A stretch of DNA of 64,000 bases from Alphaproteobacteria bacterium (GTDB lineage: Bacteria > Pseudomonadota > Alphaproteobacteria > MPNO01 > UBA830): contig OZ219790.1 in assembly GCA_964291215.2 (NCBI GenBank), forward strand, positions 1,728,001 through 1,792,000. The letters are read 5' to 3'. The translations under genes were made by a program, and so were the position numbers. This document shows, one piece after another, positions 1 to 64,000 of the stretch. The notes beneath the pieces were generated by a model. It ran no database searches. It saw nothing but the letters and a program-made list of their open reading frames with translations, and was not told the origin of the DNA. The number at the start of each line of letters is the position of its first letter. The first letter of the stretch is position 1.

Positions 1-75
1 AATGCCGAATACGCCGCATTCCTCACGCAGCTTGTCGGCGCCGACATCGTTTGCGGGTGGTGAAGCGTATGTCAT
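1..75 (-). CDS. purF: Amidophosphoribosyltransferase, 5' end (runs off the window)
   Basis: ATG at 75 reads MTYASPPANDVGADKLREECGVFGI; EECGVFG is the PurF propeptide/catalytic Cys motif; follows cvpA. Confidence 0.9.
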   Translation of the reverse strand, partial: MTYASPPANDVGADKLREECGVFGI

Positions 76-77
76 GC

Positions 78-704
78 CTATCGCTGCGTGTTGAAGAGCC
101 GGTCCATCTCCCGGCGCTCCTCGGCATTGTAACCCGGTTCGGTTTTCGGCGGTTCGGTTTTCGTCTGTGGCGATAACAGGGTCCGGAATTGCTGCTCGGC
201 GTCCGGCACGGGAGCGGAAGAGGGCATTTCCGCCCAGTCGGGGGGCATCAAGGCCACCATAAGCCCGGCCGCCTGCCGCACCAGTGGCAGCGAGCGGGCA
301 TCGCGGTAGAACTCCCAGTTGTCGGACAGCCCAAAGTGCCGCCCGGCCACGTAGGCGCCGCTGACGACGGCGATACCGAGAACCAGCCCGACCGCAAGCC
401 CGAGCGTCCGGTCGAGCGGCCCGACGGCGCTTCGGCGCACGCGGCCGGCGAGCGCGTGCTTGACGTAGGTAAGTACGACCAGGCTGACCAGGAACAGTGC
501 CGCTCCGGCGAGGATGTCGGCGGCAACCCCGTCGCCCATCCACTGTCTGGCGAACGGGCTGACGTGCGGGAATCCATAGATGGTTACCACCGTCGCGCCA
601 ACCCAGCCAGCAAGCCACAATATGACATGCACCAGCCCGAGGCGAAAGGCAAAGAAGCCCGAGACGATGATCACGGCCGCAACCAGGATATCTGCCGGAC
701 TCAT
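78..704 (-). CDS. cvpA: CvpA family (colicin V production) membrane protein
   Basis: Hydrophobic 208 aa ORF with LDRTLG motif, between radA and purF. Confidence 0.88.
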   Translation of the reverse strand: MSPADILVAAVIIVSGFFAFRLGLVHVILWLAGWVGATVVTIYGFPHVSPFARQWMGDGVAADILAGAALFLVSLVVLTYVKHALAGRVRRSAVGPLDRTLGLAVGLVLGIAVVSGAYVAGRHFGLSDNWEFYRDARSLPLVRQAAGLMVALMPPDWAEMPSSAPVPDAEQQFRTLLSPQTKTEPPKTEPGYNAEERREMDRLFNTQR

Positions 705-2104
705 CGTACTGTTTCCGGGATGGCGCCGCCGGCCTGTCCGAAAAGGCTAGCTAGGTCCCGCAACCGGCTGATCTCGACAATCTTCATCTCGGAAACATCC
801 GCCATATCGACATCACGGCTGCCGGTCTGTCGCGCCGGTATCCATGCGGCCCCGAAACCGAGTTTGGACGCTTCCCGGAGACGCAGGCTCGTCTGGATAA
901 CCGACCGCACCTCACCGGAGAGACCGATTTCGCCGATGACGACCGTGCTGGAAGCGACCGGATCGTCGAGTGTAGCCGAAATCAGTGCTGCGGCAACCGC
1001 GAGATCCGCAGCTGGCTCGGAGACGCGCAACCCGCCAACGACGTTGAGAAATACGTCACGGCCGGCAAGGCTGATGCCGCACCGCGCCTCGAGGACGGCG
1101 AGAACCATGGCGAGTCGCCCCGCATCCCAGCCGATGACTGCCCGCCGCGGGGTACCGGGCGCCGCTGCGGCGACCAGAGCCTGTATCTCCACGAGTACGG
1201 GACGAGTGCCCTCGATGGCCGCGAACACGGCATTTCCGGCAACGGAGTCCCGATGCTGGGCGAGAAAGACGGCCGACGGGTTCCCGACCTCGACCAGCCC
1301 GGCGCCAGTCATCTCGAAGACGCCGATCTCGTCGGTCGGCCCGAACCGGTTCTTGATCGCGCGCAGTATCCTGAAATGGTGGCCGCGGTCGCCCTCGAAA
1401 TACAGCACGGTGTCCACCATGTGCTCGAGGACGCGGGGACCGGCGATGGTCCCCTCCTTGGTGACATGGCCAACCAGAATCAGGCTGAAGCCGCGCCGCT
1501 TCGCAAGCCGGATCAGCATGTCGGCCGCGGCGCGTACCTGTGACACGCTGCCGGGCGGGGCCTCAAGACTGTCGAGATGCATGGTCTGGATGGAATCGAC
1601 GACGAGCAGCCGCGGCGTATCTGCGCCGTCGAAGGTCGCCGCGATATCGCGAATGCTGGTCGCTGCGGCGATCTGCACCGGAGCATCCGAGAGGTCCAGC
1701 CGCTCGGCGCGCATGCGCACCTGGTCGACTGCCTCCTCGCCCGAGATGTAGACGCAGGCCGCAGCGTGGGATACGGCGCCTGCGACCTGCATGAGCAGGG
1801 TCGACTTGCCGATTCCGGGGTCGCCGCCGATCAGTATTGTCGAGCCTGCCACCAGTCCGCCGCCACTTACGCAGTCGAATTCCGCAAGCCCGGTGGTCAG
1901 GCGCGGCGGCGCGGCCGAGGTTCCGGCGAGAGACGCAAGAGGTATCCGGCGTCCTTCGCCCGATCCTGGAACCGCGCCGCCCGCGTGTCCGGTCACGTCT
2001 TCAGCGATGGTGTTCCATTGGCCGCAGGAGTCGCACCGGCCCTGCCATTTGCCGTAGACGGCGGCGCAACTCTGGCACACGAAGCGCGATGCCCGGCGCA
2101 CCAC
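701..2104 (-). CDS. radA: DNA repair protein RadA/Sms
   Basis: CxxC...CxxC zinc finger, Walker A GDPGIGKST, KNRFG motif, Lon-like C-terminus. Confidence 0.97.
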   Translation of the reverse strand: MVRRASRFVCQSCAAVYGKWQGRCDSCGQWNTIAEDVTGHAGGAVPGSGEGRRIPLASLAGTSAAPPRLTTGLAEFDCVSGGGLVAGSTILIGGDPGIGKSTLLMQVAGAVSHAAACVYISGEEAVDQVRMRAERLDLSDAPVQIAAATSIRDIAATFDGADTPRLLVVDSIQTMHLDSLEAPPGSVSQVRAAADMLIRLAKRRGFSLILVGHVTKEGTIAGPRVLEHMVDTVLYFEGDRGHHFRILRAIKNRFGPTDEIGVFEMTGAGLVEVGNPSAVFLAQHRDSVAGNAVFAAIEGTRPVLVEIQALVAAAAPGTPRRAVIGWDAGRLAMVLAVLEARCGISLAGRDVFLNVVGGLRVSEPAADLAVAAALISATLDDPVASSTVVIGEIGLSGEVRSVIQTSLRLREASKLGFGAAWIPARQTGSRDVDMADVSEMKIVEISRLRDLASLFGQAGGAIPETVR

Positions 2105-2109
2105 GCGGT

Positions 2110-2877
2110 CTAGACTCCTGTTCGCCGCGCTGCGGGCGCTCCGCGCACGAAAGCGTCGACAATGGCGTTGCCGCTGCAGGTAACATCTTCGACATTTCCG
2201 ATCCAGACCACTTTGCCGTCATGTATCATCGCGATGCGGTCGCCGATGCGGCGCGCGCTGTCCATGTCGTGGGTGATGGTCAGCGCCGTGGCCCCGAGGT
2301 CGCGGACGTATTTCACGATCAGGCGATCGATGACGGCGCCCATGATGGGGTCGATGCCGGTGGTCGGCTCGTCGAAGAAGAGCATTTGGGGAGCGGTAGC
2401 GATGGCGCGGGCGAGACCTACCCGTTTCTGTGCGCCGACCGAGATGTCAGCGGGATAGCGGTCGGCGGTCTCGGGGCCGAGCCCGACCTCGCGCAGCAGT
2501 TTGATCGACCGTTCGCGGGCTCCGGATCTGGCCATGGTACGCGTCGACAGGAACGGAAACGCGACGTTTTCCCACAGCGGGAGAGAGTCGAAGAGCGCTC
2601 CGTTCTGGAACAGCATGCCGATCCCGCGATTGATGTGATCCCGCGCATTTCCCGCGAGGTTTGCGATCTCCACCCCGTCATACCGGATGGAGCCGGCATC
2701 GGGAGCAAGAATCCCCACGATGTTCTTGATCAGCACCGACTTTCCGCTGCCCGACGCGCCGATGACGACGAGGCTCTCGCCCTCCAGCACATCGAGTTCG
2801 ACGCCCCGGAGCACGGCCTTGGCGCCGAAGGACTTCTCGAGTCCTCGGATCACAATCTTCGGGGATGATCCGGTCAT
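2110..2877 (-). CDS. mlaF: MlaF-type ABC transporter ATP-binding protein
   Basis: GASGSGKS Walker A, FQNGALFDSL, FFDEPTTG; ATG overlaps the mlaE stop. Confidence 0.9.
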   Translation of the reverse strand: MTGSSPKIVIRGLEKSFGAKAVLRGVELDVLEGESLVVIGASGSGKSVLIKNIVGILAPDAGSIRYDGVEIANLAGNARDHINRGIGMLFQNGALFDSLPLWENVAFPFLSTRTMARSGARERSIKLLREVGLGPETADRYPADISVGAQKRVGLARAIATAPQMLFFDEPTTGIDPIMGAVIDRLIVKYVRDLGATALTITHDMDSARRIGDRIAMIHDGKVVWIGNVEDVTCSGNAIVDAFVRGAPAARRTGV

Positions 2878-3647
2878 TGGGCGAAGAAGGCCTCGGTGAT
2901 GAGATAGTTCGAGGCCAGGATCAGGATCGAGGCCGACACCACGGCATTGGTCGTCGCAGCGCCAACGCCCTGGGCGCCGCCGCGCGAGTGGTAACCGTGA
3001 TAGCAGCCCATCAGCGCGATCAGGAAACCGAAGACGGCGGCCTTGGCGAGGCCGGATACGACATCGAGAATCTCGAGGAACTTCCAAGTGTTGTCGATGT
3101 AGGCGCCGCCGTTGAAGCCGAGCTTGTGCACGGAAATCAGATAGCCGCCGAACACACCAATGATGTCGGCGACGAAGACGCAGCAGGGCAGCATTAGCGT
3201 TCCGGCAAGCAGGCGTGGCGCGATCAGGTACTTGTAGGGGTTGGTGGCCAGCGTCGAAAGGGCGTCGATCTGCTCGGTCACCCGCATGGTGCCGATCTCG
3301 GCGGCCATAGCCGCGCCTATGCGTCCTGCCACCATGAGCCCGGCAAGGACTGGCGCAAGTTCCCGGGTGATCGATAGGACGACGACGGTGGCGACCGCGC
3401 TCTCAGCGTTGAAGCGGGCGAACCCGGTGTAGCTCTGGAGCGCGAGGACCATTCCGGTGAACACCGCGGTGAGCCCGACGACGGGAAGGGAATAGTAGCC
3501 GATTTCCACGATCTGCCTGAAAATCAGGCCAGGATAGAACGGAGGCCGGAAGATGTGGCTGACGCCGGTTGCGCCGAACAAGGTCAGGCGGCCGGTCGCG
3601 GCGAGAAAGCCGATGAAGACGCGTCCGATAGCAGCGAGAACGGTCAT
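2874..3647 (-). CDS. mlaE: MlaE family lipid-asymmetry ABC permease
   Basis: RELAPVLAGLMVAGRIGAAMAAEIGTMRVTEQIDAL signature. Confidence 0.93.
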   Translation of the reverse strand: MTVLAAIGRVFIGFLAATGRLTLFGATGVSHIFRPPFYPGLIFRQIVEIGYYSLPVVGLTAVFTGMVLALQSYTGFARFNAESAVATVVVLSITRELAPVLAGLMVAGRIGAAMAAEIGTMRVTEQIDALSTLATNPYKYLIAPRLLAGTLMLPCCVFVADIIGVFGGYLISVHKLGFNGGAYIDNTWKFLEILDVVSGLAKAAVFGFLIALMGCYHGYHSRGGAQGVGAATTNAVVSASILILASNYLITEAFFAQ

Positions 3648-4762
3648 GTTCCTGAGCTGTCCCCGTTCTCGTAACGCCGCCGGTAGCGCCGTCCCATCGC
3701 GGTCAGGATTTCGTAGCCGATGGTGTCTGCTTTCGCCGCCAGGTCGTCGACCGTATGGCGCCCGCAGATCAGATCGACGTGATCGCCCGGCTTCACGCCG
3801 CCTTCCGGGGTGTCGGAAATGTCGAACGTGACGAGATCCATCGACACGCGCCCCATCACCGGCACTCTGATGTCGCCGACATATCCGTAACCGCGATTTC
3901 CGAGCGCCCGGAGATATCCGTCGGCATAGCCCGCGGCCACCGTGGCGAGTCTGGCGCCCCTCGAGACGCGGCAAGTCGCACCGTATCCGACCGTGGAATC
4001 GCGGTCAACGGTCCGTATCTGCAGGATCGGGGCCTTCAGGCGCACGACCTCGCGCATCCTCCGCGGGGCGCCGGTCGCGGCCGAGATCCCGTAGATCGCC
4101 GCGCCAGGACGCGTCAGTGCATAGTGGTAGTTGGGGCCGAGAAAGATGCCGGCGGAATTGGCAAGCGAGGCGGAGACCCCGGCTAGCGGCGCCCGCAGTT
4201 CGTCGAACAGGGCGCGCTGCAGCCCGTTCGCCGGATTGTCCGGTTCCTCGCCGCAGGCCAAATGGCTCATGACGAAATCGATCTCCAAACCGTCGAGGGC
4301 GCCGGAGCGAGAGGTCAGGTCACGCATCTCGGATGGCGAAAGCCCGAGCCTGTTCATGCCCGTGTCGACAGCGAGAATCCCCCGCCGCGGCCGGTCTGCG
4401 CCGGCATCCGCGGCCCAGACGGCGATGTCCTCGGGAGAGTTGAGGACAGGAATCAGGCCTGCTGCCTCGAACGCCGGCGCGTCGGCCGGCCGGCCCGGAC
4501 CGTCGAGGACGTAGATCGTACCGTCGCGGCCCAGGGCCTCGCGCAACGCCAGCCCCTCTTCGGCCCGTGCGACGAAGAAGCGCCTGCAACCGGCGGCACG
4601 GAGGGTGCGGCCGACCTGTTCGAGTCCGAGGCCGTAGCCGTCGGCCTTGACGACTGCAGCACATTCGGCCGGCCGCGAGAGGTCGCGCAGGAGGCGCCAG
4701 TTTGCGGCGAGGGCGCCGAGATCGATGATCAGGGTTGCTGCGGCACCGTGTCCGGTGGTCAT
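3644..4762 (-). CDS. alr: Alanine racemase
   Basis: AVVKADGYGLG PLP-lysine motif, DTGMNRLG, GRVSMD. Confidence 0.97.
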   Translation of the reverse strand: MTTGHGAAATLIIDLGALAANWRLLRDLSRPAECAAVVKADGYGLGLEQVGRTLRAAGCRRFFVARAEEGLALREALGRDGTIYVLDGPGRPADAPAFEAAGLIPVLNSPEDIAVWAADAGADRPRRGILAVDTGMNRLGLSPSEMRDLTSRSGALDGLEIDFVMSHLACGEEPDNPANGLQRALFDELRAPLAGVSASLANSAGIFLGPNYHYALTRPGAAIYGISAATGAPRRMREVVRLKAPILQIRTVDRDSTVGYGATCRVSRGARLATVAAGYADGYLRALGNRGYGYVGDIRVPVMGRVSMDLVTFDISDTPEGGVKPGDHVDLICGRHTVDDLAAKADTIGYEILTAMGRRYRRRYENGDSSGT

Positions 4763-4764
4763 TC

Positions 4765-6288
4765 TCAGTACGTGTGGCCGTCTGGCGGGGGCGGTCCGCC
4801 GTCACTGTCTTCGGGATTATCGAACTTGGTAGCCTCGCTGTGGAATCGCAGCTCGATCGTGTCGGTCGGCCCGTGACGCGACTTGGCGATGATGATTTCG
4901 GCCTTGCCGCGGGCCGACTCAAGGGCGTTCTCCCAGTCCTGCTGCCTCTGCTGGCGCCTCTCGGCTGTCCAGTCGGGCCGTTCGCCGGGCTTCCTGCCCT
5001 GAAGGTAATACTCCTCACGGTACACGAACATCACGACATCGGCATCCTGCTCGATGGTCCCCGACTCGCGAAGGTCGGAGAGTTGGGGGCGCTTGTCGTC
5101 GCGCTGCTCGACGGCGCGGCTGAGCTGGGAAAGCGCGAGCACCGGCACGTTGAGCTCCTTGGCCAGCGCCTTCAGTCCCCGGGTGATCTCGGAGATCTCC
5201 TGGACGCGGTTCACCTCACGGCCGGTCCGCGCGGGATGGAGGAGCTGCAGATAGTCGACGACGACCAGCCCGAGGCCCTCGGGCCTGCGCCTGAGCCGCC
5301 GCGCGCGCGTCCTGAGCGCTGACACGGACAGCGCGGGGGTGTCGTCGATATAAAGCGGTGTGGCCTGCAGCCGCTGACTCGTCCGCACAAGGTCGTCGAA
5401 CTGGGGCTGATTGAGTTCGCCCCGGCGTATCTTGTCCGATGCGATTGCGGCATTCTCTGCGAGCACCCTGGTGGCCAACTGTTGGGACGACATCTCGAGC
5501 GAGAAGAAACCGACGACGGGGCTGCTGACCGGCCTTTCGATGCCGTTGTCGTCGGTGAATATGTCCGGCTTGGTCGCGACATTGAACGCGATATTGGTCG
5601 CGAGCGCAGTCTTGCCCATGCCGGGGCGGCCTGCGAGCACGATAAGATCGGACTTGTGCAGGCCGCCGAGCAGCAGGTCGAGCTTGTGAAATCCCGTGGG
5701 GGCGCCTGCGAACGTCGTCTCGCGGTTGAAAGCGCTTGCCGCCATCTCGACCGCGTCCCTGATCGAATCGGAGAAACTCTGGAAGCCGCCATCGACATTG
5801 CCGCTGGTGGCGAGGTTGAAAAGGCCCTGCTCGGCGACCTCGATCTGGTTGGTGGCGTGCTCATCCGGGTTATGCGAATAGGCGTGGTTGACGACATCTG
5901 TGCCCAGCTCGATGAGTTGCCGGCGCAGGTAAAGGTCGTAGATCAGGCGCCCGTAGTTCTGTGCGTTGATGATCGTGAAGCTGGCGCCCGCCAGTTCGGC
6001 GAGATAGCGGTGTCCGCCGATCTGCTCGTACTCCGGCCCGTCGAAGAAATGTTTCAGTGTTGTCGGGTTTGCCTGCTGGTTGCGCTCGATGAGTTGCCGG
6101 CAGGCATCATAGATTTTGGCATGGATAGGATCGAAGAAATGTTCCGGTTCGAGGAAATCGGATACGCGTTCATAGGCGCGGTTGTTGCCGAGAATGGTGC
6201 CGAGAAGGCCCATCTCGGCCTCGATGTTGTTCGGCGGCTGGCGGTAGCTTTCCTTGCTCTCCTCGATATCGATCATTGAAGTGGCCAC
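4765..6288 (-). CDS. dnaB: Replicative DNA helicase
   Basis: AGRPGMGKT, FFSLEM, VVDYLQL, LSDLRESGTIEQDAD; GTG start chosen from an upstream GGGAG RBS. Confidence 0.97.
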   Translation of the reverse strand: MATSMIDIEESKESYRQPPNNIEAEMGLLGTILGNNRAYERVSDFLEPEHFFDPIHAKIYDACRQLIERNQQANPTTLKHFFDGPEYEQIGGHRYLAELAGASFTIINAQNYGRLIYDLYLRRQLIELGTDVVNHAYSHNPDEHATNQIEVAEQGLFNLATSGNVDGGFQSFSDSIRDAVEMAASAFNRETTFAGAPTGFHKLDLLLGGLHKSDLIVLAGRPGMGKTALATNIAFNVATKPDIFTDDNGIERPVSSPVVGFFSLEMSSQQLATRVLAENAAIASDKIRRGELNQPQFDDLVRTSQRLQATPLYIDDTPALSVSALRTRARRLRRRPEGLGLVVVDYLQLLHPARTGREVNRVQEISEITRGLKALAKELNVPVLALSQLSRAVEQRDDKRPQLSDLRESGTIEQDADVVMFVYREEYYLQGRKPGERPDWTAERRQQRQQDWENALESARGKAEIIIAKSRHGPTDTIELRFHSEATKFDNPEDSDGGPPPPDGHTY

Positions 6289-6561
6289 ATCGAACTCCCG
6301 TACATGCAAATTGCACCTGTGCCGGACCGGGAAGGCTGAACCGGTTGGGCGGCGTCCGCCACAATGTCCTTCCGGCCCGGATGCTGCAAGGCTGGCGGCA
6401 GCGGAAAGCTGCCGCCACTATAGCAGCCGGAAGCGCGGCGGGCAGGGGGCGAAACCCGGAGCGGGCGGAAAAATGCGCGCCCGACGAACGGTTTCTTCAC
6501 CGCCTTTTCGGCAGTTTTGGACAGGCTTGTCCCGTCCGCGCTCGGAGACTCGTGCAGCCGG

Positions 6562-7806
6562 TCAGGCGGCCAGACCGCGGGCGGGCGAGCGTTCCTTTGC
6601 GGCCTGGGCGCGCTCCCATTCGAACATGTAGTCGCGGGTAATCGGGACTGCTTCAAGGCTCTTCGAGAGCTGCATCTGGAACACCATCAGGTTCTCGTAG
6701 CGGAAACCCATCTCGCAGATAATCAGATAGAGTTCCCACATGCGGCAGAACCGCTCGTCGTAGATTTCCGCCACCTCCTCGCGATGGGCCGAAAAGGCTT
6801 CGTGCCATCGCCGCAGGGTCTCGGCGTAATGGAGACGGAGGATTTCGATGTCGGTGCACAGCAGGCCCGTGCGCTCGATTATGGGCGTGATCTCCGACAG
6901 CGCCGGAAGATCGGCGCCGGGGAAGATGTACTTCCTTATGAACGGATTGATGGGCGCTGGTGTGTCGAGACGGCCGATCGAGTGCAGGAGCACGACTCCG
7001 TCATCGGTCAGTAGGTCTCTCAGCTTCTCGAAGAACTCGGCAAAGTTGCGCTTGCCGACATGTTCGAACATGCCTACCGAGACGATGCGGTCGAACCGGG
7101 AATCGAGTGTCCGGTAGTCGCGGAGTTCGAAGCGGACGCGTTCGTCGAGTCCGGCCGCGTGCGCGCGTTCATTTGCGACCTTGTGCTGTTCCGTCGATAG
7201 GGTGACCCCGGTCACGTCGGCGTCTCTGAGGCCGGCGATATAGAGGCCCAGCCCGCCCCAGCCCGAGCCGATGTCAAGCACTTTGAGGCCGTTTTCATCG
7301 AGCAGAAGCTTGGATGCGAGATGACGCCGCTTGTTGGCCTGGGCCGTCTCAATGTCCTCGTCGCGATCGAGAAAATAAGCACAGGAATACTGTCTGTCGC
7401 GGTCGAGGAAGCGGTCGTAGAGCTCGTCAGACAGATCGTAGTGGTGGGCGACGTTCCGCTGCGCGACTCCGATCGGGTTGTATTGTTTGATCTTGCGGCT
7501 GCCGATGCCAATCCAGCGCAACGCGTTCGCCAGCGGAAAGTTCTCGACATGCCCGTAGTTATGGGCCGCAAGCTTGATGAAGTCGTAGAGCGTTCCATCC
7601 TCGATGGCGAGGTCGCCGTTCATGTACGCTTCCGGAACATGCAGCGCCGGGTTCATCGCCAGCGAGTAGTCGAGGCTTGCCTTCTTCATGCGCACAGTGC
7701 AGACCGGCGCCGAACCGTCGCCGTAGATTCTGTCGTTTCCCGCCGCGTCGATGACGCGGACGGCTCCGGTCTGGACCGCGTATTTCATGAGGGACGTAAA
7801 CAGCAT
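6562..7806 (-). CDS. cfa: Cyclopropane-fatty-acyl-phospholipid synthase family SAM methyltransferase
   Basis: NVAHHYDLS, QYSCAYF, VLDIGSGWGG, SVGMFEHVG, YIFPG. Confidence 0.9.
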   Translation of the reverse strand: MLFTSLMKYAVQTGAVRVIDAAGNDRIYGDGSAPVCTVRMKKASLDYSLAMNPALHVPEAYMNGDLAIEDGTLYDFIKLAAHNYGHVENFPLANALRWIGIGSRKIKQYNPIGVAQRNVAHHYDLSDELYDRFLDRDRQYSCAYFLDRDEDIETAQANKRRHLASKLLLDENGLKVLDIGSGWGGLGLYIAGLRDADVTGVTLSTEQHKVANERAHAAGLDERVRFELRDYRTLDSRFDRIVSVGMFEHVGKRNFAEFFEKLRDLLTDDGVVLLHSIGRLDTPAPINPFIRKYIFPGADLPALSEITPIIERTGLLCTDIEILRLHYAETLRRWHEAFSAHREEVAEIYDERFCRMWELYLIICEMGFRYENLMVFQMQLSKSLEAVPITRDYMFEWERAQAAKERSPARGLAA

Positions 7807-8124
7807 ATTCAGGTCTCCGTGCCGCGCGGGTTCCGCAAAGCCTCCGGTTGCACCGGTGACCGGCGGGCCGGCAAAGAATACTCTGCAAGGACGGTTTCTG
7901 CCAAGACGGGCCTCGATTCGTCTTGCGGTTCGTCGCACCGGCCCGGGACGCTTCGGTTCGCGGATTCAGGGGAACCCGGGCATGTTGCAAAGATGCGTCA
8001 GATGTGTTTAGTGTACGCTCATGTCAACCCGCCGATGTCGGCAGGCGCGGGCTGCGATGAAGCGGCTGTCAGGTCGGCTTGGTCGCGATCCTGACCATAG
8101 GGGAGCTTCAAGGAGAAAATGTCC

Positions 8125-8424
8125 ATGAGACACATCAAGTTCATCGCTGTTGCGGCAACCACAGTCCTGCTCGCTACGGGCTGCTCGGAACTGGAGCGGA
8201 TCGATCAGGCGGTTGCGACATCGAACGATGCGAAGGCTGCAGCGATGGCGGCCACCAAGGCTGCTGAGATGGCTACCAAGGCTGCTGAGATGGCCACCAA
8301 GGCGGCAAACGCTGCGGTCGGTAGCGCTGGAAAGGCAGCCAGCGACGCCAAGTCGGCTGCCGGCGAAGCCAAGATGGCTGCCGACAAGGCCGATCGGATC
8401 TTCCAGAAGAACCTGCGCAAGTAG
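8125..8424 (+). CDS. Lpp/OprI-like alanine-zipper lipoprotein with C-terminal Lys
   Basis: Lipobox LATGC, Ala/Lys heptads, ends ADRIFQKNLRK; AGGAG RBS at 8111-8115. Confidence 0.8.
   Translation: MRHIKFIAVAATTVLLATGCSELERIDQAVATSNDAKAAAMAATKAAEMATKAAEMATKAANAAVGSAGKAASDAKSAAGEAKMAADKADRIFQKNLRK
8251..8303 (+). repeat. 21-bp tandem repeat (2.5 units) encoding the heptad ATKAAEM
   Basis: gccaccaaggctgctgagatg / gctaccaaggctgctgagatg / gccaccaaggc. Confidence 0.9.
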
Positions 8425-8466
8425 GTCGTCTGCCGAGCGCGCCCCTGCGAGGGGGCGCTTCGGCTG

Positions 8467-9405
8467 CTAGCCCGACAGCACCGGTACCGGGATACCGCGG
8501 CGCCCGCGAGCCACCTGCTTGACCGTTTGCCAGTGGATGGCTTCGTGCCGGTTGCCTGCGGCTTCCGCAACTCTGTATTCAAGTTCTGCCGGCATTGATG
8601 GCGTGAAGCGGCCAGTCTGCTCGATTTCGTCGGCCTGCGACTGGCTCGGGTGAACCTCAAGGAACACTTGCCCGTTCCGGCGGGCAAGCTTCACCTCCTG
8701 ATCGACCACCGTTACCGGAGTGCCAACCGGGAGATTGTCGTAGAACCAGGCGATGTCTTCCGGGTAGAGGCGGACGCAGCCGTGGCTGACGCGGCGTCCG
8801 ATACCGAATGGCTTGTTCGTTCCGTGGATCAGGTAGGCTTGCCAGCCGAGATAGAGCGCGTGCTTACCAAGGGGGTTGTCCGGCCCAGGTCTGACGACGC
8901 GGGGAAGTTCGGGCTGCTCCATACGTATCGATTTGGGCACGTACCAGGACGGGTTGCGCGCCTTGCGGATGACCGTTGTCGACCCGGTGGGCGTGTTCCA
9001 TCCGTCGCTTCCGACCCCGAGCGGCGCCGAGCGGACGGAGGTGCCGTCGGGCTCAAAAAAATACAGACGCTGGTCCGCAAGGTTGACCACGATGCCCTTC
9101 CGTGCGGACTTCGGAACGATGTGGGCGGTCGGCAGGATGATCCGGGTGTTCGCGCCCGGTACCCAGGGGTCGATTCCCGGATTCGCGGCGACGATCTCCG
9201 TGTATCCGAGGCCGTGCGCACGCGCGAGGTCGGGAAACGTGTCCGTGTATTTGGCAAAGTAAATTTGCTGTTCGCCGACGATGTCCGGATATCCGTCACG
9301 GGGCTCGTCGACGCGCATCCCGGCGGCCATCGCTCCCGGAACGGCGATCATTGCGCCGATGGCGGTCATCGTTCCGGAAAACTGCCTGCGCCCGATCTCT
9401 GTCAT
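8467..9405 (-). CDS. L,D-transpeptidase (ErfK/YbiS/YcfS family)
   Basis: Twin-Arg-like IGRRQF leader, ANPGIDPWVP, GPDNPLG, YLIHGTN, VSHGCVRL catalytic motif. Confidence 0.93.
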   Translation of the reverse strand: MTEIGRRQFSGTMTAIGAMIAVPGAMAAGMRVDEPRDGYPDIVGEQQIYFAKYTDTFPDLARAHGLGYTEIVAANPGIDPWVPGANTRIILPTAHIVPKSARKGIVVNLADQRLYFFEPDGTSVRSAPLGVGSDGWNTPTGSTTVIRKARNPSWYVPKSIRMEQPELPRVVRPGPDNPLGKHALYLGWQAYLIHGTNKPFGIGRRVSHGCVRLYPEDIAWFYDNLPVGTPVTVVDQEVKLARRNGQVFLEVHPSQSQADEIEQTGRFTPSMPAELEYRVAEAAGNRHEAIHWQTVKQVARGRRGIPVPVLSG

Positions 9406-9735
9406 CCTGCATGCTCCCGATCCGCTGCGGGTGCGGCGTCGAGTCTGCGGCCCCCGGGCGTCAGCGCACCGTTGTCCGTGCGGTTCCGCTACGTTCAACT
9501 TCCAATATAGGGTGGGAAAGCCGTCGATCCAACCTGATTTCCAGTTTGTGTACAGTAAGTTCTGCAAAAGGGTGTTCAAGCCTGATTGGCCATCGAATTT
9601 CTGTCGCGCCCGGAGCCGCGACCTCGTTCCGCCACCGGCATCACGCCCGATCAGGTTGCGGTGCGACAGTGCGGCGGCGCGTGGACATGGCCACCGGTTT
9701 CGCTATAGTGGGCTGGCAATTGTCGGGGATGTTTC

Positions 9736-10347
9736 ATGAAAAGGGTTATCGTTGGTATCACCGGTGCGACCGGGACGATCTACGGTGTGCGCCTCATGGA
9801 GATGATGCAGGCCAATCCGGAAACGGAAATCCATCTGATCATGAGCAGGTCAGCCAAGCTGACACTCAAGATGGAGCATGATCTGGAGCTTGATTACATC
9901 AATGGTCTGGCCCACGAAGTACATGACCCCGGCAATATTGGAGCATCGATTTCGTCGGGCTCCTTCCAATCCAGCGGCATGGTCATCGCGCCCTGTTCGA
10001 TCAAGACGATGTCCAACATCACGATGGGCAATACGGGCGATCTGATCAGCCGCGCCGCGGATGTCGTTCTCAAGGAGCGGCGCACCCTCGTTGTCGTGAT
10101 TCGCGAGACGCCGCTTCATCTCGGCCATATCGAGAACCTTGCCCGGCTGGCGCGCATCGGCGCGGTCATCTTTCCGCCCGTTCCCGCGTTCTACAACCGT
10201 CCGGCTTCCCTTCAGGATGTTGTCGATCAGTCTTGCATGCGCATGCTTGACCAGTTGGACATCCACATCGAATCGGCGCCGCGCTGGGGCGAGGAGGGCG
10301 GGATTCCCGCTGTCGGGCAGCAGATCAGCGGTGGCCGGGGCGGCTGA
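9736..10347 (+). CDS. ubiX: Flavin prenyltransferase UbiX
   Basis: VGITGATG, ISSGS, APCSIKT, RAADVVLKERR, RETPL. Confidence 0.95.
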   Translation: MKRVIVGITGATGTIYGVRLMEMMQANPETEIHLIMSRSAKLTLKMEHDLELDYINGLAHEVHDPGNIGASISSGSFQSSGMVIAPCSIKTMSNITMGNTGDLISRAADVVLKERRTLVVVIRETPLHLGHIENLARLARIGAVIFPPVPAFYNRPASLQDVVDQSCMRMLDQLDIHIESAPRWGEEGGIPAVGQQISGGRGG

Positions 10348-10355
10348 ACGCGAAG

Positions 10356-11138
10356 TCACTCGAACCTTGCGCTGACCTCGCCGAGCCCGTCAAGGGATAT
10401 CGTCGTCAGGCTGTCGCTGTCGTCAAGCCAGATCACCGGCGCCACCGAACCGGTCATGACGATCTCGCCGCTCTGCAGCGTGTGGCCGTGGCTGCGCAAC
10501 GTGTTGGCAAGCCATGCGACGACCTCGAACGGGTGCCCCATGGCTTCGGCCCCCAGTCCGGTGCCGCGCTGTTCGCCGTCGATGAGGGTGTTTCCCCGGA
10601 CCGCGGCGAGATCGATCATCTGCCAGCCCGCGGCCGGTTGACCGAGCACGCAGGCGCGGTGAAAGAAGTTGTCGGCGACCAGCGTCGGCGCTTCGAGCGC
10701 CGCGAAGTCGTCGTAGCGGTTCTCGACGATCTCGATGGCGGGCAGGACATCGCCAATGATCGAAAGAACGGAGGCGCGATCGTAGGGCACATCTTCCGCG
10801 TCGTGCCCGATCCTCACCGCGATCTCGCATTCTATACCCGGGCTGAGCAAGTCTGCGCGTGCAAACGCGGCTCCATCGGCGTGGGTGTCGTTGCGCAGTA
10901 TCCGGGCATAGGCCGGCCCGTCGACACCCAGATAGCGCTGCATGGAAGCCGTGGTCGCACCGACCTTCCAGCCCGATGGCGAATCCGGCACCCGTTCCAG
11001 CAGGAGGGCCTGGCGTGCAGCCTGGACGGCGTAGGCTTCCGCAAGATCCTGGGGCCGGTCGGCATCGGCCAGCCGGGTTACAGGCTGGCGAGCGAGCCAC
11101 GCGCCGACCAAGAACGCGGCGGTCCGTTCCGCATCCAT
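10356..11138 (-). CDS. 2-keto-4-pentenoate hydratase / FAH-superfamily protein
   Basis: GWKVGAT, IECEIA, PAIEIVENR, ADNF, VMTGS. Confidence 0.85.
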   Translation of the reverse strand: MDAERTAAFLVGAWLARQPVTRLADADRPQDLAEAYAVQAARQALLLERVPDSPSGWKVGATTASMQRYLGVDGPAYARILRNDTHADGAAFARADLLSPGIECEIAVRIGHDAEDVPYDRASVLSIIGDVLPAIEIVENRYDDFAALEAPTLVADNFFHRACVLGQPAAGWQMIDLAAVRGNTLIDGEQRGTGLGAEAMGHPFEVVAWLANTLRSHGHTLQSGEIVMTGSVAPVIWLDDSDSLTTISLDGLGEVSARFE

Positions 11139-11857
11139 CAGGTCACCGGCTTCTCGTCCTCAAAATTCCGCGCCTGCCGGCTCTCGTTGCGCGCCGTTTC
11201 GGCTCGGCAGCGCTCCCAGATATCCGGTCCGTAATATGCGGTGAAGTCGTCATGGATTCGCTGGAACGGCAGGTCGGACCAGATTCCATGGTTCGCGACA
11301 TACTGCATGTGCTTGCGTCCATGCTTGTCGAACTCTTGCAGAAGCGCGTCTTCGGCGCCGTCGAACTCGGTCGGTGTGACGTCGAACTTATCGCAGAGTT
11401 CGATATTGAATGCGGGTGCCGCCTTGACCCACTTGCCTTCGATGAGCATGACGGCATACCCGTGATGCAGGAACAGGTCCTTGCCGCCCATTGCGTCGCG
11501 AAGGCGTGGGCTGCACAGGTGGTTGGTCACGTCCGACAGTCCGATCGCGGTCGGGATGCCGGCATAGCGGGTAACGGCAGCAAGCAGGGACGCTTTCGGA
11601 ATGCAGTATGCAGCCCCGGTCTCGAGCACATCGCTGGCCTTGTAGGAGTCTGCGCGGTCGGTGATCCGGTAGGGATCGTAGCGGACGGCGTCGCGGACGG
11701 CATAAAATGCCCTGATCGCGGTTTCGCGGGCATCGGCGGCGCCGTCGACCACGCGTTCGGCGAATCCCCGGGTTGTCGGATGATCGAAGTCGAAGAACGG
11801 TGTCGGTTTCAGGTATTCGTCCGAAGGTTCCGGATATCCGGTTTCGTGAAATTCCAT
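11138..11857 (-). CDS. Transglutaminase-like domain protein
   Basis: VRDAVRYDPY, YCIPKA, HGY catalytic-triad pattern. Confidence 0.85.
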   Translation of the reverse strand: MEFHETGYPEPSDEYLKPTPFFDFDHPTTRGFAERVVDGAADARETAIRAFYAVRDAVRYDPYRITDRADSYKASDVLETGAAYCIPKASLLAAVTRYAGIPTAIGLSDVTNHLCSPRLRDAMGGKDLFLHHGYAVMLIEGKWVKAAPAFNIELCDKFDVTPTEFDGAEDALLQEFDKHGRKHMQYVANHGIWSDLPFQRIHDDFTAYYGPDIWERCRAETARNESRQARNFEDEKPVT

Positions 11858-12203
11858 CTTGACGCCTCTGTGATCTGGGATGCCGGAACATATTGCATGG
11901 CGATGGAACCGGCAAGCCGGCAGGGACACGGTGATCCCATGCTAATTCGGAGACGCGAAATCCGAATGCGTTGGGGCTCGCGTCATCACAGATCGCCTCC
12001 TTGATCGCAATTTTTGTGCCGAGAAAGCTCTATCGAGCCTTGGCAGCACGATTGCAGCTCGACGCAAACTGTAAAAATCTCGCCAGTCGTCGCCGGATTA
12101 GCAGCGTGGGATCACCGTGGCTTCGGCGGACCGCACCTTGACGCCGCACCGTTTTGCTGATCGGATCGGCATTCTCCCCTGCCGTTTCCTGAGTGACGCC
12201 GCG

Positions 12204-13103
12204 TTGGCCGTTTCCGACAGTCCCGACAAACATCTGCCGCTCACGGGTATCCTCTGGATGGCGGCGGCGGCGCTCTGTTTTTCGGCCTCGCTGTCCCTGG
12301 TCAAGGCCCTTCAGGATTTCGGCCTGACCGTCTTCCAGGCCGTCCTCATACGCCAGGTACTGGGCCTGATCATCTTCCTGCCGGTGTTAGTGCAGAACTG
12401 GCCGGAGATCATTGGCTCCAGCGTGCTGTCAAGGCACTTCGTGCGTGCGGCGCTCGGATTCCTCGGCATGTGTTCAGCCTATTATTCCCTGTCGCTGATT
12501 CATCTCGCCGACTCGGTCGCGTTGCAGTTCACGCTCCCGTTCTTCGTGATGATCTTTGCGGTATGGATTCTTGGCGAACGCTTGCGGGCGCAGCGTATCA
12601 TCACCACAGCCATCGGGTTTGTCGGCGTCATGTTGATCATCCGGCCTGGTTTCGGCGACCTCAATTACGGCATTTTGTTCGCCCTGGCCGGGGCCGCTTT
12701 CTATGCGGCCTCTGACGTCAATGCACGCCGGCTGGCGCGTGACGACCCGCTGCCAGCAATCATGATCTGGAATTTTCTGTTCACCATTCCTCTGGCCGCG
12801 ATTCCGGGAATCGTCTGGTGGGTATCCCCGCCGGCGGACGCCTGGTGGTCGGTGCTCGCATTTGCGGTTGCCGGCGTCGGTGCCCAGTTCTGCCTGACGC
12901 GGTCTCTCGGCGTGGCGGAAGCGGGACTGGTGGCTCCGGTCCTTTTCCTCCGGCTGCCGATCATCGCTCTTGTCGGTTATCTGTGGTTCGGTCAGGACAC
13001 CGAAATCTGGACTTGGGCAGGGGCCGGCGTTATCTTCTTGGCGACGATATGGATGACACGGGCTGAGGCTGGGCGGTCGCCCCCGCAGTTGCGGAACCGG
13101 TGA
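12204..13103 (+). CDS. DMT/EamA family transporter (start uncertain; ORF open from 12117)
   Basis: About 10 hydrophobic segments, LGERL motif, two EamA-like halves. Confidence 0.85.
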   Translation: MAVSDSPDKHLPLTGILWMAAAALCFSASLSLVKALQDFGLTVFQAVLIRQVLGLIIFLPVLVQNWPEIIGSSVLSRHFVRAALGFLGMCSAYYSLSLIHLADSVALQFTLPFFVMIFAVWILGERLRAQRIITTAIGFVGVMLIIRPGFGDLNYGILFALAGAAFYAASDVNARRLARDDPLPAIMIWNFLFTIPLAAIPGIVWWVSPPADAWWSVLAFAVAGVGAQFCLTRSLGVAEAGLVAPVLFLRLPIIALVGYLWFGQDTEIWTWAGAGVIFLATIWMTRAEAGRSPPQLRNR

Positions 13104-13138
13104 TCGATGCCGTATCCTGCATCTTTGCTGCAGTCGCG

Positions 13139-13490
13139 ATGATGGCCGACGGAACTGCTGCGCCGTCAAACGAGGATTCGGCGGAGCATCGGCTGCTCAA
13201 CGCCGCGAAACCATGATCGAGCAGTTTCGCGCGCGCGGCGGAGGCCGAGAAGCGGCGGCGCATCCACCGCGAGACGCACGAACAGCTGCGCAATGCCGAC
13301 CTCTACCGGGTGCAGATGCCGGTGCGCTACAGCGGTTACGAGATGCACCACCGAGGCATGCTCGACATCGCGGCCGAGATCGGGCGCGGCTGCGGATCCG
13401 CTGCGTGGATCTTCTCCAACATCGCCGCCCAGAACGGAATCGTTGCCATGGCCTCGAAGGAGGTCCAGGACGAGGTATGGGGCGATGACT
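13139..13490 (+). pseudogene. 5' fragment of an HsaA-like acyl-CoA dehydrogenase-family flavin monooxygenase, frameshifted
   Basis: LYRVQMPVRYSGYE...EIGRGCGSAAW...QDEVWGDD; frameshifts near 13210-13245; ends at IS sequence. Confidence 0.8.
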
Positions 13491-13504
13491 GTGATGAGAG
13501 CGAC

Positions 13505-13968
13505 TGGTCGGCACAGGAGTTGCGCTCGATTTATCAGCACTTCAGGGCGCTTTCCGGCGCGCGCAGGGGCATCGCCTCGGTGCTGTGCGTGATGGCGCGG
13601 CTTGCGAACCGGCGCGGTGGCGCACTACGACGCAGAAGGAGCTGGAGCAGCGTGGAAGAACAGGGACAAGCCGGTCTCCACCGTGCACCGGGTGCTGCAG
13701 AACACCGACCCGGGATGGATCGAGGATGCGGCGCGCAGCCGCAGGTCGGCAACGACGGCAAGCGCGGCCGCACCGGCGAGGATCATTACGAGACGGTCTC
13801 GCTGGCACGGGGCCGGTATTCGATCCTCAACTGTCACGACGGGGAGATCGCTGCCGTCCACGCCGCGACGGCCGTCTGCTCACCCTCGACGCGCTCCACA
13901 CCACCCGCGAGGCTGATCGTCGAGACCCATCGCGCGGACTGATGGTCAAGGGCAACGCACCTTCGAGA
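13505..13968 (+). mobile_element. Internal fragment of an ISAs1-family transposase (eroded)
   Basis: STVHRVLQNTDP, DGK, EIAAV, LTLDALHT, VKGN motifs; homologous to 15854-16530 (reverse) and 27640-27860. Confidence 0.8.
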
Positions 13969-14427
13969 CAAGGTGATCCCATGCTTGTTGATGTGATGTG
14001 ATCTGAGTCCTGATCGCGGCGCGGGTCGACGCGTTCGAGGCTGCGATTTTGAGATTTGCTGACGTGCTGTTACGGCGCGGGGCGCGATTGGTCGGCGTAT
14101 CCGGGGCGAGCGAGAGGCCTTGGTTGCCGGGCTCGAAAGCTTGCAGTTTCTGTCGGGGAGAGAGGCGCGGTCAGCCTGGTCTTGTGATTGCGTGCAGGAC
14201 CTGCTTGCGCTTGTTGGCATAGTGGCGTCGACGAAGCTGTTGAAGGGTTTGGGCAGCTTGCGTTTGTTGCGGATGATGATTGCGAGGGTGATCGCGTTGT
14301 TTGCGGGCGCGTTCGGAGCATGGAGTCGTCTTCGCGGAAGGTGGCATCGCGGACATGATGGTGGCTCTCGACTACCCAGTGTCCGCGATTCCATGCGAGC
14401 AGCTGTTGCGGCGAGGCGCGCTCAACC

Positions 14428-15853
14428 GAGCATCCATGTTTCTTGGCAAGGTTTTTGCGGGTGTCTGTGGTGATGTTTTCTGTGGTTGTCCACAAGCGGT
14501 GTGGGATTTGCTCTGCGAGCGAGGCGGCATGAAGCTTGTGGTCCCGGCGGCGGGTTGCCGTCCATTGGTCACGTGAACGCGGCTACCTTGCCGTCCCCGG
14601 GCATGGTAACGTGACCGTCTGGGTTCCAGGTGTCCCAAGGCGGTTCGATCTCCTTGATGTCGACCTCGACGATGATCTGCAGACATTCTCCCCAAGTCGT
14701 GTCGTAGAGGGAGACTGTCGAGACAGTCCCGATCGCGCTCTCGGCAGGGGTGAGGGCCGTGTCTCCTTCGCTCACTCACCGGTGCTTCAGGCAACGCTGC
14801 TGTCGCAGCAAGGTGTTCGCCAGAGCTTGCGCATCACGGCGACAATCGCGACCTTGTGGGCCTTGCCGGCAGTCTTGAGGCGCACCAGGTCCGCGTTGAA
14901 GCGTGCCGGTTGCGGCCATGAACAGGAGATCGCGTGGCCTTCGGCGCCCGCCACGGATGTGCCGAGCACCGTGGTCGTTGGCCATCGGCGCCACCCCGAT
15001 CAAGGCTGCCGCCTGCCGACGGTCGAGACTGCCGAGTTCGGGCATCCAGAAGGGCCGCGGCAGTCACCGGACCGGGGATCGAGGTCAGGATGGCGTACCT
15101 CTCGGCTTGCTCGGGATCACCGGCGATCACCGCTTTGATTGCCGCGCCGGCAATGCGATCATTGAGATCGGCCGCCGAGGCCCTTGTGACGGTCTCGCCA
15201 TCCACCTCATCTGCCACCTGCTTGGCGTCGACAAGCGCGGCATCAAGAGATCCTCCAGGCTCTTGAGGAAGGCATCCTGAGGAGCCACAGGCTCAAGATC
15301 GCCCAGCCGATCTTGGCTAGCGCGTCGACGCGGTCGGTCTTCGCCAGATGGCCCATCGCCTCGGCGAAGCCCGCAACGGGTTGACGAGAATAACCTCGAA
15401 GCCCCGGTCATGAAGACACTGGTGAACCTTGCGGTGATAGCGGCCTGTCGCCCACCACCCGGCTCACCCCGAGGCCGCGAAGCCACCTGCCCGTGGCGTC
15501 GTTCGCAAAACAATGCCCGCCGCACAGATGTCCAGACTGGCTGACCCCTGCTACTATCTTGACCATCGTCCCTTGCTCCTCGCCTTACGATGATACGGGT
15601 TCAAACCCAAGCATCCAGCGAGGGACGTCAAGGGAGGTTGGCCGACCACACTCGGTCGCGGCTCTGTCAAGGTCAAAACGGCAACCTCCGCGGAGATCGT
15701 TTGATCCCCGCACCCCGCTCCCCTGTGCGTGTTCGCTCAGGGGAGCGGAATCTCTCTGCAACCATAGACCGGACGCTCTCCCACAGATCCACATTTTCCC
15801 GCCCCCAACTGCTGTGGATGATTGCATCATCAAGGGGACAAAACCTAGTCATA
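14428..15853 (-). mobile_element. IS110-family unit with passenger ORF, copy 1 (eroded)
   Basis: Reverse complement of 43143-44776; MPELGSLDRRQAAALIGVAP...GGR motif. Confidence 0.82.
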
Positions 15854-17009
15854 TGGCGTATTCGGTTGTCCGTTTTCCGGATTTCTTGAATTCGACGCGC
15901 CGGGTGACGCGGAAGATCTGCTAGTTGATCATCTTCGCCAGCGGGGTGAAGATGGTGCGCTGGCGGCCATGCGCGGGCTTTTCGTTGTAGCGCTGGCGGT
16001 CTTCCAGTTGATGCTCTCTCGAAGGTGCGTTGCCCTTGACCATCAGTCCGCGCGATGGGTCTCGATGATCAGCCGCGCGGGTGGTGTGGAGCGCGTCGAG
16101 GGTGAGCAGACGGCCGGCAACCGGCGCCGTCGCGGCGTGGACGGCAGCGATCTCCCCGTCGTAATAGTTGAGGATCGAAACCGGCATACCGGTCCCGTGC
16201 CAGCGAGACCGTCTCGTAATGATCCTCGCCGGTGCGGCCGCGGATGCGCTTGCCGTCGACCGCGTTGCCGACTTCCGGGCGCGGCTGCGCGCCACATCCT
16301 CGATCCATCCCGGGTCGGTGTTCTGCAGCACCCGGTGCACGGTCGATTTGGAAACCGGCTTGTCCCTGTTCTTCCATGCTGCTCCAGCTCCTTCTGCGTC
16401 GTAGTGCGCCGCCGCGCCGGTTCGCAAGCCGCGCCATCACGCACAGCACCGAGGCGATGCGGTGCCCCTGCGCACGCCGGAAAGCGCCGCTGATAAATCG
16501 AGCGCAACTCCTGCGCCGACCAGCGGCGCCCGCAACTCCCACGCCACAGGAAGCGGCGAACGATCCCGTAGCCGACGTCACGACGCAGCGGAAACACGTA
16601 AAGATCCTTCGCCTCCCCGGTCGGTATAGCGCCCGCTGGCGCGCGCATAGCTCCTGCCAACGCACTCCCAGTTCGCTGCCTTGTACATGGTGCCGCTGAA
16701 CTTCGTCGGCGAGACAAACGACTCCGCAACAAGTAACGGATGGCGCAGCCTCCCAGTCGCCGCCGCACCATCCGCGACAACGCAAACGAGGCAAGGCCCG
16801 GAAACGACCACCAAGAACAACAAACCTCGTGTTGTTCCCGGCAACCGCCTGAACTGTTCCTCGCGGCGCCAGCCAATCCAACGGGTGCGCAGCTGAGGGC
16901 GCCCGTCTGCCAGCCCGCAGCGCCAATCCACCGCCCGCGCCAAGTGAACACGTAGCGCAGACCTCGACCGGCAAACTGCTTGAAACCAAGAGTATCTACT
17001 CACCCCTAG

Positions 17010-17206
17010 TGTTATGTCCCGTAAATACGCGCATATAATCTTTCAAGCTTGTCGAAGATCGAATCTGCGGTTACGACCCATACGAAAGGGGATGTGGATT
17101 TTCGGTGGGCAACCAGAGGGGAAGTTGGCGGCCGCGGGGCATATCGAAAGGCCTCCTGTTGCGAGAGAGACCGAAAATATATCACACTTATTTACGGGAC
17201 ACTACA
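17010..17206. mobile_element. About 197-bp MITE, IS630-like ends, inserted at CTAG
   Basis: 18-bp IR tgttatgtcccgtaaata / tatttacgggacactaca flanked by ctag on both sides; no transposase. Confidence 0.75.
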
Positions 17207-17210
17207 CTAG

Positions 17211-18045
17211 GTTGTGGACTCAAATAATTGGTTTGCGATTCTGCGGAGCAAGAATCGGCTGGCAGCCAGTTGCACGGCGGAGAGGAAGTTCCGTGCGGTC
17301 TTGAAGAACCGCTCGACCAGGTTGCGCATCCTATAGATCTCGCGGTCGAGCGGCCGTGGCGATGTCCGGTTGGATTTCGACGGAACGACCGCGGTTGCTC
17401 CTGCCGTCTCGATCAGATGGCGTCGGTGTCGCAGGCCTTGTCGCCGACCACCGTCTCGCCATGCTCGAGGTCGGCGAGAAGCGCCTCCGCCTGCGCGCAG
17501 TCGGCCGCCTGGCCCGGGGTCAGGAACACGGTCTTCACCCTCTCGTTCTCGTCGATGCCAAGATGGACCTTCGTCGTTCGTCCGCCACGGCTCAGCCCGA
17601 TTTGCGAAGGCTCGTCGTCCCGGGACGCCCCAGCACCGTGCTTGTGAACGCGCACCGACGAGGAGTCGACCATGCGCAGATGAACCGGCGGGCCATCGTC
17701 GCTCCCGTCATCATCGCTCGTAAGCCTTTGAAGCTTCTCCATGATCGACGCCCAGGTGCCGTTCTTGCTCCACCGGTTGAAGCGGTTGAAGCAGGTCGTG
17801 TACGGACCATACCGCTCCGGCAGATCGCGCCACGGCGTACCGGTGCGAAGCACGAAGAATATCCCGTTCATGACCCTCCGGTCATGCACCCGCTCCGGGC
17901 CCTGGTGCTTATCGGGAAGCGCCGAGCGGAGAACCTCCCATTCCGCGTCGCGTGTCGGTCGCCGCTCATCCTTCACTCTCCTTGTGGATCGCTTTTGACA
18001 AGACATGACAGATCGTGCAAAAATGTCAACATTTGGGTACACACC
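17211..18045 (-). mobile_element. IS5 family (IS427-group-like) element, eroded
   Basis: IR gttgtggactcaaat / atttgggtacacacc; ctag flanks; DRRVMNGIFFVLRTGTPWRDLPERYGP, SRGGRTTKVH. Confidence 0.88.
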
Positions 18046-19815
18046 CTAGTTGGGTTCTGATTGGTCGTAGTTCTCGTTGATGATGTCTGCGGCTTTTCCG
18101 TCGAGGGCGATCTGGGTGGCGACGTGATGATTGTAGCCGAGTGCGGCCATGGAGGTGAGGTAGCTTGAGCCCCGGCACCATGCTTTTGCGTGGAGCGGAA
18201 GCATCCGGACACCTTGACCTTTGCCATCCTGATCTTCTGTTCTCCGGCATTGTTGGTGAAGCTGACGTCGGGGTTGTCTATGAAGCGCAGGTTTTCGTGT
18301 TTCACGAGACGTTCGTGCAGGTTGTGCGCGTTTGCTATGCGTCCACGTTTTCCTTTCGTCGGCGGCGGGATGTCGGGCAGTTCCTTGGCGCCCTGATGGT
18401 GCGGTAGCGCTTGCGCCCGGCGTCGTTCAGGGTCTTGGATGCGCTCTTGTTGATCTTGTGGCAGACCTCGCGGAGCAGGCTCTTCATCAGTCGCGCCCAG
18501 CGGTAGCCTCGACGACAAAGGTCAGTTCGCGCAGCAGGTGGCTGCCGCACAGCTGGTGGCTACACTGGCCCATGTACGAGGCCCAGGACGCCCTTGTAAC
18601 ACGGGATGATGCCGATCTCTTGCCTCCCGGCCGCGCTTGCGGTGCGGGAACTTGCACGTCAGGGTCCCACGACATGAAGCCACTTACTGTTGATCCGAAA
18701 TCCGGTCTCGTCGACATGCAGGGCCGGGCGTTGCAGGAGGTGCGCCACGGCGGCCTCCTCCCATGACGCATCGTGAAAGCATAGCCGAGGCCTCGGAGAG
18801 CTTGATGCCGGAGATCGCTTGCACGAACGCGACGGCACGGCGCAGGGACAGCATCTGGGCGACCAGCAGGTTGATGACGAGGGCCTGAATGCCGATGCCG
18901 TACTGCACGGGATGTTGTCGGGGAACCGGCCCTTGGTCCGGGCCTTGCACTTCGGGCATTCCTTGATCTCGGCGCGGCGCTCGACGACCTCGAACACGAT
19001 GTCATAGAGGACGCGGCGCTCCCGATCGACGGGGCCGTTGATGTCGGCGCCGCAGGCGTCGCAGGCCGCGACCGTCTCCTCGACGATGGTCTTGCGCAGG
19101 TTGTCGCCCATCTGCCGGTTCGGCTTCGGGCCCTTGCTCCCGGCACGCTCTTGTCCGTCTGTGACGGCGGCAGACCGGAGTTCCGGCTCGTGCGTGGTCT
19201 TCTCCAGAAGGACGACGATGAGGATGTCGAGCAGGATGACGAGGACGCGGATGACGGCTTTTTCCGCCACCTTGCCGGCAGCGCCGCGATCTTGGCCGCT
19301 TCGAACTCCTCGCGCGCCGCGTTGACCGTCGCCATCACCCGGCCTTGCGCTTCATCAGCGCGCCGCCTCCGAGATGCGTTTCCACATACAGATCATGCGG
19401 GTGCTGGAGCCCCGGAAGTAGCTGGCCCAGCCCGCTCGTCGCCTTCGATCCAAAGTAGCCCACTGGCGGTCCCCGTCGTTCTCGATGACCACCACTAAGC
19501 GAATCGGCATGCAGTGTCAAATCTCCACGAAAACCCGTTCGTTGCTCTACCCCGACATCAAGCCGGAACTAGGGGGTGAGCAGTTACAACCAAGATACGG
19601 TCAACAACACGGTTCCAGCGACATCAGGCCGCGCAAGGCGCACAACCACATCCCGGAGCTCAAAACCCTCCGGAGTCGTCTCAAAAAAATCCGCTGCCCC
19701 CACGACAACGGATACTACGCCGCTTCACAAAAAGCCAGCGAAAATGCGAATCATCCTGAACAAGCAAAACCGACCCTTCCAACAAACCTAGCGTGGGATC
19801 GCCGTGCTTGGAGGT

Positions 19816-19960
19816 CAGGACTTTCTCACGCTGCATTCGATCTTGTCGACTGCTGATGGAGGGAGGTTGTACAACCTGCCGGGTTTTCTAGCTTCGGGGC
19901 CATCCGCGGTCGTCGCCGGCGGCGTTGCCGGTGCGCGGGCGGGTTGTTTTCGGGATGTAG
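19816..19960. mobile_element. One end of the CAGGAC-terminated element also seen at 30028-30148
   Basis: caggactttctcacgctgcattcgatcttgtcgactgctgatggagggag matches the reverse complement of about 30100-30148. Confidence 0.7.
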
Positions 19961-19967
19961 GCGGGTT

Positions 19968-20936
19968 GTGGGCGACAGGCCGCTATCACCGCAAGGTTCA
20001 CCAGTGTCTTCATGACCGGAGCTTCGAGGTTATTCTCGTCAACCCGTTGCGGGCTTCGCCGAGGCGATGGGCCAACCGCGTCGACGCCAAGATCGGCTGG
20101 GCGATCTTGAGCCTGTGGCTCCGCCTTCCTCAAGAGCTTGGAGGATCTCCTGGTGCCGCGCTTGTCGACGCCAAGCAGGTGGCAGATGAGGTGGATGGCG
20201 AGACCGTCACAAGGGCCTCAGCGGCCGATCTCGATGACCACATTGCCGGCGCGGCGATCAAAGCGGTGATCGCCGGTGATCCCGAGCAGAGGTACGCCAT
20301 CCTGACCTCGATCCGGTGACCGCCGCGGCCCTGCTGGATGCCCGAACTCGGCAGCGTCGGCAGCCTTGATCGGGGTGGCGCCGATGGCCAACGACCACGG
20401 TGCTCGGCACATCCGTGGCGGGCGCCGAAGGCCACGTGATCTCCTGTTCATGGCCGCAACCGGCACGCTTCAACGCGGACCTGATGCGCCTCAAGACTGC
20501 CGGCAAGGCCCACAAGGTCGCGATTGTCGCCGTGATGCGCAAGCTCTGGCGAACACCTTGCTGCGACAGCAGCGTTGCCTGAAGCACCGGTGAGTGAGCG
20601 AAGGAGACACGGCCCTCACCCCTGCCGAGAGCGCGATCGGGACTGTATCGACAGTCTCCCTCTACGACACGACTTGGGGAGAATGTCTGCAGATCATCGT
20701 CGAGGCCGACATCGAGGAGATCGAACCGTCTTGGGACACCTGGAACCCGGACGGTCACGTGCCCGGGGACGGCAAGGTAGCCGCGTTCACGTGACCAATG
20801 GACGGCAACCCGCCGCCGGGACCACAAGCTTCATGTCGCCTCGCTCGCAGAGCAAATCCCACACCACTTGTGGACAACCACAGAAAACATCACCACAGAC
20901 ACCCGCAAAAAACCTTGCCAAGAAACATGGATGCTC
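19968..20936 (+). mobile_element. IS110-family unit copy 2, 5'-truncated
   Basis: Homologous to about 43575-44773; same right junction into ISAs1 (gatgctc|ggt) as copy 1. Confidence 0.8.
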
Positions 20937-21402
20937 GGTCGAGCGCGCCTCGCCGCAACAGTTGCTCGCATGGAATCGCGGACACCGGGGGGGGGGGAGC
21001 GAGAGCCATCATCATGTCCGCGACGCCACCTTCCGTGAAGACGACCCCATGCTCCGAACGCGCCCGCAAACAACGCGATCACCCTCGCAATCGCCGTCAT
21101 CATCCACAACAAGCTCCCCAAACTCTTCAACAGCTTCCCACCATGCCGACAAGCGCAGACAGATCCTGCACGCAATCACAAGACCAAGCTGACCGCGCCT
21201 CTCTCCCCGACAGAAACCGCAAGCTTTCGAGCCCGGCAACCAAACCCGGCAGGCCTCTCGCCCGCCCCGGATACGCAGACCAATCGCGCCCCGCGCCGCA
21301 ACAGCGCGTCAGCAAATCTCAAAATCGCAGCCTCGAACGCGTCGACCCGCGCCGCGATCAGGACTCCGATCACATCACATCAACAAGCATGAGATCACCT
21401 TG
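20937..21402 (+). mobile_element. 3' part and right IR of the ISAs1-family element
   Basis: QQLLAWNRGH...HHHVRDATFRED; ends agcatgagatcaccttg. Confidence 0.82.
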
Positions 21403-21806
21403 GCAGGCTCCGAAGAACCCTTGTTCGCCGCCTTCAACGGTAGTATGGCCGGATCTGACTTCTCGTTCATCATCGGTTTGCGGATTAGTTCCTTTCCTCT
21501 GCGGCCCCTCCACGACAGAGGGGCAATTGAAAGACCTCCCAAGTCCCTGCTTCGGCGCGTGCCATGGTTCTCGGACCCCGCGGAGCCCCTGCTCGCCTCA
21601 CCAAAACGGCTCGCAGGGTGTTGCCTTCGGCCAAACGGACGACCTCGGCACTCCGGTTTCATAGCATCTCGTGGCTCAATAGCCCGGCCCACGCCTGCCG
21701 CTCCCCAACGCTTCGCCTGACGCCTCACGACGCATGGTTCACGGAGAAAGTGGTGGTTAGCCTCTCTTCCTGCCGGGACTTGCACCCGACAACATTCCAC
21801 CAGTTA

Positions 21807-24226
21807 GGACTATCGCCAAAATAAATTGATCGTTATGTCCGTGGCGTGAGGGTGTAGTTCCACTCGCCGTGGAACGAGTCTCTGCGGATGGCGAGGCCGT
21901 CCATCTCATCGTTGCTGACCTTGACCCCGAGCGGATAGCTGTTCTCGTTGAGGTCCGAGCGTATGGTGAGGCCGGCGTCGGTGGTGGTCGCGGCGACCAG
22001 CTTGACGATCACCTGGTAGCTGACGAGGGGCCGGCCGCGCCAGTTCCGGGTGATGTGGCAGAACATCCGGTGCTCGATCTTGTTCCACTTTCCGGGCGGG
22101 AAGTGGGCCACCGACACCTTCAACCCGAGTTCGTCGGCGAGGTGCTGCAGTTCCAGCTTCCACAGCCGGTTGCCGCTGCTGTTGGAGCCGTCGGCGGCTT
22201 GGCATCGGGATAGAGCAGTTGGCCCATCTGCCGCCACCAGCGGCCTCGACCGCGAACGCCGCCGTGTCGTGCCCAACGCTGACCCAGCCGGCGTTGGCGG
22301 TGAGATCGTAGACCCCGTAGGGGATCGCCTTGCCGAGCTCTGGATCGGGGAAGTCATACACGTTGACGACTTCAGGGTCGCCCTTGAGGCCCGGCCGCCA
22401 TTGCGGTACTGGATTTCCTTCTTCCTGATGTCACTACGGGCTGGCTCAGTCTCCGGAACGCGCGCACCCGGCGCGTCGGAACTGCGCATCCCGGTCCGGA
22501 TGCTGGCGGCCTTCCAGCGTCTTGCGATTGGCCTGGAGGCTGTACCCCAGATCGTGGAGCAGCCGGTTCACCGTGCGCTCGCTGACGCGGTGGCCCTCGA
22601 CCGCAAGACGGTCCGCCAGCCGTGCGGCACTGTGACACCGCAGCGAACTCTCCGGATCGCCGCGCGTCATCGGTTCAAGCTCGCGCTCCAGCGCCGCCAC
22701 CAAACCCGGATCCACATCCGTCACCCGCTTGCGCCCGCCGCCGGGGCGACGCAAACGTCCTGAAGGAATCTCATTCGAAGACTCCGAATCAAGCTCCTTC
22801 AGCCCGGCGCGAACGGTGCCGCGTGACATCCCCGTCGCCTCAGCCACTCGCGCAATGCCTCCGCGCCCGATGGCACGGGCCTCCGTCGCCGCCCACAGGC
22901 GCCGCGCACGTTCGTTCAGAACCGGACGCAACATCACAAATTTGGATCGCAGCGTATCGACTATCACTTCCATGACATCATTAATAGCAGATCCACATCA
23001 AAAAACAATCCCCCCGTTCCATAGTGAAGTGCAACACATGATGGGCTGTGGCCATGTGTTTTTAGACGCATGATGTTGCGGAGCGGTAGCGGCGAGAGTC
23101 CCTGTACAAGATGGAGGGAGCTTGTTCATGTCCAAAGGCTACCGTCACCTACGAAGAGCGATGCCAGATTGAGGCGTTACAGAAAAGCGGTCTTTCACAA
23201 GGTGCGATTGCTCGGCAGCTGGGCCGATCAACAATTTTCCGGGAGATCAAGCGCAACACCGGGGGACGGGGTTGCCGTCACAAGCAGGCGCAAAGGATGG
23301 CAGAAGCGCGCCGCAGGGCCGCCTCGTCTGTTTCCTGGCGGTTGACGCCTTGGGTTGAAGCTCAGAAAAAGCTGCGGGAGGGCCCCTAGCAGCGGCCGTT
23401 TTCGACTGGAGGGCCGTGGGTCGGCAACGGATCTATGATCGCCGAAGATCGGAGAGCCGGGGGCGTCTTGAAGCTTCGGCGGCGCGGCAAGAAGCCGAAC
23501 TGGAAGGGCGGATGCCATTCCGGCCGGGTGGACATTTCCGAGCGCCCTGCGGAGGCAAAGGAACGGATCGGCGACTGGGAGCCATCATCGGCAAAGCTCA
23601 CAGTGGAGCTGTCGTGTCGCTCGTGCCACGAAATACGCCTTGCCGGGTGGACAGAAAGACACGGTCGGTTCGGTCATGATCCGCCTGCTCGGCTCTGGTG
23701 CGCTATTGGTCCACACAATCACGTCAGACAACGGAGTTCGCAGACCACAGGCGTGTCGCACTTGACGCAGATTTCTTCTTCGCCTTTCCATTCCTGGGAG
23801 CGCGGCTTGAATGAGCACACCAACGGCCTGGTGCGGGAGTACTTCCCGAAGGGCACGGACTTTCGCGCGACATGCAACGAAGATGTTCAGAAGGTGCGGC
23901 TCAACACTCGGAAAGTCCTGGGATCGCCGACGGAGGTAATCTTGAAGTGAAACCGCCCTGACCATCTGCGCCATGTTCCAAAGCCGCAACGTGCAGCAGG
24001 GTCCATGCCGCGCGACGGCGGAATAGTGGCTTGAAGCCGACAAAGGCGTTGCATAAGCTCGATGTTGAAGGAACTGAAGCTGTTCCCAGGCGGAATCGAG
24101 AGGGGCAGAGGGGAAAAATTTGCGCAACACCCGGCCCTCATCTCCGTTCGGGCTACGCCCTCACTGCGATGAGGGCCGGGTGTTGCACTTCAGACTGGAA
24201 GTGGGGATCTATTTTGGCGAGAATCC
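21807..24226 (-). mobile_element. ISAzo13-family element (eroded transposase 21833-22973) with nested IS30
   Basis: IR ggactatcgccaaaata / tattttggcgagaatcc; TTA duplication; LNERARRLWAATEA, HPDRDAQF, KWNKIEHRMF, FHGEWNY. Confidence 0.9.
23011..24206 (+). mobile_element. IS30-family element copy 1 (eroded)
   Basis: IR cccccgttccatagtgaagtgcaacac / gtgttgcacttcagactggaagtgggg; 3-bp TSD atc; IARQLGRSTIFREIKRN, SWERGLNEHTNGLVREYFPKG. Confidence 0.92.
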
Positions 24227-24240
24227 TTAGCCTGGCGCAC

Positions 24241-24440
24241 TCGCTTTCGCTACGGCCCTCCGGTTTGTTCACCGCCCTAGCTGACCGAGAACCGGCTGGG
24301 CACTGCGTCCCAACCACAGCGGCTTCTACTTCCCAGCTCGCTGGCCCAGGGTCGCCCCTGAGCCAGTGGGATATACTACGGTGCCAAACTGACAATTGCG
24401 GGACTTACACCCGCAGGTACAGCAGCTGGACTCGCTGCAC
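24241..24440 (-). mobile_element. Group II intron 2, first about 200 nt (host of intron 1)
   Basis: Minus strand starts GTGCAGCGAG...CCTGCGGGTGTAAGTCCCGCA, an intron domain I-like start. Confidence 0.62.
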
Positions 24441-24843
24441 GGAACCGAGAAACTCTGGCAGGGATACCAACTCCTCCTCTACTTCGTCGAAAATTACCAA
24501 AAATGCGGAAACTCGATATGCAGAAATCAACGAACTCGATAGTGTCAGATTGAAAGCGCAGGAGCCCGGATCACATGTCGGCAGAAAAACCGGAACCGGA
24601 CCGAAACGACAACAGGGAAGAAACACGATCCTGAAAACAGGACTTTCCCACGCTGTGACTGATGTTTTGGATGACCGCTGAACGGGGCACAAATTTCCGC
24701 ATTCTTGCTAGTATTTTGACATTATTGTATTGATGCATATAGTGACTTCAGTTTCGTCCGGGCATCCTTCCTCGTGAAACGCCGGTCGACGGTGACATCG
24801 GCCGCATTACGCCGTTCCACCCATGCTGCCGTCTCCCGCCGCA

Positions 24844-25962
24844 CAAGGTGATCCCATGCTTGTTGATGTGATGTGATCGGAGTCCTGATCGCGGCGCGGG
24901 GCGCGATTGGTCGGCGTATCCGGGGCGAGCGAGAGGCCTTGGTTGCCGGGCTCGAAAGCTTGCGGTTTCTGTCGGGGAGAGAGGCGCGGTCAGCCTGGTC
25001 TTGTGATTGCGTGCAGGACTTGCTTGCGCTTGTCGGCATAGTGGTGTCGACGAAGCTGTTGAAGGATTTGCGCAGCTTGTTGCGGATGATGACGGCGATT
25101 GCGAGGTTGATCGCGTTGTTTGCGGGCGCGTTCGGAGCATGGAGTCGTCTTCGCGGAAGGTGGCGTCGCGGACATGATGATGGCTCTCAACCACCCGGTG
25201 CCCGCGATTCCATGCGAGCAACTGTTGCGGCGAGGCGCGCTCGACCGAGTGCTGATAAATCGAGCGCAACTCCTGCGCCGACCAGCGGCGCCCGCAACTC
25301 CCACGCCGCAGGAAGCGGCGAACGATCCCGCGTCACGACGCAGCGGAAACACGTAAGGATCCTTCGCCTCCCCGGTCGGCGCCCGCTGGCGCGCGCATAG
25401 CTCCTGCCAACGCACTCCCAGTTCGCCGCCTTGTACATGGTGCCGCTGAACTTCGTCGGCAAGACAAACGACTCCGCAACAAGCAACGGATGGCCGTACG
25501 CAGCCTCCCAGTCGCCACCGAGACGCCGCGCCATCCGCGACAACGCAAACGAGGCCCGGAAACACCCGGCGACCACCAGGAACAACAAACCTCGTGTTGT
25601 TCCCGGCAACCGCCTGAACTGTTCCTCGCGGTGCCAGCCAATCCAACGGGTGCGCAGCTGAGGGCGCCCGTCTGCCAGCCCGCAGCACCAATCCACCGCC
25701 CGCGCCAGGTGAACACGCGGATCTCGACCGGCAAACTGCTTGAAACCAAGATACGGTCAACAACACGGTTCCAGCGACATCAGGCCGCGCAAGGCGCACA
25801 ACCACATCCCGGAGCTCAAAACCCTCCGGAGTCGTCTCAAAAAAATCCGCTGCCCCCACGACAACGGATACTACGCCGCTTCACAAAAAGCCAGCGAAAA
25901 TGCGAATCATCCTGAACAAGCGAAACCGACCCTTCCAACAAACCTAGCGTGGGATCGCCGTG
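24844..25962 (-). mobile_element. ISAs1-DUF4338 element copy 2 with a large internal deletion
   Basis: Both IRs present; 9-bp TSD cccgccgca at 24835-24843 and 25963-25971. Confidence 0.9.
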
Positions 25963-26481
25963 CCCGCCGCATGGTGTCACGGTCGGGAATGCGTCGCCGA
26001 AGGCATTGCCGCGACAGCACGCCAATCTCGATCTCGGCCATGTTGAGCTTGCTTCCGTGCTTCTGCGTGTAGCGAAACTCGAACCGCTTTCGCACCCGCC
26101 TCCTCGGGCTCGAAGGCTTCATACAGCGACTGGGCGTGTTCAGATTGTCCGGCACGATCTTCCTGTCGGGGAAATGGTCGTCGGCAAGCTCCCGGATGAA
26201 GTGCGCCCGGTCCCGCGGCGGTCGGTGACTTTCACCGTGCGCCAGTTCTCGTTGGGCGCAAAGGCCAGGAAGAGGTTGGCCGTGCCGTTTCGTTCATAGT
26301 CGACCACCTCCGGCTGACCGGGGGATGCGGGTTTCCTGCTGCCGGCTGGTCTCGCACACCAGCACCTCGTCCCCGGCAAAGTCCCGCTGATAAATGTCAA
26401 GCATGTCCGCCGCCACGAACTGTGCGCTCCGGTGCGGTGGAATGCACCAGTACTGCTTCAGCCACCGCTTGATCTCTTTTT

Positions 26482-29400
26482 GTATCTACTCACCCCTTGT
26501 TGGGTTCTGATTGGCCATAGTGCTCGTTGATGATGTCTGCGGCTTTTCCGTCGAGGGCGATCTGGGTGGCGACGAGTGGGTTGTAGCCGAGTGCGACCAT
26601 GGAGGTGAGGTAGCTTGAGCTCCGGCACCATGCTTTTGCGTGGAGCGGAAGCATCCGGACACCTTGACCTTTGCCATCCTGATCTTCTGTTCTCCGGCAT
26701 TGTTGGTGAAGCTGACGTTGGGGTCGTCTGTGAAGCGCAGGTTTTCGTGTTTCACGAGACGTTCGTGCAGGTTGTGCGCGTTTGCTATGCGTCCACGGTT
26801 TCCTTTCGGCGGCGGCGGGATATCGGGCAGTTCCCTGGCGCCCTGATGGTGCGGTAGCGCTTGCGCCCGGCGTCGTTCAGGGTTTTGGATGCGCTCTTGT
26901 TGACCTTGTGGCAGACCTCGCGGAGCAGGCTCTTCATCAGTCGCGCGGTAGCCTCGACGACAAAGGTCAGTTCGCGCAGCAGGTGGCTACCGCACAGCTG
27001 GTGGCTACACTGGCCCATGTACGAGGCCCAGCAGTCGTGGACCCACGGCGATCCCACGCTAGGTTTGTTGGAAGGGTCGGTTTCGCTTGTTCAGGATGAT
27101 TCGCATTTTCGCTGGCTTTTTGTGAAGCGGCGTAGTATCCGTTGTCGTGGGGGCAGCGGATTTTTTTGAGACGACTCTGGAGGGTTTTGCGCTCCGGGAT
27201 GTGGTTGTGCGCCTTGCGCGGCCTGATGTCGCTGGAACCGTGTTGTTGACCGTATCTTGGTTTCAAGCAGTTTGCCGGTCGAGGTCTGCGCTACGTGTTC
27301 ACCTGGCGCGGGCGGTGGATTGGTGCTGCGGGCTGGCAGACGGACGCCCTCAGCTGCGCACCCGTTGGATTGGCTGGCGCCGCGAGGAACAGTTCAGGCG
27401 GTTGCCGGGAACAACACGAGGTTTGTTGTTCTTGGTGGTCGTTTCCGGGCCTTGCCTCGTTTGCGTTGTCGCGGATGGTGCGGCGGCGACTGGGAGGCTG
27501 CGTACGGCCATCCGTTACTTGTTCCGGAGTCGTTTGTCTCGCCGACGAAGTTCAACGGCACCATGTACAAGGCAGCGAACTGGGAGTGCGTTGGCAGGAG
27601 CTATGCGCGCGCCAGCGGGCGCTATACCGACCGGCACGGGGAGGATCATTACGAGACAGTCTCGCTGATCGAGCACGGGACCGGTATGCCGGTTTCGATC
27701 CTCAACTATAACGACGAGGGCGGGGAGATCGCTGCCGTCCACGCCGCGACGGCGCCGGTTGCCGGCCGTCTGCTCAACCTCGACACGCTCCACACCACCC
27801 GCGCGGCTGATCATCGAGACCCATCGCGCGGACTGATGGTCAAGGGCAACGCACCTTCGAGAGCATCAACTGGAAGACCGCCAGCGCTACAACGAAAAGC
27901 CCGCGCATGGCCGCCAGCGCACCATCTTCACCCCGCTGGCGAAGATGATCAACTAGCAGATCTTCCGCGTCACCCGGCGCGTCGAATTCAAGAAATCCGG
28001 AAAACGGACAACCGAATACGCCATGACCTCGGCCGAACGCGCCTCGCCGCAACAGCTGCTCGCATGGAATCGCGAACACTGGGTAGTCGAGAGCCACCAT
28101 CATGTCCGCGATGCCACCTTCCGCGAAGACGACTCCATGCTCCGAACGCGCCCGCAAACAACGCGATCACCCTCGCAATCATCATCCGCAACAAACGCAA
28201 GCTGCCCAAACCCTTCAACAGCTTCGTCGGCGCCCGCCACCACCATGGCGACAAGCGCAAGCAGGTCCTGCACGCAATCACAAGACCAGGCTGACCGCGC
28301 CTCTCTCCCCGACAGAAACTGCAAGCTTTCGAGCCCGGCAACCAAGGCCTCTCGCTCGCCCCGGATATGCCGACCAATCGCGCCCCGCGCCGCAACAGCG
28401 CGTCAGCAAATCTCAAAATCGCAGCCTCGAACGCGTCGACCCGCGCCGCGATCAGGACTCCGATCACATCAACAAGCATGGGATCACCTTGGTCGTGGAC
28501 CAGAACGCCCTTGTAACACGGGATGATGCCGATCTCTTGCCCGCGCTTGCGGTGCGGGAACTTGCACGTCAGGGTCCCACGACATGGAGCCACTTACTGT
28601 TGATCCGAAATCGTCGACATCGGGCGTTGCAGGAGGTGCGCCACGGCGGCCTCCTCCCATGACGCATCGTGAAAGCATAGCCGAGGCCTCGGAGAGCTTG
28701 ATGCCGGAGATCGCCTGCACAAACGCGACGGCACGGCGCAGGGACAGCATCTGGGCGACCAGCAGGTTGATGACAAGGGCCTGAATGCCGATGCCGTACT
28801 GCACGGGATGTTGTCGGGGAACCGGCCCCGGGCCTTGCACTTCGGACATTCCTTGATCTCGGCGCGGCGCTCGACGATCTCGAACACGATGTCGTGCGGC
28901 GCTCCCGATCGACGGGGCCGTCGATGTCGGCGCCGCAGGCGTCGCAGGCCGCGACCGTTTCCTCGACGATGGTCTTGCGCAGGTTGTCGCCCATCTGCCG
29001 GTTCGGCTTCGGGCCCTTGCCGTTGCTTCCGGCACGCTCTCGTCCTTGTCCGTCTGTGACGGCGGCAGACCGGAGTTCCGGCTCGTGCGTAGTCTTCTCC
29101 AGAAGGACGACGATGAGGATGTCGAGCAGGATGACGAAGACGCGGATCACGGCCTCTTCCGCCACCTCGCCGGCAGCGCGACGATCTTGGCCGCTTCGAA
29201 CTCCTCGCGCGCCGCGTTGACCGTCGCCATCACCCGGCCTTGCGCTTCATCGGCGCGCCGCCTCCGAGATGCGTTTCCACATACAGATCATGCGGAGGCT
29301 GGAGCCCCGGAAGCAGCTGGCACAGCCCGCTCGTCGCCTTCGATCCAAAGTAGCCCACTGGCGGTCCTCGTCGTTCTCAATGACCACCACTAAGCGAATC

Positions 29401-29482
29401 GGCCTGCAATGTCAAATCTCCACGAAACCCCGTTCGTTACTCTACCCCGACATCAAGCCGGAACCAGGGGGTGAGCAGTTAC
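26482..29482 (-). mobile_element. IS66-family element copy 2 with nested ISAs1
   Basis: Same ends as copy 1; 8-bp TSD ctcttttt at 26474-26481 and 29483-29490. Confidence 0.92.
27044..28491 (+). mobile_element. ISAs1-DUF4338 element copy 3 (eroded)
   Basis: Both IRs; 10-bp TSD gtcgtggacc at 27034-27043 and 28492-28501. Confidence 0.92.
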
Positions 29483-30201
29483 CTCTTTTTTTAGAGTCTT
29501 CCTGACCGTCTCTTCCGAAATGCGCTCGACGATCTCCACCAGACGGCCGGCGAGCAGCGTCCACAGCCCTCGGGCGGGGACGAGACCAGCTTCGCCTCCA
29601 TCGCCCCGTCGAGCCGTTTCGGCCGACGGTTCACCTGCTCCTTGCGGCTGAGGACAGCCTCCGGACCCCGCAGCGCTTGCGCAAGCGTTCGACCGTCGCC
29701 GTGCCCAACGCAATGTCGGCATCGACAAGCGCCTCTCAGCATCAGGACCTGTGCCCGGTGCCGTCGACGATCGCCTTCAGATCCCGGCGCTCCTGCGCTG
29801 AAAGGGTCACCCGATAGAGCTTCCTGCCCTGAGAGTTGGCCACGCTCCTGTCATTGCGCCGAAGACATGCGGGCATGCCCGTTGTCCGGAACTGCGCATG
29901 GGGCTGCGGCTGCCTGCCTGTTCGGCATCTTGCCCGTGTGGATATCGGCACTGTCCGAATTCCAACGGATGCCGACACAGGAATACCACCCACCAAAAAC
30001 TATCAATACAATGTCGGTGGCCTACTAGGTTTTCCGGCTGTGGCGACCCGTGGACGGCCCCGCGACCAGAAAAGCCGACAGGGTTGGGCTTGGGCAAGCT
30101 CCCTCCATCAGCAGTCGGCAAGATCGAATGCAGCGTGGAAAAGTCCTGTCCTGAAAAGCGCGGCGAATCGCTGAAATCCTGCCGTTTTATGCAACCGACA
30201 A

Positions 30202-30618
30202 CACGAGCGTCGCACCGTCGGCAACCTGCAGATGTCCGAACTGCCCGCGGCGCAGACGCGCGTCTCCGAAGCCGGTGCCGAGATCGATGCAGCCGAAGCC
30301 CTGCTCCTCAAGGACTGTGCGGACACAATGGCGATCGCGGAAGCCGGGGATGTGCCTGATATCGGAACTCGTGCGCGCTGGCGGCGAAACAATGCCTTTG
30401 CGGTGCAGCTCTGCGTGCGCGCGGTCGAGCGTCTTGCGCCGCTGGTCGGCGCGCGGGGCCTGACCCGCGAGAATCCGTTTCTGCGGATGTACAGCGACAT
30501 CCGCGCGGCCTCGCTGCAGATCACCGTCGCCTGGGACATCCAGTCGATAAACGCGGGCCGTATCCGTTTTGGGTTGCCGTCGCTCGATCCGCGGGTCTCA
30601 AACCGGTGGGTGCGCTAA
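30202..30618 (+). pseudogene. 3' fragment of the HsaA-like flavin monooxygenase
   Basis: AQTRVSEAGAEIDAA...AVERL...GARGL...NPFLRMYSDIRAA acyl-CoA-dehydrogenase C-terminal domain; same strand as 13139-13490. Confidence 0.8.
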
Positions 30619-31700
30619 TGCTGGAGGCAATTCCGGAAAGCATGCGCATTGCTGCGCATGAGTTCGAAATAGAGATTCTCTCCGTCTTCCAGAGCAGCGC
30701 CTAGGGGGTCGACCTTGCCGGTCCTGGTGTCGGTGCCGGCGATGAGGGCGGTGACCATGCGGGATTCGAATTGCGGCTCGACGAATATGCAGGCGACATC
30801 GTCCGCCACAAGCCTCTTGCGGAGTCTCACCAGCCGGGCAGTTCCCGGCGCGTCTTCGGGACTTGCCGTGATCGAGCCTAGTGCGCGAAGCCCGTAATGC
30901 TTGTCGAAATATTGCCACGCGTCGTGAAAGACGATGAAGCCAGCGTCAGTGACCGGCGCCAAGATCTGGTGGATCTCGGCATCGAGGCCCCGTAAGCGGT
31001 TCATGATCCGGTGTCCGTTGGCGCGATAGACGGCAGCACGGGACGGATCGACCTTGGAAAGCCCAGCCACCATGGCCCTGACCATGACACTGGCATTCTT
31101 GGGATGAAGCCACACATGCATGTCAAATTTCCCATGCGCATGTTCATGTCCGTCCTCGCGATGCTTGTGCGCTTCCCCGCGGTGCTCGTGAGCATCCTCA
31201 CGATGCGCATGGGCGTCGCCCTCCTTCCCGTGCCGCTCTTTTTCTTCCCGGTGGGCATCCTCCCGGCCGTGTTCCTTCCCTTCTGCCCGATGAGATTCCT
31301 CTCCGTGGTGCTCCGCCGCCTCTTCCCAGATGGCGCCCGTGCGCGTACGTTCCAGCATGATGCCTTCGGCTCGGGACAGTTCCACCTTGTAGGCGTTGCC
31401 GGCGAGCGAATGGAGTGGACGCGATAAAAATGCTTCTAGCCCTTCGCCGATCCATACGACGATGTCGGCCTGCTCCAGGAGGCGCGCGTCCGATGGCTTG
31501 AGTGCGAAGGTATGGGGCGATGCGCCACCTCGCACAAGGAGTTTCGGAGCGCCGACGCCTTTCATGACGCCCGACAACAGCGAATGGACCGGCTTGATGC
31601 TCGCCACCGCCACGGGCACGCCATTCGACGCCAGCGCCACAGGACTTGCCAGAAGCGACAGGGCGGCAAGGATCGGAATCAGTCGGTCTCGGATCTTCAT
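30615..31700 (-). CDS. znuA: Zinc ABC transporter substrate-binding protein with a long His-rich loop
   Basis: VASIKPVHSL, GASPH, His/Glu loop, DMHVWL, VFHDAWQYF, FVEPQF. Confidence 0.93.
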   Translation of the reverse strand: MKIRDRLIPILAALSLLASPVALASNGVPVAVASIKPVHSLLSGVMKGVGAPKLLVRGGASPHTFALKPSDARLLEQADIVVWIGEGLEAFLSRPLHSLAGNAYKVELSRAEGIMLERTRTGAIWEEAAEHHGEESHRAEGKEHGREDAHREEKERHGKEGDAHAHREDAHEHRGEAHKHREDGHEHAHGKFDMHVWLHPKNASVMVRAMVAGLSKVDPSRAAVYRANGHRIMNRLRGLDAEIHQILAPVTDAGFIVFHDAWQYFDKHYGLRALGSITASPEDAPGTARLVRLRKRLVADDVACIFVEPQFESRMVTALIAGTDTRTGKVDPLGAALEDGENLYFELMRSNAHAFRNCLQH

Positions 31701-31723
31701 GGATAGGGTCCTCGGATTGCGGG

Positions 31724-31746
31724 TAGAAAAACATTATAACATAAAG
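31724..31746. promoter_or_regulatory. Putative Zur box between divergent znuA and znuC
   Basis: AT-rich aacattataacata resembling the TATAACAT Zur half-site, in the expected position. Confidence 0.5.
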
Positions 31747-31846
31747 AAATGTCGCGAGGAACCGGTCGGCATGTCCGGACCGCGTGATCCGTACGAAGCC
31801 AGTCGATGCTGGCGGGACATGAACAGCGCCGGGAACGCCGGAAATC

Positions 31847-32656
31847 ATGAGTGAGATACCTCGTATAACGCCGACAGGACAGGCGCCCCTCGTCGCCGCT
31901 TCAGGGCTTGGCATCCGGCGCGGGCGCCGCTGGATCATCGACAGTGTGGATGTCGCCATTGCCCCTGGCGAAATCGTCGCTCTCATCGGGCCTAACGGCG
32001 CCGGCAAGACCACTCTGGTCCGTGCGCTGCTGGGCCTCGTGCAGCCCGATTCGGGAACGGTGACGCGGCGCAATGACCTTGCTGTCGGCTATGTGCCGCA
32101 GCGTGTGCATTTCGATCCCACCCTGCCGCTGACCGTCGGACGCCTGATGACGTCGGTTATCCGCTACCCGCGCGACCGGGTGCTCGCGGCGCTTGCCGAA
32201 ACGGGGATGGAAAGCCATCTCTCCTCATCTGTGTCGGATCTTTCTGGCGGAGAACTCCAACGTGTGCTCATGGCGCGGGCGTTGTTGTGCAACCCCAACC
32301 TTCTCATCCTCGACGAGCCGCTGCAGGGCGTGGATCATTTCGGCGAGACGGAACTGTATGAGCTGATCGCGAAAGTCGCCGCCGACCATGGTTGCGGGAT
32401 CCTGATGGTGAGCCACGACCTGCACATGGTCATGGCCGCGACGGACCGTGTGCTCTGCGTCAACGGCCACGTCTGCTGCACCGGCAAGCCGTCAGAGGTT
32501 GCCGGACATCCGGAGTTCCAGCGGCTGTTCGGCTCCGCCCTGGCCGGGCGGGACTTCTATCTTCACGCCCACGACCACAGGCACGAACCTTCGGGCAAGG
32601 CACGCTCCCTCGTTTCGGTTCCGGTGCGCGACGGGAAGGGTGCTGACCGTGCTTGA
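31847..32656 (+). CDS. znuC: Zinc ABC transporter ATP-binding protein
   Basis: GPNGAGKTT, LSGGELQR, LDEP, VSHDLH, HVCC, His-rich tail. Confidence 0.93.
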   Translation: MSEIPRITPTGQAPLVAASGLGIRRGRRWIIDSVDVAIAPGEIVALIGPNGAGKTTLVRALLGLVQPDSGTVTRRNDLAVGYVPQRVHFDPTLPLTVGRLMTSVIRYPRDRVLAALAETGMESHLSSSVSDLSGGELQRVLMARALLCNPNLLILDEPLQGVDHFGETELYELIAKVAADHGCGILMVSHDLHMVMAATDRVLCVNGHVCCTGKPSEVAGHPEFQRLFGSALAGRDFYLHAHDHRHEPSGKARSLVSVPVRDGKGADRA

Positions 32657-33458
32657 CGACTTCTTCGTACGCGGGCTTCTCGCCGCAGCGGGGACCGCGT
32701 GCTTTGCCGGGCCGGTCGGCTGCATCATCCTGTGGCGCCGCATGGCGTATTTCGGGGACACCATGGCGCACTCGGCGCTGCTCGGCGTGGCGCTCGGGTT
32801 TATCGTCGGGCTGGACCCCGGAATCAGCGTGTTCGTGGTCGCGATCGCCATCGCCCTTTTGCTCCTGCTCCTCCAGCGCGTCACGAGCCTCGCAAGCGAC
32901 AGCCTGCTCGGAATCCTGTCACATTCCGCCCTAGCCCTCGGTCTCGTGGTGTTGGTGCTCGCGGACACCAGCCAGCGCCATGACCTGCTCAGCCTCCTCT
33001 TCGGCGATGTACTCGCGGTCACGGGTAAGGATCTCGTCGTGATCTGGGGCGGCGGGGCGGCCTGCCTCGTCGTGCTCGCCTGGATCTGGCGCGGCCTTGT
33101 CGCTTCGATACTGCACGAGGATCTTGCGCGCGCCGAGGGTGTGCCCGTCCTTCGCAACCAGCTCGTCTATGTCGTGCTGATGGCGACGGTGGTCGCCACA
33201 GGCATGAAGGTGATCGGCGTTCTCCTTATCGTGGCGCTGGTGATCATTCCCGCAGCTGCAGCACGGGCGCTTTCGCGCACACCCGAACAGATGGCGCTGA
33301 TCGCCGTCGCCAGCGGGGTCGTGGCCGGGATATCCGGGCTCTGGGGCTCATTGTGGCTTGACACGCCGTCCGGCCCCAGCATCGTGGTCGCGGCAATGGT
33401 ACTTTTCGTGCTCAGTCTCGGACTCCGCTTCCTGGTCCGTCCCGACAGTGGCCGTTGA
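32649..33458 (+). CDS. znuB: Zinc ABC transporter permease
   Basis: WRRMAYFGDTMAHSALLG, LLFGDVL, DTPSGPSIV; GTG start. Confidence 0.93.
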   Translation: MLDDFFVRGLLAAAGTACFAGPVGCIILWRRMAYFGDTMAHSALLGVALGFIVGLDPGISVFVVAIAIALLLLLLQRVTSLASDSLLGILSHSALALGLVVLVLADTSQRHDLLSLLFGDVLAVTGKDLVVIWGGGAACLVVLAWIWRGLVASILHEDLARAEGVPVLRNQLVYVVLMATVVATGMKVIGVLLIVALVIIPAAAARALSRTPEQMALIAVASGVVAGISGLWGSLWLDTPSGPSIVVAAMVLFVLSLGLRFLVRPDSGR

Positions 33459-33588
33459 TTGTCGGCGCTGCCATGTTGGGCCTCTCCTGTCCCTGCGGGC
33501 GGCTGACGCCCGCAGATCCCGACTGCTGCGACGCCGCCATGCAGCGCCAACCTGCCATAGCGGGTCGTCTGCGGCAGAACTTGCCTGA

Positions 33589-34091
33589 TCAGCCCATCTG
33601 TTCCTGTATGGCCTGCACGACCACCTGACCGATCAGGTCCATCCCGGCGATTTGTCTGATTCGGGGCGCCAGCCTTGTCAGATCGGCTTTGTCGATCAGC
33701 ACATGCCACAACTCGCAGGCATCGGCGAGGCTGAAGATCATCATGTCTCTGGGATCGGGAATTGTCTCGTCCGAGAGTTCGCGCACTATCCGCCGCCTCA
33801 CGTCGGCCAGCGGTTGTCCGTCCTCGGTTACACTGTATCCGGCGCCCATCACGCATAGCCGGTCGTACTGTCGGCGGAACAGTATGTCGCGGGAAATCAG
33901 CCGCTCTACCAGCGACCCTTCGAGGGCCGGATGGTCGTCGGAGAGTTCGCGAATCCAATACTCGATCGTCCGTTCCATGCCTTCGGAGACGATCCTTTCC
34001 AGCGCGCGATCGAGCGACGGTTCACCAAGAGGAGATGGATCGATGACAAACAGCCGCTCCAGGTCAGTGTCTATGCGGTTGTTGATGGCCT
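33589..34091 (-). pseudogene. GPP34/GOLPH3-family phosphoprotein, 5'-truncated
   Basis: NRIDTDLERL...LDRAL...YWI...IPDPRD...LADAC...MDLIGQ; the N-terminus is replaced by unrelated eroded sequence (34092-34457). Confidence 0.65.
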
Positions 34092-34457
34092 TGGTGCTTG
34101 TCCGGGCGCGCGCCGGCCCGCGCGGAGCGGATGCGATCCCTTGTCGGTGCCGTGCCTTGCCGCGACACAGGCTGACCTTCAGGCCGCCCGCCAGAAGCGC
34201 CGATCGAGCACGCCGGACCTTGGTAAAGAGAACGCGCAGACCTTTCAACAAGCATCTTTTCTCGTCCCCTTCCCTGGCCCATTGCCGGGAACCGGAGGTG
34301 CGGGTTCCGGTGGGCAAGAACCGTTCCGGTCTTCGGCCGGTCTTGCTTTCCGGCCGGTGGCGCCGGGTCTGCAATGCGGTACCGAGCCCGCGCCAGCGCG
34401 CGGGTTTCATCGTGCCGGCTGAGGAGTCCGGCGGTGCAGGTGCAGATTTTTTGACCT

Positions 34458-35915
34458 GGTACTGTAACTTGATGTCTGGAAATTTGTCCCCCCGTTCCAT
34501 AGTGAAGTGCAACACATGATGGGCTGTGGCCATGTGTTTTTAGACGCATGATGTTGCGGAGCTGTCCAGCAGCGGCGAAAGTTCCTGTACAAGATGGAGG
34601 GAGCTTGTTCATGTCCAAAGGCTACCGTCACCTACGAAGAGCGATGTCAGATTGAGGCAGAAAAGCGGTCTTTCACAAGGTGCGATTGCTCGGCAGCTGG
34701 GCCGATCAACAATTTTCCGGGAGATCAAGCGCAACACCGGGGGACGGGGTTACCGTCACAAGCAGGCGCAAAGGATGGCAGAAACGCGCCGCAGGACAGC
34801 CTCGTCTGTTTCCTGGCGGTTGACGCCTCGGGCTGAAGCTCAGAAAAAGCTGCGGGAGGGCCCCGAGCAGCGGCCGTTTTCGACTGGAGGGCCGTGGGTC
34901 GGCAACGGATCTATGATCGCCGAAGATCGGAGAGCCGGGAGCGTCTTGTGGAAGAAGCTTCGGCGGCGCGGCAAGAAGCCGAACTGGAAGGGCGGATGCC
35001 ATTCCGGCCGGGTCCTGGCCGAGTGGACATTTCCGAGCGCCCTGCGGAGGCAAAGGAACGGATCGGCGACTGGGAGCCATCATCGGCAAAGCTCACAGTG
35101 GAGCTGTCGCTGGTTGATCGTACCACGAAATACACCTTGCTGGGTGGACAGAAAGACCGCAGATACGGTTGGTTCGGTCATGATCCGCCTGCTCGGCTCT
35201 GGTGCGCTATTGGTCCACACAATCACGTCAGACAACGGAGTTCGCAGACCACAGGCGTGTCGCACTTGACGCAGATTTCTTCTTCGCCTTTCCATTCTTG
35301 GGAGCGCGGCTTAAGTGAGCACACCAACGGCCTGGTGCGGGAGTACTTCCCGAAGGGCACGGACTTTCGCGCGACATGCAACGAAGATGTTCAGAAGGTG
35401 CAGGATCGGCTCAACACTCGGAAAGTCCTGGGATCGCCGACGGAGGTAATCTTGAAGTGAAACCGCCCTGACCATCTGCGTTCCAAAGCCGCAACGTGCA
35501 GCAGGGTCCATGCCGCGCGACGGCGGAATAGTGGCTTGAAGCCGACAAAGGCGTTGCATAAGCTCGATGTTGAAGGAACTGAAGCTGTTCCCAGGCGGAA
35601 TCGAGAGGGGCAGAGGGGAAAAATTTGCGCAACACCCGGCCCTCATCTCCGTTCGGGCTACGCCCTCACTGCGATGAGGGCCGGGTGTTGCACTTCAGAC
35701 TGGAAGTGGGGGTCTGAGGTTTGCGCTTTGAGGCGTTTCACTGGGGGGCTAGCCCCCCAGTGAAACGCGGCGCCATCGTGCTATCCCATGGAGTTGTAAA
35801 ACATTCATGGAGGAAGCAAATGGACCTGCGACACACTACGACGATTGAGGCCGTTTTGGAACATCTGATCGCAAACGGAGCAACGGATCTGGGGCGGATC
35901 TTTGGTCAGCTCTTC
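34458..35915 (+). mobile_element. IS256-family left end and transposase start, interrupted by IS30 and cut by IS66
   Basis: End ggtactgtaacttgatgtctgg (also at 47022 and 49105); hairpin gcgtttcactggggggctagccccccagtgaaacgc; MDLRHTTTIEAVLEHLIANG. Confidence 0.7.
34489..35711 (+). mobile_element. IS30-family element copy 2 (eroded)
   Basis: Same IRs as 23011-24206; 3-bp TSD gtc. Confidence 0.92.
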
Positions 35916-37902
35916 CGGTTACAGGGGTCTGAGGGTCCGCTTCCAGTCCTTGCGGAGCGGGCCAGATGTCCTTCTTCGGCTTCTGTCATGTCGGTCGTAG
36001 CGGCCGCTGGTTGTTCCGACGCGGCCGGCAGACGCCGCGGCGCGGGACCAGGGTCTTGCAGGGCGTGGTGTTGCAGCGCGCGGTCCATGCGGCGGTCGAG
36101 AAGCAGCGGCTCGCTGTTTCGGTCATGGACCGCGCAGCGCATCTGCGCGCCGACCAGGCGCGTGTATCCGAGGTAGTATCAGAGGGCGGAGCTCGTCGAG
36201 GGTCTTCAGGGCGGCGGCTCGGTATCCGACGTGATCAGCTTCGGGGCCGGCGGGGTCCGGGCTGGCGATGGGTCCGCTCCGTGATCGTCGCAGCAGCCGC
36301 ATCTGCGCGGCCATGAAGTCGCGCCCTCGACCTCGCCGTTCTCCGCGCAGGCGCCAGCGCAGAACGTCGAGGCCGCTCCTCGCGACCGTGCCGTGTACAT
36401 TACCGCCGACAGCCGTCCATGCTGTCGAAACCGAAGCCGGGCTTCCGCCCGTTGACCGGGCCCCTGACAGCCCTTTCCCCGAAATTGTTGTCCATGGTCG
36501 ACGAACACGCGATGGTTGAGCGCAGCGGCTTGCCTTCCGGCGCCGCTTTCGGAAGCCTCGGCGCTTCCGCAAACAGCGCGGCGACCGCAGTCTCCGGCGC
36601 CGCCTCGAACGCCGCCGGAAGCAAGGCAGTCGAGCCGTGTTCAGGCGGCAGATCTCCGCGATCGACCCGTCCGTCCGCCCACCCCTCCAGCTGCGGCCGG
36701 CGCAGTCCGGAAAGTCGCGCCAACAATGCGCCCGACAACAGCACAGGATGATGAAGGGCCACAGGCGCGCCAGCTTCTTGCAGGCGCCGTAGCGGTCGCA
36801 GACCGGATACATGGGGCGTCCGCGAACAGCTTCGCCGCGACCTCGGCGCTGCGCGAGGGAGAGAACCGCGTCACGGCTGACCGATGTCCGGAGCCAGGCG
36901 CGACTTCCGGACCTCCCTCAGGGCCCGGATGCATCGGCATGGCGCAGACCCCGGTGCGCGAGGATCGCGTCCCGAAGCGGCTCGAACAGGGGCAGCATCT
37001 GGCTCGCTGGCCAGCGTTCCCGGCGAAAGCCCCTGGACGCGGCGCGCATGCACGCGCTCGTGCAGCACATGCGTCCACACCCGAATGCGGTGCCGGGAAA
37101 CAGCCGCCGCCTCGCTCGGTGAACCGGGGCAGTCACAGCCCCGGCGGACAATCCGCCGCTTTTGATCACGATGATCCTGGTGCGAACCGTTGGCAACGCA
37201 GCACGAGCAGGCGTCCTCTGCCACCTCCAGCCGCTCCTCCACCTCCTCGAGCGCCGGCCAGGAGTGCCGCACTGCTGGCCGCGCTTCGATGACGCCCGCT
37301 GCCTCTTCTCGCTCTTGCGCCCGTACGACCTGTTCGAACGAAGCTTGTCGTTCTCCGCCCCGACCCTTCAGAACCTTCATCGCGGTCTTCAGGCCGGCAT
37401 TCTCCATGCGCAACGACACCACCGTCGACCGCTTCCGCGCGCCAGCCTCGGCAAGAAGTTGGCCCAGACGCGCAACCTCCTGCTCCAGCGCCAGAGACTT
37501 CTTCGCCATCCGCCGAACTTCCCTGATCTCCGCACGGGCAGCTGCCAGCTTCTCACGATTGCTCTCGAAAATCGCCTTCAGGGAATTCGTGCGGCAGCGC
37601 TCCTCTACCTCCTGCAAGCGCAACTCCTCACAGCGACCCTCCGCAGCCGCCGTGCGGGCTTCCGCCGCCTCGGCTCGAATACGCTCGCGATCGTACCGGG
37701 ACTTCCAGGTGGCCGAATCACGACACGACGACTGCGGCACGTCGCCAGCGGCGTCCGCACCCGATGATGACACGAAATCCTCGATGCACATGACCATGCA
37801 CGACCTGATAGCACCGCCGAATTCCGATTACCAGCACCCTTCTTGCAACCGCCCAAATAAACCTCAGCGCAGATCGTCATCACCGCATGAACGAACGCTT
37901 AC
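35916..37902 (-). mobile_element. Second, distinct IS66-family element (eroded)
   Basis: End gtaagcgttcgttca; LSPGTLA, CDRYGA, C-AH--RDF, MDNNFGERAVRGPV-GRK motifs; the other end is degraded. Confidence 0.78.
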
Positions 37903-37977
37903 CTTCGGGTTAGCGTGAAATTGCCCTGATGCAGGACCCCGATCCGCCGCCGGCCGGGGACGGCAGCGCGACGCTGC

Positions 37978-38850
37978 TTACGGCGCCGGCCGGCGGCAGG
38001 TCCTCGTGGACAGGACCTGCCAGAGGCCGCGCGCGAAACAGGCCGCATACCGAGTCTTCGTCAGAACGACGCGTTCTGCCAATGGATCCCGGCGACGCAG
38101 CTCCACGCCAAGCTTCCTCGCGATCGCAACAATCGTCGCGGCTTCGACCGCAAAGCGGATGTTCCTGAGCCGGCCCGGCAACCCGTCTGCCGCGTCCAGC
38201 AGGCGATCGGTCGCGTCAAGACAGCGATCAAGGACCCGCCGCAGGGCAGCCGTGGAACAGTTCCCGCCAAGCGCGTCGATATCGGCGCCGGCTTCGGATA
38301 TCCAGTCCCCGGGCAGGTAGACCCTGTCCAGGCTCCGATAGTCGTCCCCGCAGTCCTGCAGGTGGTTGATCACCTGAAGAGCATTGCAGAGCGCGTCGGA
38401 GGCCGAATATGCCGACCTGCACTCGCCATGCAGATCAATCAGATAGCGGCCAACCGGCGCCGCCGAAAGGTTGCAGTAGCCCATTAGGTCGGTCCAGTCG
38501 TCGTAGCGCAGCTTGATCGCGTCCTGCCTGAACGCGTGCGTCAGATCGACGCAGTGCTGGTGCGTTACCTGCGTCGCGGACAGGCTGCGGCGGATGTCAT
38601 GCGCCTTCCGAAAAGCCGGATCGTCGGTCAGACAGCCGCTGACGGCCGCGGCGAAACCCTCGAGCCTTTCGACCTTGTCGCCCGGCTCGAGGTCCGGATT
38701 GTCCGCGATGTCGTCGATTGCCCGCGCATAGGCATAGAACGCCTTGATGTGCGGCCGCAGACGGCCGGGAAGCAGCCACGATCCGACGGGAAAGTTCTCG
38801 TCCTTCGCGCCCTTGCCGGACGGCGTCCCGATTGCAACGGTGCCGTTCAT
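37978..38850 (-). CDS. hpnC: Squalene synthase HpnC
   Basis: ENFPVGS, ARAIDDIAD, AFRQD, YCNLSAAPVGR, LQVINHLQDC, DRVYLP. Confidence 0.9.
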   Translation of the reverse strand: MNGTVAIGTPSGKGAKDENFPVGSWLLPGRLRPHIKAFYAYARAIDDIADNPDLEPGDKVERLEGFAAAVSGCLTDDPAFRKAHDIRRSLSATQVTHQHCVDLTHAFRQDAIKLRYDDWTDLMGYCNLSAAPVGRYLIDLHGECRSAYSASDALCNALQVINHLQDCGDDYRSLDRVYLPGDWISEAGADIDALGGNCSTAALRRVLDRCLDATDRLLDAADGLPGRLRNIRFAVEAATIVAIARKLGVELRRRDPLAERVVLTKTRYAACFARGLWQVLSTRTCRRPAP

Positions 38851-38990
38851 CGCCAACTGCCGAAACTCCACCGAGCGGTGCGACCCACCGCCCGCAGTCT
38901 AGCGTGGCATCGGCGCCGATGACAGTCTCCGACGCCGCACGGATGATGGGCGCTGCTGGCAAAGCAGGAGAGTCTCACGCTAAATTCTGT

Positions 38991-40507
38991 GTATCTACTC
39001 ACCCCTTGTTGGGTTCTGATTGGTCGTAGTTCTCGTTGATGATGTCTGCGGCTTTTCCGTCGAGGGCGATCTGGGTGGCGACGTGATGATTGTAGCCGAG
39101 TGCGGCCATAGAGGTGAGGTAGCTTGAGCCCCGGCACCATGCTTTTGCGTGGAGCGGAAGCATCCGGACACCTTGACCTTTGCCATCCTGATCTTCTGTT
39201 CTCCGGCATTGTTGGTGAAGCTGACGTCAGGGTCGTCTGTGAAGCGCAGGTTTTCGTGTTTCACGAGACGTTCGTGCAGGTTGTGCGCGTTTGCGATGCG
39301 TTTTCCTTTCGTCGGGATGTCGGGCAGTTCCTTGGCGCCCTGATGGTGCGGTAGCGCCCGGCTTCGTTCAGGGTCCTGGATGCGCTCTTGTTGATCTTGT
39401 GGCAAACCTCGCGGAGCAGGCTCTTCATCAGTCGCGCAGCAGCCTCGACGACGAAGGTCAGTTCGCGCAGCAGGTGGCTGCCGCTGGTGGCTACACTGCC
39501 ATGTACGAGGCCCAGGACGCCCTTTTAGCACGGGCCGATCTCTTGCCCGCGCTTGCGGTGCGAAAACTTGCACGTCAGGGTCCCACGACATGGAGCAACT
39601 TGCTGTTGATCCGAAATCATCGACATCGGGCGTTGCAGGAGGTGCGCCACGGCGGCCTCCTCCCATGACGCATCGTGAAAGCATGGCCGAGGCCTCGGAG
39701 AGCTTGATGCCGGAGATCGCCTGCACGAGCGCGACGGCGCAAGGACAGCATTTGGGCGACCAGCAGGTTGATGACGAGGTCCTGAATGCCGTACTGCACG
39801 GGATGTTGTCGGGGAACCGGCCCTTGCACTTCGGGCATTCCTCGGCGTCGACGCGGCGCGACCTCGAACACGATGTCGTGCGGCGCTCGACGGGGCCGTC
39901 GGCGCCGCAGGCCGCGACCGTCTCCTCGACGATGGTCTTGCGCAGGTTGTCGCCCATCTGCCGGTTCGGCTTCGGGCCGTTGCTCCCGGCACGCTCTTGT
40001 CCGTCTGTGACGGCGGCAGACCGGAGTTTCGGCTCGGGCGTGGTCTTCTCCAGAAGGACGACGATGAGGATGTCGAGCAGGATGCGAAGACGCGGATCGC
40101 GGCCTCTTCCGCCACCTTGCCGGCAGCGCCGCGATCCGGGTCTTGGCCGCTTCGGACTCCTCGCGCGCCGCCCGTCGCCATCACCCGGCCTCGACGGTCA
40201 TGATCGTTGCGAGCATCGCCTGGCGCTCACCCGGCGACATCTTCCGGTACTCCGCCGCCCGGCCTTGCGCTTCATCAGCGCGCCGCCTCCCGGATGCGTT
40301 TCCACATACAGATCATGCGGAGGCTGGAGCCCAGGAAGCAGCTGGCACAGCCCGCTCGTCGCCTTCGATCCAAAGTAGCCCACTGGCGGTCCCCGTCGTT
40401 CTCGATGACCACCACTAAACGAATCGGCCTGCAGTGTCAAATCTCCACGAAAACCCGTTCGTTGCTCTACCCCGACATCAAGCCGGAACCAGGGGGTGAG
40501 CAGTTAC
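38991..40507 (-). mobile_element. IS66-family element copy 3
   Basis: Same ends; 8-bp TSD aattctgt at 38983-38990 and 40508-40515. Confidence 0.93.
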
Positions 40508-40532
40508 AATTCTGTTTGATTTTTCGTAACTA

Positions 40533-41735
40533 GTAGTCTGGCATTATTGGATTGATAGATATAGTGATTTCAGTTTCGTCCGGGCATCCTTCGTCGTGAA
40601 ACGCCAGTCGACAGTGACATCGGCCGCATTGCGCCGTTCCACCCATGCTGCCGTCTCCCGCAGCATGGTGTCGCGGTCGGGAATGCGTCGCCGAAGGCAC
40701 TGCCGCGACAGTGCACCGATCTCGGCCATGTTGAGCCAGCTCCCGTGCTTCGGCGTGTAGCGAAACTCGAACCGCTTTCGCACCCGCCTCCTCGGGCTCG
40801 AAGGCTTCATACAGCGACTGTGCGTGTTCAGGTTGTCCAGCACGATCTTCCTGTCGGGGGAATGGTCGTCGGCAAGCTCCCGGATGAAGTGCGCCCGGTC
40901 CCGCGGCGGTCGGTGACTTTCACCGTGCGCCAGTTCTCGTTGGGCGCAAAGGCCATGAAGAGGTTGGCCGTACCGTTGCGCTCATATTCATAGTCGACCA
41001 CCTCCGGCTGACCGGGGGACGGGGGGGGGGGGGCCTTCGTCCGCTGCCGGCTGGTCTCCAGCACCTCGTCCCCGGCAAAGTCCCGCTGACAAATGTCAAG
41101 CACGTCCGTCGCCACGAACTGTGCGCTCCGGTGCGGTGGAATGCAACAGTACTGCTTCAGCCACCGCTTGATCTCTTTTTTTAGCGTCTACTTGACCGTC
41201 TCTTCCGAAATGCGCTCGACGATCTCCACCAGACGGCCGGCGAGCAGCGTCCACAGCCCTCGGGCGTGGACGAGCAGGGCGACCAGTTTCGCCTCCATCG
41301 CCCCGTCCAGCCGTTTCGGCCGACGGTTCACCTGCTCCTTGCGGCTGAGGGCGGCGTCCCTCCAGAACGCAGCGCTTGCGCAAGCGCTCGACCGTCGCCG
41401 TGCCCAGCGCAATGTCGGCATCGACAAGCGCCCCTCAGCATCAGGACCTGTGCCAGGTGGCCCCGGTGCCCGATCGCCTTCAGATCCCGGCGCTCCTGCG
41501 CCGAAAGGATCACCCGGTAGAGCTTCCTGCCCTGAGAGTTGGCCATATGCGCTGCTCCTGTCATTGCGCCGAAGACCTGCGGGTATGCCCGTTGTCCGGA
41601 CCTGCGCATGGGGCCGCTGCTGCCTGCCTGTTCGGCATCTTGCCCATGTGGATATCGGCACTGTCCGGATTCCAACGAACGCCGACACGGAAATACTACT
41701 CACCGAAAACCATCAATACAATGTCGGTGGACTAC
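40533..41735 (-). mobile_element. IS630-family element copy B (eroded)
   Basis: Ends gtagtctggcatt / aatgtcggtggactac in CTAG context; LDNLNTH, YTPKHGSWLNMAEI. Confidence 0.9.
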
Positions 41736-42180
41736 TAGGCTCTCGCCAGCCTCTCGGCGATCAGGATGTCACCGATGTCCCGGCCGGCGATCCTGATCGT
41801 CACCAAGGTCCGCGTCCCGGTGTTGTCCGGCTTGCCATACTCGACGGTCCAGTCGTTCGAGTTCAGTAACTCGATCACCCGGTCGCTGGCTCGCTGCGCC
41901 AGCGGGATTTCGGCGTCACCTCCACAGATGTGAGTTTGCGGTTCCGGTATGTTATAGTACTCCATCCGAAACCTCTCCCCGTCGATCCAGATCGTGTCGC
42001 CATCGACAAGGCAATATTCGTCAGCGGCACGCGTCTGTCCCGGAATACACTTGGCAATCTGCGGGCGAGGTTGAGCTGCGGCGGGTTCGAGCGGAGCGCC
42101 AGCGGCGGCACAAAGCGTCAGGGGGAGGACAGCCATCTGTTGGCGAAGGTTGGAGAATAGAGAAACACGAATTTGCATGG
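41735..42180 (-). pseudogene. Thermonuclease (SNase-like) protein, 3'-truncated at IS630
   Basis: CLVDGDTIWIDGE, GRDIGDILIAERLAR; the stop lies in the CTAG insertion site. Confidence 0.7.
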
Positions 42181-42246
42181 TCAGATCTAATCTGCTGCAA
42201 TCTGGGTGGTTGGGCGGAATACTACGTTTGCAAGCCGTTTCGGCTT

Positions 42247-42756
42247 TCATCCGCCACCCTCGCCGAGCGAAGCTGCGATGTCGCTGATCGATCGGAGCAG
42301 GACCAGGGGCTCATCCCTGGACGGCTCGAAGCCACGCCGCTTCCAGAATTCGGCGGCCTCGCCGTCGACGGCGTTGACCATCAAAGCCCGCCCACCGATC
42401 AGCGAGGCAGCCTGCACACAGCGCTGGAGAGCATGCTTCACAAGGCCGGTGCCGATGCCCAACCCTGCCCATCCAGTGTCAGTCGCGAGTTGGCCGAGCA
42501 GCATGCAGGGGACCGGGTTGGGCGGCTGGCCTGTCCGAATCGCCCGCGGCAGGACCGATGGCACAACGGCCGTAGGCGCGAGGCCATAGTATCCGACTAC
42601 GCGCCCGGCCTCATGCACCACGAGAACAGCGGTGAACCCCTTCTGCTGATTGGAGAGGGCGCGGGTTTTAAGCCAGTGGTCAAGCGTGGGTTTGCCACAG
42701 GTGAACTCGGATACATCGTGAGCGGCGGTAAGCGGTTCGGGGCCGGTCAGTTGCAA
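42247..42756 (-). CDS. GNAT acetyltransferase toxin (TacT/AtaT type)
   Basis: FTCGKPTLDHWL, VVGYYGL, LLGQLA, GLGIG; directly downstream of a DUF1778 gene. Confidence 0.88.
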   Translation of the reverse strand: MQLTGPEPLTAAHDVSEFTCGKPTLDHWLKTRALSNQQKGFTAVLVVHEAGRVVGYYGLAPTAVVPSVLPRAIRTGQPPNPVPCMLLGQLATDTGWAGLGIGTGLVKHALQRCVQAASLIGGRALMVNAVDGEAAEFWKRRGFEPSRDEPLVLLRSISDIAASLGEGGG

Positions 42757-42760
42757 TGGC

Positions 42761-43060
42761 TCACCGCTTCGCCACGTAGCCGGGCTCCCATGGCGCGGGC
42801 CGCTTCAACACTTCCACCATCTCCGGAACCGGGGCGGCAGGGCGCGCCAGCACGTCCATGAACTGGGCGAAGCCTTCCGGGCTCATCCGGATCAGCCCCT
42901 GTTCCATCACGACCTCCTCGGCCGCGCGCACGGCAGCGTCGCGCACGAAGTCGGTTCGCGAGCGGCCGCGCAGGCTCGATGCGCGATCGATCATTGCGAC
43001 GTCCGCCTCGGGCAGGCGCATCGAGATCGGGTATTCCTTGCGTTCGACGGTCGTGGCCAT
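42761..43060 (-). CDS. DUF1778 RHH antitoxin (TacA type)
   Basis: ISMRL...IDRASSLRGRSRTDFVRDAAVRAAEEV. Confidence 0.9.
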   Translation of the reverse strand: MATTVERKEYPISMRLPEADVAMIDRASSLRGRSRTDFVRDAAVRAAEEVVMEQGLIRMSPEGFAQFMDVLARPAAPVPEMVEVLKRPAPWEPGYVAKR

Positions 43061-43142
43061 AGCGAGTCTCCTTGGTCGGCATATAGCGCCTTGTATCGCT
43101 AATTACAATACACCAAGGTTATCTCAACAGTCAACGACCTTG

Positions 43143-44776
43143 TATGACTAGGTTTTGTCCCCGTGATGATGCAATCATCCACAGCGGCCGGGGACGGGAA
43201 AATGTGGATAACCTCGACTGTGGGAGAGCGCCCGGTCCATAGTTGCAGAGAGATTCCGCTCCCCTGTGCGAGCACGCATAGGGGAGCGGGGGTGCGGGGA
43301 TCAAACGATCTCCGCGGAGGTTGCCGTTTCGGCCTTGGCCTTGCAGAGCCGCGAACGAGCTTGGTCGGCCAACCTCCCTTGGCGTCCCTTGCGTCCTGAA
43401 TGGATGCCCGAGTTTGAACCGTATCATCACAAGGCGAGGAGCAAGGGACGATGGTCAAGGTAGTAGCAGGGGTCAGCAAGGCCAGTCTAGACATCCGTGC
43501 GGCGGCGCGTCGTTTTGCGAACGACGCCACGAGCTGGCGGGCACGTGGCTTCGCAGCCTCGAGGTGACCCGTGTGGTGGGCGACAGGCCGCTATCACCGC
43601 AGGGTTTACCAGTGTCTTCATGACCGGGGCTTCGAGGTTGTCCTGCCCGCTGCGGGCTTCGCCGAAGCGTTGGGCCATCTGGCCAACCGCGTCGACGCTG
43701 GCCAAGATCGGCACGGTGCGATCTCGAGCCTGTAGCTCCTCAGGGTGCCTTCCTCAAGAGCCTGGAGGATCTCCTGGTGCCGCGCTTGTCGACGCCAGGC
43801 AGGTGGCAGATGAGGTGGATGGCGAGACCGTCACAAGGGCCTCGGCGGCCGATCTCGATGATTGACGGGCTGGATGCGGCGATCAAAGCGGTGATCGTCC
43901 GTGATCCCGAGCAGAGGTACGGCATCCTGACCTCGATCCCCGGTCCGGTGACCGCCGCCGCCCTTCTGGATGCCCGAACTCGGCAGCGTCGGCAGCCTTG
44001 ATCGGGGTGGCGCCGATGGCCAACGACCACGGTGCCCGGCACATCCGAGGCGGGCGCAAAAGGCCACGCGATCTCCTGTTCATGGCCGCAACCTCGGCGG
44101 CACGCTTCAACGCGGACCTGGTGTTCGAACGCCTCAAGACCGCCAGCAAGGCCCACAAGGTCGCCATTGTCGCCGTGATGCGCAACGTGCTGGCAAACAC
44201 CTTGCTGCAACAGCAGCGTTGCTGGTCGCCCGAAGCACCGGTGAGTGAGCGAAGGAGACCCCCTCATGGCCCTCACCCCTGCCTAGAAACAGCGCCGTTA
44301 TCGGGAACGCCGCAAATCTCCGCCGTCCACCACGGAAAGCCCCGTCGTTCCCGTGCGCAACGCTGGCGCGATGCGGTCGCCGAGCTCGGTGCATTGCAGG
44401 AGCACTATCGGGATTGTCTCGACAGCCTCCCCGACTCCCTGCGCGACACGGCTTACGGAGAACGTCTGCAGATCATCGTCGAGGCAGACATCGAGATCCT
44501 CGAGGAGATCGAACCGCCACGCGGCTACGGACGGGACACATGACACTCGGGGCCGCATTGACAACGGTAACGTTATCATGCCCGGGGACGCTGGGCGGCA
44601 AGGTGGCCGCGCTCACGTGACCAATGGACGGCAACCCGCCGCCGGAACCACAAGCTGCATGTCGTCTCGCTCGCAGGACATCGACAAGGCGGAACCCCAG
44701 ACCGCCTGTGGACAACCACGGAAAACATCACCGCGGACACCCGCAAAAACCTTGCCAGAAACCATGGATGCTCATA
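43143..44776 (+). mobile_element. IS110-family unit copy 3: about 310-bp non-coding left end, eroded recombinase (43451 to about 44244), small passenger ORF (44266-44543)
   Basis: MVKVVAG..VSKASLD RuvC-like start, LTSIPG, GVAP..D.G.R.IRGGR, KVAIVAVMR; boundaries set by comparison with 14428-15853; no long IR or TSD. Confidence 0.85.
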
Positions 44777-45129
44777 AGGAGAGGCGCCGAGGCGGATGAT
44801 GATCGGGCCAGCGAGAGTTTCCGATAGGTTATTTCACTATGCCAAGGCACGCCAGACTACGCCGGGCCACGCTATGACACGATTTTCCGCGCCAATCGCC
44901 GCCGAATCTTCGCCTTAAAATTCCGTTGCTTATGCTTTTCTCAGGGCGAATTCTGCAAGTTATGACCTTGCGAGCCCCAGAAAACCCAGCAAAGATGACA
45001 AGAGGAGAGCACGAAGCGCTGCTCGAATTCTTGCTGCTGGACGAGCCGGAGCTGACGTTTACGCCGCACGGCAATCCCGACCCTCGCCTTCTGCGTCTGG
45101 TCGGCATTCTGGCGAGGCAGACGGCGCAG

Positions 45130-45546
45130 GACCGACTGGCCGGCGTCGGCCAGCTCCTTGAACGCGACCACCTGGTCGGCGGGGTGCATCGGCACGCGGA
45201 TGACGTTCTCGGCGAGCGAGAGTTCGGAGGGATCGGCGTCGCCAGACCTGACCTGGCAGGGAACCGGATGGTCGGCATCGATCACCTTGTCCTCGACCAG
45301 CTCCTGCATGGCCTTCAGGCGGCGGCCGCCGGCGACCACGGCATAGCGCTCGATGCAGTCCTCGGCCGGGTCATCGGCGCGGACGACGAGGTTCTCCAGC
45401 AGGCCGAGGGCGGCGATGGAGGCCTTGAGCGAAGCGTCGGCCTGCGCATCGGGCGGGGTCTTTCGGACGTTCTCGGGGGCGAGCGCGAGCCGGGCGAGCG
45501 GGATGTCCCGGATGAGCGGTTCGGCCCTGGGGGCGATGTAGTTCAT
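45130..45546 (-). pseudogene. ParB/Srx N-terminal domain protein of ICE/plasmid type, truncated
   Basis: NVRKT, LKASIAALGLLENL, VVAGGRRL, SLAENVIR-PMHPADQ, then an abrupt switch to unrelated sequence. Confidence 0.8.
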
Positions 45547-45838
45547 TCCAGTCTCCATGGAGGGTTGCACCGGCGCGGCGCAGCCGGCTCTCGCCGCCTG
45601 CCGCCACGCCCGCCCCCGACCGGCTGCTCTCCGGCTCCGGGAGGCGCAGCCCGACCGTCACCGCCGCCGGAAACGGCGGACGGTGCGGTACGGCGGTATC
45701 GGAAACGGTGGAAGAAGGCGCGCGGGCGGCGGCGGATGAGCGGTGGCCGGCGCTGGGGAAAGTGTCCCGGGTCGTGGACCGGAGAGTCGGCCGGCTATTG
45801 GACGGCCGTGATCGCGAGGGTCCGGAGTGCGCGGCCGT

Positions 45839-46120
45839 TCAGAGGCCGAGTTCGCTGTGCGAGCCGAGACGCACGAGTTCGAGATGTTCGGCGTCGGGCT
45901 TGCGGTAGATGAGGACCAAGTCGGGCCGGACGTGACAGTCGCGGTGGTCCTTCCATTGCCCGCCCAGCGCGTGGTCGCGATGGCGCGGCGGGAGCGGCCG
46001 GTCCTCCGCCAGTTCGGCCACCACATGGGCAAGTTCGGAATCGACGGTGCTGGCGAAGCGGCCCTTCTTCTCGCGCTTGTAATCCCGCTTGAAGGCCGTG
46101 GTCCGTCTAATCGTCCGCAT
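45839..46120 (-). CDS. yafQ: YafQ-family mRNA interferase toxin
   Basis: FKRDYKR, RDHALGG.W..HRDCHVRPDLVLIY, RLGSHSEL. Confidence 0.92.
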   Translation of the reverse strand: MRTIRRTTAFKRDYKREKKGRFASTVDSELAHVVAELAEDRPLPPRHRDHALGGQWKDHRDCHVRPDLVLIYRKPDAEHLELVRLGSHSELGL

Positions 46121-46364
46121 GGAGGTCGGCCATCAGGCCGTCGACATCGCCGACCGTGACCAGGTCGCCCCGCCGCGCGGCCTCCATGGCCGCGACGGTC
46201 TCCGCATTCGGCACCAGGGGCTCGAACGGCAGGCGTTTCTCGGTCGCGATCCGCACCATCATCAGGCGGAAGGCGTCCGACACGGTGAGGCCGATCGCGT
46301 CGAGCACGGCGGCGGCTTCCTGCTTGGTCTTTTCGTCGATGCGAGCCCGAACGACGGTGCGCAT
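46107..46364 (-). CDS. dinJ: DinJ/RelB antitoxin
   Basis: VVRARIDE..K.EA..VL...GLTVSDAFRL...LPF..PNAET; overlaps the toxin start. Confidence 0.9.
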   Translation of the reverse strand: MRTVVRARIDEKTKQEAAAVLDAIGLTVSDAFRLMMVRIATEKRLPFEPLVPNAETVAAMEAARRGDLVTVGDVDGLMADLHADD

Positions 46365-46758
46365 TTGTCGATCCTCCTGATTGGGCCACAATGTAGCCTG
46401 TGGTTGGCGGGATGTCCACGTCGCGACATGCTCTGGATGGATGTGGCATTGGTCGCCGCGTACCAGGAACCGCCCGGGCGCCCGGCTCCGGAAGCGCCGT
46501 ATCATGGCCGACCGTCTTGCGCACGATGGCGGATGTCGAAGCCGGTTTCGTGCTGGGCCTCGACCTGTTTCGCGGCGGCGTCGAGGAGATCGGCGGCCTT
46601 GCGAAGACCGCCCGCCGCATCGCGCAGGCAACGGGCGCTGACCGGGGCGTCGGGGTAGAGGTCGGCGTCGGCGGTCCATGCGATCCAGAAGGCGAGCTTC
46701 GCCAAGGTTTCGAGCGCCCGCCTGAGCGCCTCGGCCGGGGCGCCGTGGACGGCCCGGG

Positions 46759-47021
46759 TCACGGCGCCGCGCTCCCGGAAAGGGCCATGTCGATGCGCTC
46801 GCCCCAGGGCTCGCGGTTCCACTCCTCCGGCGGCTCCGACCAATTGCACCAAACTGTCGGGAAACCAGGTTCGGTTTCGGGGTAGTCCGAGCACTCCATG
46901 TCGGTGAAATAGAGGCAGACCGCGGGCCGGATTCCCTGCTCGTCGAGCCACTCGAAGCCCGGCCGGAAGTCCGTGCCGCCGCGCCCCTTCACGACGATTT
47001 CGTCGGGGAGGTCGTCGGGCG
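46759..47021 (-). pseudogene. C-terminal fragment of a VWA-like (DUF2201-type) protein
   Basis: GRGGTDFRPGFEW...CLYFTDMEC; the 5' part is replaced by an IS256 end. Confidence 0.7.
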
Positions 47022-49105
47022 GGTACTGTAACTTGATGTCTGGAAATTTGTCTGAGGTTTGCGCTTTGAGGCGTTTCACTGGGGGGCTAGCCCTGCCGTG
47101 TCATGACAAATCTGGTTGACAATGGTTTACGTGTTCACGCGTGTCTTTGTCCATCCCGGAACCCGATTTCCCGGCCGATTTGGTGACCCAGTGCGGCGCT
47201 GGTGTGTCTGGCCACATGATCTGGTGACCCGGGCGTGCTGCGGTAGCCGCCGAGATGGGCGACCAGGTGCACCGCATCGGCGAGACGCTCCGGTTCCTTC
47301 AGGGCGTACTTGTGTGCGTAGTCGCGCGAGTTCGCTGTCGGTGAACATCAGCTGCGGCTCGCACCTGGCGGCCGAGCAGGGTCATGACCATGATGCGCCA
47401 TGCGATGACGGCGTTGATCGCCCGCTGCAGGCGGTGCGGAACAGCAGGTGTTCCACCCTGCATCCGGATTTGAGCACGTAATCCTCGATTCGCCAGCGCT
47501 GAAGGTAGAAGCCGACGATGTCGGCCGCCTCCTTCGCCAACCCGCACGGTGGTCAGCAGGCACCACGGGATCCTCACCCTCGGGCGCTCCCTGACCCCGT
47601 GCAGGGACACCGGCTTCGCGCTGGGGGCGGTGCCCGTCACGGGTGACGGACCGTAACTCGCCAGGCGCTTCTGTCGCGCGGGCCTTCTTCCGGCTGGCTT
47701 GCTCCGTCAGTCCCTCGATCTCAATCAGGCCGCCGGCCATGACGGCGAACAGCCTTCCCTCCTTCAGCACCCTGTCATGCTTGGCGCGCAGATCGACGCG
47801 GGGCAAGCGCGTGTCGAACAGCTCGAAGATGTCGGCTTCCCGACGGAGATGACGCGCGTCTTGCCGCCGGGGTGGCAGCGCCTTGAACCCCTCGAGCTGC
47901 GGCGTGTCTCCTGCGACCGGGGCTTCACCGGACCCAGCACCCCGAGTGGCAGGTCAGTCACCGCCAGGGTCGCGTGCAGGCTTGAGGCCCCGGTCTGGTT
48001 CTCACCTGCAGGCCGGGAGAAGTTCAGGTCCGTGCCGCAAGAACCGTCTTCTGGCCACGGATGCTGCCGGTGCGGCGCAAGAATGTTCGCCGGCGTGATC
48101 TCCGAGGGCGACCATCCGGTAAAACGCATTGATCGCGGTGTTGTCGGCGCTGGGAGACGCATTGATCTTCTGACCGGCCGCCAGAAGGCCGGCGCTCCAG
48201 GCGCGCAGAAAGTCGCTTGTCACCCCCCTCCAAACTCGTTCTGCGCCCAGTCGTTCAGACCTTCGCCCGGCGAGGGCGCATGATCGACCTCCCCAGCTTC
48301 CTGCGCGCTCCAGTTCGGCCACGAAGACCGTCTTCACCGTCTCCCAGTCCTGCCGGCCTTCGGTCCTGCACAGGAAGTTGGCCGCGCGCAAGCAGGGTAA
48401 CCTTCATCGGCAAAACTGAGCCATGGTCGAAACGGTCCTCGAAGTCACGCGGCGCAGGATGCGCACATGGCTGGGCGGGCAGAGCACCTGATCAAGAAAC
48501 GGCTCAGACAGACGATCCGCTGCAGGTGGTTCCGGCGCTGCCCGTCGTTCCATCCAGCGGTCCCGCGCCGCGCGGCGGCGGCAAACCCCGCCACCCGTGC
48601 GCCGAGCCCACGAGATATTGGCAGCCGGCGAAGGTCGTCGCGGGTGTTCACGCGCAATCAGCGTGACCGCCCGGTCAATACGATCCCCGACCACGATGAT
48701 CCCGAATGCGCGCGCCGGAACCTCTGCAGCGATACCAACAGGCGAGGCCGGCGGTCGATTGTCGGTGACTTCGGCGCCGGCAGGACGATCTCCGGGCGCC
48801 CTCAGCGCCTTCATGCAGCCGGCAAGCTGCAGACGGCCGCGCGCGTCGACAAAGGCAAACTCCTCGCAGACGACCCAGAGCCGACCGGCTGTCGAACTGC
48901 TCACAGGACAGCAGCGACGCGATCCGCGCAACTGCTGCCTCGTCCCGCAATGTGCGGCTGATCTGTGACATGGGACACTTATGCCACGCCGAAACACCGT
49001 TGTCAGCTAAAATTTCCGTGACATGCGAGGGCTAGCCCCCCCCCCCAGTGAAACGCCTCAAAGCGCAAACCTCAGACAAATTTCCAGACATCAAGTTACA
49101 GTACC
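47022..49105. repeat. About 70-bp inverted repeat made of two copies of the same IS256 end (47022-47092 and 49030-49105)
   Basis: ggtactgtaac...cactggggggctagcc and its reverse complement, identical except for a longer C-run. Confidence 0.9.
47093..49029 (-). mobile_element. IS4-family element with DUF4338-like N-terminal region (eroded)
   Basis: Imperfect IR ctgccgtgtca / tgacatgcgag; duplicated ggctagcc; CEEFAFVDARGRLQLAGCMKAL, DLRAKHDR, LQRAINAVIAWRIMVMTLLGR. Confidence 0.78.
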
Positions 49106-49119
49106 AAAGCGGGGGGCGG

Positions 49120-49604
49120 GGGTATGCCGGGGAGACCAACCGGCTCAACCGCGAGCGTCGGGCGCGAGCGACCGCGCGGAGCTGGCCGGGATCGAGAAGA
49201 AAATCGCGTCGATGCTCGACGCCATTGAGGAGGGTGGCTACGTGCGGGGTATGTCCGACCGGCTCCGCGAGCTGGAGGCCCGCCAGGACGAGATCAACGA
49301 ACGGCTGTCAGCCGCTCCGGTCGACATCCCGGACGTTCACCCCAACATTGCCGGCGTCTACCGCCGCAAGGTGGAGCGACTCGCGGAGGCGCTGGCCGAT
49401 CCCCGCGACCAGGCGGCGGAAGCCATAAGGGGGCTGATCGAGCGGATCGTGCTGACCCCCGGCGCGAAGCATGGCGAGTTGCACGCCGCGCTCCATGGCG
49501 ACCTCGGCACCATCCTCGAATGGGCCGGGAGCGGCAGGGCGAAGGGAACGACCGACATCCTGCGAGGCAGAATGTCGGTCTCGGTGGTAGCGGGGGCTCG
49601 CAAC
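49120..49604 (+). pseudogene. C-terminal fragment of a second large serine recombinase
   Basis: DVHPNIAGVYRRKVERLAEAL...AAEAIRGLIERIVLTP...MSVSVVAGARN, paralogous to the C-terminus of 49308-51227. Confidence 0.8.
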
Positions 49605-51227
49605 GTCTTTTGTTATAACTTGGAATCGGCTTCGGGTTTTGCGCCCGGAAACGATGTCGAGGATGTTCATTACCTCGCCGCGTAAGGTGGCGTTGACCTC
49701 GCCGCGCTTGTCGCCGGGCTCAAGCACCACTTCGTCGACCAGCGCGCGGAACGCCTCGGCGGCCTGATCGCGCAGTTCGGGATCGGCCAGAGCCTCGCTC
49801 AACAGCGTCACCTTGGCCTTGTAGATTTCGGCGATGTTGGGGTGGATGTCCGGAACATCCTCAGGCGCCTGTTCCATGCGCGCCAGAAGTTCGGCCTTCT
49901 GGCGTTCCAGTTCCTCCATCCGATCCTTCATGGCCGGCTGATACATGCCGTCATCGATCGCTGCCATGATGCCGGCGATGCCGCGTTCGACCTTCTCCAG
50001 CGCCTTGCGGTCAAATTCCGCCTGCGCCCGGCGTTCACGGTTCTGCTGATTGAGCGCTTCTGCGTAGGCCCGGACGGCCTCCGCCACCGCATCGGCAGAA
50101 ACGAGCTTCTCGGTGAGGCCCGTCAGAATGCGGGCCTCGATCTTCTCACGATGGATCGTGTGACCATTGTCGCAGGTCCCGCGGCGATAGCGGTTGAGGC
50201 AGCCATAGCGGTCGCGGGTGATGATGCCGTAATTGCCGCAGCAGCAGCCACATTTGAGTAGGCCCGAGAACAGAAAGGCCGGACGGCGCAGCTCGTTGAC
50301 GTGCTTGGCACGATAGGCGCGCACGCCTTTGGTGACATTCTCGAACTGCCTGGCGATTTCCTCCTGCCTCTGCCGCGCCGCCTGCCATAGGTCTTCGTCC
50401 ACGATGCGCAGGTCCGGCACCTCGGTCCTGATCCATTCGGACTCCGGATTGACCCGCGAGACGCGCTTTCCCGTCGCCGGGTTCTTGATGTAGCGCAGCC
50501 GGTTCCAGACCAGCACACCGGCATAGAGCTCGTTGTTGACGATGCCGGTGCCCCGGCAGACATGGCCGCGAATGGTGGTGTCGCCCCAAGCCTTGCCATT
50601 GGGACCGGGAATACCGTCGCGGTTGAGATCGGCGGCGATAGCCTTGGGGCTCTTGCCGGCGGCGAATTCGCGAAAGATGCGGCGGACGATCTCGGCCTCG
50701 GCCTCGTTGATCTTCCGCTCGCCGCGCACCTGCTCGCCATCGCCGTTGAGACGTTTCACGACGTCATAGCCATAGCAGAGCCCGCCGCCCGCCTTTCCCT
50801 TCTCGACGCGGCCGCGCAGGCCACGGTGGGTCTTGGCGGCGAGGTCTTTCAGGAACAGGGCGTTCATCGTGCCCTTGAGACCGACATGCAGCTCGGAGAT
50901 TTCGCCCTCAGCAAGCGTCATGAGCGTCACGCCGGCAAACTTGAAATGCTTGTAGAGAATGGCGACATCGGCTTGGTCGCGGCTGATGCGGTCCAACGCC
51001 TCCGCCAGCACGACCTCGAACTTGCCCGCCTGCGCGTCCTGCAGGAGCGCCTGGATGCCCGGCCGCAGAGTGACGCTGGCGCCCGAAATAGCGGCGTCCT
51101 TGAAAGCGCCCACGACCTTCCACTTCTCCCGCGCCGCCTGGTCCCGGCAGATGCGGAACTGGTCCTCGATGGAGGAGACGCTCTGGTTGTCCGAGGAGTA
51201 GCGGGCGTATAACGCAACGCGGGTCAT
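49308..51227 (-). CDS. Large serine recombinase (integrase); the last about 95 codons read through into the opposite fragment
   Basis: ALYARYSSDNQ, SIEDQ, D.AISGA, LDRISRD, recombinase domain, SGLLKCGCC zinc ribbon, coiled coil. Confidence 0.93.
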   Translation of the reverse strand: MTRVALYARYSSDNQSVSSIEDQFRICRDQAAREKWKVVGAFKDAAISGASVTLRPGIQALLQDAQAGKFEVVLAEALDRISRDQADVAILYKHFKFAGVTLMTLAEGEISELHVGLKGTMNALFLKDLAAKTHRGLRGRVEKGKAGGGLCYGYDVVKRLNGDGEQVRGERKINEAEAEIVRRIFREFAAGKSPKAIAADLNRDGIPGPNGKAWGDTTIRGHVCRGTGIVNNELYAGVLVWNRLRYIKNPATGKRVSRVNPESEWIRTEVPDLRIVDEDLWQAARQRQEEIARQFENVTKGVRAYRAKHVNELRRPAFLFSGLLKCGCCCGNYGIITRDRYGCLNRYRRGTCDNGHTIHREKIEARILTGLTEKLVSADAVAEAVRAYAEALNQQNRERRAQAEFDRKALEKVERGIAGIMAAIDDGMYQPAMKDRMEELERQKAELLARMEQAPEDVPDIHPNIAEIYKAKVTLLSEALADPELRDQAAEAFRALVDEVVLEPGDKRGEVNATLRGEVMNILDIVSGRKTRSRFQVITKDVASPRYHRDRHSASQDVGRSLRPAAPGPFEDGAEVAMERGVQLAMLRAGGQHDPLDQPPYGFRRLVAGIGQRLRESLHLAAVDAGNVGVNVRDVDRSG

Positions 51228-51257
51228 GAGATTTTCCTTCCTTTCAAAGCCGGAAGG

Positions 51258-51488
51258 TCACCCCTCCGGCTTCCGCCCCTCTTCCTCTCGCTCCAGATTG
51301 TCGTTGGCCGCCTGCCTCCGCCGCTTCCTCTCCCAGGCCGCGTAGTGCTCCCGCGCGATCTGGCGCCCGATGGCCCGCGCGATGGTGTCCAAGTGCCGCT
51401 CCGCTTCTTGCACCGCCCGTTGCTCGGGGCCGTTATCGTTCGCCGGAGGCGGGATGACCGCGGCCGGCTAGTCCTCCGTTTCCTTCAT
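51258..51488 (-). pseudogene. Small recombinase-associated ORF with an in-frame TAG at codon 7
   Basis: MKETED*PAAVIPPPANDN...LDTIARAIGRQIAREHY...AANDN immediately upstream of the integrase. Confidence 0.55.
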
Positions 51489-51601
51489 GAGCCGAACCTT
51501 TACAGTATTAGTACACACTGGAAAAGGATCACCCAAGGCGCGGATTACTCTTATGACCCCTATGTACGCTCATCATGCGTTCATGCCGACTTGCATGTCG
51601 C

Positions 51602-52396
51602 TCAAAGGATGCCTACCGACATCTGGGAGTCCGCAGCATCGACTCTCGATCCCGCGGGGATCGGAAACTGGTCCCAGGTTCTTCCGTCAAGCGTCCGGCC
51701 AGTCTTCTTCTTGTTCACGCCGCCCCATTGCTTGAAGTGGAAGGCAACACCGGCTTGGATGCACTGGTCACGAATCGACCGCACCCAGTCCGGGTTTATT
51801 GGGCGTGCGCCCGGCCCGCTCTCACCGCCAGCAATCACCCAGTCGACGCGCTCTAGATCAAGATCATCCATTGATCCAAGTAGGGGCTCGAGACTCAGAA
51901 ATCTAACGGCCGCGCCTGTCCTGCGCAGGTGATCAATGCGAAACTGATAGTCGGCATTCTCGACGCTGACGCCCATCCAAACGTTTTGCGGCCAGGTAAG
52001 AGCATTGGATAACTTCTCCAGCCTCTCAGCTCGCTTCGTCAGAATCTGGTAAGTGTGTTGAGGAGTCTCCTGCATTGTTGCGAACACTCGTTGGATGAAC
52101 TCCAGCGGCACATCTTCATGAAACAAATCCGACATCGAATTGACGAAGATCATTCTCCCCGTTTTCCAAGTGGCCGGGAGATTCAGGCTGTCCTCATCGA
52201 CACGAACCACACCGTTCCACTTGGGCTTACCGCCGGACATGCGGGTCGTACCCGCGTACTTCGGCTGCCCCATTGCCTCCAAACGCCGCGCCAGCCTCAT
52301 GGCGTAGCAGTTGGTGCATCCCGGTGAGATGACCGTACAGCCGACAACCGGATTCCAGGTCGACTCCGTCCATTCGATTGACGAGTTAGTGGCCAA
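51602..52396 (-). CDS. DUF5131 / phage Gp37Gp68 family protein
   Basis: SSIEWTESTWNPVVGCTVISPGCTNCYA (Cx6Cx2C), FVNSMSDLFH, LSLEPLLG, WVIAGGESG, FKQWGG. Confidence 0.93.
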   Translation of the reverse strand: MATNSSIEWTESTWNPVVGCTVISPGCTNCYAMRLARRLEAMGQPKYAGTTRMSGGKPKWNGVVRVDEDSLNLPATWKTGRMIFVNSMSDLFHEDVPLEFIQRVFATMQETPQHTYQILTKRAERLEKLSNALTWPQNVWMGVSVENADYQFRIDHLRRTGAAVRFLSLEPLLGSMDDLDLERVDWVIAGGESGPGARPINPDWVRSIRDQCIQAGVAFHFKQWGGVNKKKTGRTLDGRTWDQFPIPAGSRVDAADSQMSVGIL

Positions 52397-53513
52397 TATG
52401 TCCTCCCCCGGGGAATTTGATCAGCACATGATCGGCGAAGGTTCCGGCGCGGCGCTTAGCCTTTGTCGAGCGCACGTTGATAACCCCTTCACTTTCAAGC
52501 TGATTCAGTATTTCGCGATAGTTCTTGTCAATATAAGGCGTATCAACGCTGTGTGTTTCATAGATCTGAGTGAAATTCACCTCCCGCCCTGCAAAGGTAG
52601 CGAGGAGACTATCCTTGAGTTTACTGAGGGGCTGGGCCAACGAGAACAGCAACGGCATCGACGCATCTGCTGGCGAATATGTGAGAGACGGAACACCTTC
52701 ATCATGGGTGGAGCTTTCTCCAGCCATGATACTTTTCATTATGGAATATCCACGGAAGTGCTTCGAAACGAAAATCAGCTTATGCGATGTCCGAGTTCCT
52801 GCTGCATTCTTGAAAGTGAACGGAAGGACGTACGTACCGCCAAGCCGCTTTATTTCGTTCGCTAGCTCCTCAAGGATCGCCGCCTCGCGCAGCTCAGGAC
52901 TCAGCCTTGGCAGCCGCTCGCGTAGCGCTTCGGCCCGCTCCTTGCCGAAGAGGTCGTCCATATGCTGGGCGACGAACTGATTGCCGATACCCGCATTGAT
53001 GCGATTGTAGTTGAAAAAGAAAACACAGTCACAGCCCCAGTCCTTGATCACCCCCTTGATGATGTTCAAAGAAAGCCCCTTGTACCCGAAGGGATCGATG
53101 AACGAGAAAGAGGGGATGAGTTTCGTCTCGTTGAAATATCGTGCGGCTTCATCGTCAACCTCGCCGCAGGTGACGATCGGCTTGTATTTCCGTCTATCGA
53201 TACCCGACAGCTTGTTTATCTCTTCTTGGAGGGTCGCGGTATTCTCGTTCCTTGCATCGTTAAAGTAGGAGACAAGCATCTGCGCCATGCGAGAGTCGTC
53301 GAGCGCAGTCTGAAGGACGAGAAGAGGTGTAGAAGCGGCGCCATCCTTGTAACGACCCGGCCCCGCATAAAGGTTGATATAGGCGATTTTGCCGCCATGC
53401 TTGGCGGCGGTCGGCATTATCACTCGCGCCCAAGCGAAGAAATATTTCGTGACAATTCGCGCCTTTACCTCGGACTGGTCCGAGCGTTCCTCAAAGAACT
53501 TCTTTGCCTTCAT
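52386..53513 (-). CDS. tcmP: Three-Cys-motif partner protein TcmP (methyltransferase-like)
   Basis: K..IV.KYF.AW, YINLYAGPG, FSFIDPFG motifs; overlaps the DUF5131 gene start; start taken at MKAKKFF. Confidence 0.82.
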   Translation of the reverse strand: MKAKKFFEERSDQSEVKARIVTKYFFAWARVIMPTAAKHGGKIAYINLYAGPGRYKDGAASTPLLVLQTALDDSRMAQMLVSYFNDARNENTATLQEEINKLSGIDRRKYKPIVTCGEVDDEAARYFNETKLIPSFSFIDPFGYKGLSLNIIKGVIKDWGCDCVFFFNYNRINAGIGNQFVAQHMDDLFGKERAEALRERLPRLSPELREAAILEELANEIKRLGGTYVLPFTFKNAAGTRTSHKLIFVSKHFRGYSIMKSIMAGESSTHDEGVPSLTYSPADASMPLLFSLAQPLSKLKDSLLATFAGREVNFTQIYETHSVDTPYIDKNYREILNQLESEGVINVRSTKAKRRAGTFADHVLIKFPGGGHIGH

Positions 53514-53671
53514 CTGCGACCAACCTCCCTCTGCTGTCCTGTATGCGGTCAAGATAGAATGGAACAAAAAGCGAACAATCTCAACATCTGAACGCGGAGA
53601 ACGCGCAGGAGTGCAGAATCACAGGCCGCGTGAGGCATCCTCCATGTGATCTTGCGAACCAGTATGACGCC

Positions 53672-54592
53672 TCACCTCCACGGACCGCCCGCGTTCCATG
53701 TCCCATCGAAGGGCTTACCAGCCACAAGAGCATGGACGGGCGGTAGAACGAACGCGGCCACCGTGGCCTGCAACTCGGCAAAGGGACCAGGGGCCATGGC
53801 GATCGCGGTCCGGCGCAGGAACCCCTGCCACTGCGCCTGTTTCGCGGCGTCATCGGCAAAGGCCGGCGTCAGGGCGATAGGCGTATCCGTGGGGATGTCC
53901 GTGCGGCGGCGATCGAAGGTCACGGCGATAGCTTGCGCGAGGATCGGTCCGCTGAAGGAAAGCGTCTCCGAGATCGCCCAGAGGTCGAAGAAATCCTTCA
54001 TACGGCTGTTGAGCATGCCGAGTGCGACCAGCGCCTGGAACTTCTCGGCCACGACCGTCTCGGGCGGATAGGCACGTAGCCGGGGCGCGGGCATGTCGAG
54101 CAGCGAGGGATAGTCGATTTCCTGCACGGCCGGAGTCACAGCATCGCCAAATCCGATGTCGATCTGAATGGGCAGGCGCGCGCCGGCGATCTCGGCGGTC
54201 ATGGTGATCCGGACGCCGCTATATTCGTCTTCAGCCCGAGCCGGCTCGGCCCGCAGGGTATCCGGCTTGAAGACCACGCCATCGTCCTCGACGTCGATCC
54301 CGCAAATTTCGCGGAAGACCGCAGCGATCCGCTCCGGCGCCGCGTCGCCGTACCCTAGAAGATCGAGATCGCCGGTGGCCCGATAAGGCGTGGGCGTCCA
54401 GAGGCTGAACAGCATGGCGCCCTTCAGCACGAATTGATCTTTGTGGGGCGACAGACTCAGCCGGTAGAGAAGCCGCTCGATGGCGAAGCGGGTAAGCGCA
54501 AGCTGGACGTTCTCCTTGCGCTCGCTTGCGCGCCGGGTGAGTCGAGCCCGGACCGAGGCGCCGACATTCTTCAGGGGCGGTTTCGGGGTCAT
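53672..54592 (-). CDS. abiEii: AbiEii type IV toxin (nucleotidyltransferase)
   Basis: ASVRARL, ERLLYRLS, FVLKGA, R.T.DLD, AEKF, NSRMKDFFD. Confidence 0.92.
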   Translation of the reverse strand: MTPKPPLKNVGASVRARLTRRASERKENVQLALTRFAIERLLYRLSLSPHKDQFVLKGAMLFSLWTPTPYRATGDLDLLGYGDAAPERIAAVFREICGIDVEDDGVVFKPDTLRAEPARAEDEYSGVRITMTAEIAGARLPIQIDIGFGDAVTPAVQEIDYPSLLDMPAPRLRAYPPETVVAEKFQALVALGMLNSRMKDFFDLWAISETLSFSGPILAQAIAVTFDRRRTDIPTDTPIALTPAFADDAAKQAQWQGFLRRTAIAMAPGPFAELQATVAAFVLPPVHALVAGKPFDGTWNAGGPWR

Positions 54593-55203
54593 ACCGTGGC
54601 CTCGATATAGGGCCGCATGACGTTCTGCACGCGGTCGATGGCGGCGAACCGCCAGAGGTCGTCGACCGTGGCGCGGCGGCTTCGGAGACAGTCTCTCAGC
54701 GCCTCGATGGCGACATCGAGACCGACTTGGCTGCGGTATTTGAAACAATCAGCGACCGTCTTGGCCGGATTGGTGATAGGCACTTCCACCTGCTCGATTG
54801 TGTGCCGCTCCACCCCGGCGGTCAGGGCGTCGCCGGTGGCGCGGATGATGCGCAGGGACACTGGAGGATTCTTGGGCGCCCACTTTTTGTGACCGATCAG
54901 CATCCAGACCTGATGCGGCAGTTGGGTGGTGAGTTCGTGGAATCTGAGCGCGGAGAGCAGGCAGATAACACCGTGGGGCACGGCCCGAGCGGCTTCGGCA
55001 AGGCTGTGGGACTCGGACCATTCCGCATCGGCAAGCTGATAGAGGCCGCGCCCCATACGCACCAGAAGCCCTTCGTCCTGCAGCCTCCGCAGGTAGGTGC
55101 GCGGAATGCCCGCCGCATCGAAATCGCGCGCGCGCACGATACCGCGCTCCCTGGCGACGGTGATCGCACGATCCTTCAGCGTTCCTTGAGCCGTTCCTGC
55201 CAT
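54589..55203 (-). CDS. abiEi: AbiEi type IV antitoxin / transcriptional regulator
   Basis: L.RMGRGLY, VICLLSAL.FH.LTTQ.P, AKTVADCFKYR; stop overlaps the abiEii ATG. Confidence 0.92.
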   Translation of the reverse strand: MAGTAQGTLKDRAITVARERGIVRARDFDAAGIPRTYLRRLQDEGLLVRMGRGLYQLADAEWSESHSLAEAARAVPHGVICLLSALRFHELTTQLPHQVWMLIGHKKWAPKNPPVSLRIIRATGDALTAGVERHTIEQVEVPITNPAKTVADCFKYRSQVGLDVAIEALRDCLRSRRATVDDLWRFAAIDRVQNVMRPYIEATV

Positions 55204-55312
55204 GTTCCATATGCTCGGCAATAGTACACAAATGCCGAGACTTTGTATCGCGTCCCCTGACCCCCTGCAACCGGAACTAAACAACTTGACCACGAGTATG
55301 GCGCTCATGCTG

Positions 55313-55630
55313 CTACTGTTCCCGCCGCCTGTTCCAGACGAGCTGCGCCCGATCACCCTCCTCGGAGGGGAACAGGGCCGCGGTGAAGGGCTCGGGAAGG
55401 CTCGGATCGTCGAGACGGACGCGGAGATAGTATTTCGGGTTGTCGCCATTCGTCCGGGCATCCCAGGCGTCACCGATGCGGGCGTTGCCGACGAGGACGC
55501 GGAATGCCGGGGCGTTGTCATGAGTACGATCATCGTTGGGGACGAGCCGGACCTTGGCGTCGATGGTGAGCGTGCGGATGGAGCCGACCCAGCCACCGTC
55601 ATTGGACAAAGAGAAGGCGCCGATTTGCAT
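55313..55630 (-). CDS. DUF736 family protein
   Basis: IGAF...G.IRTLT...NAP.FRV...IG.AW...LDDPS. Confidence 0.85.
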   Translation of the reverse strand: MQIGAFSLSNDGGWVGSIRTLTIDAKVRLVPNDDRTHDNAPAFRVLVGNARIGDAWDARTNGDNPKYYLRVRLDDPSLPEPFTAALFPSEEGDRAQLVWNRRREQ

Positions 55631-55633
55631 GAG

Positions 55634-55957
55634 TTACTCCTGGAATTGCGATGGGGATGAGACAGCGGGCGACGCCGCTTCGGTATCGCCCGCGCGTGAT
55701 GAGCGGGCGCGGCGGGCCGGTTTGTCGATGTTCGTCTCCGGCAACCCCTCCTTGCGCGCCTTGGCGAAGGCGCGGTCGCTGTCGAGGAAGGCCTCCAGCA
55801 TGAAGGGAATGAGCTCGGCGATGGATTCGGTCTCGCCATAGGTGGCGCGGTAGAGGGTCGCGTAATCCCGGAGTGCCTGGTTGAGGTCAGCACCCACCGT
55901 GATGGTGATCTTCGCCGGCGTGCGGTCGGGCAGTTTTCCGAGTTTCAGATTGGCCAT
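55634..55957 (-). CDS. DUF2274 family protein
   Basis: LKLGKLPDRTP.KITI...LIPFML..FL..DRAF; usual position after trbI. Confidence 0.85.
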   Translation of the reverse strand: MANLKLGKLPDRTPAKITITVGADLNQALRDYATLYRATYGETESIAELIPFMLEAFLDSDRAFAKARKEGLPETNIDKPARRARSSRAGDTEAASPAVSSPSQFQE

Positions 55958-55968
55958 GATCGATCCTT

Positions 55969-57210
55969 TCAGCCTTGGTAAGGGCGCAATACGAGATCCC
56001 TGTGGACGATGACCCTGAGCGGCCAGCCGGGACGGACGGTGATGGTCGGCTGGATATCGAGGTTCTTCTCGGTGATGCGCTGGCCGGCCCGATTGACGTT
56101 CTGCTGGGTGGATTCACGGATCGCCCGGACCAGGCCTGCCCCGGACCCCGATCCGGGGTCGCTCTCGTCGCTGCCCAGAGTCAGTTCCGTGCCGACGCCA
56201 AGCAAGGTGGCGAGCGCGATGCCCTTGATGAGCCGCCAGGTGTGGTAGTCGACCTCGTCCTCGAGCCCGGCATGGCCGGCGGTGTCGGTGGCGGGCAGAT
56301 TGTCGATCTCGATGGAGGAGCCGTCGGGCAGAACGATGCGCTGCCAGACAAGCAGCGCACGGGACTGGCCGAAGGCAACGACACTGTCATAGGTGCCAAT
56401 GAGGCGCGTGCCCTGCGGGATGAGCAGCGTGCGGCCGCTCACCGTGTCATAGACGTTCTCGGTGACCTGGGCGGCGACGAGACCCGGCAGGTCGGAATTG
56501 ATCCCGATGATCAGGCTCGCGGCAATCACACTGCCGGCCATCACCTGATAAGGCGAGATCGGCGTTTGCAGCATATGGGGATTGTAGATGCCGCCGGTGT
56601 CACGCTGGCTCACGAAGTCCAGTTTGCGCTGCCGGTTGTTCTGGTCACGCTTGGGGTCGAGCGTCAGGCGGTTGGCGTCGGGTGAGACGGTTGCTGCTGC
56701 CGTTTGCGGAGGCTAACTCGTTAATGCCGGAGCGCTCTGCTGGGGCCGGTTCTCGATACGGAAGAAAACGCCGGCCTCCTTCGCCTGGATAGCCTGCTGG
56801 GCGAGGCGCTGCTCCTCGGCGGACAATTCCGGCGCTCCCGGCGCAATCCCAAGCTGGCGTTGGCGTTCGAGGATCGGTCGGCCGAGATCACCGGGCAGCG
56901 GCGGCCCCAATTCAGGTGTCTGGGGACGGACCTGCGAATAATCACCGGGCAGCGCGGCAAGGCCGTCCGGGGTCGGCTTGCGTTCGGTGTTATAGAGCTC
57001 CTCGGTCTGGTCCTGGATACGCAGGGCCGGGCCTTGCAGCGCCATCATGGTCACGCCGAGGATGGCGCCGGAGCCGAGCACGGCCACGCCGATGACAAGG
57101 CCGCGCCTGAAGCGCACGACGCGACGGGGCGCGGCGCGCAGGTCCAGCTTGCCCGGATCGCGCTTGGACGAACCGGCGGGTTGCGGCGGGGGTGCGGCGG
57201 TATCCGTCAT
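55969..57210 (-). pseudogene. trbI: TrbI/VirB10 conjugal transfer protein, frameshifted near 56715
   Basis: LGPPLPGDLG in one frame stopping at 56713; AGSVIAASL.GINSDLPG...QPTITVRPG in another. Confidence 0.85.
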
Positions 57211-58191
57211 GGCCCCTCTCCCTACCGGTCCGCGCGCGGAACCAGCGCGGTGCGCCGCGGCGTCCCGTCGGTCCGGGAAATCCGAACCACCTGCGGCGGC
57301 GAAGAGACGATCTACGATGTAGTAGTTGCCGCGCACGCGGTAGTTAACGAGCTGGTTGCCGCCGTCGGCGCCCACCACGAAGAGCGGCGGCGCCTCGCCC
57401 TGGTCTATACGGCGGGGGAACTCGATATAGACCTTGTGGCCGTCGTCGAAGGCGCGCAGCGGCTTCCAGGGCGGGTTGTCGCCGGTGATGGCGTAACGGA
57501 AGCGGATGTTCTCCAACGCGACATTCGAGGCGACCGGCAGCGCCGCTTGTGCCGCGTTCTGTCGGCGCAGGGCGACAAGCTGATCGGAAGGATAGGTCCA
57601 GGAAATCGCCGCCATGGCGGTATTCTCGGTGCTTTCGAGCTGCAGGTGATAGGCGCGCCGATCGGTGGTGATGACGAGATTGGTCTTGAGCCCCGGCGCG
57701 AAGGGCTTGACCAGCACGTGGGTGCGCTCGCTGTCGCCCGTGCCGCTCACCGTATCGCCGATGACCCAGCGCACGGTGTCGCCGGCGGACACCGAGGTCA
57801 GCTTTTCGCCGGGCTGCAGGGCGATGTCGCTCACCCGCTCGGGCGCTGCATAGAGCTGGTGGAGCGCCCTTTCCGTATAGGGATAGACCTGGATGGCGTT
57901 GACATAGCCGTACTTCGTCGGCTCCTGCGTCGCCGCCTTATTGGCGTCCTCGACCCGCTCGGTCGGCGGGCGTTTGTCCTCGGTCCCCTCGCCGGGTTCC
58001 GGCTGAAGCTGGCCCGGCAATGGCAGAACCTTCGGCACCTCGACGATCTTCACCGGCCTGGCCGGTTCCTTGTCGATGATGGCCGGCTTGAAATTGTCGG
58101 CGTCGTAGCTGATCGCAGGCGGCAAAGGCTTTGTGGCGCAGGCGGACAAGGCCAGCGCCGACACGGTGATGACAAACATATTCTTCTTCAT
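57210..58191 (-). pseudogene. trbG: TrbG/VirB9 conjugal transfer protein, C-terminus frameshifted into trbI
   Basis: LSAC lipobox, AGDTVRW, TNLVITTDRR.Y, AFDDG.KVYI, YYIVDRLFAAA then loss of the expected continuation. Confidence 0.85.
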
Positions 58192-58193
58192 TG

Positions 58194-59699
58194 GTATCTA
58201 CTCACCCCTTGTTGGGTTCTGATTGGCCATAGTGCTCGTTGATGATGTCTGCGGCTTTTCCGTCGAGGGCGATCTGGGTGGCAACGAGTGGGTTGTAGCC
58301 GAGTGCGGCCATGGAGGTGAGGTAGCTTGAGCCCCGGCACCATGCTTTTGCGTGGAGCGGAAGCATCCGGACACCTTGACCTTTGCCATCCTGATCTTCT
58401 GTTCTCCGGCATTGTTGGTGAAGCTGACGTCGGGGTCGTCTGTGAAGCGCAGGTTTTCGTGTTTCACGAGACGTTCGTGCAGGTTGTGCGCGTCGGACTT
58501 GCGTCCACGTTTTCCTTTCGTCGGGATGTCGGGCAGTTCCCTGGCGCCCTGATGGTGCGGTAGCGCTTGCGCCCGGCGTCGTTCAGGGTCTTGGATGCGC
58601 TCTTGTTGACCTTGTGGCAGGGAGCAGGCTCTTCATAAGTCGCGCGGTAGCCTCGACGACAAAGGTCAGTTCGCGCAGCAGGTGGCTACCGCACAGCTGG
58701 TGGCTACACTGGCCCATGTACGAGGCCCAGGACGCCCTTGTAGCACGGGCCGATCTCTTGCCCGCGCTTGCGGTGCGGGAACTTGCACGTCAGGGTCCCA
58801 CGACATGAAGCCACTTGCTGTTGATCCGGTCTCGTCGACATCGGGCGTTGCAGGAGGTGCGCCACGGCGGCCTCCTCCCATGACACGAGCGCATCGTGAA
58901 AGCATAGCCGAGGCCTCGGAGAGCTTGATGCCGGAGATCGCCTGCACGAGCGCGACGGCGCAGGGACAGCATCTGGGCAACCAGCAGGTTGATGACGAGG
59001 GCCTGGATGCCGATGCCGTACTGCACGGGATGTTGTCGGGAAACCGGCCCCGGGCCTTGCACTTCGGGCATTCCTCGGCGCGGCGCTCGACGACCTCGAA
59101 CACGATGTCGTGCGGCGCTCCCGATCGACGGGGCCGTCAGCGCCGCAGGCGTCGCAGGCCGCGACCGTCTCCTCGACGATGGTCTTGCGCAGGTTGTCGC
59201 CCATCTGCCGGTTCGGCTTCGGGCCCTTGCTCCCGGCACGCTCTTGTCCGTCTGTGACGGCAGCAGACCGGAGTTCCGGCTCGTGCGTGGTCTTCTCCAG
59301 AAGGACGACGATGATGATGTCGAGCAGGATGACGAGGACGCGGATCACGACCTCTTCCGCCACCTTGCCGGCCGCACGCAGCGCCACGATCCGGGTCTTG
59401 GCCGCTTCGAACTCCTCGCGCAGCGACGCCGCGTTGACCGTCGCCATCACCCGGCCTTGCGCTTCATAAGCGCACCGCCTCCGAGATGCGTTTTCACATA
59501 CAGATCATGCGGAGGCTGGAGCCCCGGAAGCAGCTGGCACAGCCCGCTCGTCGCCTTCGATCCAAAGTAGCCCACTGGCGATCCCCGTCGTTCTCGATGA
59601 CCACCACTAAGCGAATCGGCATGCAATGTCAAATCTCCACGAAAACCCGTTCGTTACTCTACCCCGACATCAAGCCGGAACCAGGGGGTGAGCAGTTAC
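58194..59699 (-). mobile_element. IS66-family element copy 4 (no TSD; upstream trb genes missing)
   Basis: Same ends as the other copies; flanks cttcattg and gaggcggc do not match. Confidence 0.92.
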
Positions 59700-59950
59700 G
59701 AGGCGGCAAACAAGAGCCTCGTCACACAGCGCATGAAACGCTCCGGCATGCGCTGGCGCATCGTCAGCGGACAATCACCTTCCGCGCCCTGCTCAAATCC
59801 GGCCGCTTCGAGAGCGCGTGGACGGCCATGATCGGTGCAGACGACGCACCAGCCAACGACAACATCAGCCCAAATCACACCCCGGCACTGGCCGCATGAG
59901 ATGAACAAATGGCACTGAGCCTGCAACCGTGCCATACGAGACTCTCACCC
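59700..59950 (+). mobile_element. 3' remnant of an ISKra4/ISLre2-like transposase
   Basis: EAANKSLVTQRMKRSGMRW...FRALLKSGRF with a frameshift. Confidence 0.65.
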
Positions 59951-61309
59951 GGTTGCGAGCCCGACCCCTTTCAGGATCCTCCGGCCGGAGCGCTCCAGTT
60001 CGATCATCCTGTCGCTGAGTTTGCTGTAGGTGAGTCTCTTATTTCGTTTCAGGATCTTTCCGGCGATCAACACCGTGTCCACATTGCTTCCGTTGGCGTG
60101 GAACACCACGGTTTCCACGGGGTCGTGAACCGGGAACAGGTTGAGCGCCTGGGCGTCGATCATGATGATGTCGGCCTGCTTGCCCGGTTTCAGGGAACCG
60201 ATCCGGCGCTCCAGCCCCATCGCTCTGGCGGACTCCATGGTTGCCCAAGCCAGCGCCTCTCGTGGGGTGATGGAAAGTTTCTCCGGGGGCGCACCGGTCT
60301 CTTCCATGATCGCTTTGTTGTCGCTCTGGCGCTGCGGCTGAAGGGCCATGCGCATGACGGTGAACATGTCGCCGGAAATGTTGGACTCGATATCCACGCC
60401 GAGAGACGGCCGCCCACCGAGCGCGCGAAGACGCCCAATCAATGGCGCTCCGTGGCTCATCTGCAGTTCGACTTCGGGCGTCACCGTTACCGACGCGCCA
60501 GAATCGACGACGATCCCGAGCTCGTCGTCCGACAGGTAGTTGCCATGCACCATGTTGTGGCGCCGGTCGAGCAGATTCATTCCGGCAAGCTTGTTATAGC
60601 CGTCAGGGTTGAGCCGATTCGGAGCTCCCCAGACATGGGTGCTGATGATGATGTCGAGTTCCTTGGCAAGCCGGAAGTCGTGCTCGGTCACGTCCCATGT
60701 CGAGAAATCTACCCCGAGCGCAGCCATTGCCAGGCCGAGCAACCCGTCGTTGGAACTGAACTCCGTCTTTCGCAGGCGTTCGAGTTCGCCTCTCGGATGG
60801 GGAATGTGCGTGAAGGGCAGGCCGCCTTTCAGGGTGTCGGGCTTTGGGGAACCGTGACCGAACAGCGCGCGGATTCCGGCCTCGCGAAGTCCGGCAATCG
60901 CCGCGTCCGTATAGTCCGGTGTTTTGTTGTTGTGGCACCAGTCGAAAATCGCGGTAGCGCCGTTGCTGATTTGGTTGAGCGCGCCGACGAGATTGCCGAG
61001 ATAGGTGTCGTTTACGGTGTAGCGCGGGGCGATCCGCGAATGCATGAGATGAAGGTACCGCGCGATTGGCCATTTGCCGGCGATGCCGCGAATTGCCGTC
61101 TGCCAAGTGTGCAGGTGGGCATTCACGAATCCGGGCAGGACGATCTTGTCCGTCGCGTCGAGGACCCTTGCGCCCGGCGATCGGACCGACTTCCCGATTT
61201 TCTCGATAACCGATCCGTTGACCAGAATGTCGCCCTTGGGCAGATCGCCGGTGCGTCGATCCATCGAGATCACCGTACCGCCCTTGATCAGTATTTTCTG
61301 CATTACCAT
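59945..61309 (-). CDS. Amidohydrolase family protein (chlorohydrolase/deaminase-like)
   Basis: PGFVNAHLHTWQ HxH motif, STH, VHGN, TPEVE, LGVD, GSLKPGKQADI. Confidence 0.9.
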   Translation of the reverse strand: MVMQKILIKGGTVISMDRRTGDLPKGDILVNGSVIEKIGKSVRSPGARVLDATDKIVLPGFVNAHLHTWQTAIRGIAGKWPIARYLHLMHSRIAPRYTVNDTYLGNLVGALNQISNGATAIFDWCHNNKTPDYTDAAIAGLREAGIRALFGHGSPKPDTLKGGLPFTHIPHPRGELERLRKTEFSSNDGLLGLAMAALGVDFSTWDVTEHDFRLAKELDIIISTHVWGAPNRLNPDGYNKLAGMNLLDRRHNMVHGNYLSDDELGIVVDSGASVTVTPEVELQMSHGAPLIGRLRALGGRPSLGVDIESNISGDMFTVMRMALQPQRQSDNKAIMEETGAPPEKLSITPREALAWATMESARAMGLERRIGSLKPGKQADIIMIDAQALNLFPVHDPVETVVFHANGSNVDTVLIAGKILKRNKRLTYSKLSDRMIELERSGRRILKGVGLATG

Positions 61310-61492
61310 GCTCCCGTTTCGCCCGCTGAATCCGAAACGTCCGGACAGGACATCGATCGGCCGGTGCCTGTCGAGTGGTCCGACCATGTTTGGCCGATCA
61401 TCCGTATATCGCTACTATAGATGCAGGTTGTCGTCGGCGCTCGTGTCAGAGCGCTGGCAATCATCGGGTTTCCGAACCGAAAGGACTGCATA

Positions 61493-62566
61493 ATGAAATC
61501 GTTGTTGCACATGTCTGTCGCATTAATTGCCGGCTTCATGCTGCTTGCGTCGTCACCGGCGTCGGCCAAGGTCTACAAGCTGACCGCGGGATCGAGCCAT
61601 CCGCCCATCGTGCCTTGGGTTGCTACCATCAACAACCTGGTGGTGCCCGAATCGGCCAAGCGGGTAGCGGCAGCGGGCAAGGGCGACAGCATCCAGTGGA
61701 CCGAGGCGTATGCCGGGGCGCTCTACAACTTCAAGAACACCCTTGAGGGCGTGCAGAACGGCCTCGCGGACATCGGCTGGGTTGGCACGCTGTGGGAGCC
61801 CGTGAAGATGCCGCTCATGAATGTGACGTTCTATGCGCCGTTTGTAACGGGTGATGTCAAGGCTCTGATCGAGATCGGTCAGGAACTGCACCGGAAGGTT
61901 CCGGCGATGAACGCGGAATGGGACAAGCACAACCAGGTCTTCCTCGGCATTCAGGTCGCGGACACCTACAATGTCGTCAGCAAGTTCCCGCTGAAGTCGG
62001 TGGCCGATCTCAAGGGCAAGAAGCTCTACACCCCGGGTGCGGTCGCGAGCTGGATGAAGGGGACCGGCGCCGTTGGCATCAATGGCGGACTGCCCGTCTA
62101 CTACAACGGCATAAAGACCGGCATCGCCGATGGCGGTATCGTCATCACGACCGGCATGTTCCCGTTCAAGCTGCACGAGGTCGGCAAGTACATCACCGTC
62201 GTTGACATGGGCGGGCCGATCTCGGGGGCGCTGACCATGAACAAGGATACATGGAATTCGCTTCCAGCATACATGCAGGACATCTTCACCAAGCTCGGCG
62301 TCGAATATGCCCGTGTCCAAGGCGGCATTGTGGCCAAGAACGCGGAGAAATTCCTCGGACTGATGGCCAAGCAGGGCGCCGTCGTCAGCACACTGCCGGC
62401 AGCGGAACGACGCAAATGGGCGGAGGCACTGCCGGATATCGCCGGCGACTGGGTGAAGGCCAACAAGGCCAAGGGAATCCCGGCCGGGGAGGTCCTGAAG
62501 GCGTTCATGGACGGCGCGCGCTCGCGTGGCGGGAAACCGCTTCGCGACTGGGGCGCGAATCTCTAG
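61493..62566 (+). CDS. dctP: TRAP transporter substrate-binding protein DctP
   Basis: Signal peptide, TLEGVQNGLADIG, DLKGKKL, MNKDTWNSLP. Confidence 0.88.
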   Translation: MKSLLHMSVALIAGFMLLASSPASAKVYKLTAGSSHPPIVPWVATINNLVVPESAKRVAAAGKGDSIQWTEAYAGALYNFKNTLEGVQNGLADIGWVGTLWEPVKMPLMNVTFYAPFVTGDVKALIEIGQELHRKVPAMNAEWDKHNQVFLGIQVADTYNVVSKFPLKSVADLKGKKLYTPGAVASWMKGTGAVGINGGLPVYYNGIKTGIADGGIVITTGMFPFKLHEVGKYITVVDMGGPISGALTMNKDTWNSLPAYMQDIFTKLGVEYARVQGGIVAKNAEKFLGLMAKQGAVVSTLPAAERRKWAEALPDIAGDWVKANKAKGIPAGEVLKAFMDGARSRGGKPLRDWGANL

Positions 62567-62616
62567 GAGTTCGTCGCAACCCATACTGACCCGTGAGGTT
62601 TCCGGGTCGCTTCCCG

Positions 62617-64000
62617 ATGATCGAGGACGGGGCGCGCCGGCTGGGGCGCCTCGTCCCGGCTTTTACAGGCCTGTGCAGCCTGATGAACAGGGCCGGAACG
62701 CTCTGGATCTTCGGGCTCATGTTTCTCGTTTGCGCCGACATTACAGCGCGGAACCTGTTCGCAGCGCCAATCAGGGGCGTCGCAGAGATTGTCGGTTACT
62801 CGATCGTCGGGACCGTCTATCTGCAGCTCGCGAACACACTTCATGCTGGACGTTTTACCCGCGCCGAGCTTTTCCTGACTTGGCTGGATTCGTGCCGCCC
62901 GCTCGCCGGTTTGCTATTCCGGGCAGGTTTCGACCTGACCGGCGCGGTCGTATTTGCCGTCATCACCGCTGGCGTATGGCCGGGCTTCGTCGAGGCTTGG
63001 CGCGAAGGCGAGGTTGCCGGCGTTCCCGGTGACTTCTCCTTCATCATCTGGCCCTTCAAGCTCATCGTGGTCGCCGGTGCAGCGACCACGGCGGTCGAGT
63101 TTGCGATCCAATTCCTGCGCGATCTGACGGCGAGCGCGAGGGTGGCAAAGGAGCCGGCCGCCGGTCGCGGCTGGACCTGGCTTTCGGTTCTGTGCGCGCT
63201 CATCCTCGTCGTCTACCTGATGTTGGCGGCACAGTTGAGCAATGTGCAGGTCGGTGCGCTTTCGATCCTGTTCATGCTCATCCTTATCTATGCCGGCATG
63301 CCGATTGGCCTCGCGCTCATGGTTCTCGGGTTCGTCGGTATATGGATGATGAAGGGCAACACGATCGTCGCCGAACGCACCTTGGCGCTAGCCGCCTCGG
63401 AGTATCTGCGCAACTACTTCTTCGGCGTCGTCCCGCTGTTCGTGCTCATGGGCCTGCTGGTCAGCGCTTCCGACATGGGACGCGAAACGTTCGAAGTTGC
63501 CCGATGGCTGCTGCGCAGGGTGCGTGGTGGCCTCGGCATCGCGACCGTGGCCGCGAATGCGGTGTTCGCCGCGATCACCGGATCATCGATTGCCTCGGCA
63601 GCCGTGTTCACCCGTGTCGCGACGCCGGAAATGCTGTCTCACGGATATACTCCCCGCTTCTCGGTCGGCGTGGTCGCCGGCTCGTCGGTGCTGGGCATGC
63701 TCATTCCGCCGAGCCTGCTGCTGATCGTGTACGGGTTCCTCGCCGAACAGTCGGTAGGCATCCTCTTTATCGCGGCTATCATCCCGGGGCTGATACTGGC
63801 GTTCGCTTTTGCGCTGCTGATTCTCGGCATGGCGGCTTGGCGCCCTCACTGGATCGGCAATCCCGTCAGCGCGGCCGACGACGATTCCTCGCAATCGGTG
63901 CTTGGGGCGTCGCTTAAGCTCTTTCCCATGCTGCTGCTCGTAGCACTTGTCATTGGCGGAATCTATGGCGGCCTGCTGACGCCCACGGAAGCCGGAGCCG
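62617..64000 (+). CDS. Fused TRAP permease DctQ-DctM (runs off the window)
   Basis: One frame from ATG 62617: DctQ-like ADITARNLFAAPIRG..EI followed by DctM motifs VPLFVLMG, FAAITGSS, LGMLIPPS, GIYGG..TPTEAG. Confidence 0.85.
   Translation, partial: MIEDGARRLGRLVPAFTGLCSLMNRAGTLWIFGLMFLVCADITARNLFAAPIRGVAEIVGYSIVGTVYLQLANTLHAGRFTRAELFLTWLDSCRPLAGLLFRAGFDLTGAVVFAVITAGVWPGFVEAWREGEVAGVPGDFSFIIWPFKLIVVAGAATTAVEFAIQFLRDLTASARVAKEPAAGRGWTWLSVLCALILVVYLMLAAQLSNVQVGALSILFMLILIYAGMPIGLALMVLGFVGIWMMKGNTIVAERTLALAASEYLRNYFFGVVPLFVLMGLLVSASDMGRETFEVARWLLRRVRGGLGIATVAANAVFAAITGSSIASAAVFTRVATPEMLSHGYTPRFSVGVVAGSSVLGMLIPPSLLLIVYGFLAEQSVGILFIAAIIPGLILAFAFALLILGMAAWRPHWIGNPVSAADDDSSQSVLGASLKLFPMLLLVALVIGGIYGGLLTPTEAGA

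Follow-up and report, generated by a model that had tools for sequence, protein, structure and literature searches.

Deletions of 5–7 nucleotides shared among transposon copies in an alphaproteobacterial genome probably reflect a motif-biased source and deletion-biased gene conversion

Results

Mobile elements of the window

The window is a 64,000-nucleotide stretch of a 6.15-Mb alphaproteobacterial genome (G000), 28% of which consists of repeats. The repeats of the window (27,164 bp) were aligned to family references for the per-element deletion counts in Table 1. All eight insertion sequence (IS) families named in the initial annotation were supported by Pfam or by an annotated plasmid match: Pfam on window ORFs identified IS5, ISAzo13, IS30 and, weakly, IS66, Pfam on intact relatives identified IS66, ISAs1, IS110, IS4, and IS30, and the identity of IS630 came from the annotated plasmid match. 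A close intact plasmid relative was not found for two of the four elements searched. The IS66 family amounts to ~190 copy equivalents in the genome. The group II intron label is based on RT matches plus an end motif of the family that we take to be of the group II intron type; this family has 49 full copies, with ~40 shared deletions per copy.

Table 1 Elements of the window and the deletions counted in them
Element	Position	Strand	Remarks
ISAs1-family element	13504..16991		family-reference mapping; 39 deletions of 5–7 nt over all pieces; nested: ISAs1 end piece (13969-14430) and IS110 element (14426-15854)
IS5-family element	17214..18048	-	2 deletions of 5–7 nt
IS66-family element	18038..19587	-	14 deletions of 5–7 nt
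ISAs1 pieces and nested IS110 part (19962-20938)	19588..21403		15 deletions of 5–7 nt
Group II intron-like element, end piece	21403..21805		family-reference mapping
ISAzo13-family element, frameshifted	21806..23010	-	4 deletions of 5–7 nt
IS30 copy 1	23011..24206	+	14 deletions (11 of 5–7 nt), 12 substitutions
IS630 element split by ISAs1 pieces and IS66 copy (26482-29483)	24707..30029
IS30 copy 2	34489..35711	+	10 deletions (9 of 5–7 nt)
IS66-related element, DruA-like domain homology	35915..37902		10 deletions of 5–7 nt
IS66 copy	38991..40507	-	24 deletions of 5–7 nt
IS630 copy	40530..41739	-	9 deletions of 5–7 nt
IS110 copy	43135..44773		14 deletions of 5–7 nt
IS4-family (Tn5-type) copy	47084..48990		19 deletions (14 of 5–7 nt), only 4 substitutions
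trbG and trbI relics, single-copy control	55975..58170	-	no frameshift; one stop, in trbI
IS66 copy	58194..59699	-	20 deletions of 5–7 nt

The two IS30 copies differ as the initial annotation had described, copy 1 keeping an ancestral 5 nt at 23171 and missing 11 nt at 23522, and copy 2 missing the 5 nt at 34654 and keeping the 11 nt at 35006. Among the 44 full IS30 copies of the genome, the 5-nt loss is found in 39 and the 11-nt loss in 24. In the split IS630 element, the nested IS66 copy itself contains ISAs1 pieces, and 5–7-nt deletions occur in inner and outer elements alike. The reported integrity of element ends and target duplications was borne out, the 150 bp next to the ends holding 34 distinct deletions versus 73.5 expected from composition, and a direct repeat of at least 8 bp kept in 83 of 114 IS66 copies. 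The trbG and trbI relics likewise carry few lesions, as described. No full-length, stop-free copy was present among 114 IS66, 44 IS30, 54 and 35 IS630, and 17 ISAzo13 copies, and the genome holds one intact ISAs1 copy.

A 5–7-nt deletion class

Of 41 repeat families aligned genome-wide, 28 were used for size and frequency counts; three duplicates, two young families of low divergence, one CRISPR array, and seven repeats that were either diverged or still coding were dropped, and families with more than 60 full copies were represented by a sample of 60. These 28 families contain 913 distinct deletions of 5–7 nt versus 347 of 1–4 nt, and the counts for sizes of 1 to 10 nt (210, 74, 35, 28, 197, 444, 272, 69, 42, and 21) have their mode at 6 nt, a drop at 8 nt and a trough at 2–4 nt. 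In the window repeats, deletions of 1 to 15 nt number 29, 4, 8, 2, 52, 109, 82, 18, 9, 3, 7, 19, 7, 7, and 0, alongside 825 substitutions. A size echo at 11–14 nt contains a 5–7-nt event in 87 of 180 cases (null 19%). Deletions are found in IS copies and group II intron copies alike, almost every transposon copy holding many that recur in other copies. The power-law sizes of ordinary pseudogene decay are not seen in these repeats, nor is its uniform ratio over all neutral DNA. The fixed size, the identical alleles common to copies, and the breakpoint motif were absent from the initial annotation.

Breakpoints: microhomology and motif

The deletions had been described as lying often between short direct repeats, a description that the counts do not uphold; microhomology is a minor factor, of relevance to only a minority of events. 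Among 5–7-nt events in G000, 32–35% lack microhomology (null 48–54%), suggesting that about two-thirds need none, and 97 of 175 lack it in the congener G002, where there is no excess. A motif was present at the start of the deleted segment: ATC in 66 of 174 events in G002 (38%; 0.04 expected) and 5′-purine-pyrimidine-C (RYC) in 487 of 878 in G000 (0.39 expected). In single-copy events, the motif was not significant (RYC 34/67 versus 0.43; ATC 7/67 versus 0.09), with p values of 0.15 and 0.96 for motif profile scores. Deletions overlapped CCA in 271 of 878 cases in G000 (versus 0.24), although CCA may not be the true phosphorothioate-modified motif of the strain, and the ATC starts in G002 showed no preference for the G of GATC, although the true modified motif of G002 may likewise differ.

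Replication slippage at short repeats, with products below 5 nt trimmed by mismatch repair, would account for the trough at 2–4 nt and the modest microhomology excess in G000, where mutS and mutL are intact. The mode at 6 nt with its fall at 8 nt, the breakpoint motif, the many events without microhomology and the presence of mutS in the peakless genomes G001 and G003 argue against ordinary slippage, to which we give very little weight.

No coding-strand orientation of deletions was seen (118/213), and no link of the G000 deletions with palindromy, GANTC or TCGA was found. There was no clear SNP excess within deleted segments, and a mismatch-centred cut is therefore not supported; the SNP excess beside private deletions was equal for 1–4 and 5–7 nt.

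Ancestral state and spread between copies

For events at >50% frequency, the long allele gave the better fit to an intact transposase in 93 of 95 cases, as it did for 47 of 52 events held by one copy only and for 54 of 55 rare events, compared to 6 of 45 in a random-insert control. The long allele of the common events is thus ancestral. Deletions common to copies are distributed as a mosaic, with linkage gone within ~50 bp: r2 is near 1/N by 30–60 bp in IS66, IS30, and IS630, rare-SNP sharing is 0.255, 0.105, and 0.04 at 10, 25, and 50 bp, and most large families show all four allele combinations for ~85–99% of marker pairs. This four-gamete violation, together with linkage that is lost for SNPs as well as deletions, indicates sequence transfer between paralogous copies. 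The initial annotation had offered extreme deletion bias combined with trans-mobilisation of dead copies as a possible cause. In such a scenario, dead master copies would pass on their deletions by descent. Intact ends and target duplications, a young haplotype common to four ISAzo13 copies and the one intact ISAs1 copy would suit such masters, but the mosaic contradicts descent and the families without a stop-free copy also weigh against it; trans-mobilisation is not needed and is most improbable as the explanation.

A spectrum of allele frequencies like that expected under drive is seen for the 5–7-nt class only. Under a model that assumes equilibrium and independent sites, 432 of 1075 events in this class are above 50% frequency (neutral 197), with a best S of at least 20 and a log-likelihood gain of +234, while the 1–4, 8–10, and 15+ nt classes gave neutral or negative S fits. 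The 1–4-nt deletions and nonsense changes remain rare, with 0 of 46 nonsense SNPs above 50%; nonsense SNPs served as the SNP yardstick because polarising SNPs with 45–65% identical proteins was too noisy. Deletion frequency is unrelated to microhomology. A net bias to the shorter allele is indicated indirectly by the polarised spectra, the direction of conversion being read from frequencies rather than from observed events. A toy simulation (one seed, 50 copies, 10% bias) gave a load and spectrum similar to those observed. Counting against this reading, small families (6–11 aligned copies) also fit strong drive, and correlations of private SNPs with load ranged from -0.62 to +0.26; a nested-insertion shadow check of 78 junctions found no shortage (38 versus 37.6 beside junctions).

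Copy number, single-copy DNA and host genes

Repeats with two copies have 2.5 indels of 5–7 nt per 100 substitutions and those with 100 or more copies have 21, a gradient that holds within divergence bands, and a correlation with copy number is seen over 28 families (rho 0.47, p 0.011). Each copy of a large family carries ~11 deletions per kb, compared with 0.2 per kb in single-copy pseudogenes (6 deletions in 28.3 kb), an ~50-fold difference. Host genes are not spared, since the class occurs, weakly, in single-copy genes. The earlier view that housekeeping genes are undamaged thus holds for frameshifts and fails for in-frame 6-nt losses, of which 279 kb of intact genes contain 19 in G000 versus 1 in the sister species G001. 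Losses of 5–7 nt in single-copy non-coding DNA (55 kb) numbered 35 versus 12, and gaps of 2 aa and 1 aa in single-copy genes stood at 33:18 versus 9:19. Repeats may in addition generate 5–7-nt deletions faster, because their ratio of singleton deletions to SNPs (87/1707) is about fourfold that of single-copy non-coding DNA (35/~2860, half of 5729).

These counts bear on two alternatives. If a past genome-wide burst of 5–7-nt deletions had been followed by neutral conversion, repeats would seem enriched only as neutral and old sequence. In favour, the family references contain fixed two-codon gaps, which suggests action before or during expansion, 5–7-nt deletions are missing from a young, 11-copy IS66 family, and 19.9 kb of single-copy DNA compared between strains held one 12-nt indel and, among those listed, none of 5–7 nt. 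The spectrum would also be flattened if deletions had once accumulated in a burst within repeats and conversion had then been unbiased. Nevertheless, the genome-wide burst is largely refuted by the single-copy pseudogene control and has little chance of being correct, as the gradient persists inside divergence bands and an IS4 family with 1–2 private SNPs per copy carries ~14 deletions per copy.

The second alternative is a repeat-triggered process, proposed in the initial annotation as an analogue of repeat-induced point mutation (RIP), in which 5–7-nt deletions arise at favoured motifs from the pairing or recombination of copies, and any conversion that occurs has no bias. The dependence on repetition stands, the fourfold singleton ratio would follow, the breakpoint motif could yield recurrent identical events, and 209 of 429 events overlap another versus 177 expected. 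The copy-by-copy mutation of a RIP-like process is less well supported than single-origin deletions spread by biased conversion: at 112 of 132 common sites, a single allele accounts for at least 90% of the copies with a deletion although shifted alleles exist, diversity within 20 bp of a deletion is lowered in carriers to 0.68–0.77 of that in non-carriers (SNP control 0.84–0.99), single-copy DNA is also affected, and 162 deleted segments are retained by just one aligned copy, a near-fixed excess that neutral conversion does not give. We regard repeat-triggered deletion as the strongest of the rival explanations, though unlikely.

Related genomes, strains and the artefact question

Five genomes (G000–G004) were compared. 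Repeats of the congener G002 have the same 5–7-nt peak with their own motif, those of G003 and G004 have no peak, and the signature is absent from the sister G001 in the single-copy comparisons, its repeats amounting to one pair in 791 kb. An assembly or polishing artefact, which the initial annotation wished to see excluded first, has practically no credibility as the cause. The genome is an assembled record, and the run data are unphased contigs from one study, of which X1 may be the source sample; as far as such contigs allow, an artefact is excluded. Independent runs carry the same deletion alleles as the genome record, with short alleles at ~35x single-copy depth in X1 and present in strain X3 as well, and two unique stretches, of 18 kb and 4.2 kb, are identical between X1 and the genome. 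A second species with a peak and its own motif, next to G003 and G004 without one, also argues against an artefact.

Search for a responsible gene

In G000, recA is intact, as are mutS and mutL, and open frames matching E. coli proteins of repair and replication were present for 27 of the 30 queried, the exceptions being sbcD, recX, and sbcB. Ku, ATP-dependent ligase and PIWI (Argonaute) genes and a ComEC match were found in none of the five genomes, and NucS was not found in G000; these were rejected as the source on their absence from G000, together with RecT and Prim-Pol. Ku/LigD or microhomology end joining was likewise rejected, the genes being absent (0/5) and microhomology not being a feature of most junctions. 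AEP-TOTE is a fragment only, and SRAP, ExoVII, RecO, and DnaQ-type exonucleases are present in all five genomes and do not track the signature. Reverse transcriptases also occur in G001, which is without the signature, and dprA is missing in G000 only, G002 retaining it. None of 96 CRISPR spacers in the one array searched was self-matching, and with PIWI genes lacking in all five genomes, targeting by a guided nuclease (Argonaute or CRISPR) is not supported within that scope. Phosphorothioation genes are of the Ssp type in G000, Ssp-like and Dnd in G002, Dnd in G004, and none in G003; sspB/sspD-like genes also occur in G001, which does not show the signature.

Discussion

Taken together, these results are probably best explained by a motif-biased source of 5–7-nt deletions combined with deletion-biased, short-tract gene conversion between copies. 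A weak genome-wide source would make the deletions, in single-copy DNA included, and short-tract conversion, which appears to favour the shorter allele, would drive them through each family; whole transposon families would be switched off together. Such conversion would be directional, with a drive that presumably grows with copy number. MutS does not act on loops of at least 5 nt, a limit that may set the lower size bound and spare such heteroduplexes from rejection. As a guess, the source could be a motif-placed nick or short primer with the 5–7-nt gap closed without fill-in, and DNA phosphorothioation (Ssp/Dnd) systems are one candidate for such a nick. More speculatively, and with the odds against it, a putative horizontally switched enzyme may excise a 5–7-nt oligonucleotide at ATC/RYC, seal the gap unseen by MutS and resolve 5–7-nt loops toward deletion, acting as a genome-wide, sequence-blind kill switch for multicopy DNA.

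The end of IS outbreaks in bacteria is usually put down to slow loss by large deletions and selection. Under deletion-biased conversion, whole IS families would be inactivated where they stand, without host selection and at a rate set by the number of their own copies. The fixed-size, motif-anchored signature would point to an unrecognised DNA-processing reaction. Because it is present in G000 and G002 and absent from G001 and G003, a comparison of gene content between such genomes should be able to reveal the gene behind it. A further caution is that repeats rich in frameshifts in a long-read assembly are not necessarily erroneous. In the openly accessible main texts searched, no published 5–7-nt peak or deletion-biased conversion in bacterial IS was found.

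In fungal RIP, C-to-T changes are made independently in each copy. The present process is similar in that damage scales with repetition and mobile DNA is disabled, and differs in that the lesion is a deletion, nonsense SNPs are rare, single-origin deletions spread between copies and single-copy DNA is not spared; if the speculative enzyme exists, deletion drive would be a bacterial counterpart of RIP by different chemistry. Gene conversion among IS copies in Wolbachia was reportedly described by Cordaux in 2009. Dead IS copies there persist and exchange sequence, with homogenisation and general decay (Cerveau 2011, PMC3205602), and no size peak or directional drive is described in the parts of that account consulted. 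Symbiont-like IS expansion is shared with SOPE, where 189 of 311 ISSoEn1 copies are intact (Oakeson 2014, PMC3914690), unlike the large families here, which have no intact copies. Ordinary bacterial pseudogene decay shows power-law sizes, a 3n excess, deletion bias and some microhomology (Danneels 2018, PMC6054270).

SPDIR in Acinetobacter baylyi produces rare, templated microindels of 3 to ~100 bp and is suppressed by DprA (10.1101/2023.11.22.568220). Small deletions at short patches and the lack of DprA in G000 are points of likeness, whereas the sizes here are narrow, recA is intact and G002 keeps dprA. In pneumococcal transformation, recombination favours deletion over insertion and mismatch repair hinders SNPs, not loops (Apagyi 2018, PMC5850275). 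That process is allelic, kilobase-scale and needs DNA uptake, whereas exchange here is ectopic, with tracts below ~50 bp and no bias above 10 nt apart from composites. A further likeness is to deletion-biased nonallelic gene conversion in Drosophila and primates (Assis and Kondrashov 2012, PMC3280953), where paralogues that differ in length convert one another with a net loss of sequence and become shorter in concert. The primate bias is given there as stronger for long indels, in contrast to the restriction to 5–7 nt here, with 8–10 and 15+ nt neutral. The present genome would extend deletion-biased conversion to a bacterium, set apart from the animal examples by a size-fixed, motif-biased source and the inactivation of many IS families.

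Deletions of 5-7 nt in repeats

A repeat library yielded 41 aligned families from G000, the genome under study (6.15 Mb in two contigs, alphaproteobacterial by its permuted tmRNA and 16S; ~28% of its DNA is repeats with at least three copies), in which the window spans C1:1728001-1792000. Of these families, 28 were retained once indels had been called against the most complete reference per family. Counts of distinct deletions from 1 to 14 nt were 210, 74, 35, 28, 197, 444, 272, 69, 42, 21, 38, 68, 38 and 36, unlike the power law of sizes described for bacterial pseudogenes (PMC6054270). The 11-14-nt echo consists largely of double events, as 87 of 180 include a 5-7-nt event (null 19%). The window holds 243 deletions of 5-7 nt and 43 of 1-4 nt, and the two IS30 examples of long and short alleles in the initial annotation both lie at the coordinates it gave. 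Each of the 44 full IS30 copies keeps its ends intact, and what varies between them is the combination of deletions drawn from one shared set. The 114 IS66, 44 IS30, 54 and 35 IS630 and 17 ISAzo13 copies included none that was both full-length and stop-free; one ISAs1 family retains a single such copy in 19, and a young IS66 family (11 copies) has zero 5-7-nt deletions. With copy number rising from 2 to 100+, the load was 2.5, 4.5, 6.1, 6.5, 13, 19.5 and 21 per 100 substitutions, and the ratio of 5-7-nt to 1-4-nt deletions climbed from 1.0 to 4.6. Tandem copies in congener G002 differ by many 6-nt deletions (Table), indicating that non-IS repeats are also affected in that genome.

Family references realign to relatives' intact transposases in one to three pieces. 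The long allele gave the better local fit to intact protein at 93 of 95 events with frequencies over 50%, at 54 of 55 rare ones and at 47 of 52 segments that a single copy retains, compared with 6 of 45 in a random-insertion control. The short alleles are deletions, and most of each family's transposase still survives in pieces spread across its copies.

Other assemblies and single-copy DNA

An assembly artefact was considered using three runs of one study in which the window region was found, examined as contigs. Short alleles occurred in X1 run contigs at ~35x single-copy depth and also in contigs of X3, a different strain; X1 matches G000 unique DNA exactly over 4,185 and about 18,000 bp and may be the source sample of the assembly, the comparison being at contig level, not read level. 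Identity to G000 at the mutS locus is 93.6% for the sister species G001 and 76%, 72% and 67% for the further congeners G004, G002 and G003. In 400-kb samples, partly picked around IS hits, 5-7-nt indels per 100 substitutions were 7.0 in G002, with the same peak, 0.5 in G004 and 0 in G003, and no 5-7-nt gaps were found among three IS30 relatives of one Paracoccaceae genome.

Single-copy DNA was compared between G000 and G001 over 391 aligned kb. Host genes, which the initial annotation had taken to be undamaged, do carry the lesion: in-frame genes (279 kb) have 19 losses of 6 nt in G000 and 1 in G001. Non-coding DNA (55 kb) has 35 and 12 losses of 5-7 nt, with 1-nt losses at 84 and 78. Protein gaps of 2 aa to 1 aa stand at 33:18 in G000, 9:19 in G001, 31:9 in G002, 28:22 in G004 and 3:12 in G003. 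From these losses and ratios, the deletion source is genome-wide and patchy across lineages. In G004, 2-aa gaps exceed 1-aa gaps, yet IS copies differ by almost no 5-7-nt indels; the source there may formerly have been on and now be off.

Ordinary decay would give repeats and single-copy pseudogenes equal ratios of deletions to substitutions. This was not found: 23 single-copy pseudogenes hold 6 deletions of 5-7 nt in 28.3 kb; the figure for nine large families is 143 per 12.5 kb per copy, or 58 per 100 substitutions. The trbG/trbI relic has no frameshift.

Spread between copies

In IS66, IS30 and IS630, linkage of common markers, SNPs and deletions alike, decays to ~1/N over 30-60 bp, with more retained in two families with subfamilies, and carrier sharing of rare SNPs is 0.255, 0.105 and 0.04 within 10, 25 and 50 bp. 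Short tracts are thus exchanged among copies. Descent from trans-mobilised dead masters, one of the options in the initial annotation, cannot yield this pattern, given the short-range loss of linkage.

Above 50% frequency there were 432 of 1075 deletions of 5-7 nt (197 expected), and the best-fitting drive S, the strength parameter of the frequency-spectrum fit, was at least 20 (log-likelihood +234); without the single-survivor class, the figures were 270 of 913 (166 expected) and S of 3-4. The 1-4-, 8-10- and 15+-nt classes fit neutral or negative values, and only the 5-7-nt class is pushed to high frequency. Nonsense SNPs have a mean frequency of 0.05, with 0 of 46 above 50%, and deletion frequency did not depend on microhomology. 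Counting against this reading, strong drive is fitted in small families too; beside nested-insertion junctions no shortage was seen (38 vs 37.6). Singleton 5-7-nt deletions in repeats are at ~4x the single-copy ratio, compatible with a higher rate of generation in repeats or a recent onset.

Diversity within 20 bp in deletion carriers is 0.68-0.77 of that in non-carriers (SNP control 0.99 and 0.84), and at 112 of 132 common sites at least 90% of the copies with a deletion have one and the same allele, though shifted alleles exist, indicating a single origin followed by spread. Element ends hold 34 deletions within 150 bp against 73.5 expected from composition, as would follow if exchange depends on flanking homology to left and right; SNPs are not depleted there, with the caveat of end alignment.

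Candidate source

The deletions had been described as often lying between short direct repeats; microhomology at breakpoints is modest in G000 and shows no excess in G002. A sequence preference lies at one edge of the deleted segment, which starts with ATC in 66 of 174 G002 events (0.04 expected) and, in G000, with RYC (purine-pyrimidine-C) in 487 of 878 (0.39) and ATC in 102 of 878 (0.06). Motif profiles carry over between G000 and G002, each scoring events from the other species (p 7e-11, 5e-9); in 67 single-copy events the motif was not significant.

The proposed gene inventory gave open frames in G000 for mutS, mutL, recA, uvrA, uvrD, polA, dnaQ, ruvABC, recG, recJ, recQ, recF, xseA, rnhA and rnhB; searches of G000 for Ku, NucS, Piwi, RecT, ATP ligase, ComEC and Prim-Pol found none. 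Loops of at least 5 nt are overlooked by MutS. One lead is that the purine-pyrimidine start and the 5-7-nt length would fit a short primer, with its gap ligated but not filled.

Phosphorothioation (Ssp/Dnd) may offer a second lead, given a predicted sspABCD-like locus in G000 (Table). G002 has Ssp and two Dnd systems, G004 has Dnd and G003 none. SspB has DNA-nicking activity, and CCA and GATC are among the known motifs (PMC8092258; PMC8569181); CCA is mildly enriched in G000 events (271 of 878, 0.24 expected). Contrary to this lead, G001 has ssp-like genes and no deletion signature, and ATC in G002 has no preference for a preceding G.

Other features

The DUF5131/GMT-wHTH and AbiEi/AbiEii pairs, serine recombinase and trb relics, which lie side by side, are an integrated element. 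For dprA, no match over the cut-off was seen in G000, and it is present in 4 of 4 congeners; ComEC was found in 0 of 5 genomes (G000-G004).

Coordinates of features in the window, G000 and compared sequences
Location	Feature	Observation
Window 33592-34533	GPP34-domain gene	Intact amid IS clusters
Window 35915-37902	Multicopy elements	G001 relative has Druantia DruA-like domain overlapping IS66 transposase frame
Window 37981-38871	Squalene/phytoene synthase gene	Intact amid IS clusters
Window 49311-51227	Serine recombinase	
Window 51605-55893	DUF5131 + GMT-wHTH gene pair	Adjoins AbiEi/AbiEii toxin-antitoxin pair
Window 56713-58191	trbG/trbI	trbG frame continues into first half of trbI, closing at premature stop
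G000:C1:574173-581180	CRISPR array	97 repeats, 96 identical, without deletions; 0/96 spacers match elsewhere in G000
G000:C1:876313-882858	Predicted sspABCD-like locus	Open frames: cysteine desulfurase, DUF4007 (SspB-like), 1158-aa ATPase, PAPS-reductase-like protein; then 454-aa frame
G000, near C1:1120755	Repeat family, 4.3 kb, 6 copies	Gene with frame kept ~1400 aa; 9 distinct in-frame 6-nt deletions out of 22 events
G000, near C2:2068553	Second CRISPR array	
G002:C1:1900001-1920000 (L157)	Tandem 1.9-kb unit	Copies differ by many 6-nt deletions
L178:7651-9797 (extracted stretch)	Dense SNP block in strain X2	Absent from X1 and X3; suggests allelic recombination between strains

Comparison with known systems

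The G000 pattern fails the tests for RIP, the process whose deletion analogue had been proposed, and likewise for end joining and ordinary decay. It resembles the conversion among IS copies in Wolbachia (PMC3205602) and the asymmetry of transformation (PMC5850275); mismatch repair limits oligo recombination (PMC4604488). The open literature yielded no description of a 5-7-nt deletion peak or deletion-biased conversion in bacterial IS. A categorically new enzyme-driven system is possible, though less likely than not. The process works like deletion-biased nonallelic gene conversion, a known phenomenon of flies and primates (PMC3280953). Unlike those cases, it occurs in a bacterium, is restricted to the 5-7-nt class and draws on a source with a motif bias.

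Follow-up and report, generated by a model that had tools for sequence, protein, structure and literature searches.

Shared 5-7-bp deletions beside unshared SNPs in decayed IS66 copies of an alphaproteobacterium may reflect a template-guided deletion ratchet

Introduction

The end of bacterial IS blooms is usually ascribed to extinction of the host lineage or to large deletions. In fungi, RIP introduces new C-to-T changes into repeats by means of a dedicated enzyme.

Assis and Kondrashov (2012, PMC3280953) reported deletion-biased non-allelic gene conversion from Drosophila and primates, in which paralogues come to have deletions in common, at about 3.4 to 1 relative to insertions, and grow shorter together. 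In the accounts of oligonucleotide recombination (PMC2920528) and SPDIR (bioRxiv 10.1101/2023.11.22.568220), single strands anneal at forks in short patches with a 5-nt cut-off, and the donor strand is incorporated with its markers, with variable product size and tiny wild-type rates. Indels of 1-4 bp are given as repair substrates, while loops of at least 5 are not easily recognised (PMC2920528). The pseudogenes of Ca. Burkholderia, where Ku/LigD are lacking, are reported to have an excess of 6-nt deletions, power-law sizes, a preference for lengths divisible by three and microhomology at 43% of deletions (Danneels et al. 2018, PMC6054270). In the IS fossil record of Wolbachia (PMC3205602) old broken copies stand beside young intact ones and decay by substitutions and deletions, and the available text of that paper does not mention shared 5-7-bp deletions. 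Here we compare with these systems the four IS66-family copies found in one stretch of 64,000 nucleotides of an alphaproteobacterial genome (the window), together with the other copies of the family, the other repeats of the genome and the congener G002.

Results

IS66 elements have inverted repeats starting with GTAA and an 8-bp target-site duplication. The ends of the present copies read GTAACTGCTCACCCC and GTATCTACTCACCCC, an imperfect inverted-repeat pair; the 8-bp duplication is exact in 99 of 144 copies and matches in three of the four in the window, and intact relatives match PF03050 (DDE_Tnp_IS66) at 6e-42. Judged from transposase, duplication and GTAA ends, the elements are assigned to the IS66 family (single-ORF type). 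All four window copies lie on the reverse strand. Copy 1 (16992-19587), a transposase pseudogene delimited by alignment, its ends and a matching 8-bp duplication TCTTGGTT, carries a nested IS5-family element inserted at the CTAG that adjoins the right end of the copy; the transposase ORF of this nested element occupies 17413-18042 on the reverse strand (NF033580, 1.2e-48; PF13340). Copy 2 (26482-29482, matching duplication AAAAAGAG) is interrupted at 27032-28493, where other repeats amounting to about 1.46 kb are nested, and copy 3 (38991-40507) has the matching duplication ACAGAATT and a weak NF033517 match (6.7e-07). The two flanks of copy 4 (58194-59699) are mismatched and the partner of one of them was found on the other contig (C2:1319802), as expected from crossover between copies.

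The initial annotation held that each of these copies keeps a segment absent from the other three, and all four segments were found in place on the forward strand, although they are private only inside the window, since further copies among the 160 near-full IS66 copies of the genome keep them too. Copy 1 retains AGAGGAC (19006-19012), a 7-bp ancestral segment without microhomology that is present in 46 and deleted in 113 of the 160 copies. TCGTCC in copy 2 (29040-29045) is what remains of an ancestral 13-bp segment whose loss took two steps, all 13 bp being absent in 122 copies and 7 bp in 29 of the 160. Immediately upstream of the transposase start, copy 3 retains a 74-bp segment (40184-40265) flanked by two CCCGGCCT repeats (40184-40191 and 40258-40265), which is deleted in 109/160 copies and fully retained in 16/160; this loss is a true microhomology deletion over the 8-bp repeat. 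Copy 4 retains a 7-bp and a 6-bp ancestral segment (59367-59430), kept in 56/160 and 13/160 copies, respectively. The absence of the segments had been read as deletion, and this was borne out: joined together, the segments retained anywhere in the family follow residues 1-482 of P0004, an intact IS66 transposase, in a single reading frame (52% identity, 3 gap positions, 1 stop). Copy-specific insertion was ruled out by the reading frame, the homology and the intact copies in G002. The proposed disabling of the whole family also holds, with 0/160 near-full copies intact.

Each near-full copy misses 15-47 segments; a copy differs from the family reference by 36.7 deletions and 21.2 substitutions and has 2.7 private SNPs. 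The 5-7-bp class makes up 80 of the 159 deletion alleles of the family, mostly with 0-2 bp of microhomology. Of 654 common 5-7-bp alleles, 376 have 0-1 bp against 80% expected by chance, so that microhomology is above chance yet not required. Deletion alleles reach high frequency far more often than substitutions do (odds ratio 24, p 5e-20), the folded spectrum giving 33 common and 12 single deletions against 44 common and 390 single SNPs. Singleton 5-7-bp deletions are few, numbering 9 per ~390 singleton SNPs, near the 0.013 per lineage substitution seen in single-copy non-coding DNA. Shared SNPs lean synonymous (48:32, with singletons at 101:207; p 1.6e-5), which places the SNP backgrounds in the time of an active transposase and the frameshifting deletions after it.

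The deletion pattern had been called incompatible with a single tree, and the four-gamete test indeed fails in 85-94% of common deletion pairs more than 20 bp apart. The copies recombine, as rare SNPs are co-shared between them in a distance-dependent way and the target-site duplications of some are swapped between loci. SNP pairs less than 10 bp apart inside the IS66 gene are themselves weakly linked (r2 0.17), which makes the contrast of SNP-versus-deletion linkage weak within the family; a lower SNP-deletion than SNP-SNP linkage was dropped as support because it came mainly from a few tight SNP clusters. At 4-10 bp, the SNP diversity of carriers is about 0.6 of that of non-carriers, a modest effect by sign count (47/79 and 38/49). 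Copies less than 30 kb apart resemble each other marginally more in their deletions (0.23 vs 0.25, p 0.03) and no more in their SNPs, and distinct alleles do not cluster beyond chance within a family (19 vs 18.5 pairs). The element ends are spared from deletions, probably because copies still needed moving in trans, and SNPs at the ends are nonetheless shuffled, for which reason transcript-limited exchange was rejected as the cause of the sparing.

Families 7-13% apart have deletion sites in common (14/16, 4/5 and 16/42 against 2.6, 0.7 and 3.4 at random), and 30 of 34 deletions shared between families 7-15% apart have identical breakpoints. Patchwork gene conversion had been offered as one cause of the sharing; recombination between copies stands, and the co-transfer of flanking SNPs that it predicts failed, as the SNPs 1-5 bp from the shared deletions were own-type in 137 cases and of the other type in 1, the same as at unshared deletions. 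In G002, 25 of 49 deletion sites coincide against 4.0 by chance, with 145 own and 6 other SNPs within 10 bp (in both genomes these are carrier-by-SNP counts and not independent events). Start and length are equal in 10 of these 25 (gaps not normalised), the alignments contain some clearly different alleles of a single site, breakpoints at some sites are offset by 1-3 bp, and one deletion common to both subfamilies has an identical extra junction base in 8/8 carriers. Recurrence at microhomology hotspots, the other cause proposed, applies to the 74-bp event (8 bp) and fails for the 5-7-bp alleles, 66 of 80 of which have at most 2 bp. Shared deletions surrounded by a copy's own SNPs agree neither with slippage at microhomology nor with conversion of the ordinary kind.

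The 5-7-bp size window, the genome-wide reach and the second species were absent from the initial annotation. The deletion signature is present in most repeat families of the genome and in one IS66 family of G002, and was not seen in outside controls, which are biased to intact copies. Against intact copies in the same genome, G002 has 101 deletion alleles and 4 insertions at 5-7 bp, with 478/1303 pairs incompatible with one tree. Gaps of 5-7 bp in single-copy DNA account for 93/343 in the present genome and 4/172 in its sister. Across 31 families, the indel load per SNP increases with copy number (rho 0.53), and low-copy families (2-4 copies) can reach 10-23 deletions per kb. Repeats are about 30-fold denser in deletions than single-copy non-coding DNA, a ratio confounded by selection on single-copy DNA; two single-copy stretches of 0.3 kb hold 3 deletions each (the top 2 of 98), which may mean that the decay of neutral single-copy DNA is quicker than the average over non-coding DNA would indicate. 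A young IS66 family was assembled intact in the same genome, and another family holds kilobase SNP haplotypes within which deletions alone vary.

A preference is visible symmetrically at both ends of the lost piece: the first base is not C, the second is a pyrimidine and the third is C. It is strong in common alleles (4.34 vs 3.51, p 3e-25), weak in singletons (p 0.04) and not seen in single-copy deletions (p 0.21, n 58), which have more microhomology than those in repeats. Local sequence is a weak predictor of deletion sites, with an AUC of 0.74 on held-out data and of 0.65 in G002. This is too little to single out one product among about a hundred, and the positional information is therefore likely to come from a template. 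Searches for a strict restriction- or methylation-type motif at deletions (top enrichment about 1.5-fold), for a context motif at common C-to-T SNPs and for hairpin loops at deletions (folding energy and pairing no different, n 133) were negative. The end preference had no logo match with the target duplications of the resident transposases, whose ends were resolved in few families.

MutS, MutL and RecA are intact in the genome, as are recJ, xseA, recO, recF and addA. Genes for Ku and for ATP-dependent ligase were each found in 0/5 genomes; NucS, Piwi, RecT, ComEC, ComM and TnpB gave nothing above cut-off in this genome, and no dedicated deletion enzyme was detected among the families searched. 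Loss of dprA, which is absent from this genome, was rejected as the cause because G002 has DprA and the same deletion process. In G004, dprA adjoins a metallophosphoesterase-like ORF, and the flanks of dprA in G001 are absent from this genome.

Discussion

The reading that we favour, at a probability of about one half, is that rare deletions to which mismatch repair is blind spread from copy to copy as deletions only, the shortened copy guiding the longer ones. Deletions of 5-7 bp would arise genome-wide at a low rate; MutS sees loops of at least 5 nt poorly, which would set the sharp lower edge of the size peak observed. The copies exchange sequence, pairing and recombining frequently over tens to hundreds of bases. 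When copies of unequal length pair, the 5-7 nt that the longer has in excess would loop out; the loop may be cut out with the short strand as splint, or mismatch repair may restore the recipient's SNPs and ignore the loop, and in either case the deletion alone would be transferred. The outcome observed is one-way, with deletions risen to 60-99% of copies and a load of about 14-21 deletions per kb that leaves each copy of a large family without an intact transposase. The template reading is supported by the top-heavy deletion spectrum, the scarcity of new deletions, the breakpoints common to diverged families and the excess of deletions over insertions in G002; it is weakened by the negative enzyme searches, the differing alleles at one site in G002, the heavy load of some families of 2-4 copies and the two single-copy stretches with 3 deletions each.

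Absent co-transfer of SNPs is equally predicted by untemplated recurrence. Under this alternative, a host nuclease, a topoisomerase or a stray transposase would cut with a 5-7-nt stagger at preferred sites, each copy would lose the piece on its own, and recombination would add only the shuffling. The symmetry of the end preference, the 1-3-bp breakpoint shifts at some G002 sites, the 5-7-bp peak in single-copy DNA and the high load of some low-copy families all agree with it. It nevertheless requires about 50 very hot products out of ~4,300 possible with only 9 singletons, while the motif is weak (AUC 0.74) and missing from the more microhomologous single-copy deletions, the load does not increase with a copy's private SNPs (rho -0.13), and Ku and ATP-dependent ligase were not found. 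We regard untemplated recurrence as the main rival, at a lower probability than the template reading.

More speculatively, and rather doubtfully, the genus may possess a bacterial analogue of RIP, an editing pathway that senses repeats and makes deletions only; pairing of copies would expose 5-7-nt loops, and a host nuclease would remove these and seal against the shorter copy, so that a transposon or intron that becomes abundant is shut down.

History alone is improbable as an explanation. Deletions gathered in a small number of non-autonomous master lineages or during a past mutator period, amplified by transposition and shuffled by neutral recombination, would agree with the overdispersed load per copy (variance 24 vs 7.6), the long-range co-occurrence of deletions, the spared ends and the many exact 8-bp duplications; such master lineages should, however, carry neutral SNPs too, yet the shared SNPs are synonymous-biased, and history cannot yield identical deletions in families 7-15% apart when other members are without them and the SNPs are unmoved.

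Chimeric consensus from mis-mapped copies is very unlikely. No near-identical pair exists among the 160 copies (the closest differ by 8 SNPs and 3 indels), the best public run contains a fraction of 0.49 of the words sampled from the stretch, and a copy is nowhere spanned by a long contig, though missing words say little because contigs of this kind lose rare variants. Runs X2 and X3, from conspecific strains, differ by up to about 0.5% in single-copy DNA. Against an artefact, contigs assembled from three public runs of a single study show several of the indels in both states (over 14 kb of single-copy DNA one of the runs is identical to the assembly, which may derive from it), the copies retain private SNPs and exact duplications, the young intact family and the kilobase haplotypes were assembled in the same genome, and the independent genome G002 repeats the pattern beside identical young copies. 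A guide-directed defence nuclease (CRISPR, Argonaute or TnpB) with error-prone joining, though suggested by the fixed sites, the repeat enrichment and two CRISPR arrays, is equally remote and, with present-day guides, largely refuted by 3 short (14-18 nt) matches of 111 spacers to repeat families and by the negative searches for Piwi, NucS, Ku and, above cut-off, TnpB.

On the template-guided reading, a 160-copy family would have been disabled in place by the one-way spread of tiny deletions, a process that would raise the vulnerability of a family with its success, and the 5-nt edge would connect it with the size class of loops that mismatch repair is known to miss. Its signature (5-7 bp, low microhomology, common breakpoints, own SNPs) is searchable in any complete genome, and descent among the copies of a repeat cannot safely be read from the indels they share.

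Among the known systems, Wolbachia shows the same juxtaposition of old broken and young intact IS copies. As in Ca. Burkholderia, a 6-nt excess occurs without Ku; here, unlike there, 5 and 7 far exceed 3 and 9 and the alleles are common to several copies. As in RIP, one type of change riddles the repeats until the family is dead; unlike RIP, the process deletes pieces at sites common to the copies, the enzyme families searched gave no candidate, and an adaptive purpose is conjecture. The 5-nt cut-off and short patches recall oligonucleotide recombination and SPDIR, whereas here donor SNPs are unmoved, recA and recJ are intact and RecT/ComEC were not found. Deletion-biased non-allelic conversion resembles the present case in its outcome of paralogues sharing deletions and shrinking together, and the present case differs from it in being bacterial, in its 5-7-bp window, in the flanking SNPs that stay behind and in being much more one-sided, at 101 to 4 in G002.

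IS66 copies in the window and the state of their family

The genome under study, G000, comprises 6.15 Mb in two contigs (64% GC, 99% complete, about 33% repeated DNA), and its genes indicate an alphaproteobacterium (addA_alphas match). The window is C1:1728001-1792000. The element examined is a member of the IS66 family and has four copies here, all on the minus strand. Copies 1 (16992-19587), 2 (26482-29482) and 3 (38991-40507) are each flanked by an exact 8-bp target duplication, and copy 4 (58194-59699) has differing flanks with no matching target duplication. An integrated conjugative element may surround copy 4, as 49308-58191 (-) holds genes for TcmP, TrbG and a large serine recombinase. 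Two more repeat families with numerous small gaps between copies were found at 13969-15472, 19950-21402 and 43143-44773, and at 23009-24210 and 34487-35715. Elements are nested within elements at 13.5-30 kb, and 21566-21782 (-) matches group II intron D1-D4 (RF02005, 127.8 bits).

The initial annotation held that each copy keeps a segment missing from the other three, and all four private segments are indeed present. Near-full copies number 160 in G000, none of them intact, with 15-47 deletions per copy against the first family reference and means of 36.7 deletions and 21.2 substitutions against the final one. The segments surviving somewhere in the family are ancestral, since together they can be read in a single frame against an intact IS66 transposase (52% over 482 residues, with one stop and 3 gap positions). 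Contigs from three public runs, all of a single study, contain both states of several indels.

Some 220 occurrences of the 5' 240-bp module (in the window at about 40270-40507 (-), and at homologous ends) were counted, in some cases fused to other bodies; the module matches relatives in the congener G004 (58% over 72 codons) and is spared from deletions. A 47-copy element (family of C2:3041345-3042851), presumably group-II-intron-like from its end motifs, sits inside many IS66 copies, always at the same fixed site, with tandem runs in places. G000 also carries a young IS66 family (e.g. C2:3168680-3170974, C1:922417-923232) whose 11-12 copies are intact and nearly identical, have ends that start with GTAACT and show 8-bp duplications. 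This family offers a natural view of an early stage and is possibly a helper in trans.

Signature and genomic extent of the deletions

Half of the IS66 deletion alleles (80/159) are 5-7 bp long (13, 43 and 24 of 5, 6 and 7 bp) and 33 are 1-4 bp; microhomology is at most 2 bp in 66 of the 80. Sizes 1 to 9 bp pooled over 29 repeat families count 133, 35, 36, 20, 180, 421, 270, 69 and 33, a pool in which two families duplicate others, copies more than 7% from the seed were left out, large families were subsampled and the ancestral state was assumed for all families except IS66. The ends of common alleles are weakly and symmetrically biased (first base not C, second pyrimidine, third C), and this end preference predicts held-out sites at AUC 0.74. 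The 5-7-bp deletions are nearly absent from the element's first 240 bp and its last 150 bp, where SNPs are nonetheless shuffled.

The process is genome-wide and shared with another genome, the congener G002. In single-copy alignments with the sister genome G001 (502 of 802 kb aligned, with minimum values of 300 bp and 82% per piece), 5-7-bp gaps account for 93/343 in G000 and 4/172 in G001, the direction being assigned from this asymmetry and not from an outgroup. Deletion density is 0.65 per kb in non-coding single-copy DNA against about 14-21 per kb in large-family copies. Coding sequence holds 43 in-frame 6-bp gaps in G000 and 1 in G001, so G000 proteins are apparently being shortened, two residues each time. 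Conspecific strains also differ by 2-8-bp indels in single-copy DNA (positions 5469, 6584 and 8489 of C2:1186000-1200000). G002 has a different IS66 element with 8 identical intact and 16 diverged copies (30 of 34 matches used, overlapping loci merged); against its intact copy we counted 101 deletion and 4 insertion alleles of 5-7 bp, and 478/1303 allele pairs conflict. Outside the genus, 5-7-bp gaps numbered 2 per 824 substitutions in G036 and 0 per 1,940, 82, 44 and 5 in four others; within the genus, G004 had 0 per 28. These controls, chosen as best hits, favour young, intact copies.

Exchange between copies

The IS66 copies recombine. Common SNPs are near linkage equilibrium, and rare-SNP pairs share carriers beyond expectation (12 vs 0.37 within 10 bp, 10 vs 0.48 within 30 bp, 24 vs 1.9 within 100 bp, 26 vs 4.8 within 300 bp, 35 vs 17.8 beyond), a decay expected of tracts that are tens to hundreds of bases long. 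A duplication partner was found at another locus for 6/92 unmatched left ends (0.34 expected; one of the six ambiguous). ComEC and ComM were found in none of five genomes of genus g1, and the search for DprA in this genus showed it to be absent from G000. CRISPR arrays with 36-bp repeats and adjoining Cas1 genes lie at C1:574247-581195 (95 spacers) and C2:2068487-2069550 (16 spacers).

Recombination alone is insufficient to account for the deletions. In the folded spectrum deletions reach common frequency far more readily (33 common, 12 single) than SNPs do (44 and 390), and in a second repeat family near-identical SNP haplotypes carry different deletions, which are found in other SNP clusters as well. 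As shared SNPs are synonymous-biased and singletons look neutral, the SNP backgrounds date from the period of a working transposase and the frameshifts spread later.

Origin of the shared deletions

Related G000 families 7-13% apart have lost coincident pieces in 14/16, 4/5 and 16/42 cases (chance 2.6, 0.7 and 3.4), with identical breakpoints in 30 of the 34. Between G002 subfamilies 15% apart (five copies each), 25/49 deletions coincide, against an expectation of 4.0 and a highest value of 12 among 5,000 shuffles. We consider, at a probability of about 50%, that deletions spread among copies under the guidance of a template. A short copy would pair with a long one so that exactly the missing bases loop out, and removal of the loop would hand on the deletion alone. 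The data support pairing between copies; removal of the loop, and an enzyme for it, we infer. PMC2920528 gives a limit of MutS loop recognition agreeing with the 5-nt lower edge seen here, and mutS, mutL and recA are all intact in G000. Against this reading stand the heavy deletion in some 2-4-copy families and the 9-10 deletions per kb in two short single-copy stretches (top 2 of 98).

A less probable explanation is untemplated recurrence, in which copies lose identical pieces at intrinsic hotspots. It agrees with the unmoved flanking SNPs, the end preference and the shifted breakpoints at some G002 sites, yet it requires about 50 extremely hot products among some 4,300 possible when singletons number 9, and would depend on a weak motif persisting across 9-15% divergence, one that single-copy deletions do not show. 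Under template-guided spread, the template supplies the site information that intrinsic hotspots leave unaccounted for. The patchwork gene conversion with co-transferred SNPs proposed initially is contradicted in both genomes, since diagnostic SNPs beside shared deletions stay own-type (G000, 137:1 at 1-5 bp and 137:3 at 6-10 bp, unshared deletions alike; G002, 145:6 within 10 bp; carrier-by-SNP cells, events not independent), so ordinary marker-carrying conversion is not the mover of deletions.

Comparison with known systems

The deletion pattern is real, unusual and found in two species; full-text literature searches, thin in their coverage of subscription journals, listed no paper describing 5-7-bp deletions that bacterial IS copies have in common. 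The outcome resembles that of fungal RIP, and a dedicated repeat-silencing pathway seems unlikely. The process operates in the manner of deletion-biased non-allelic conversion (PMC3280953), but the co-conversion that characterises that kind is not seen here.
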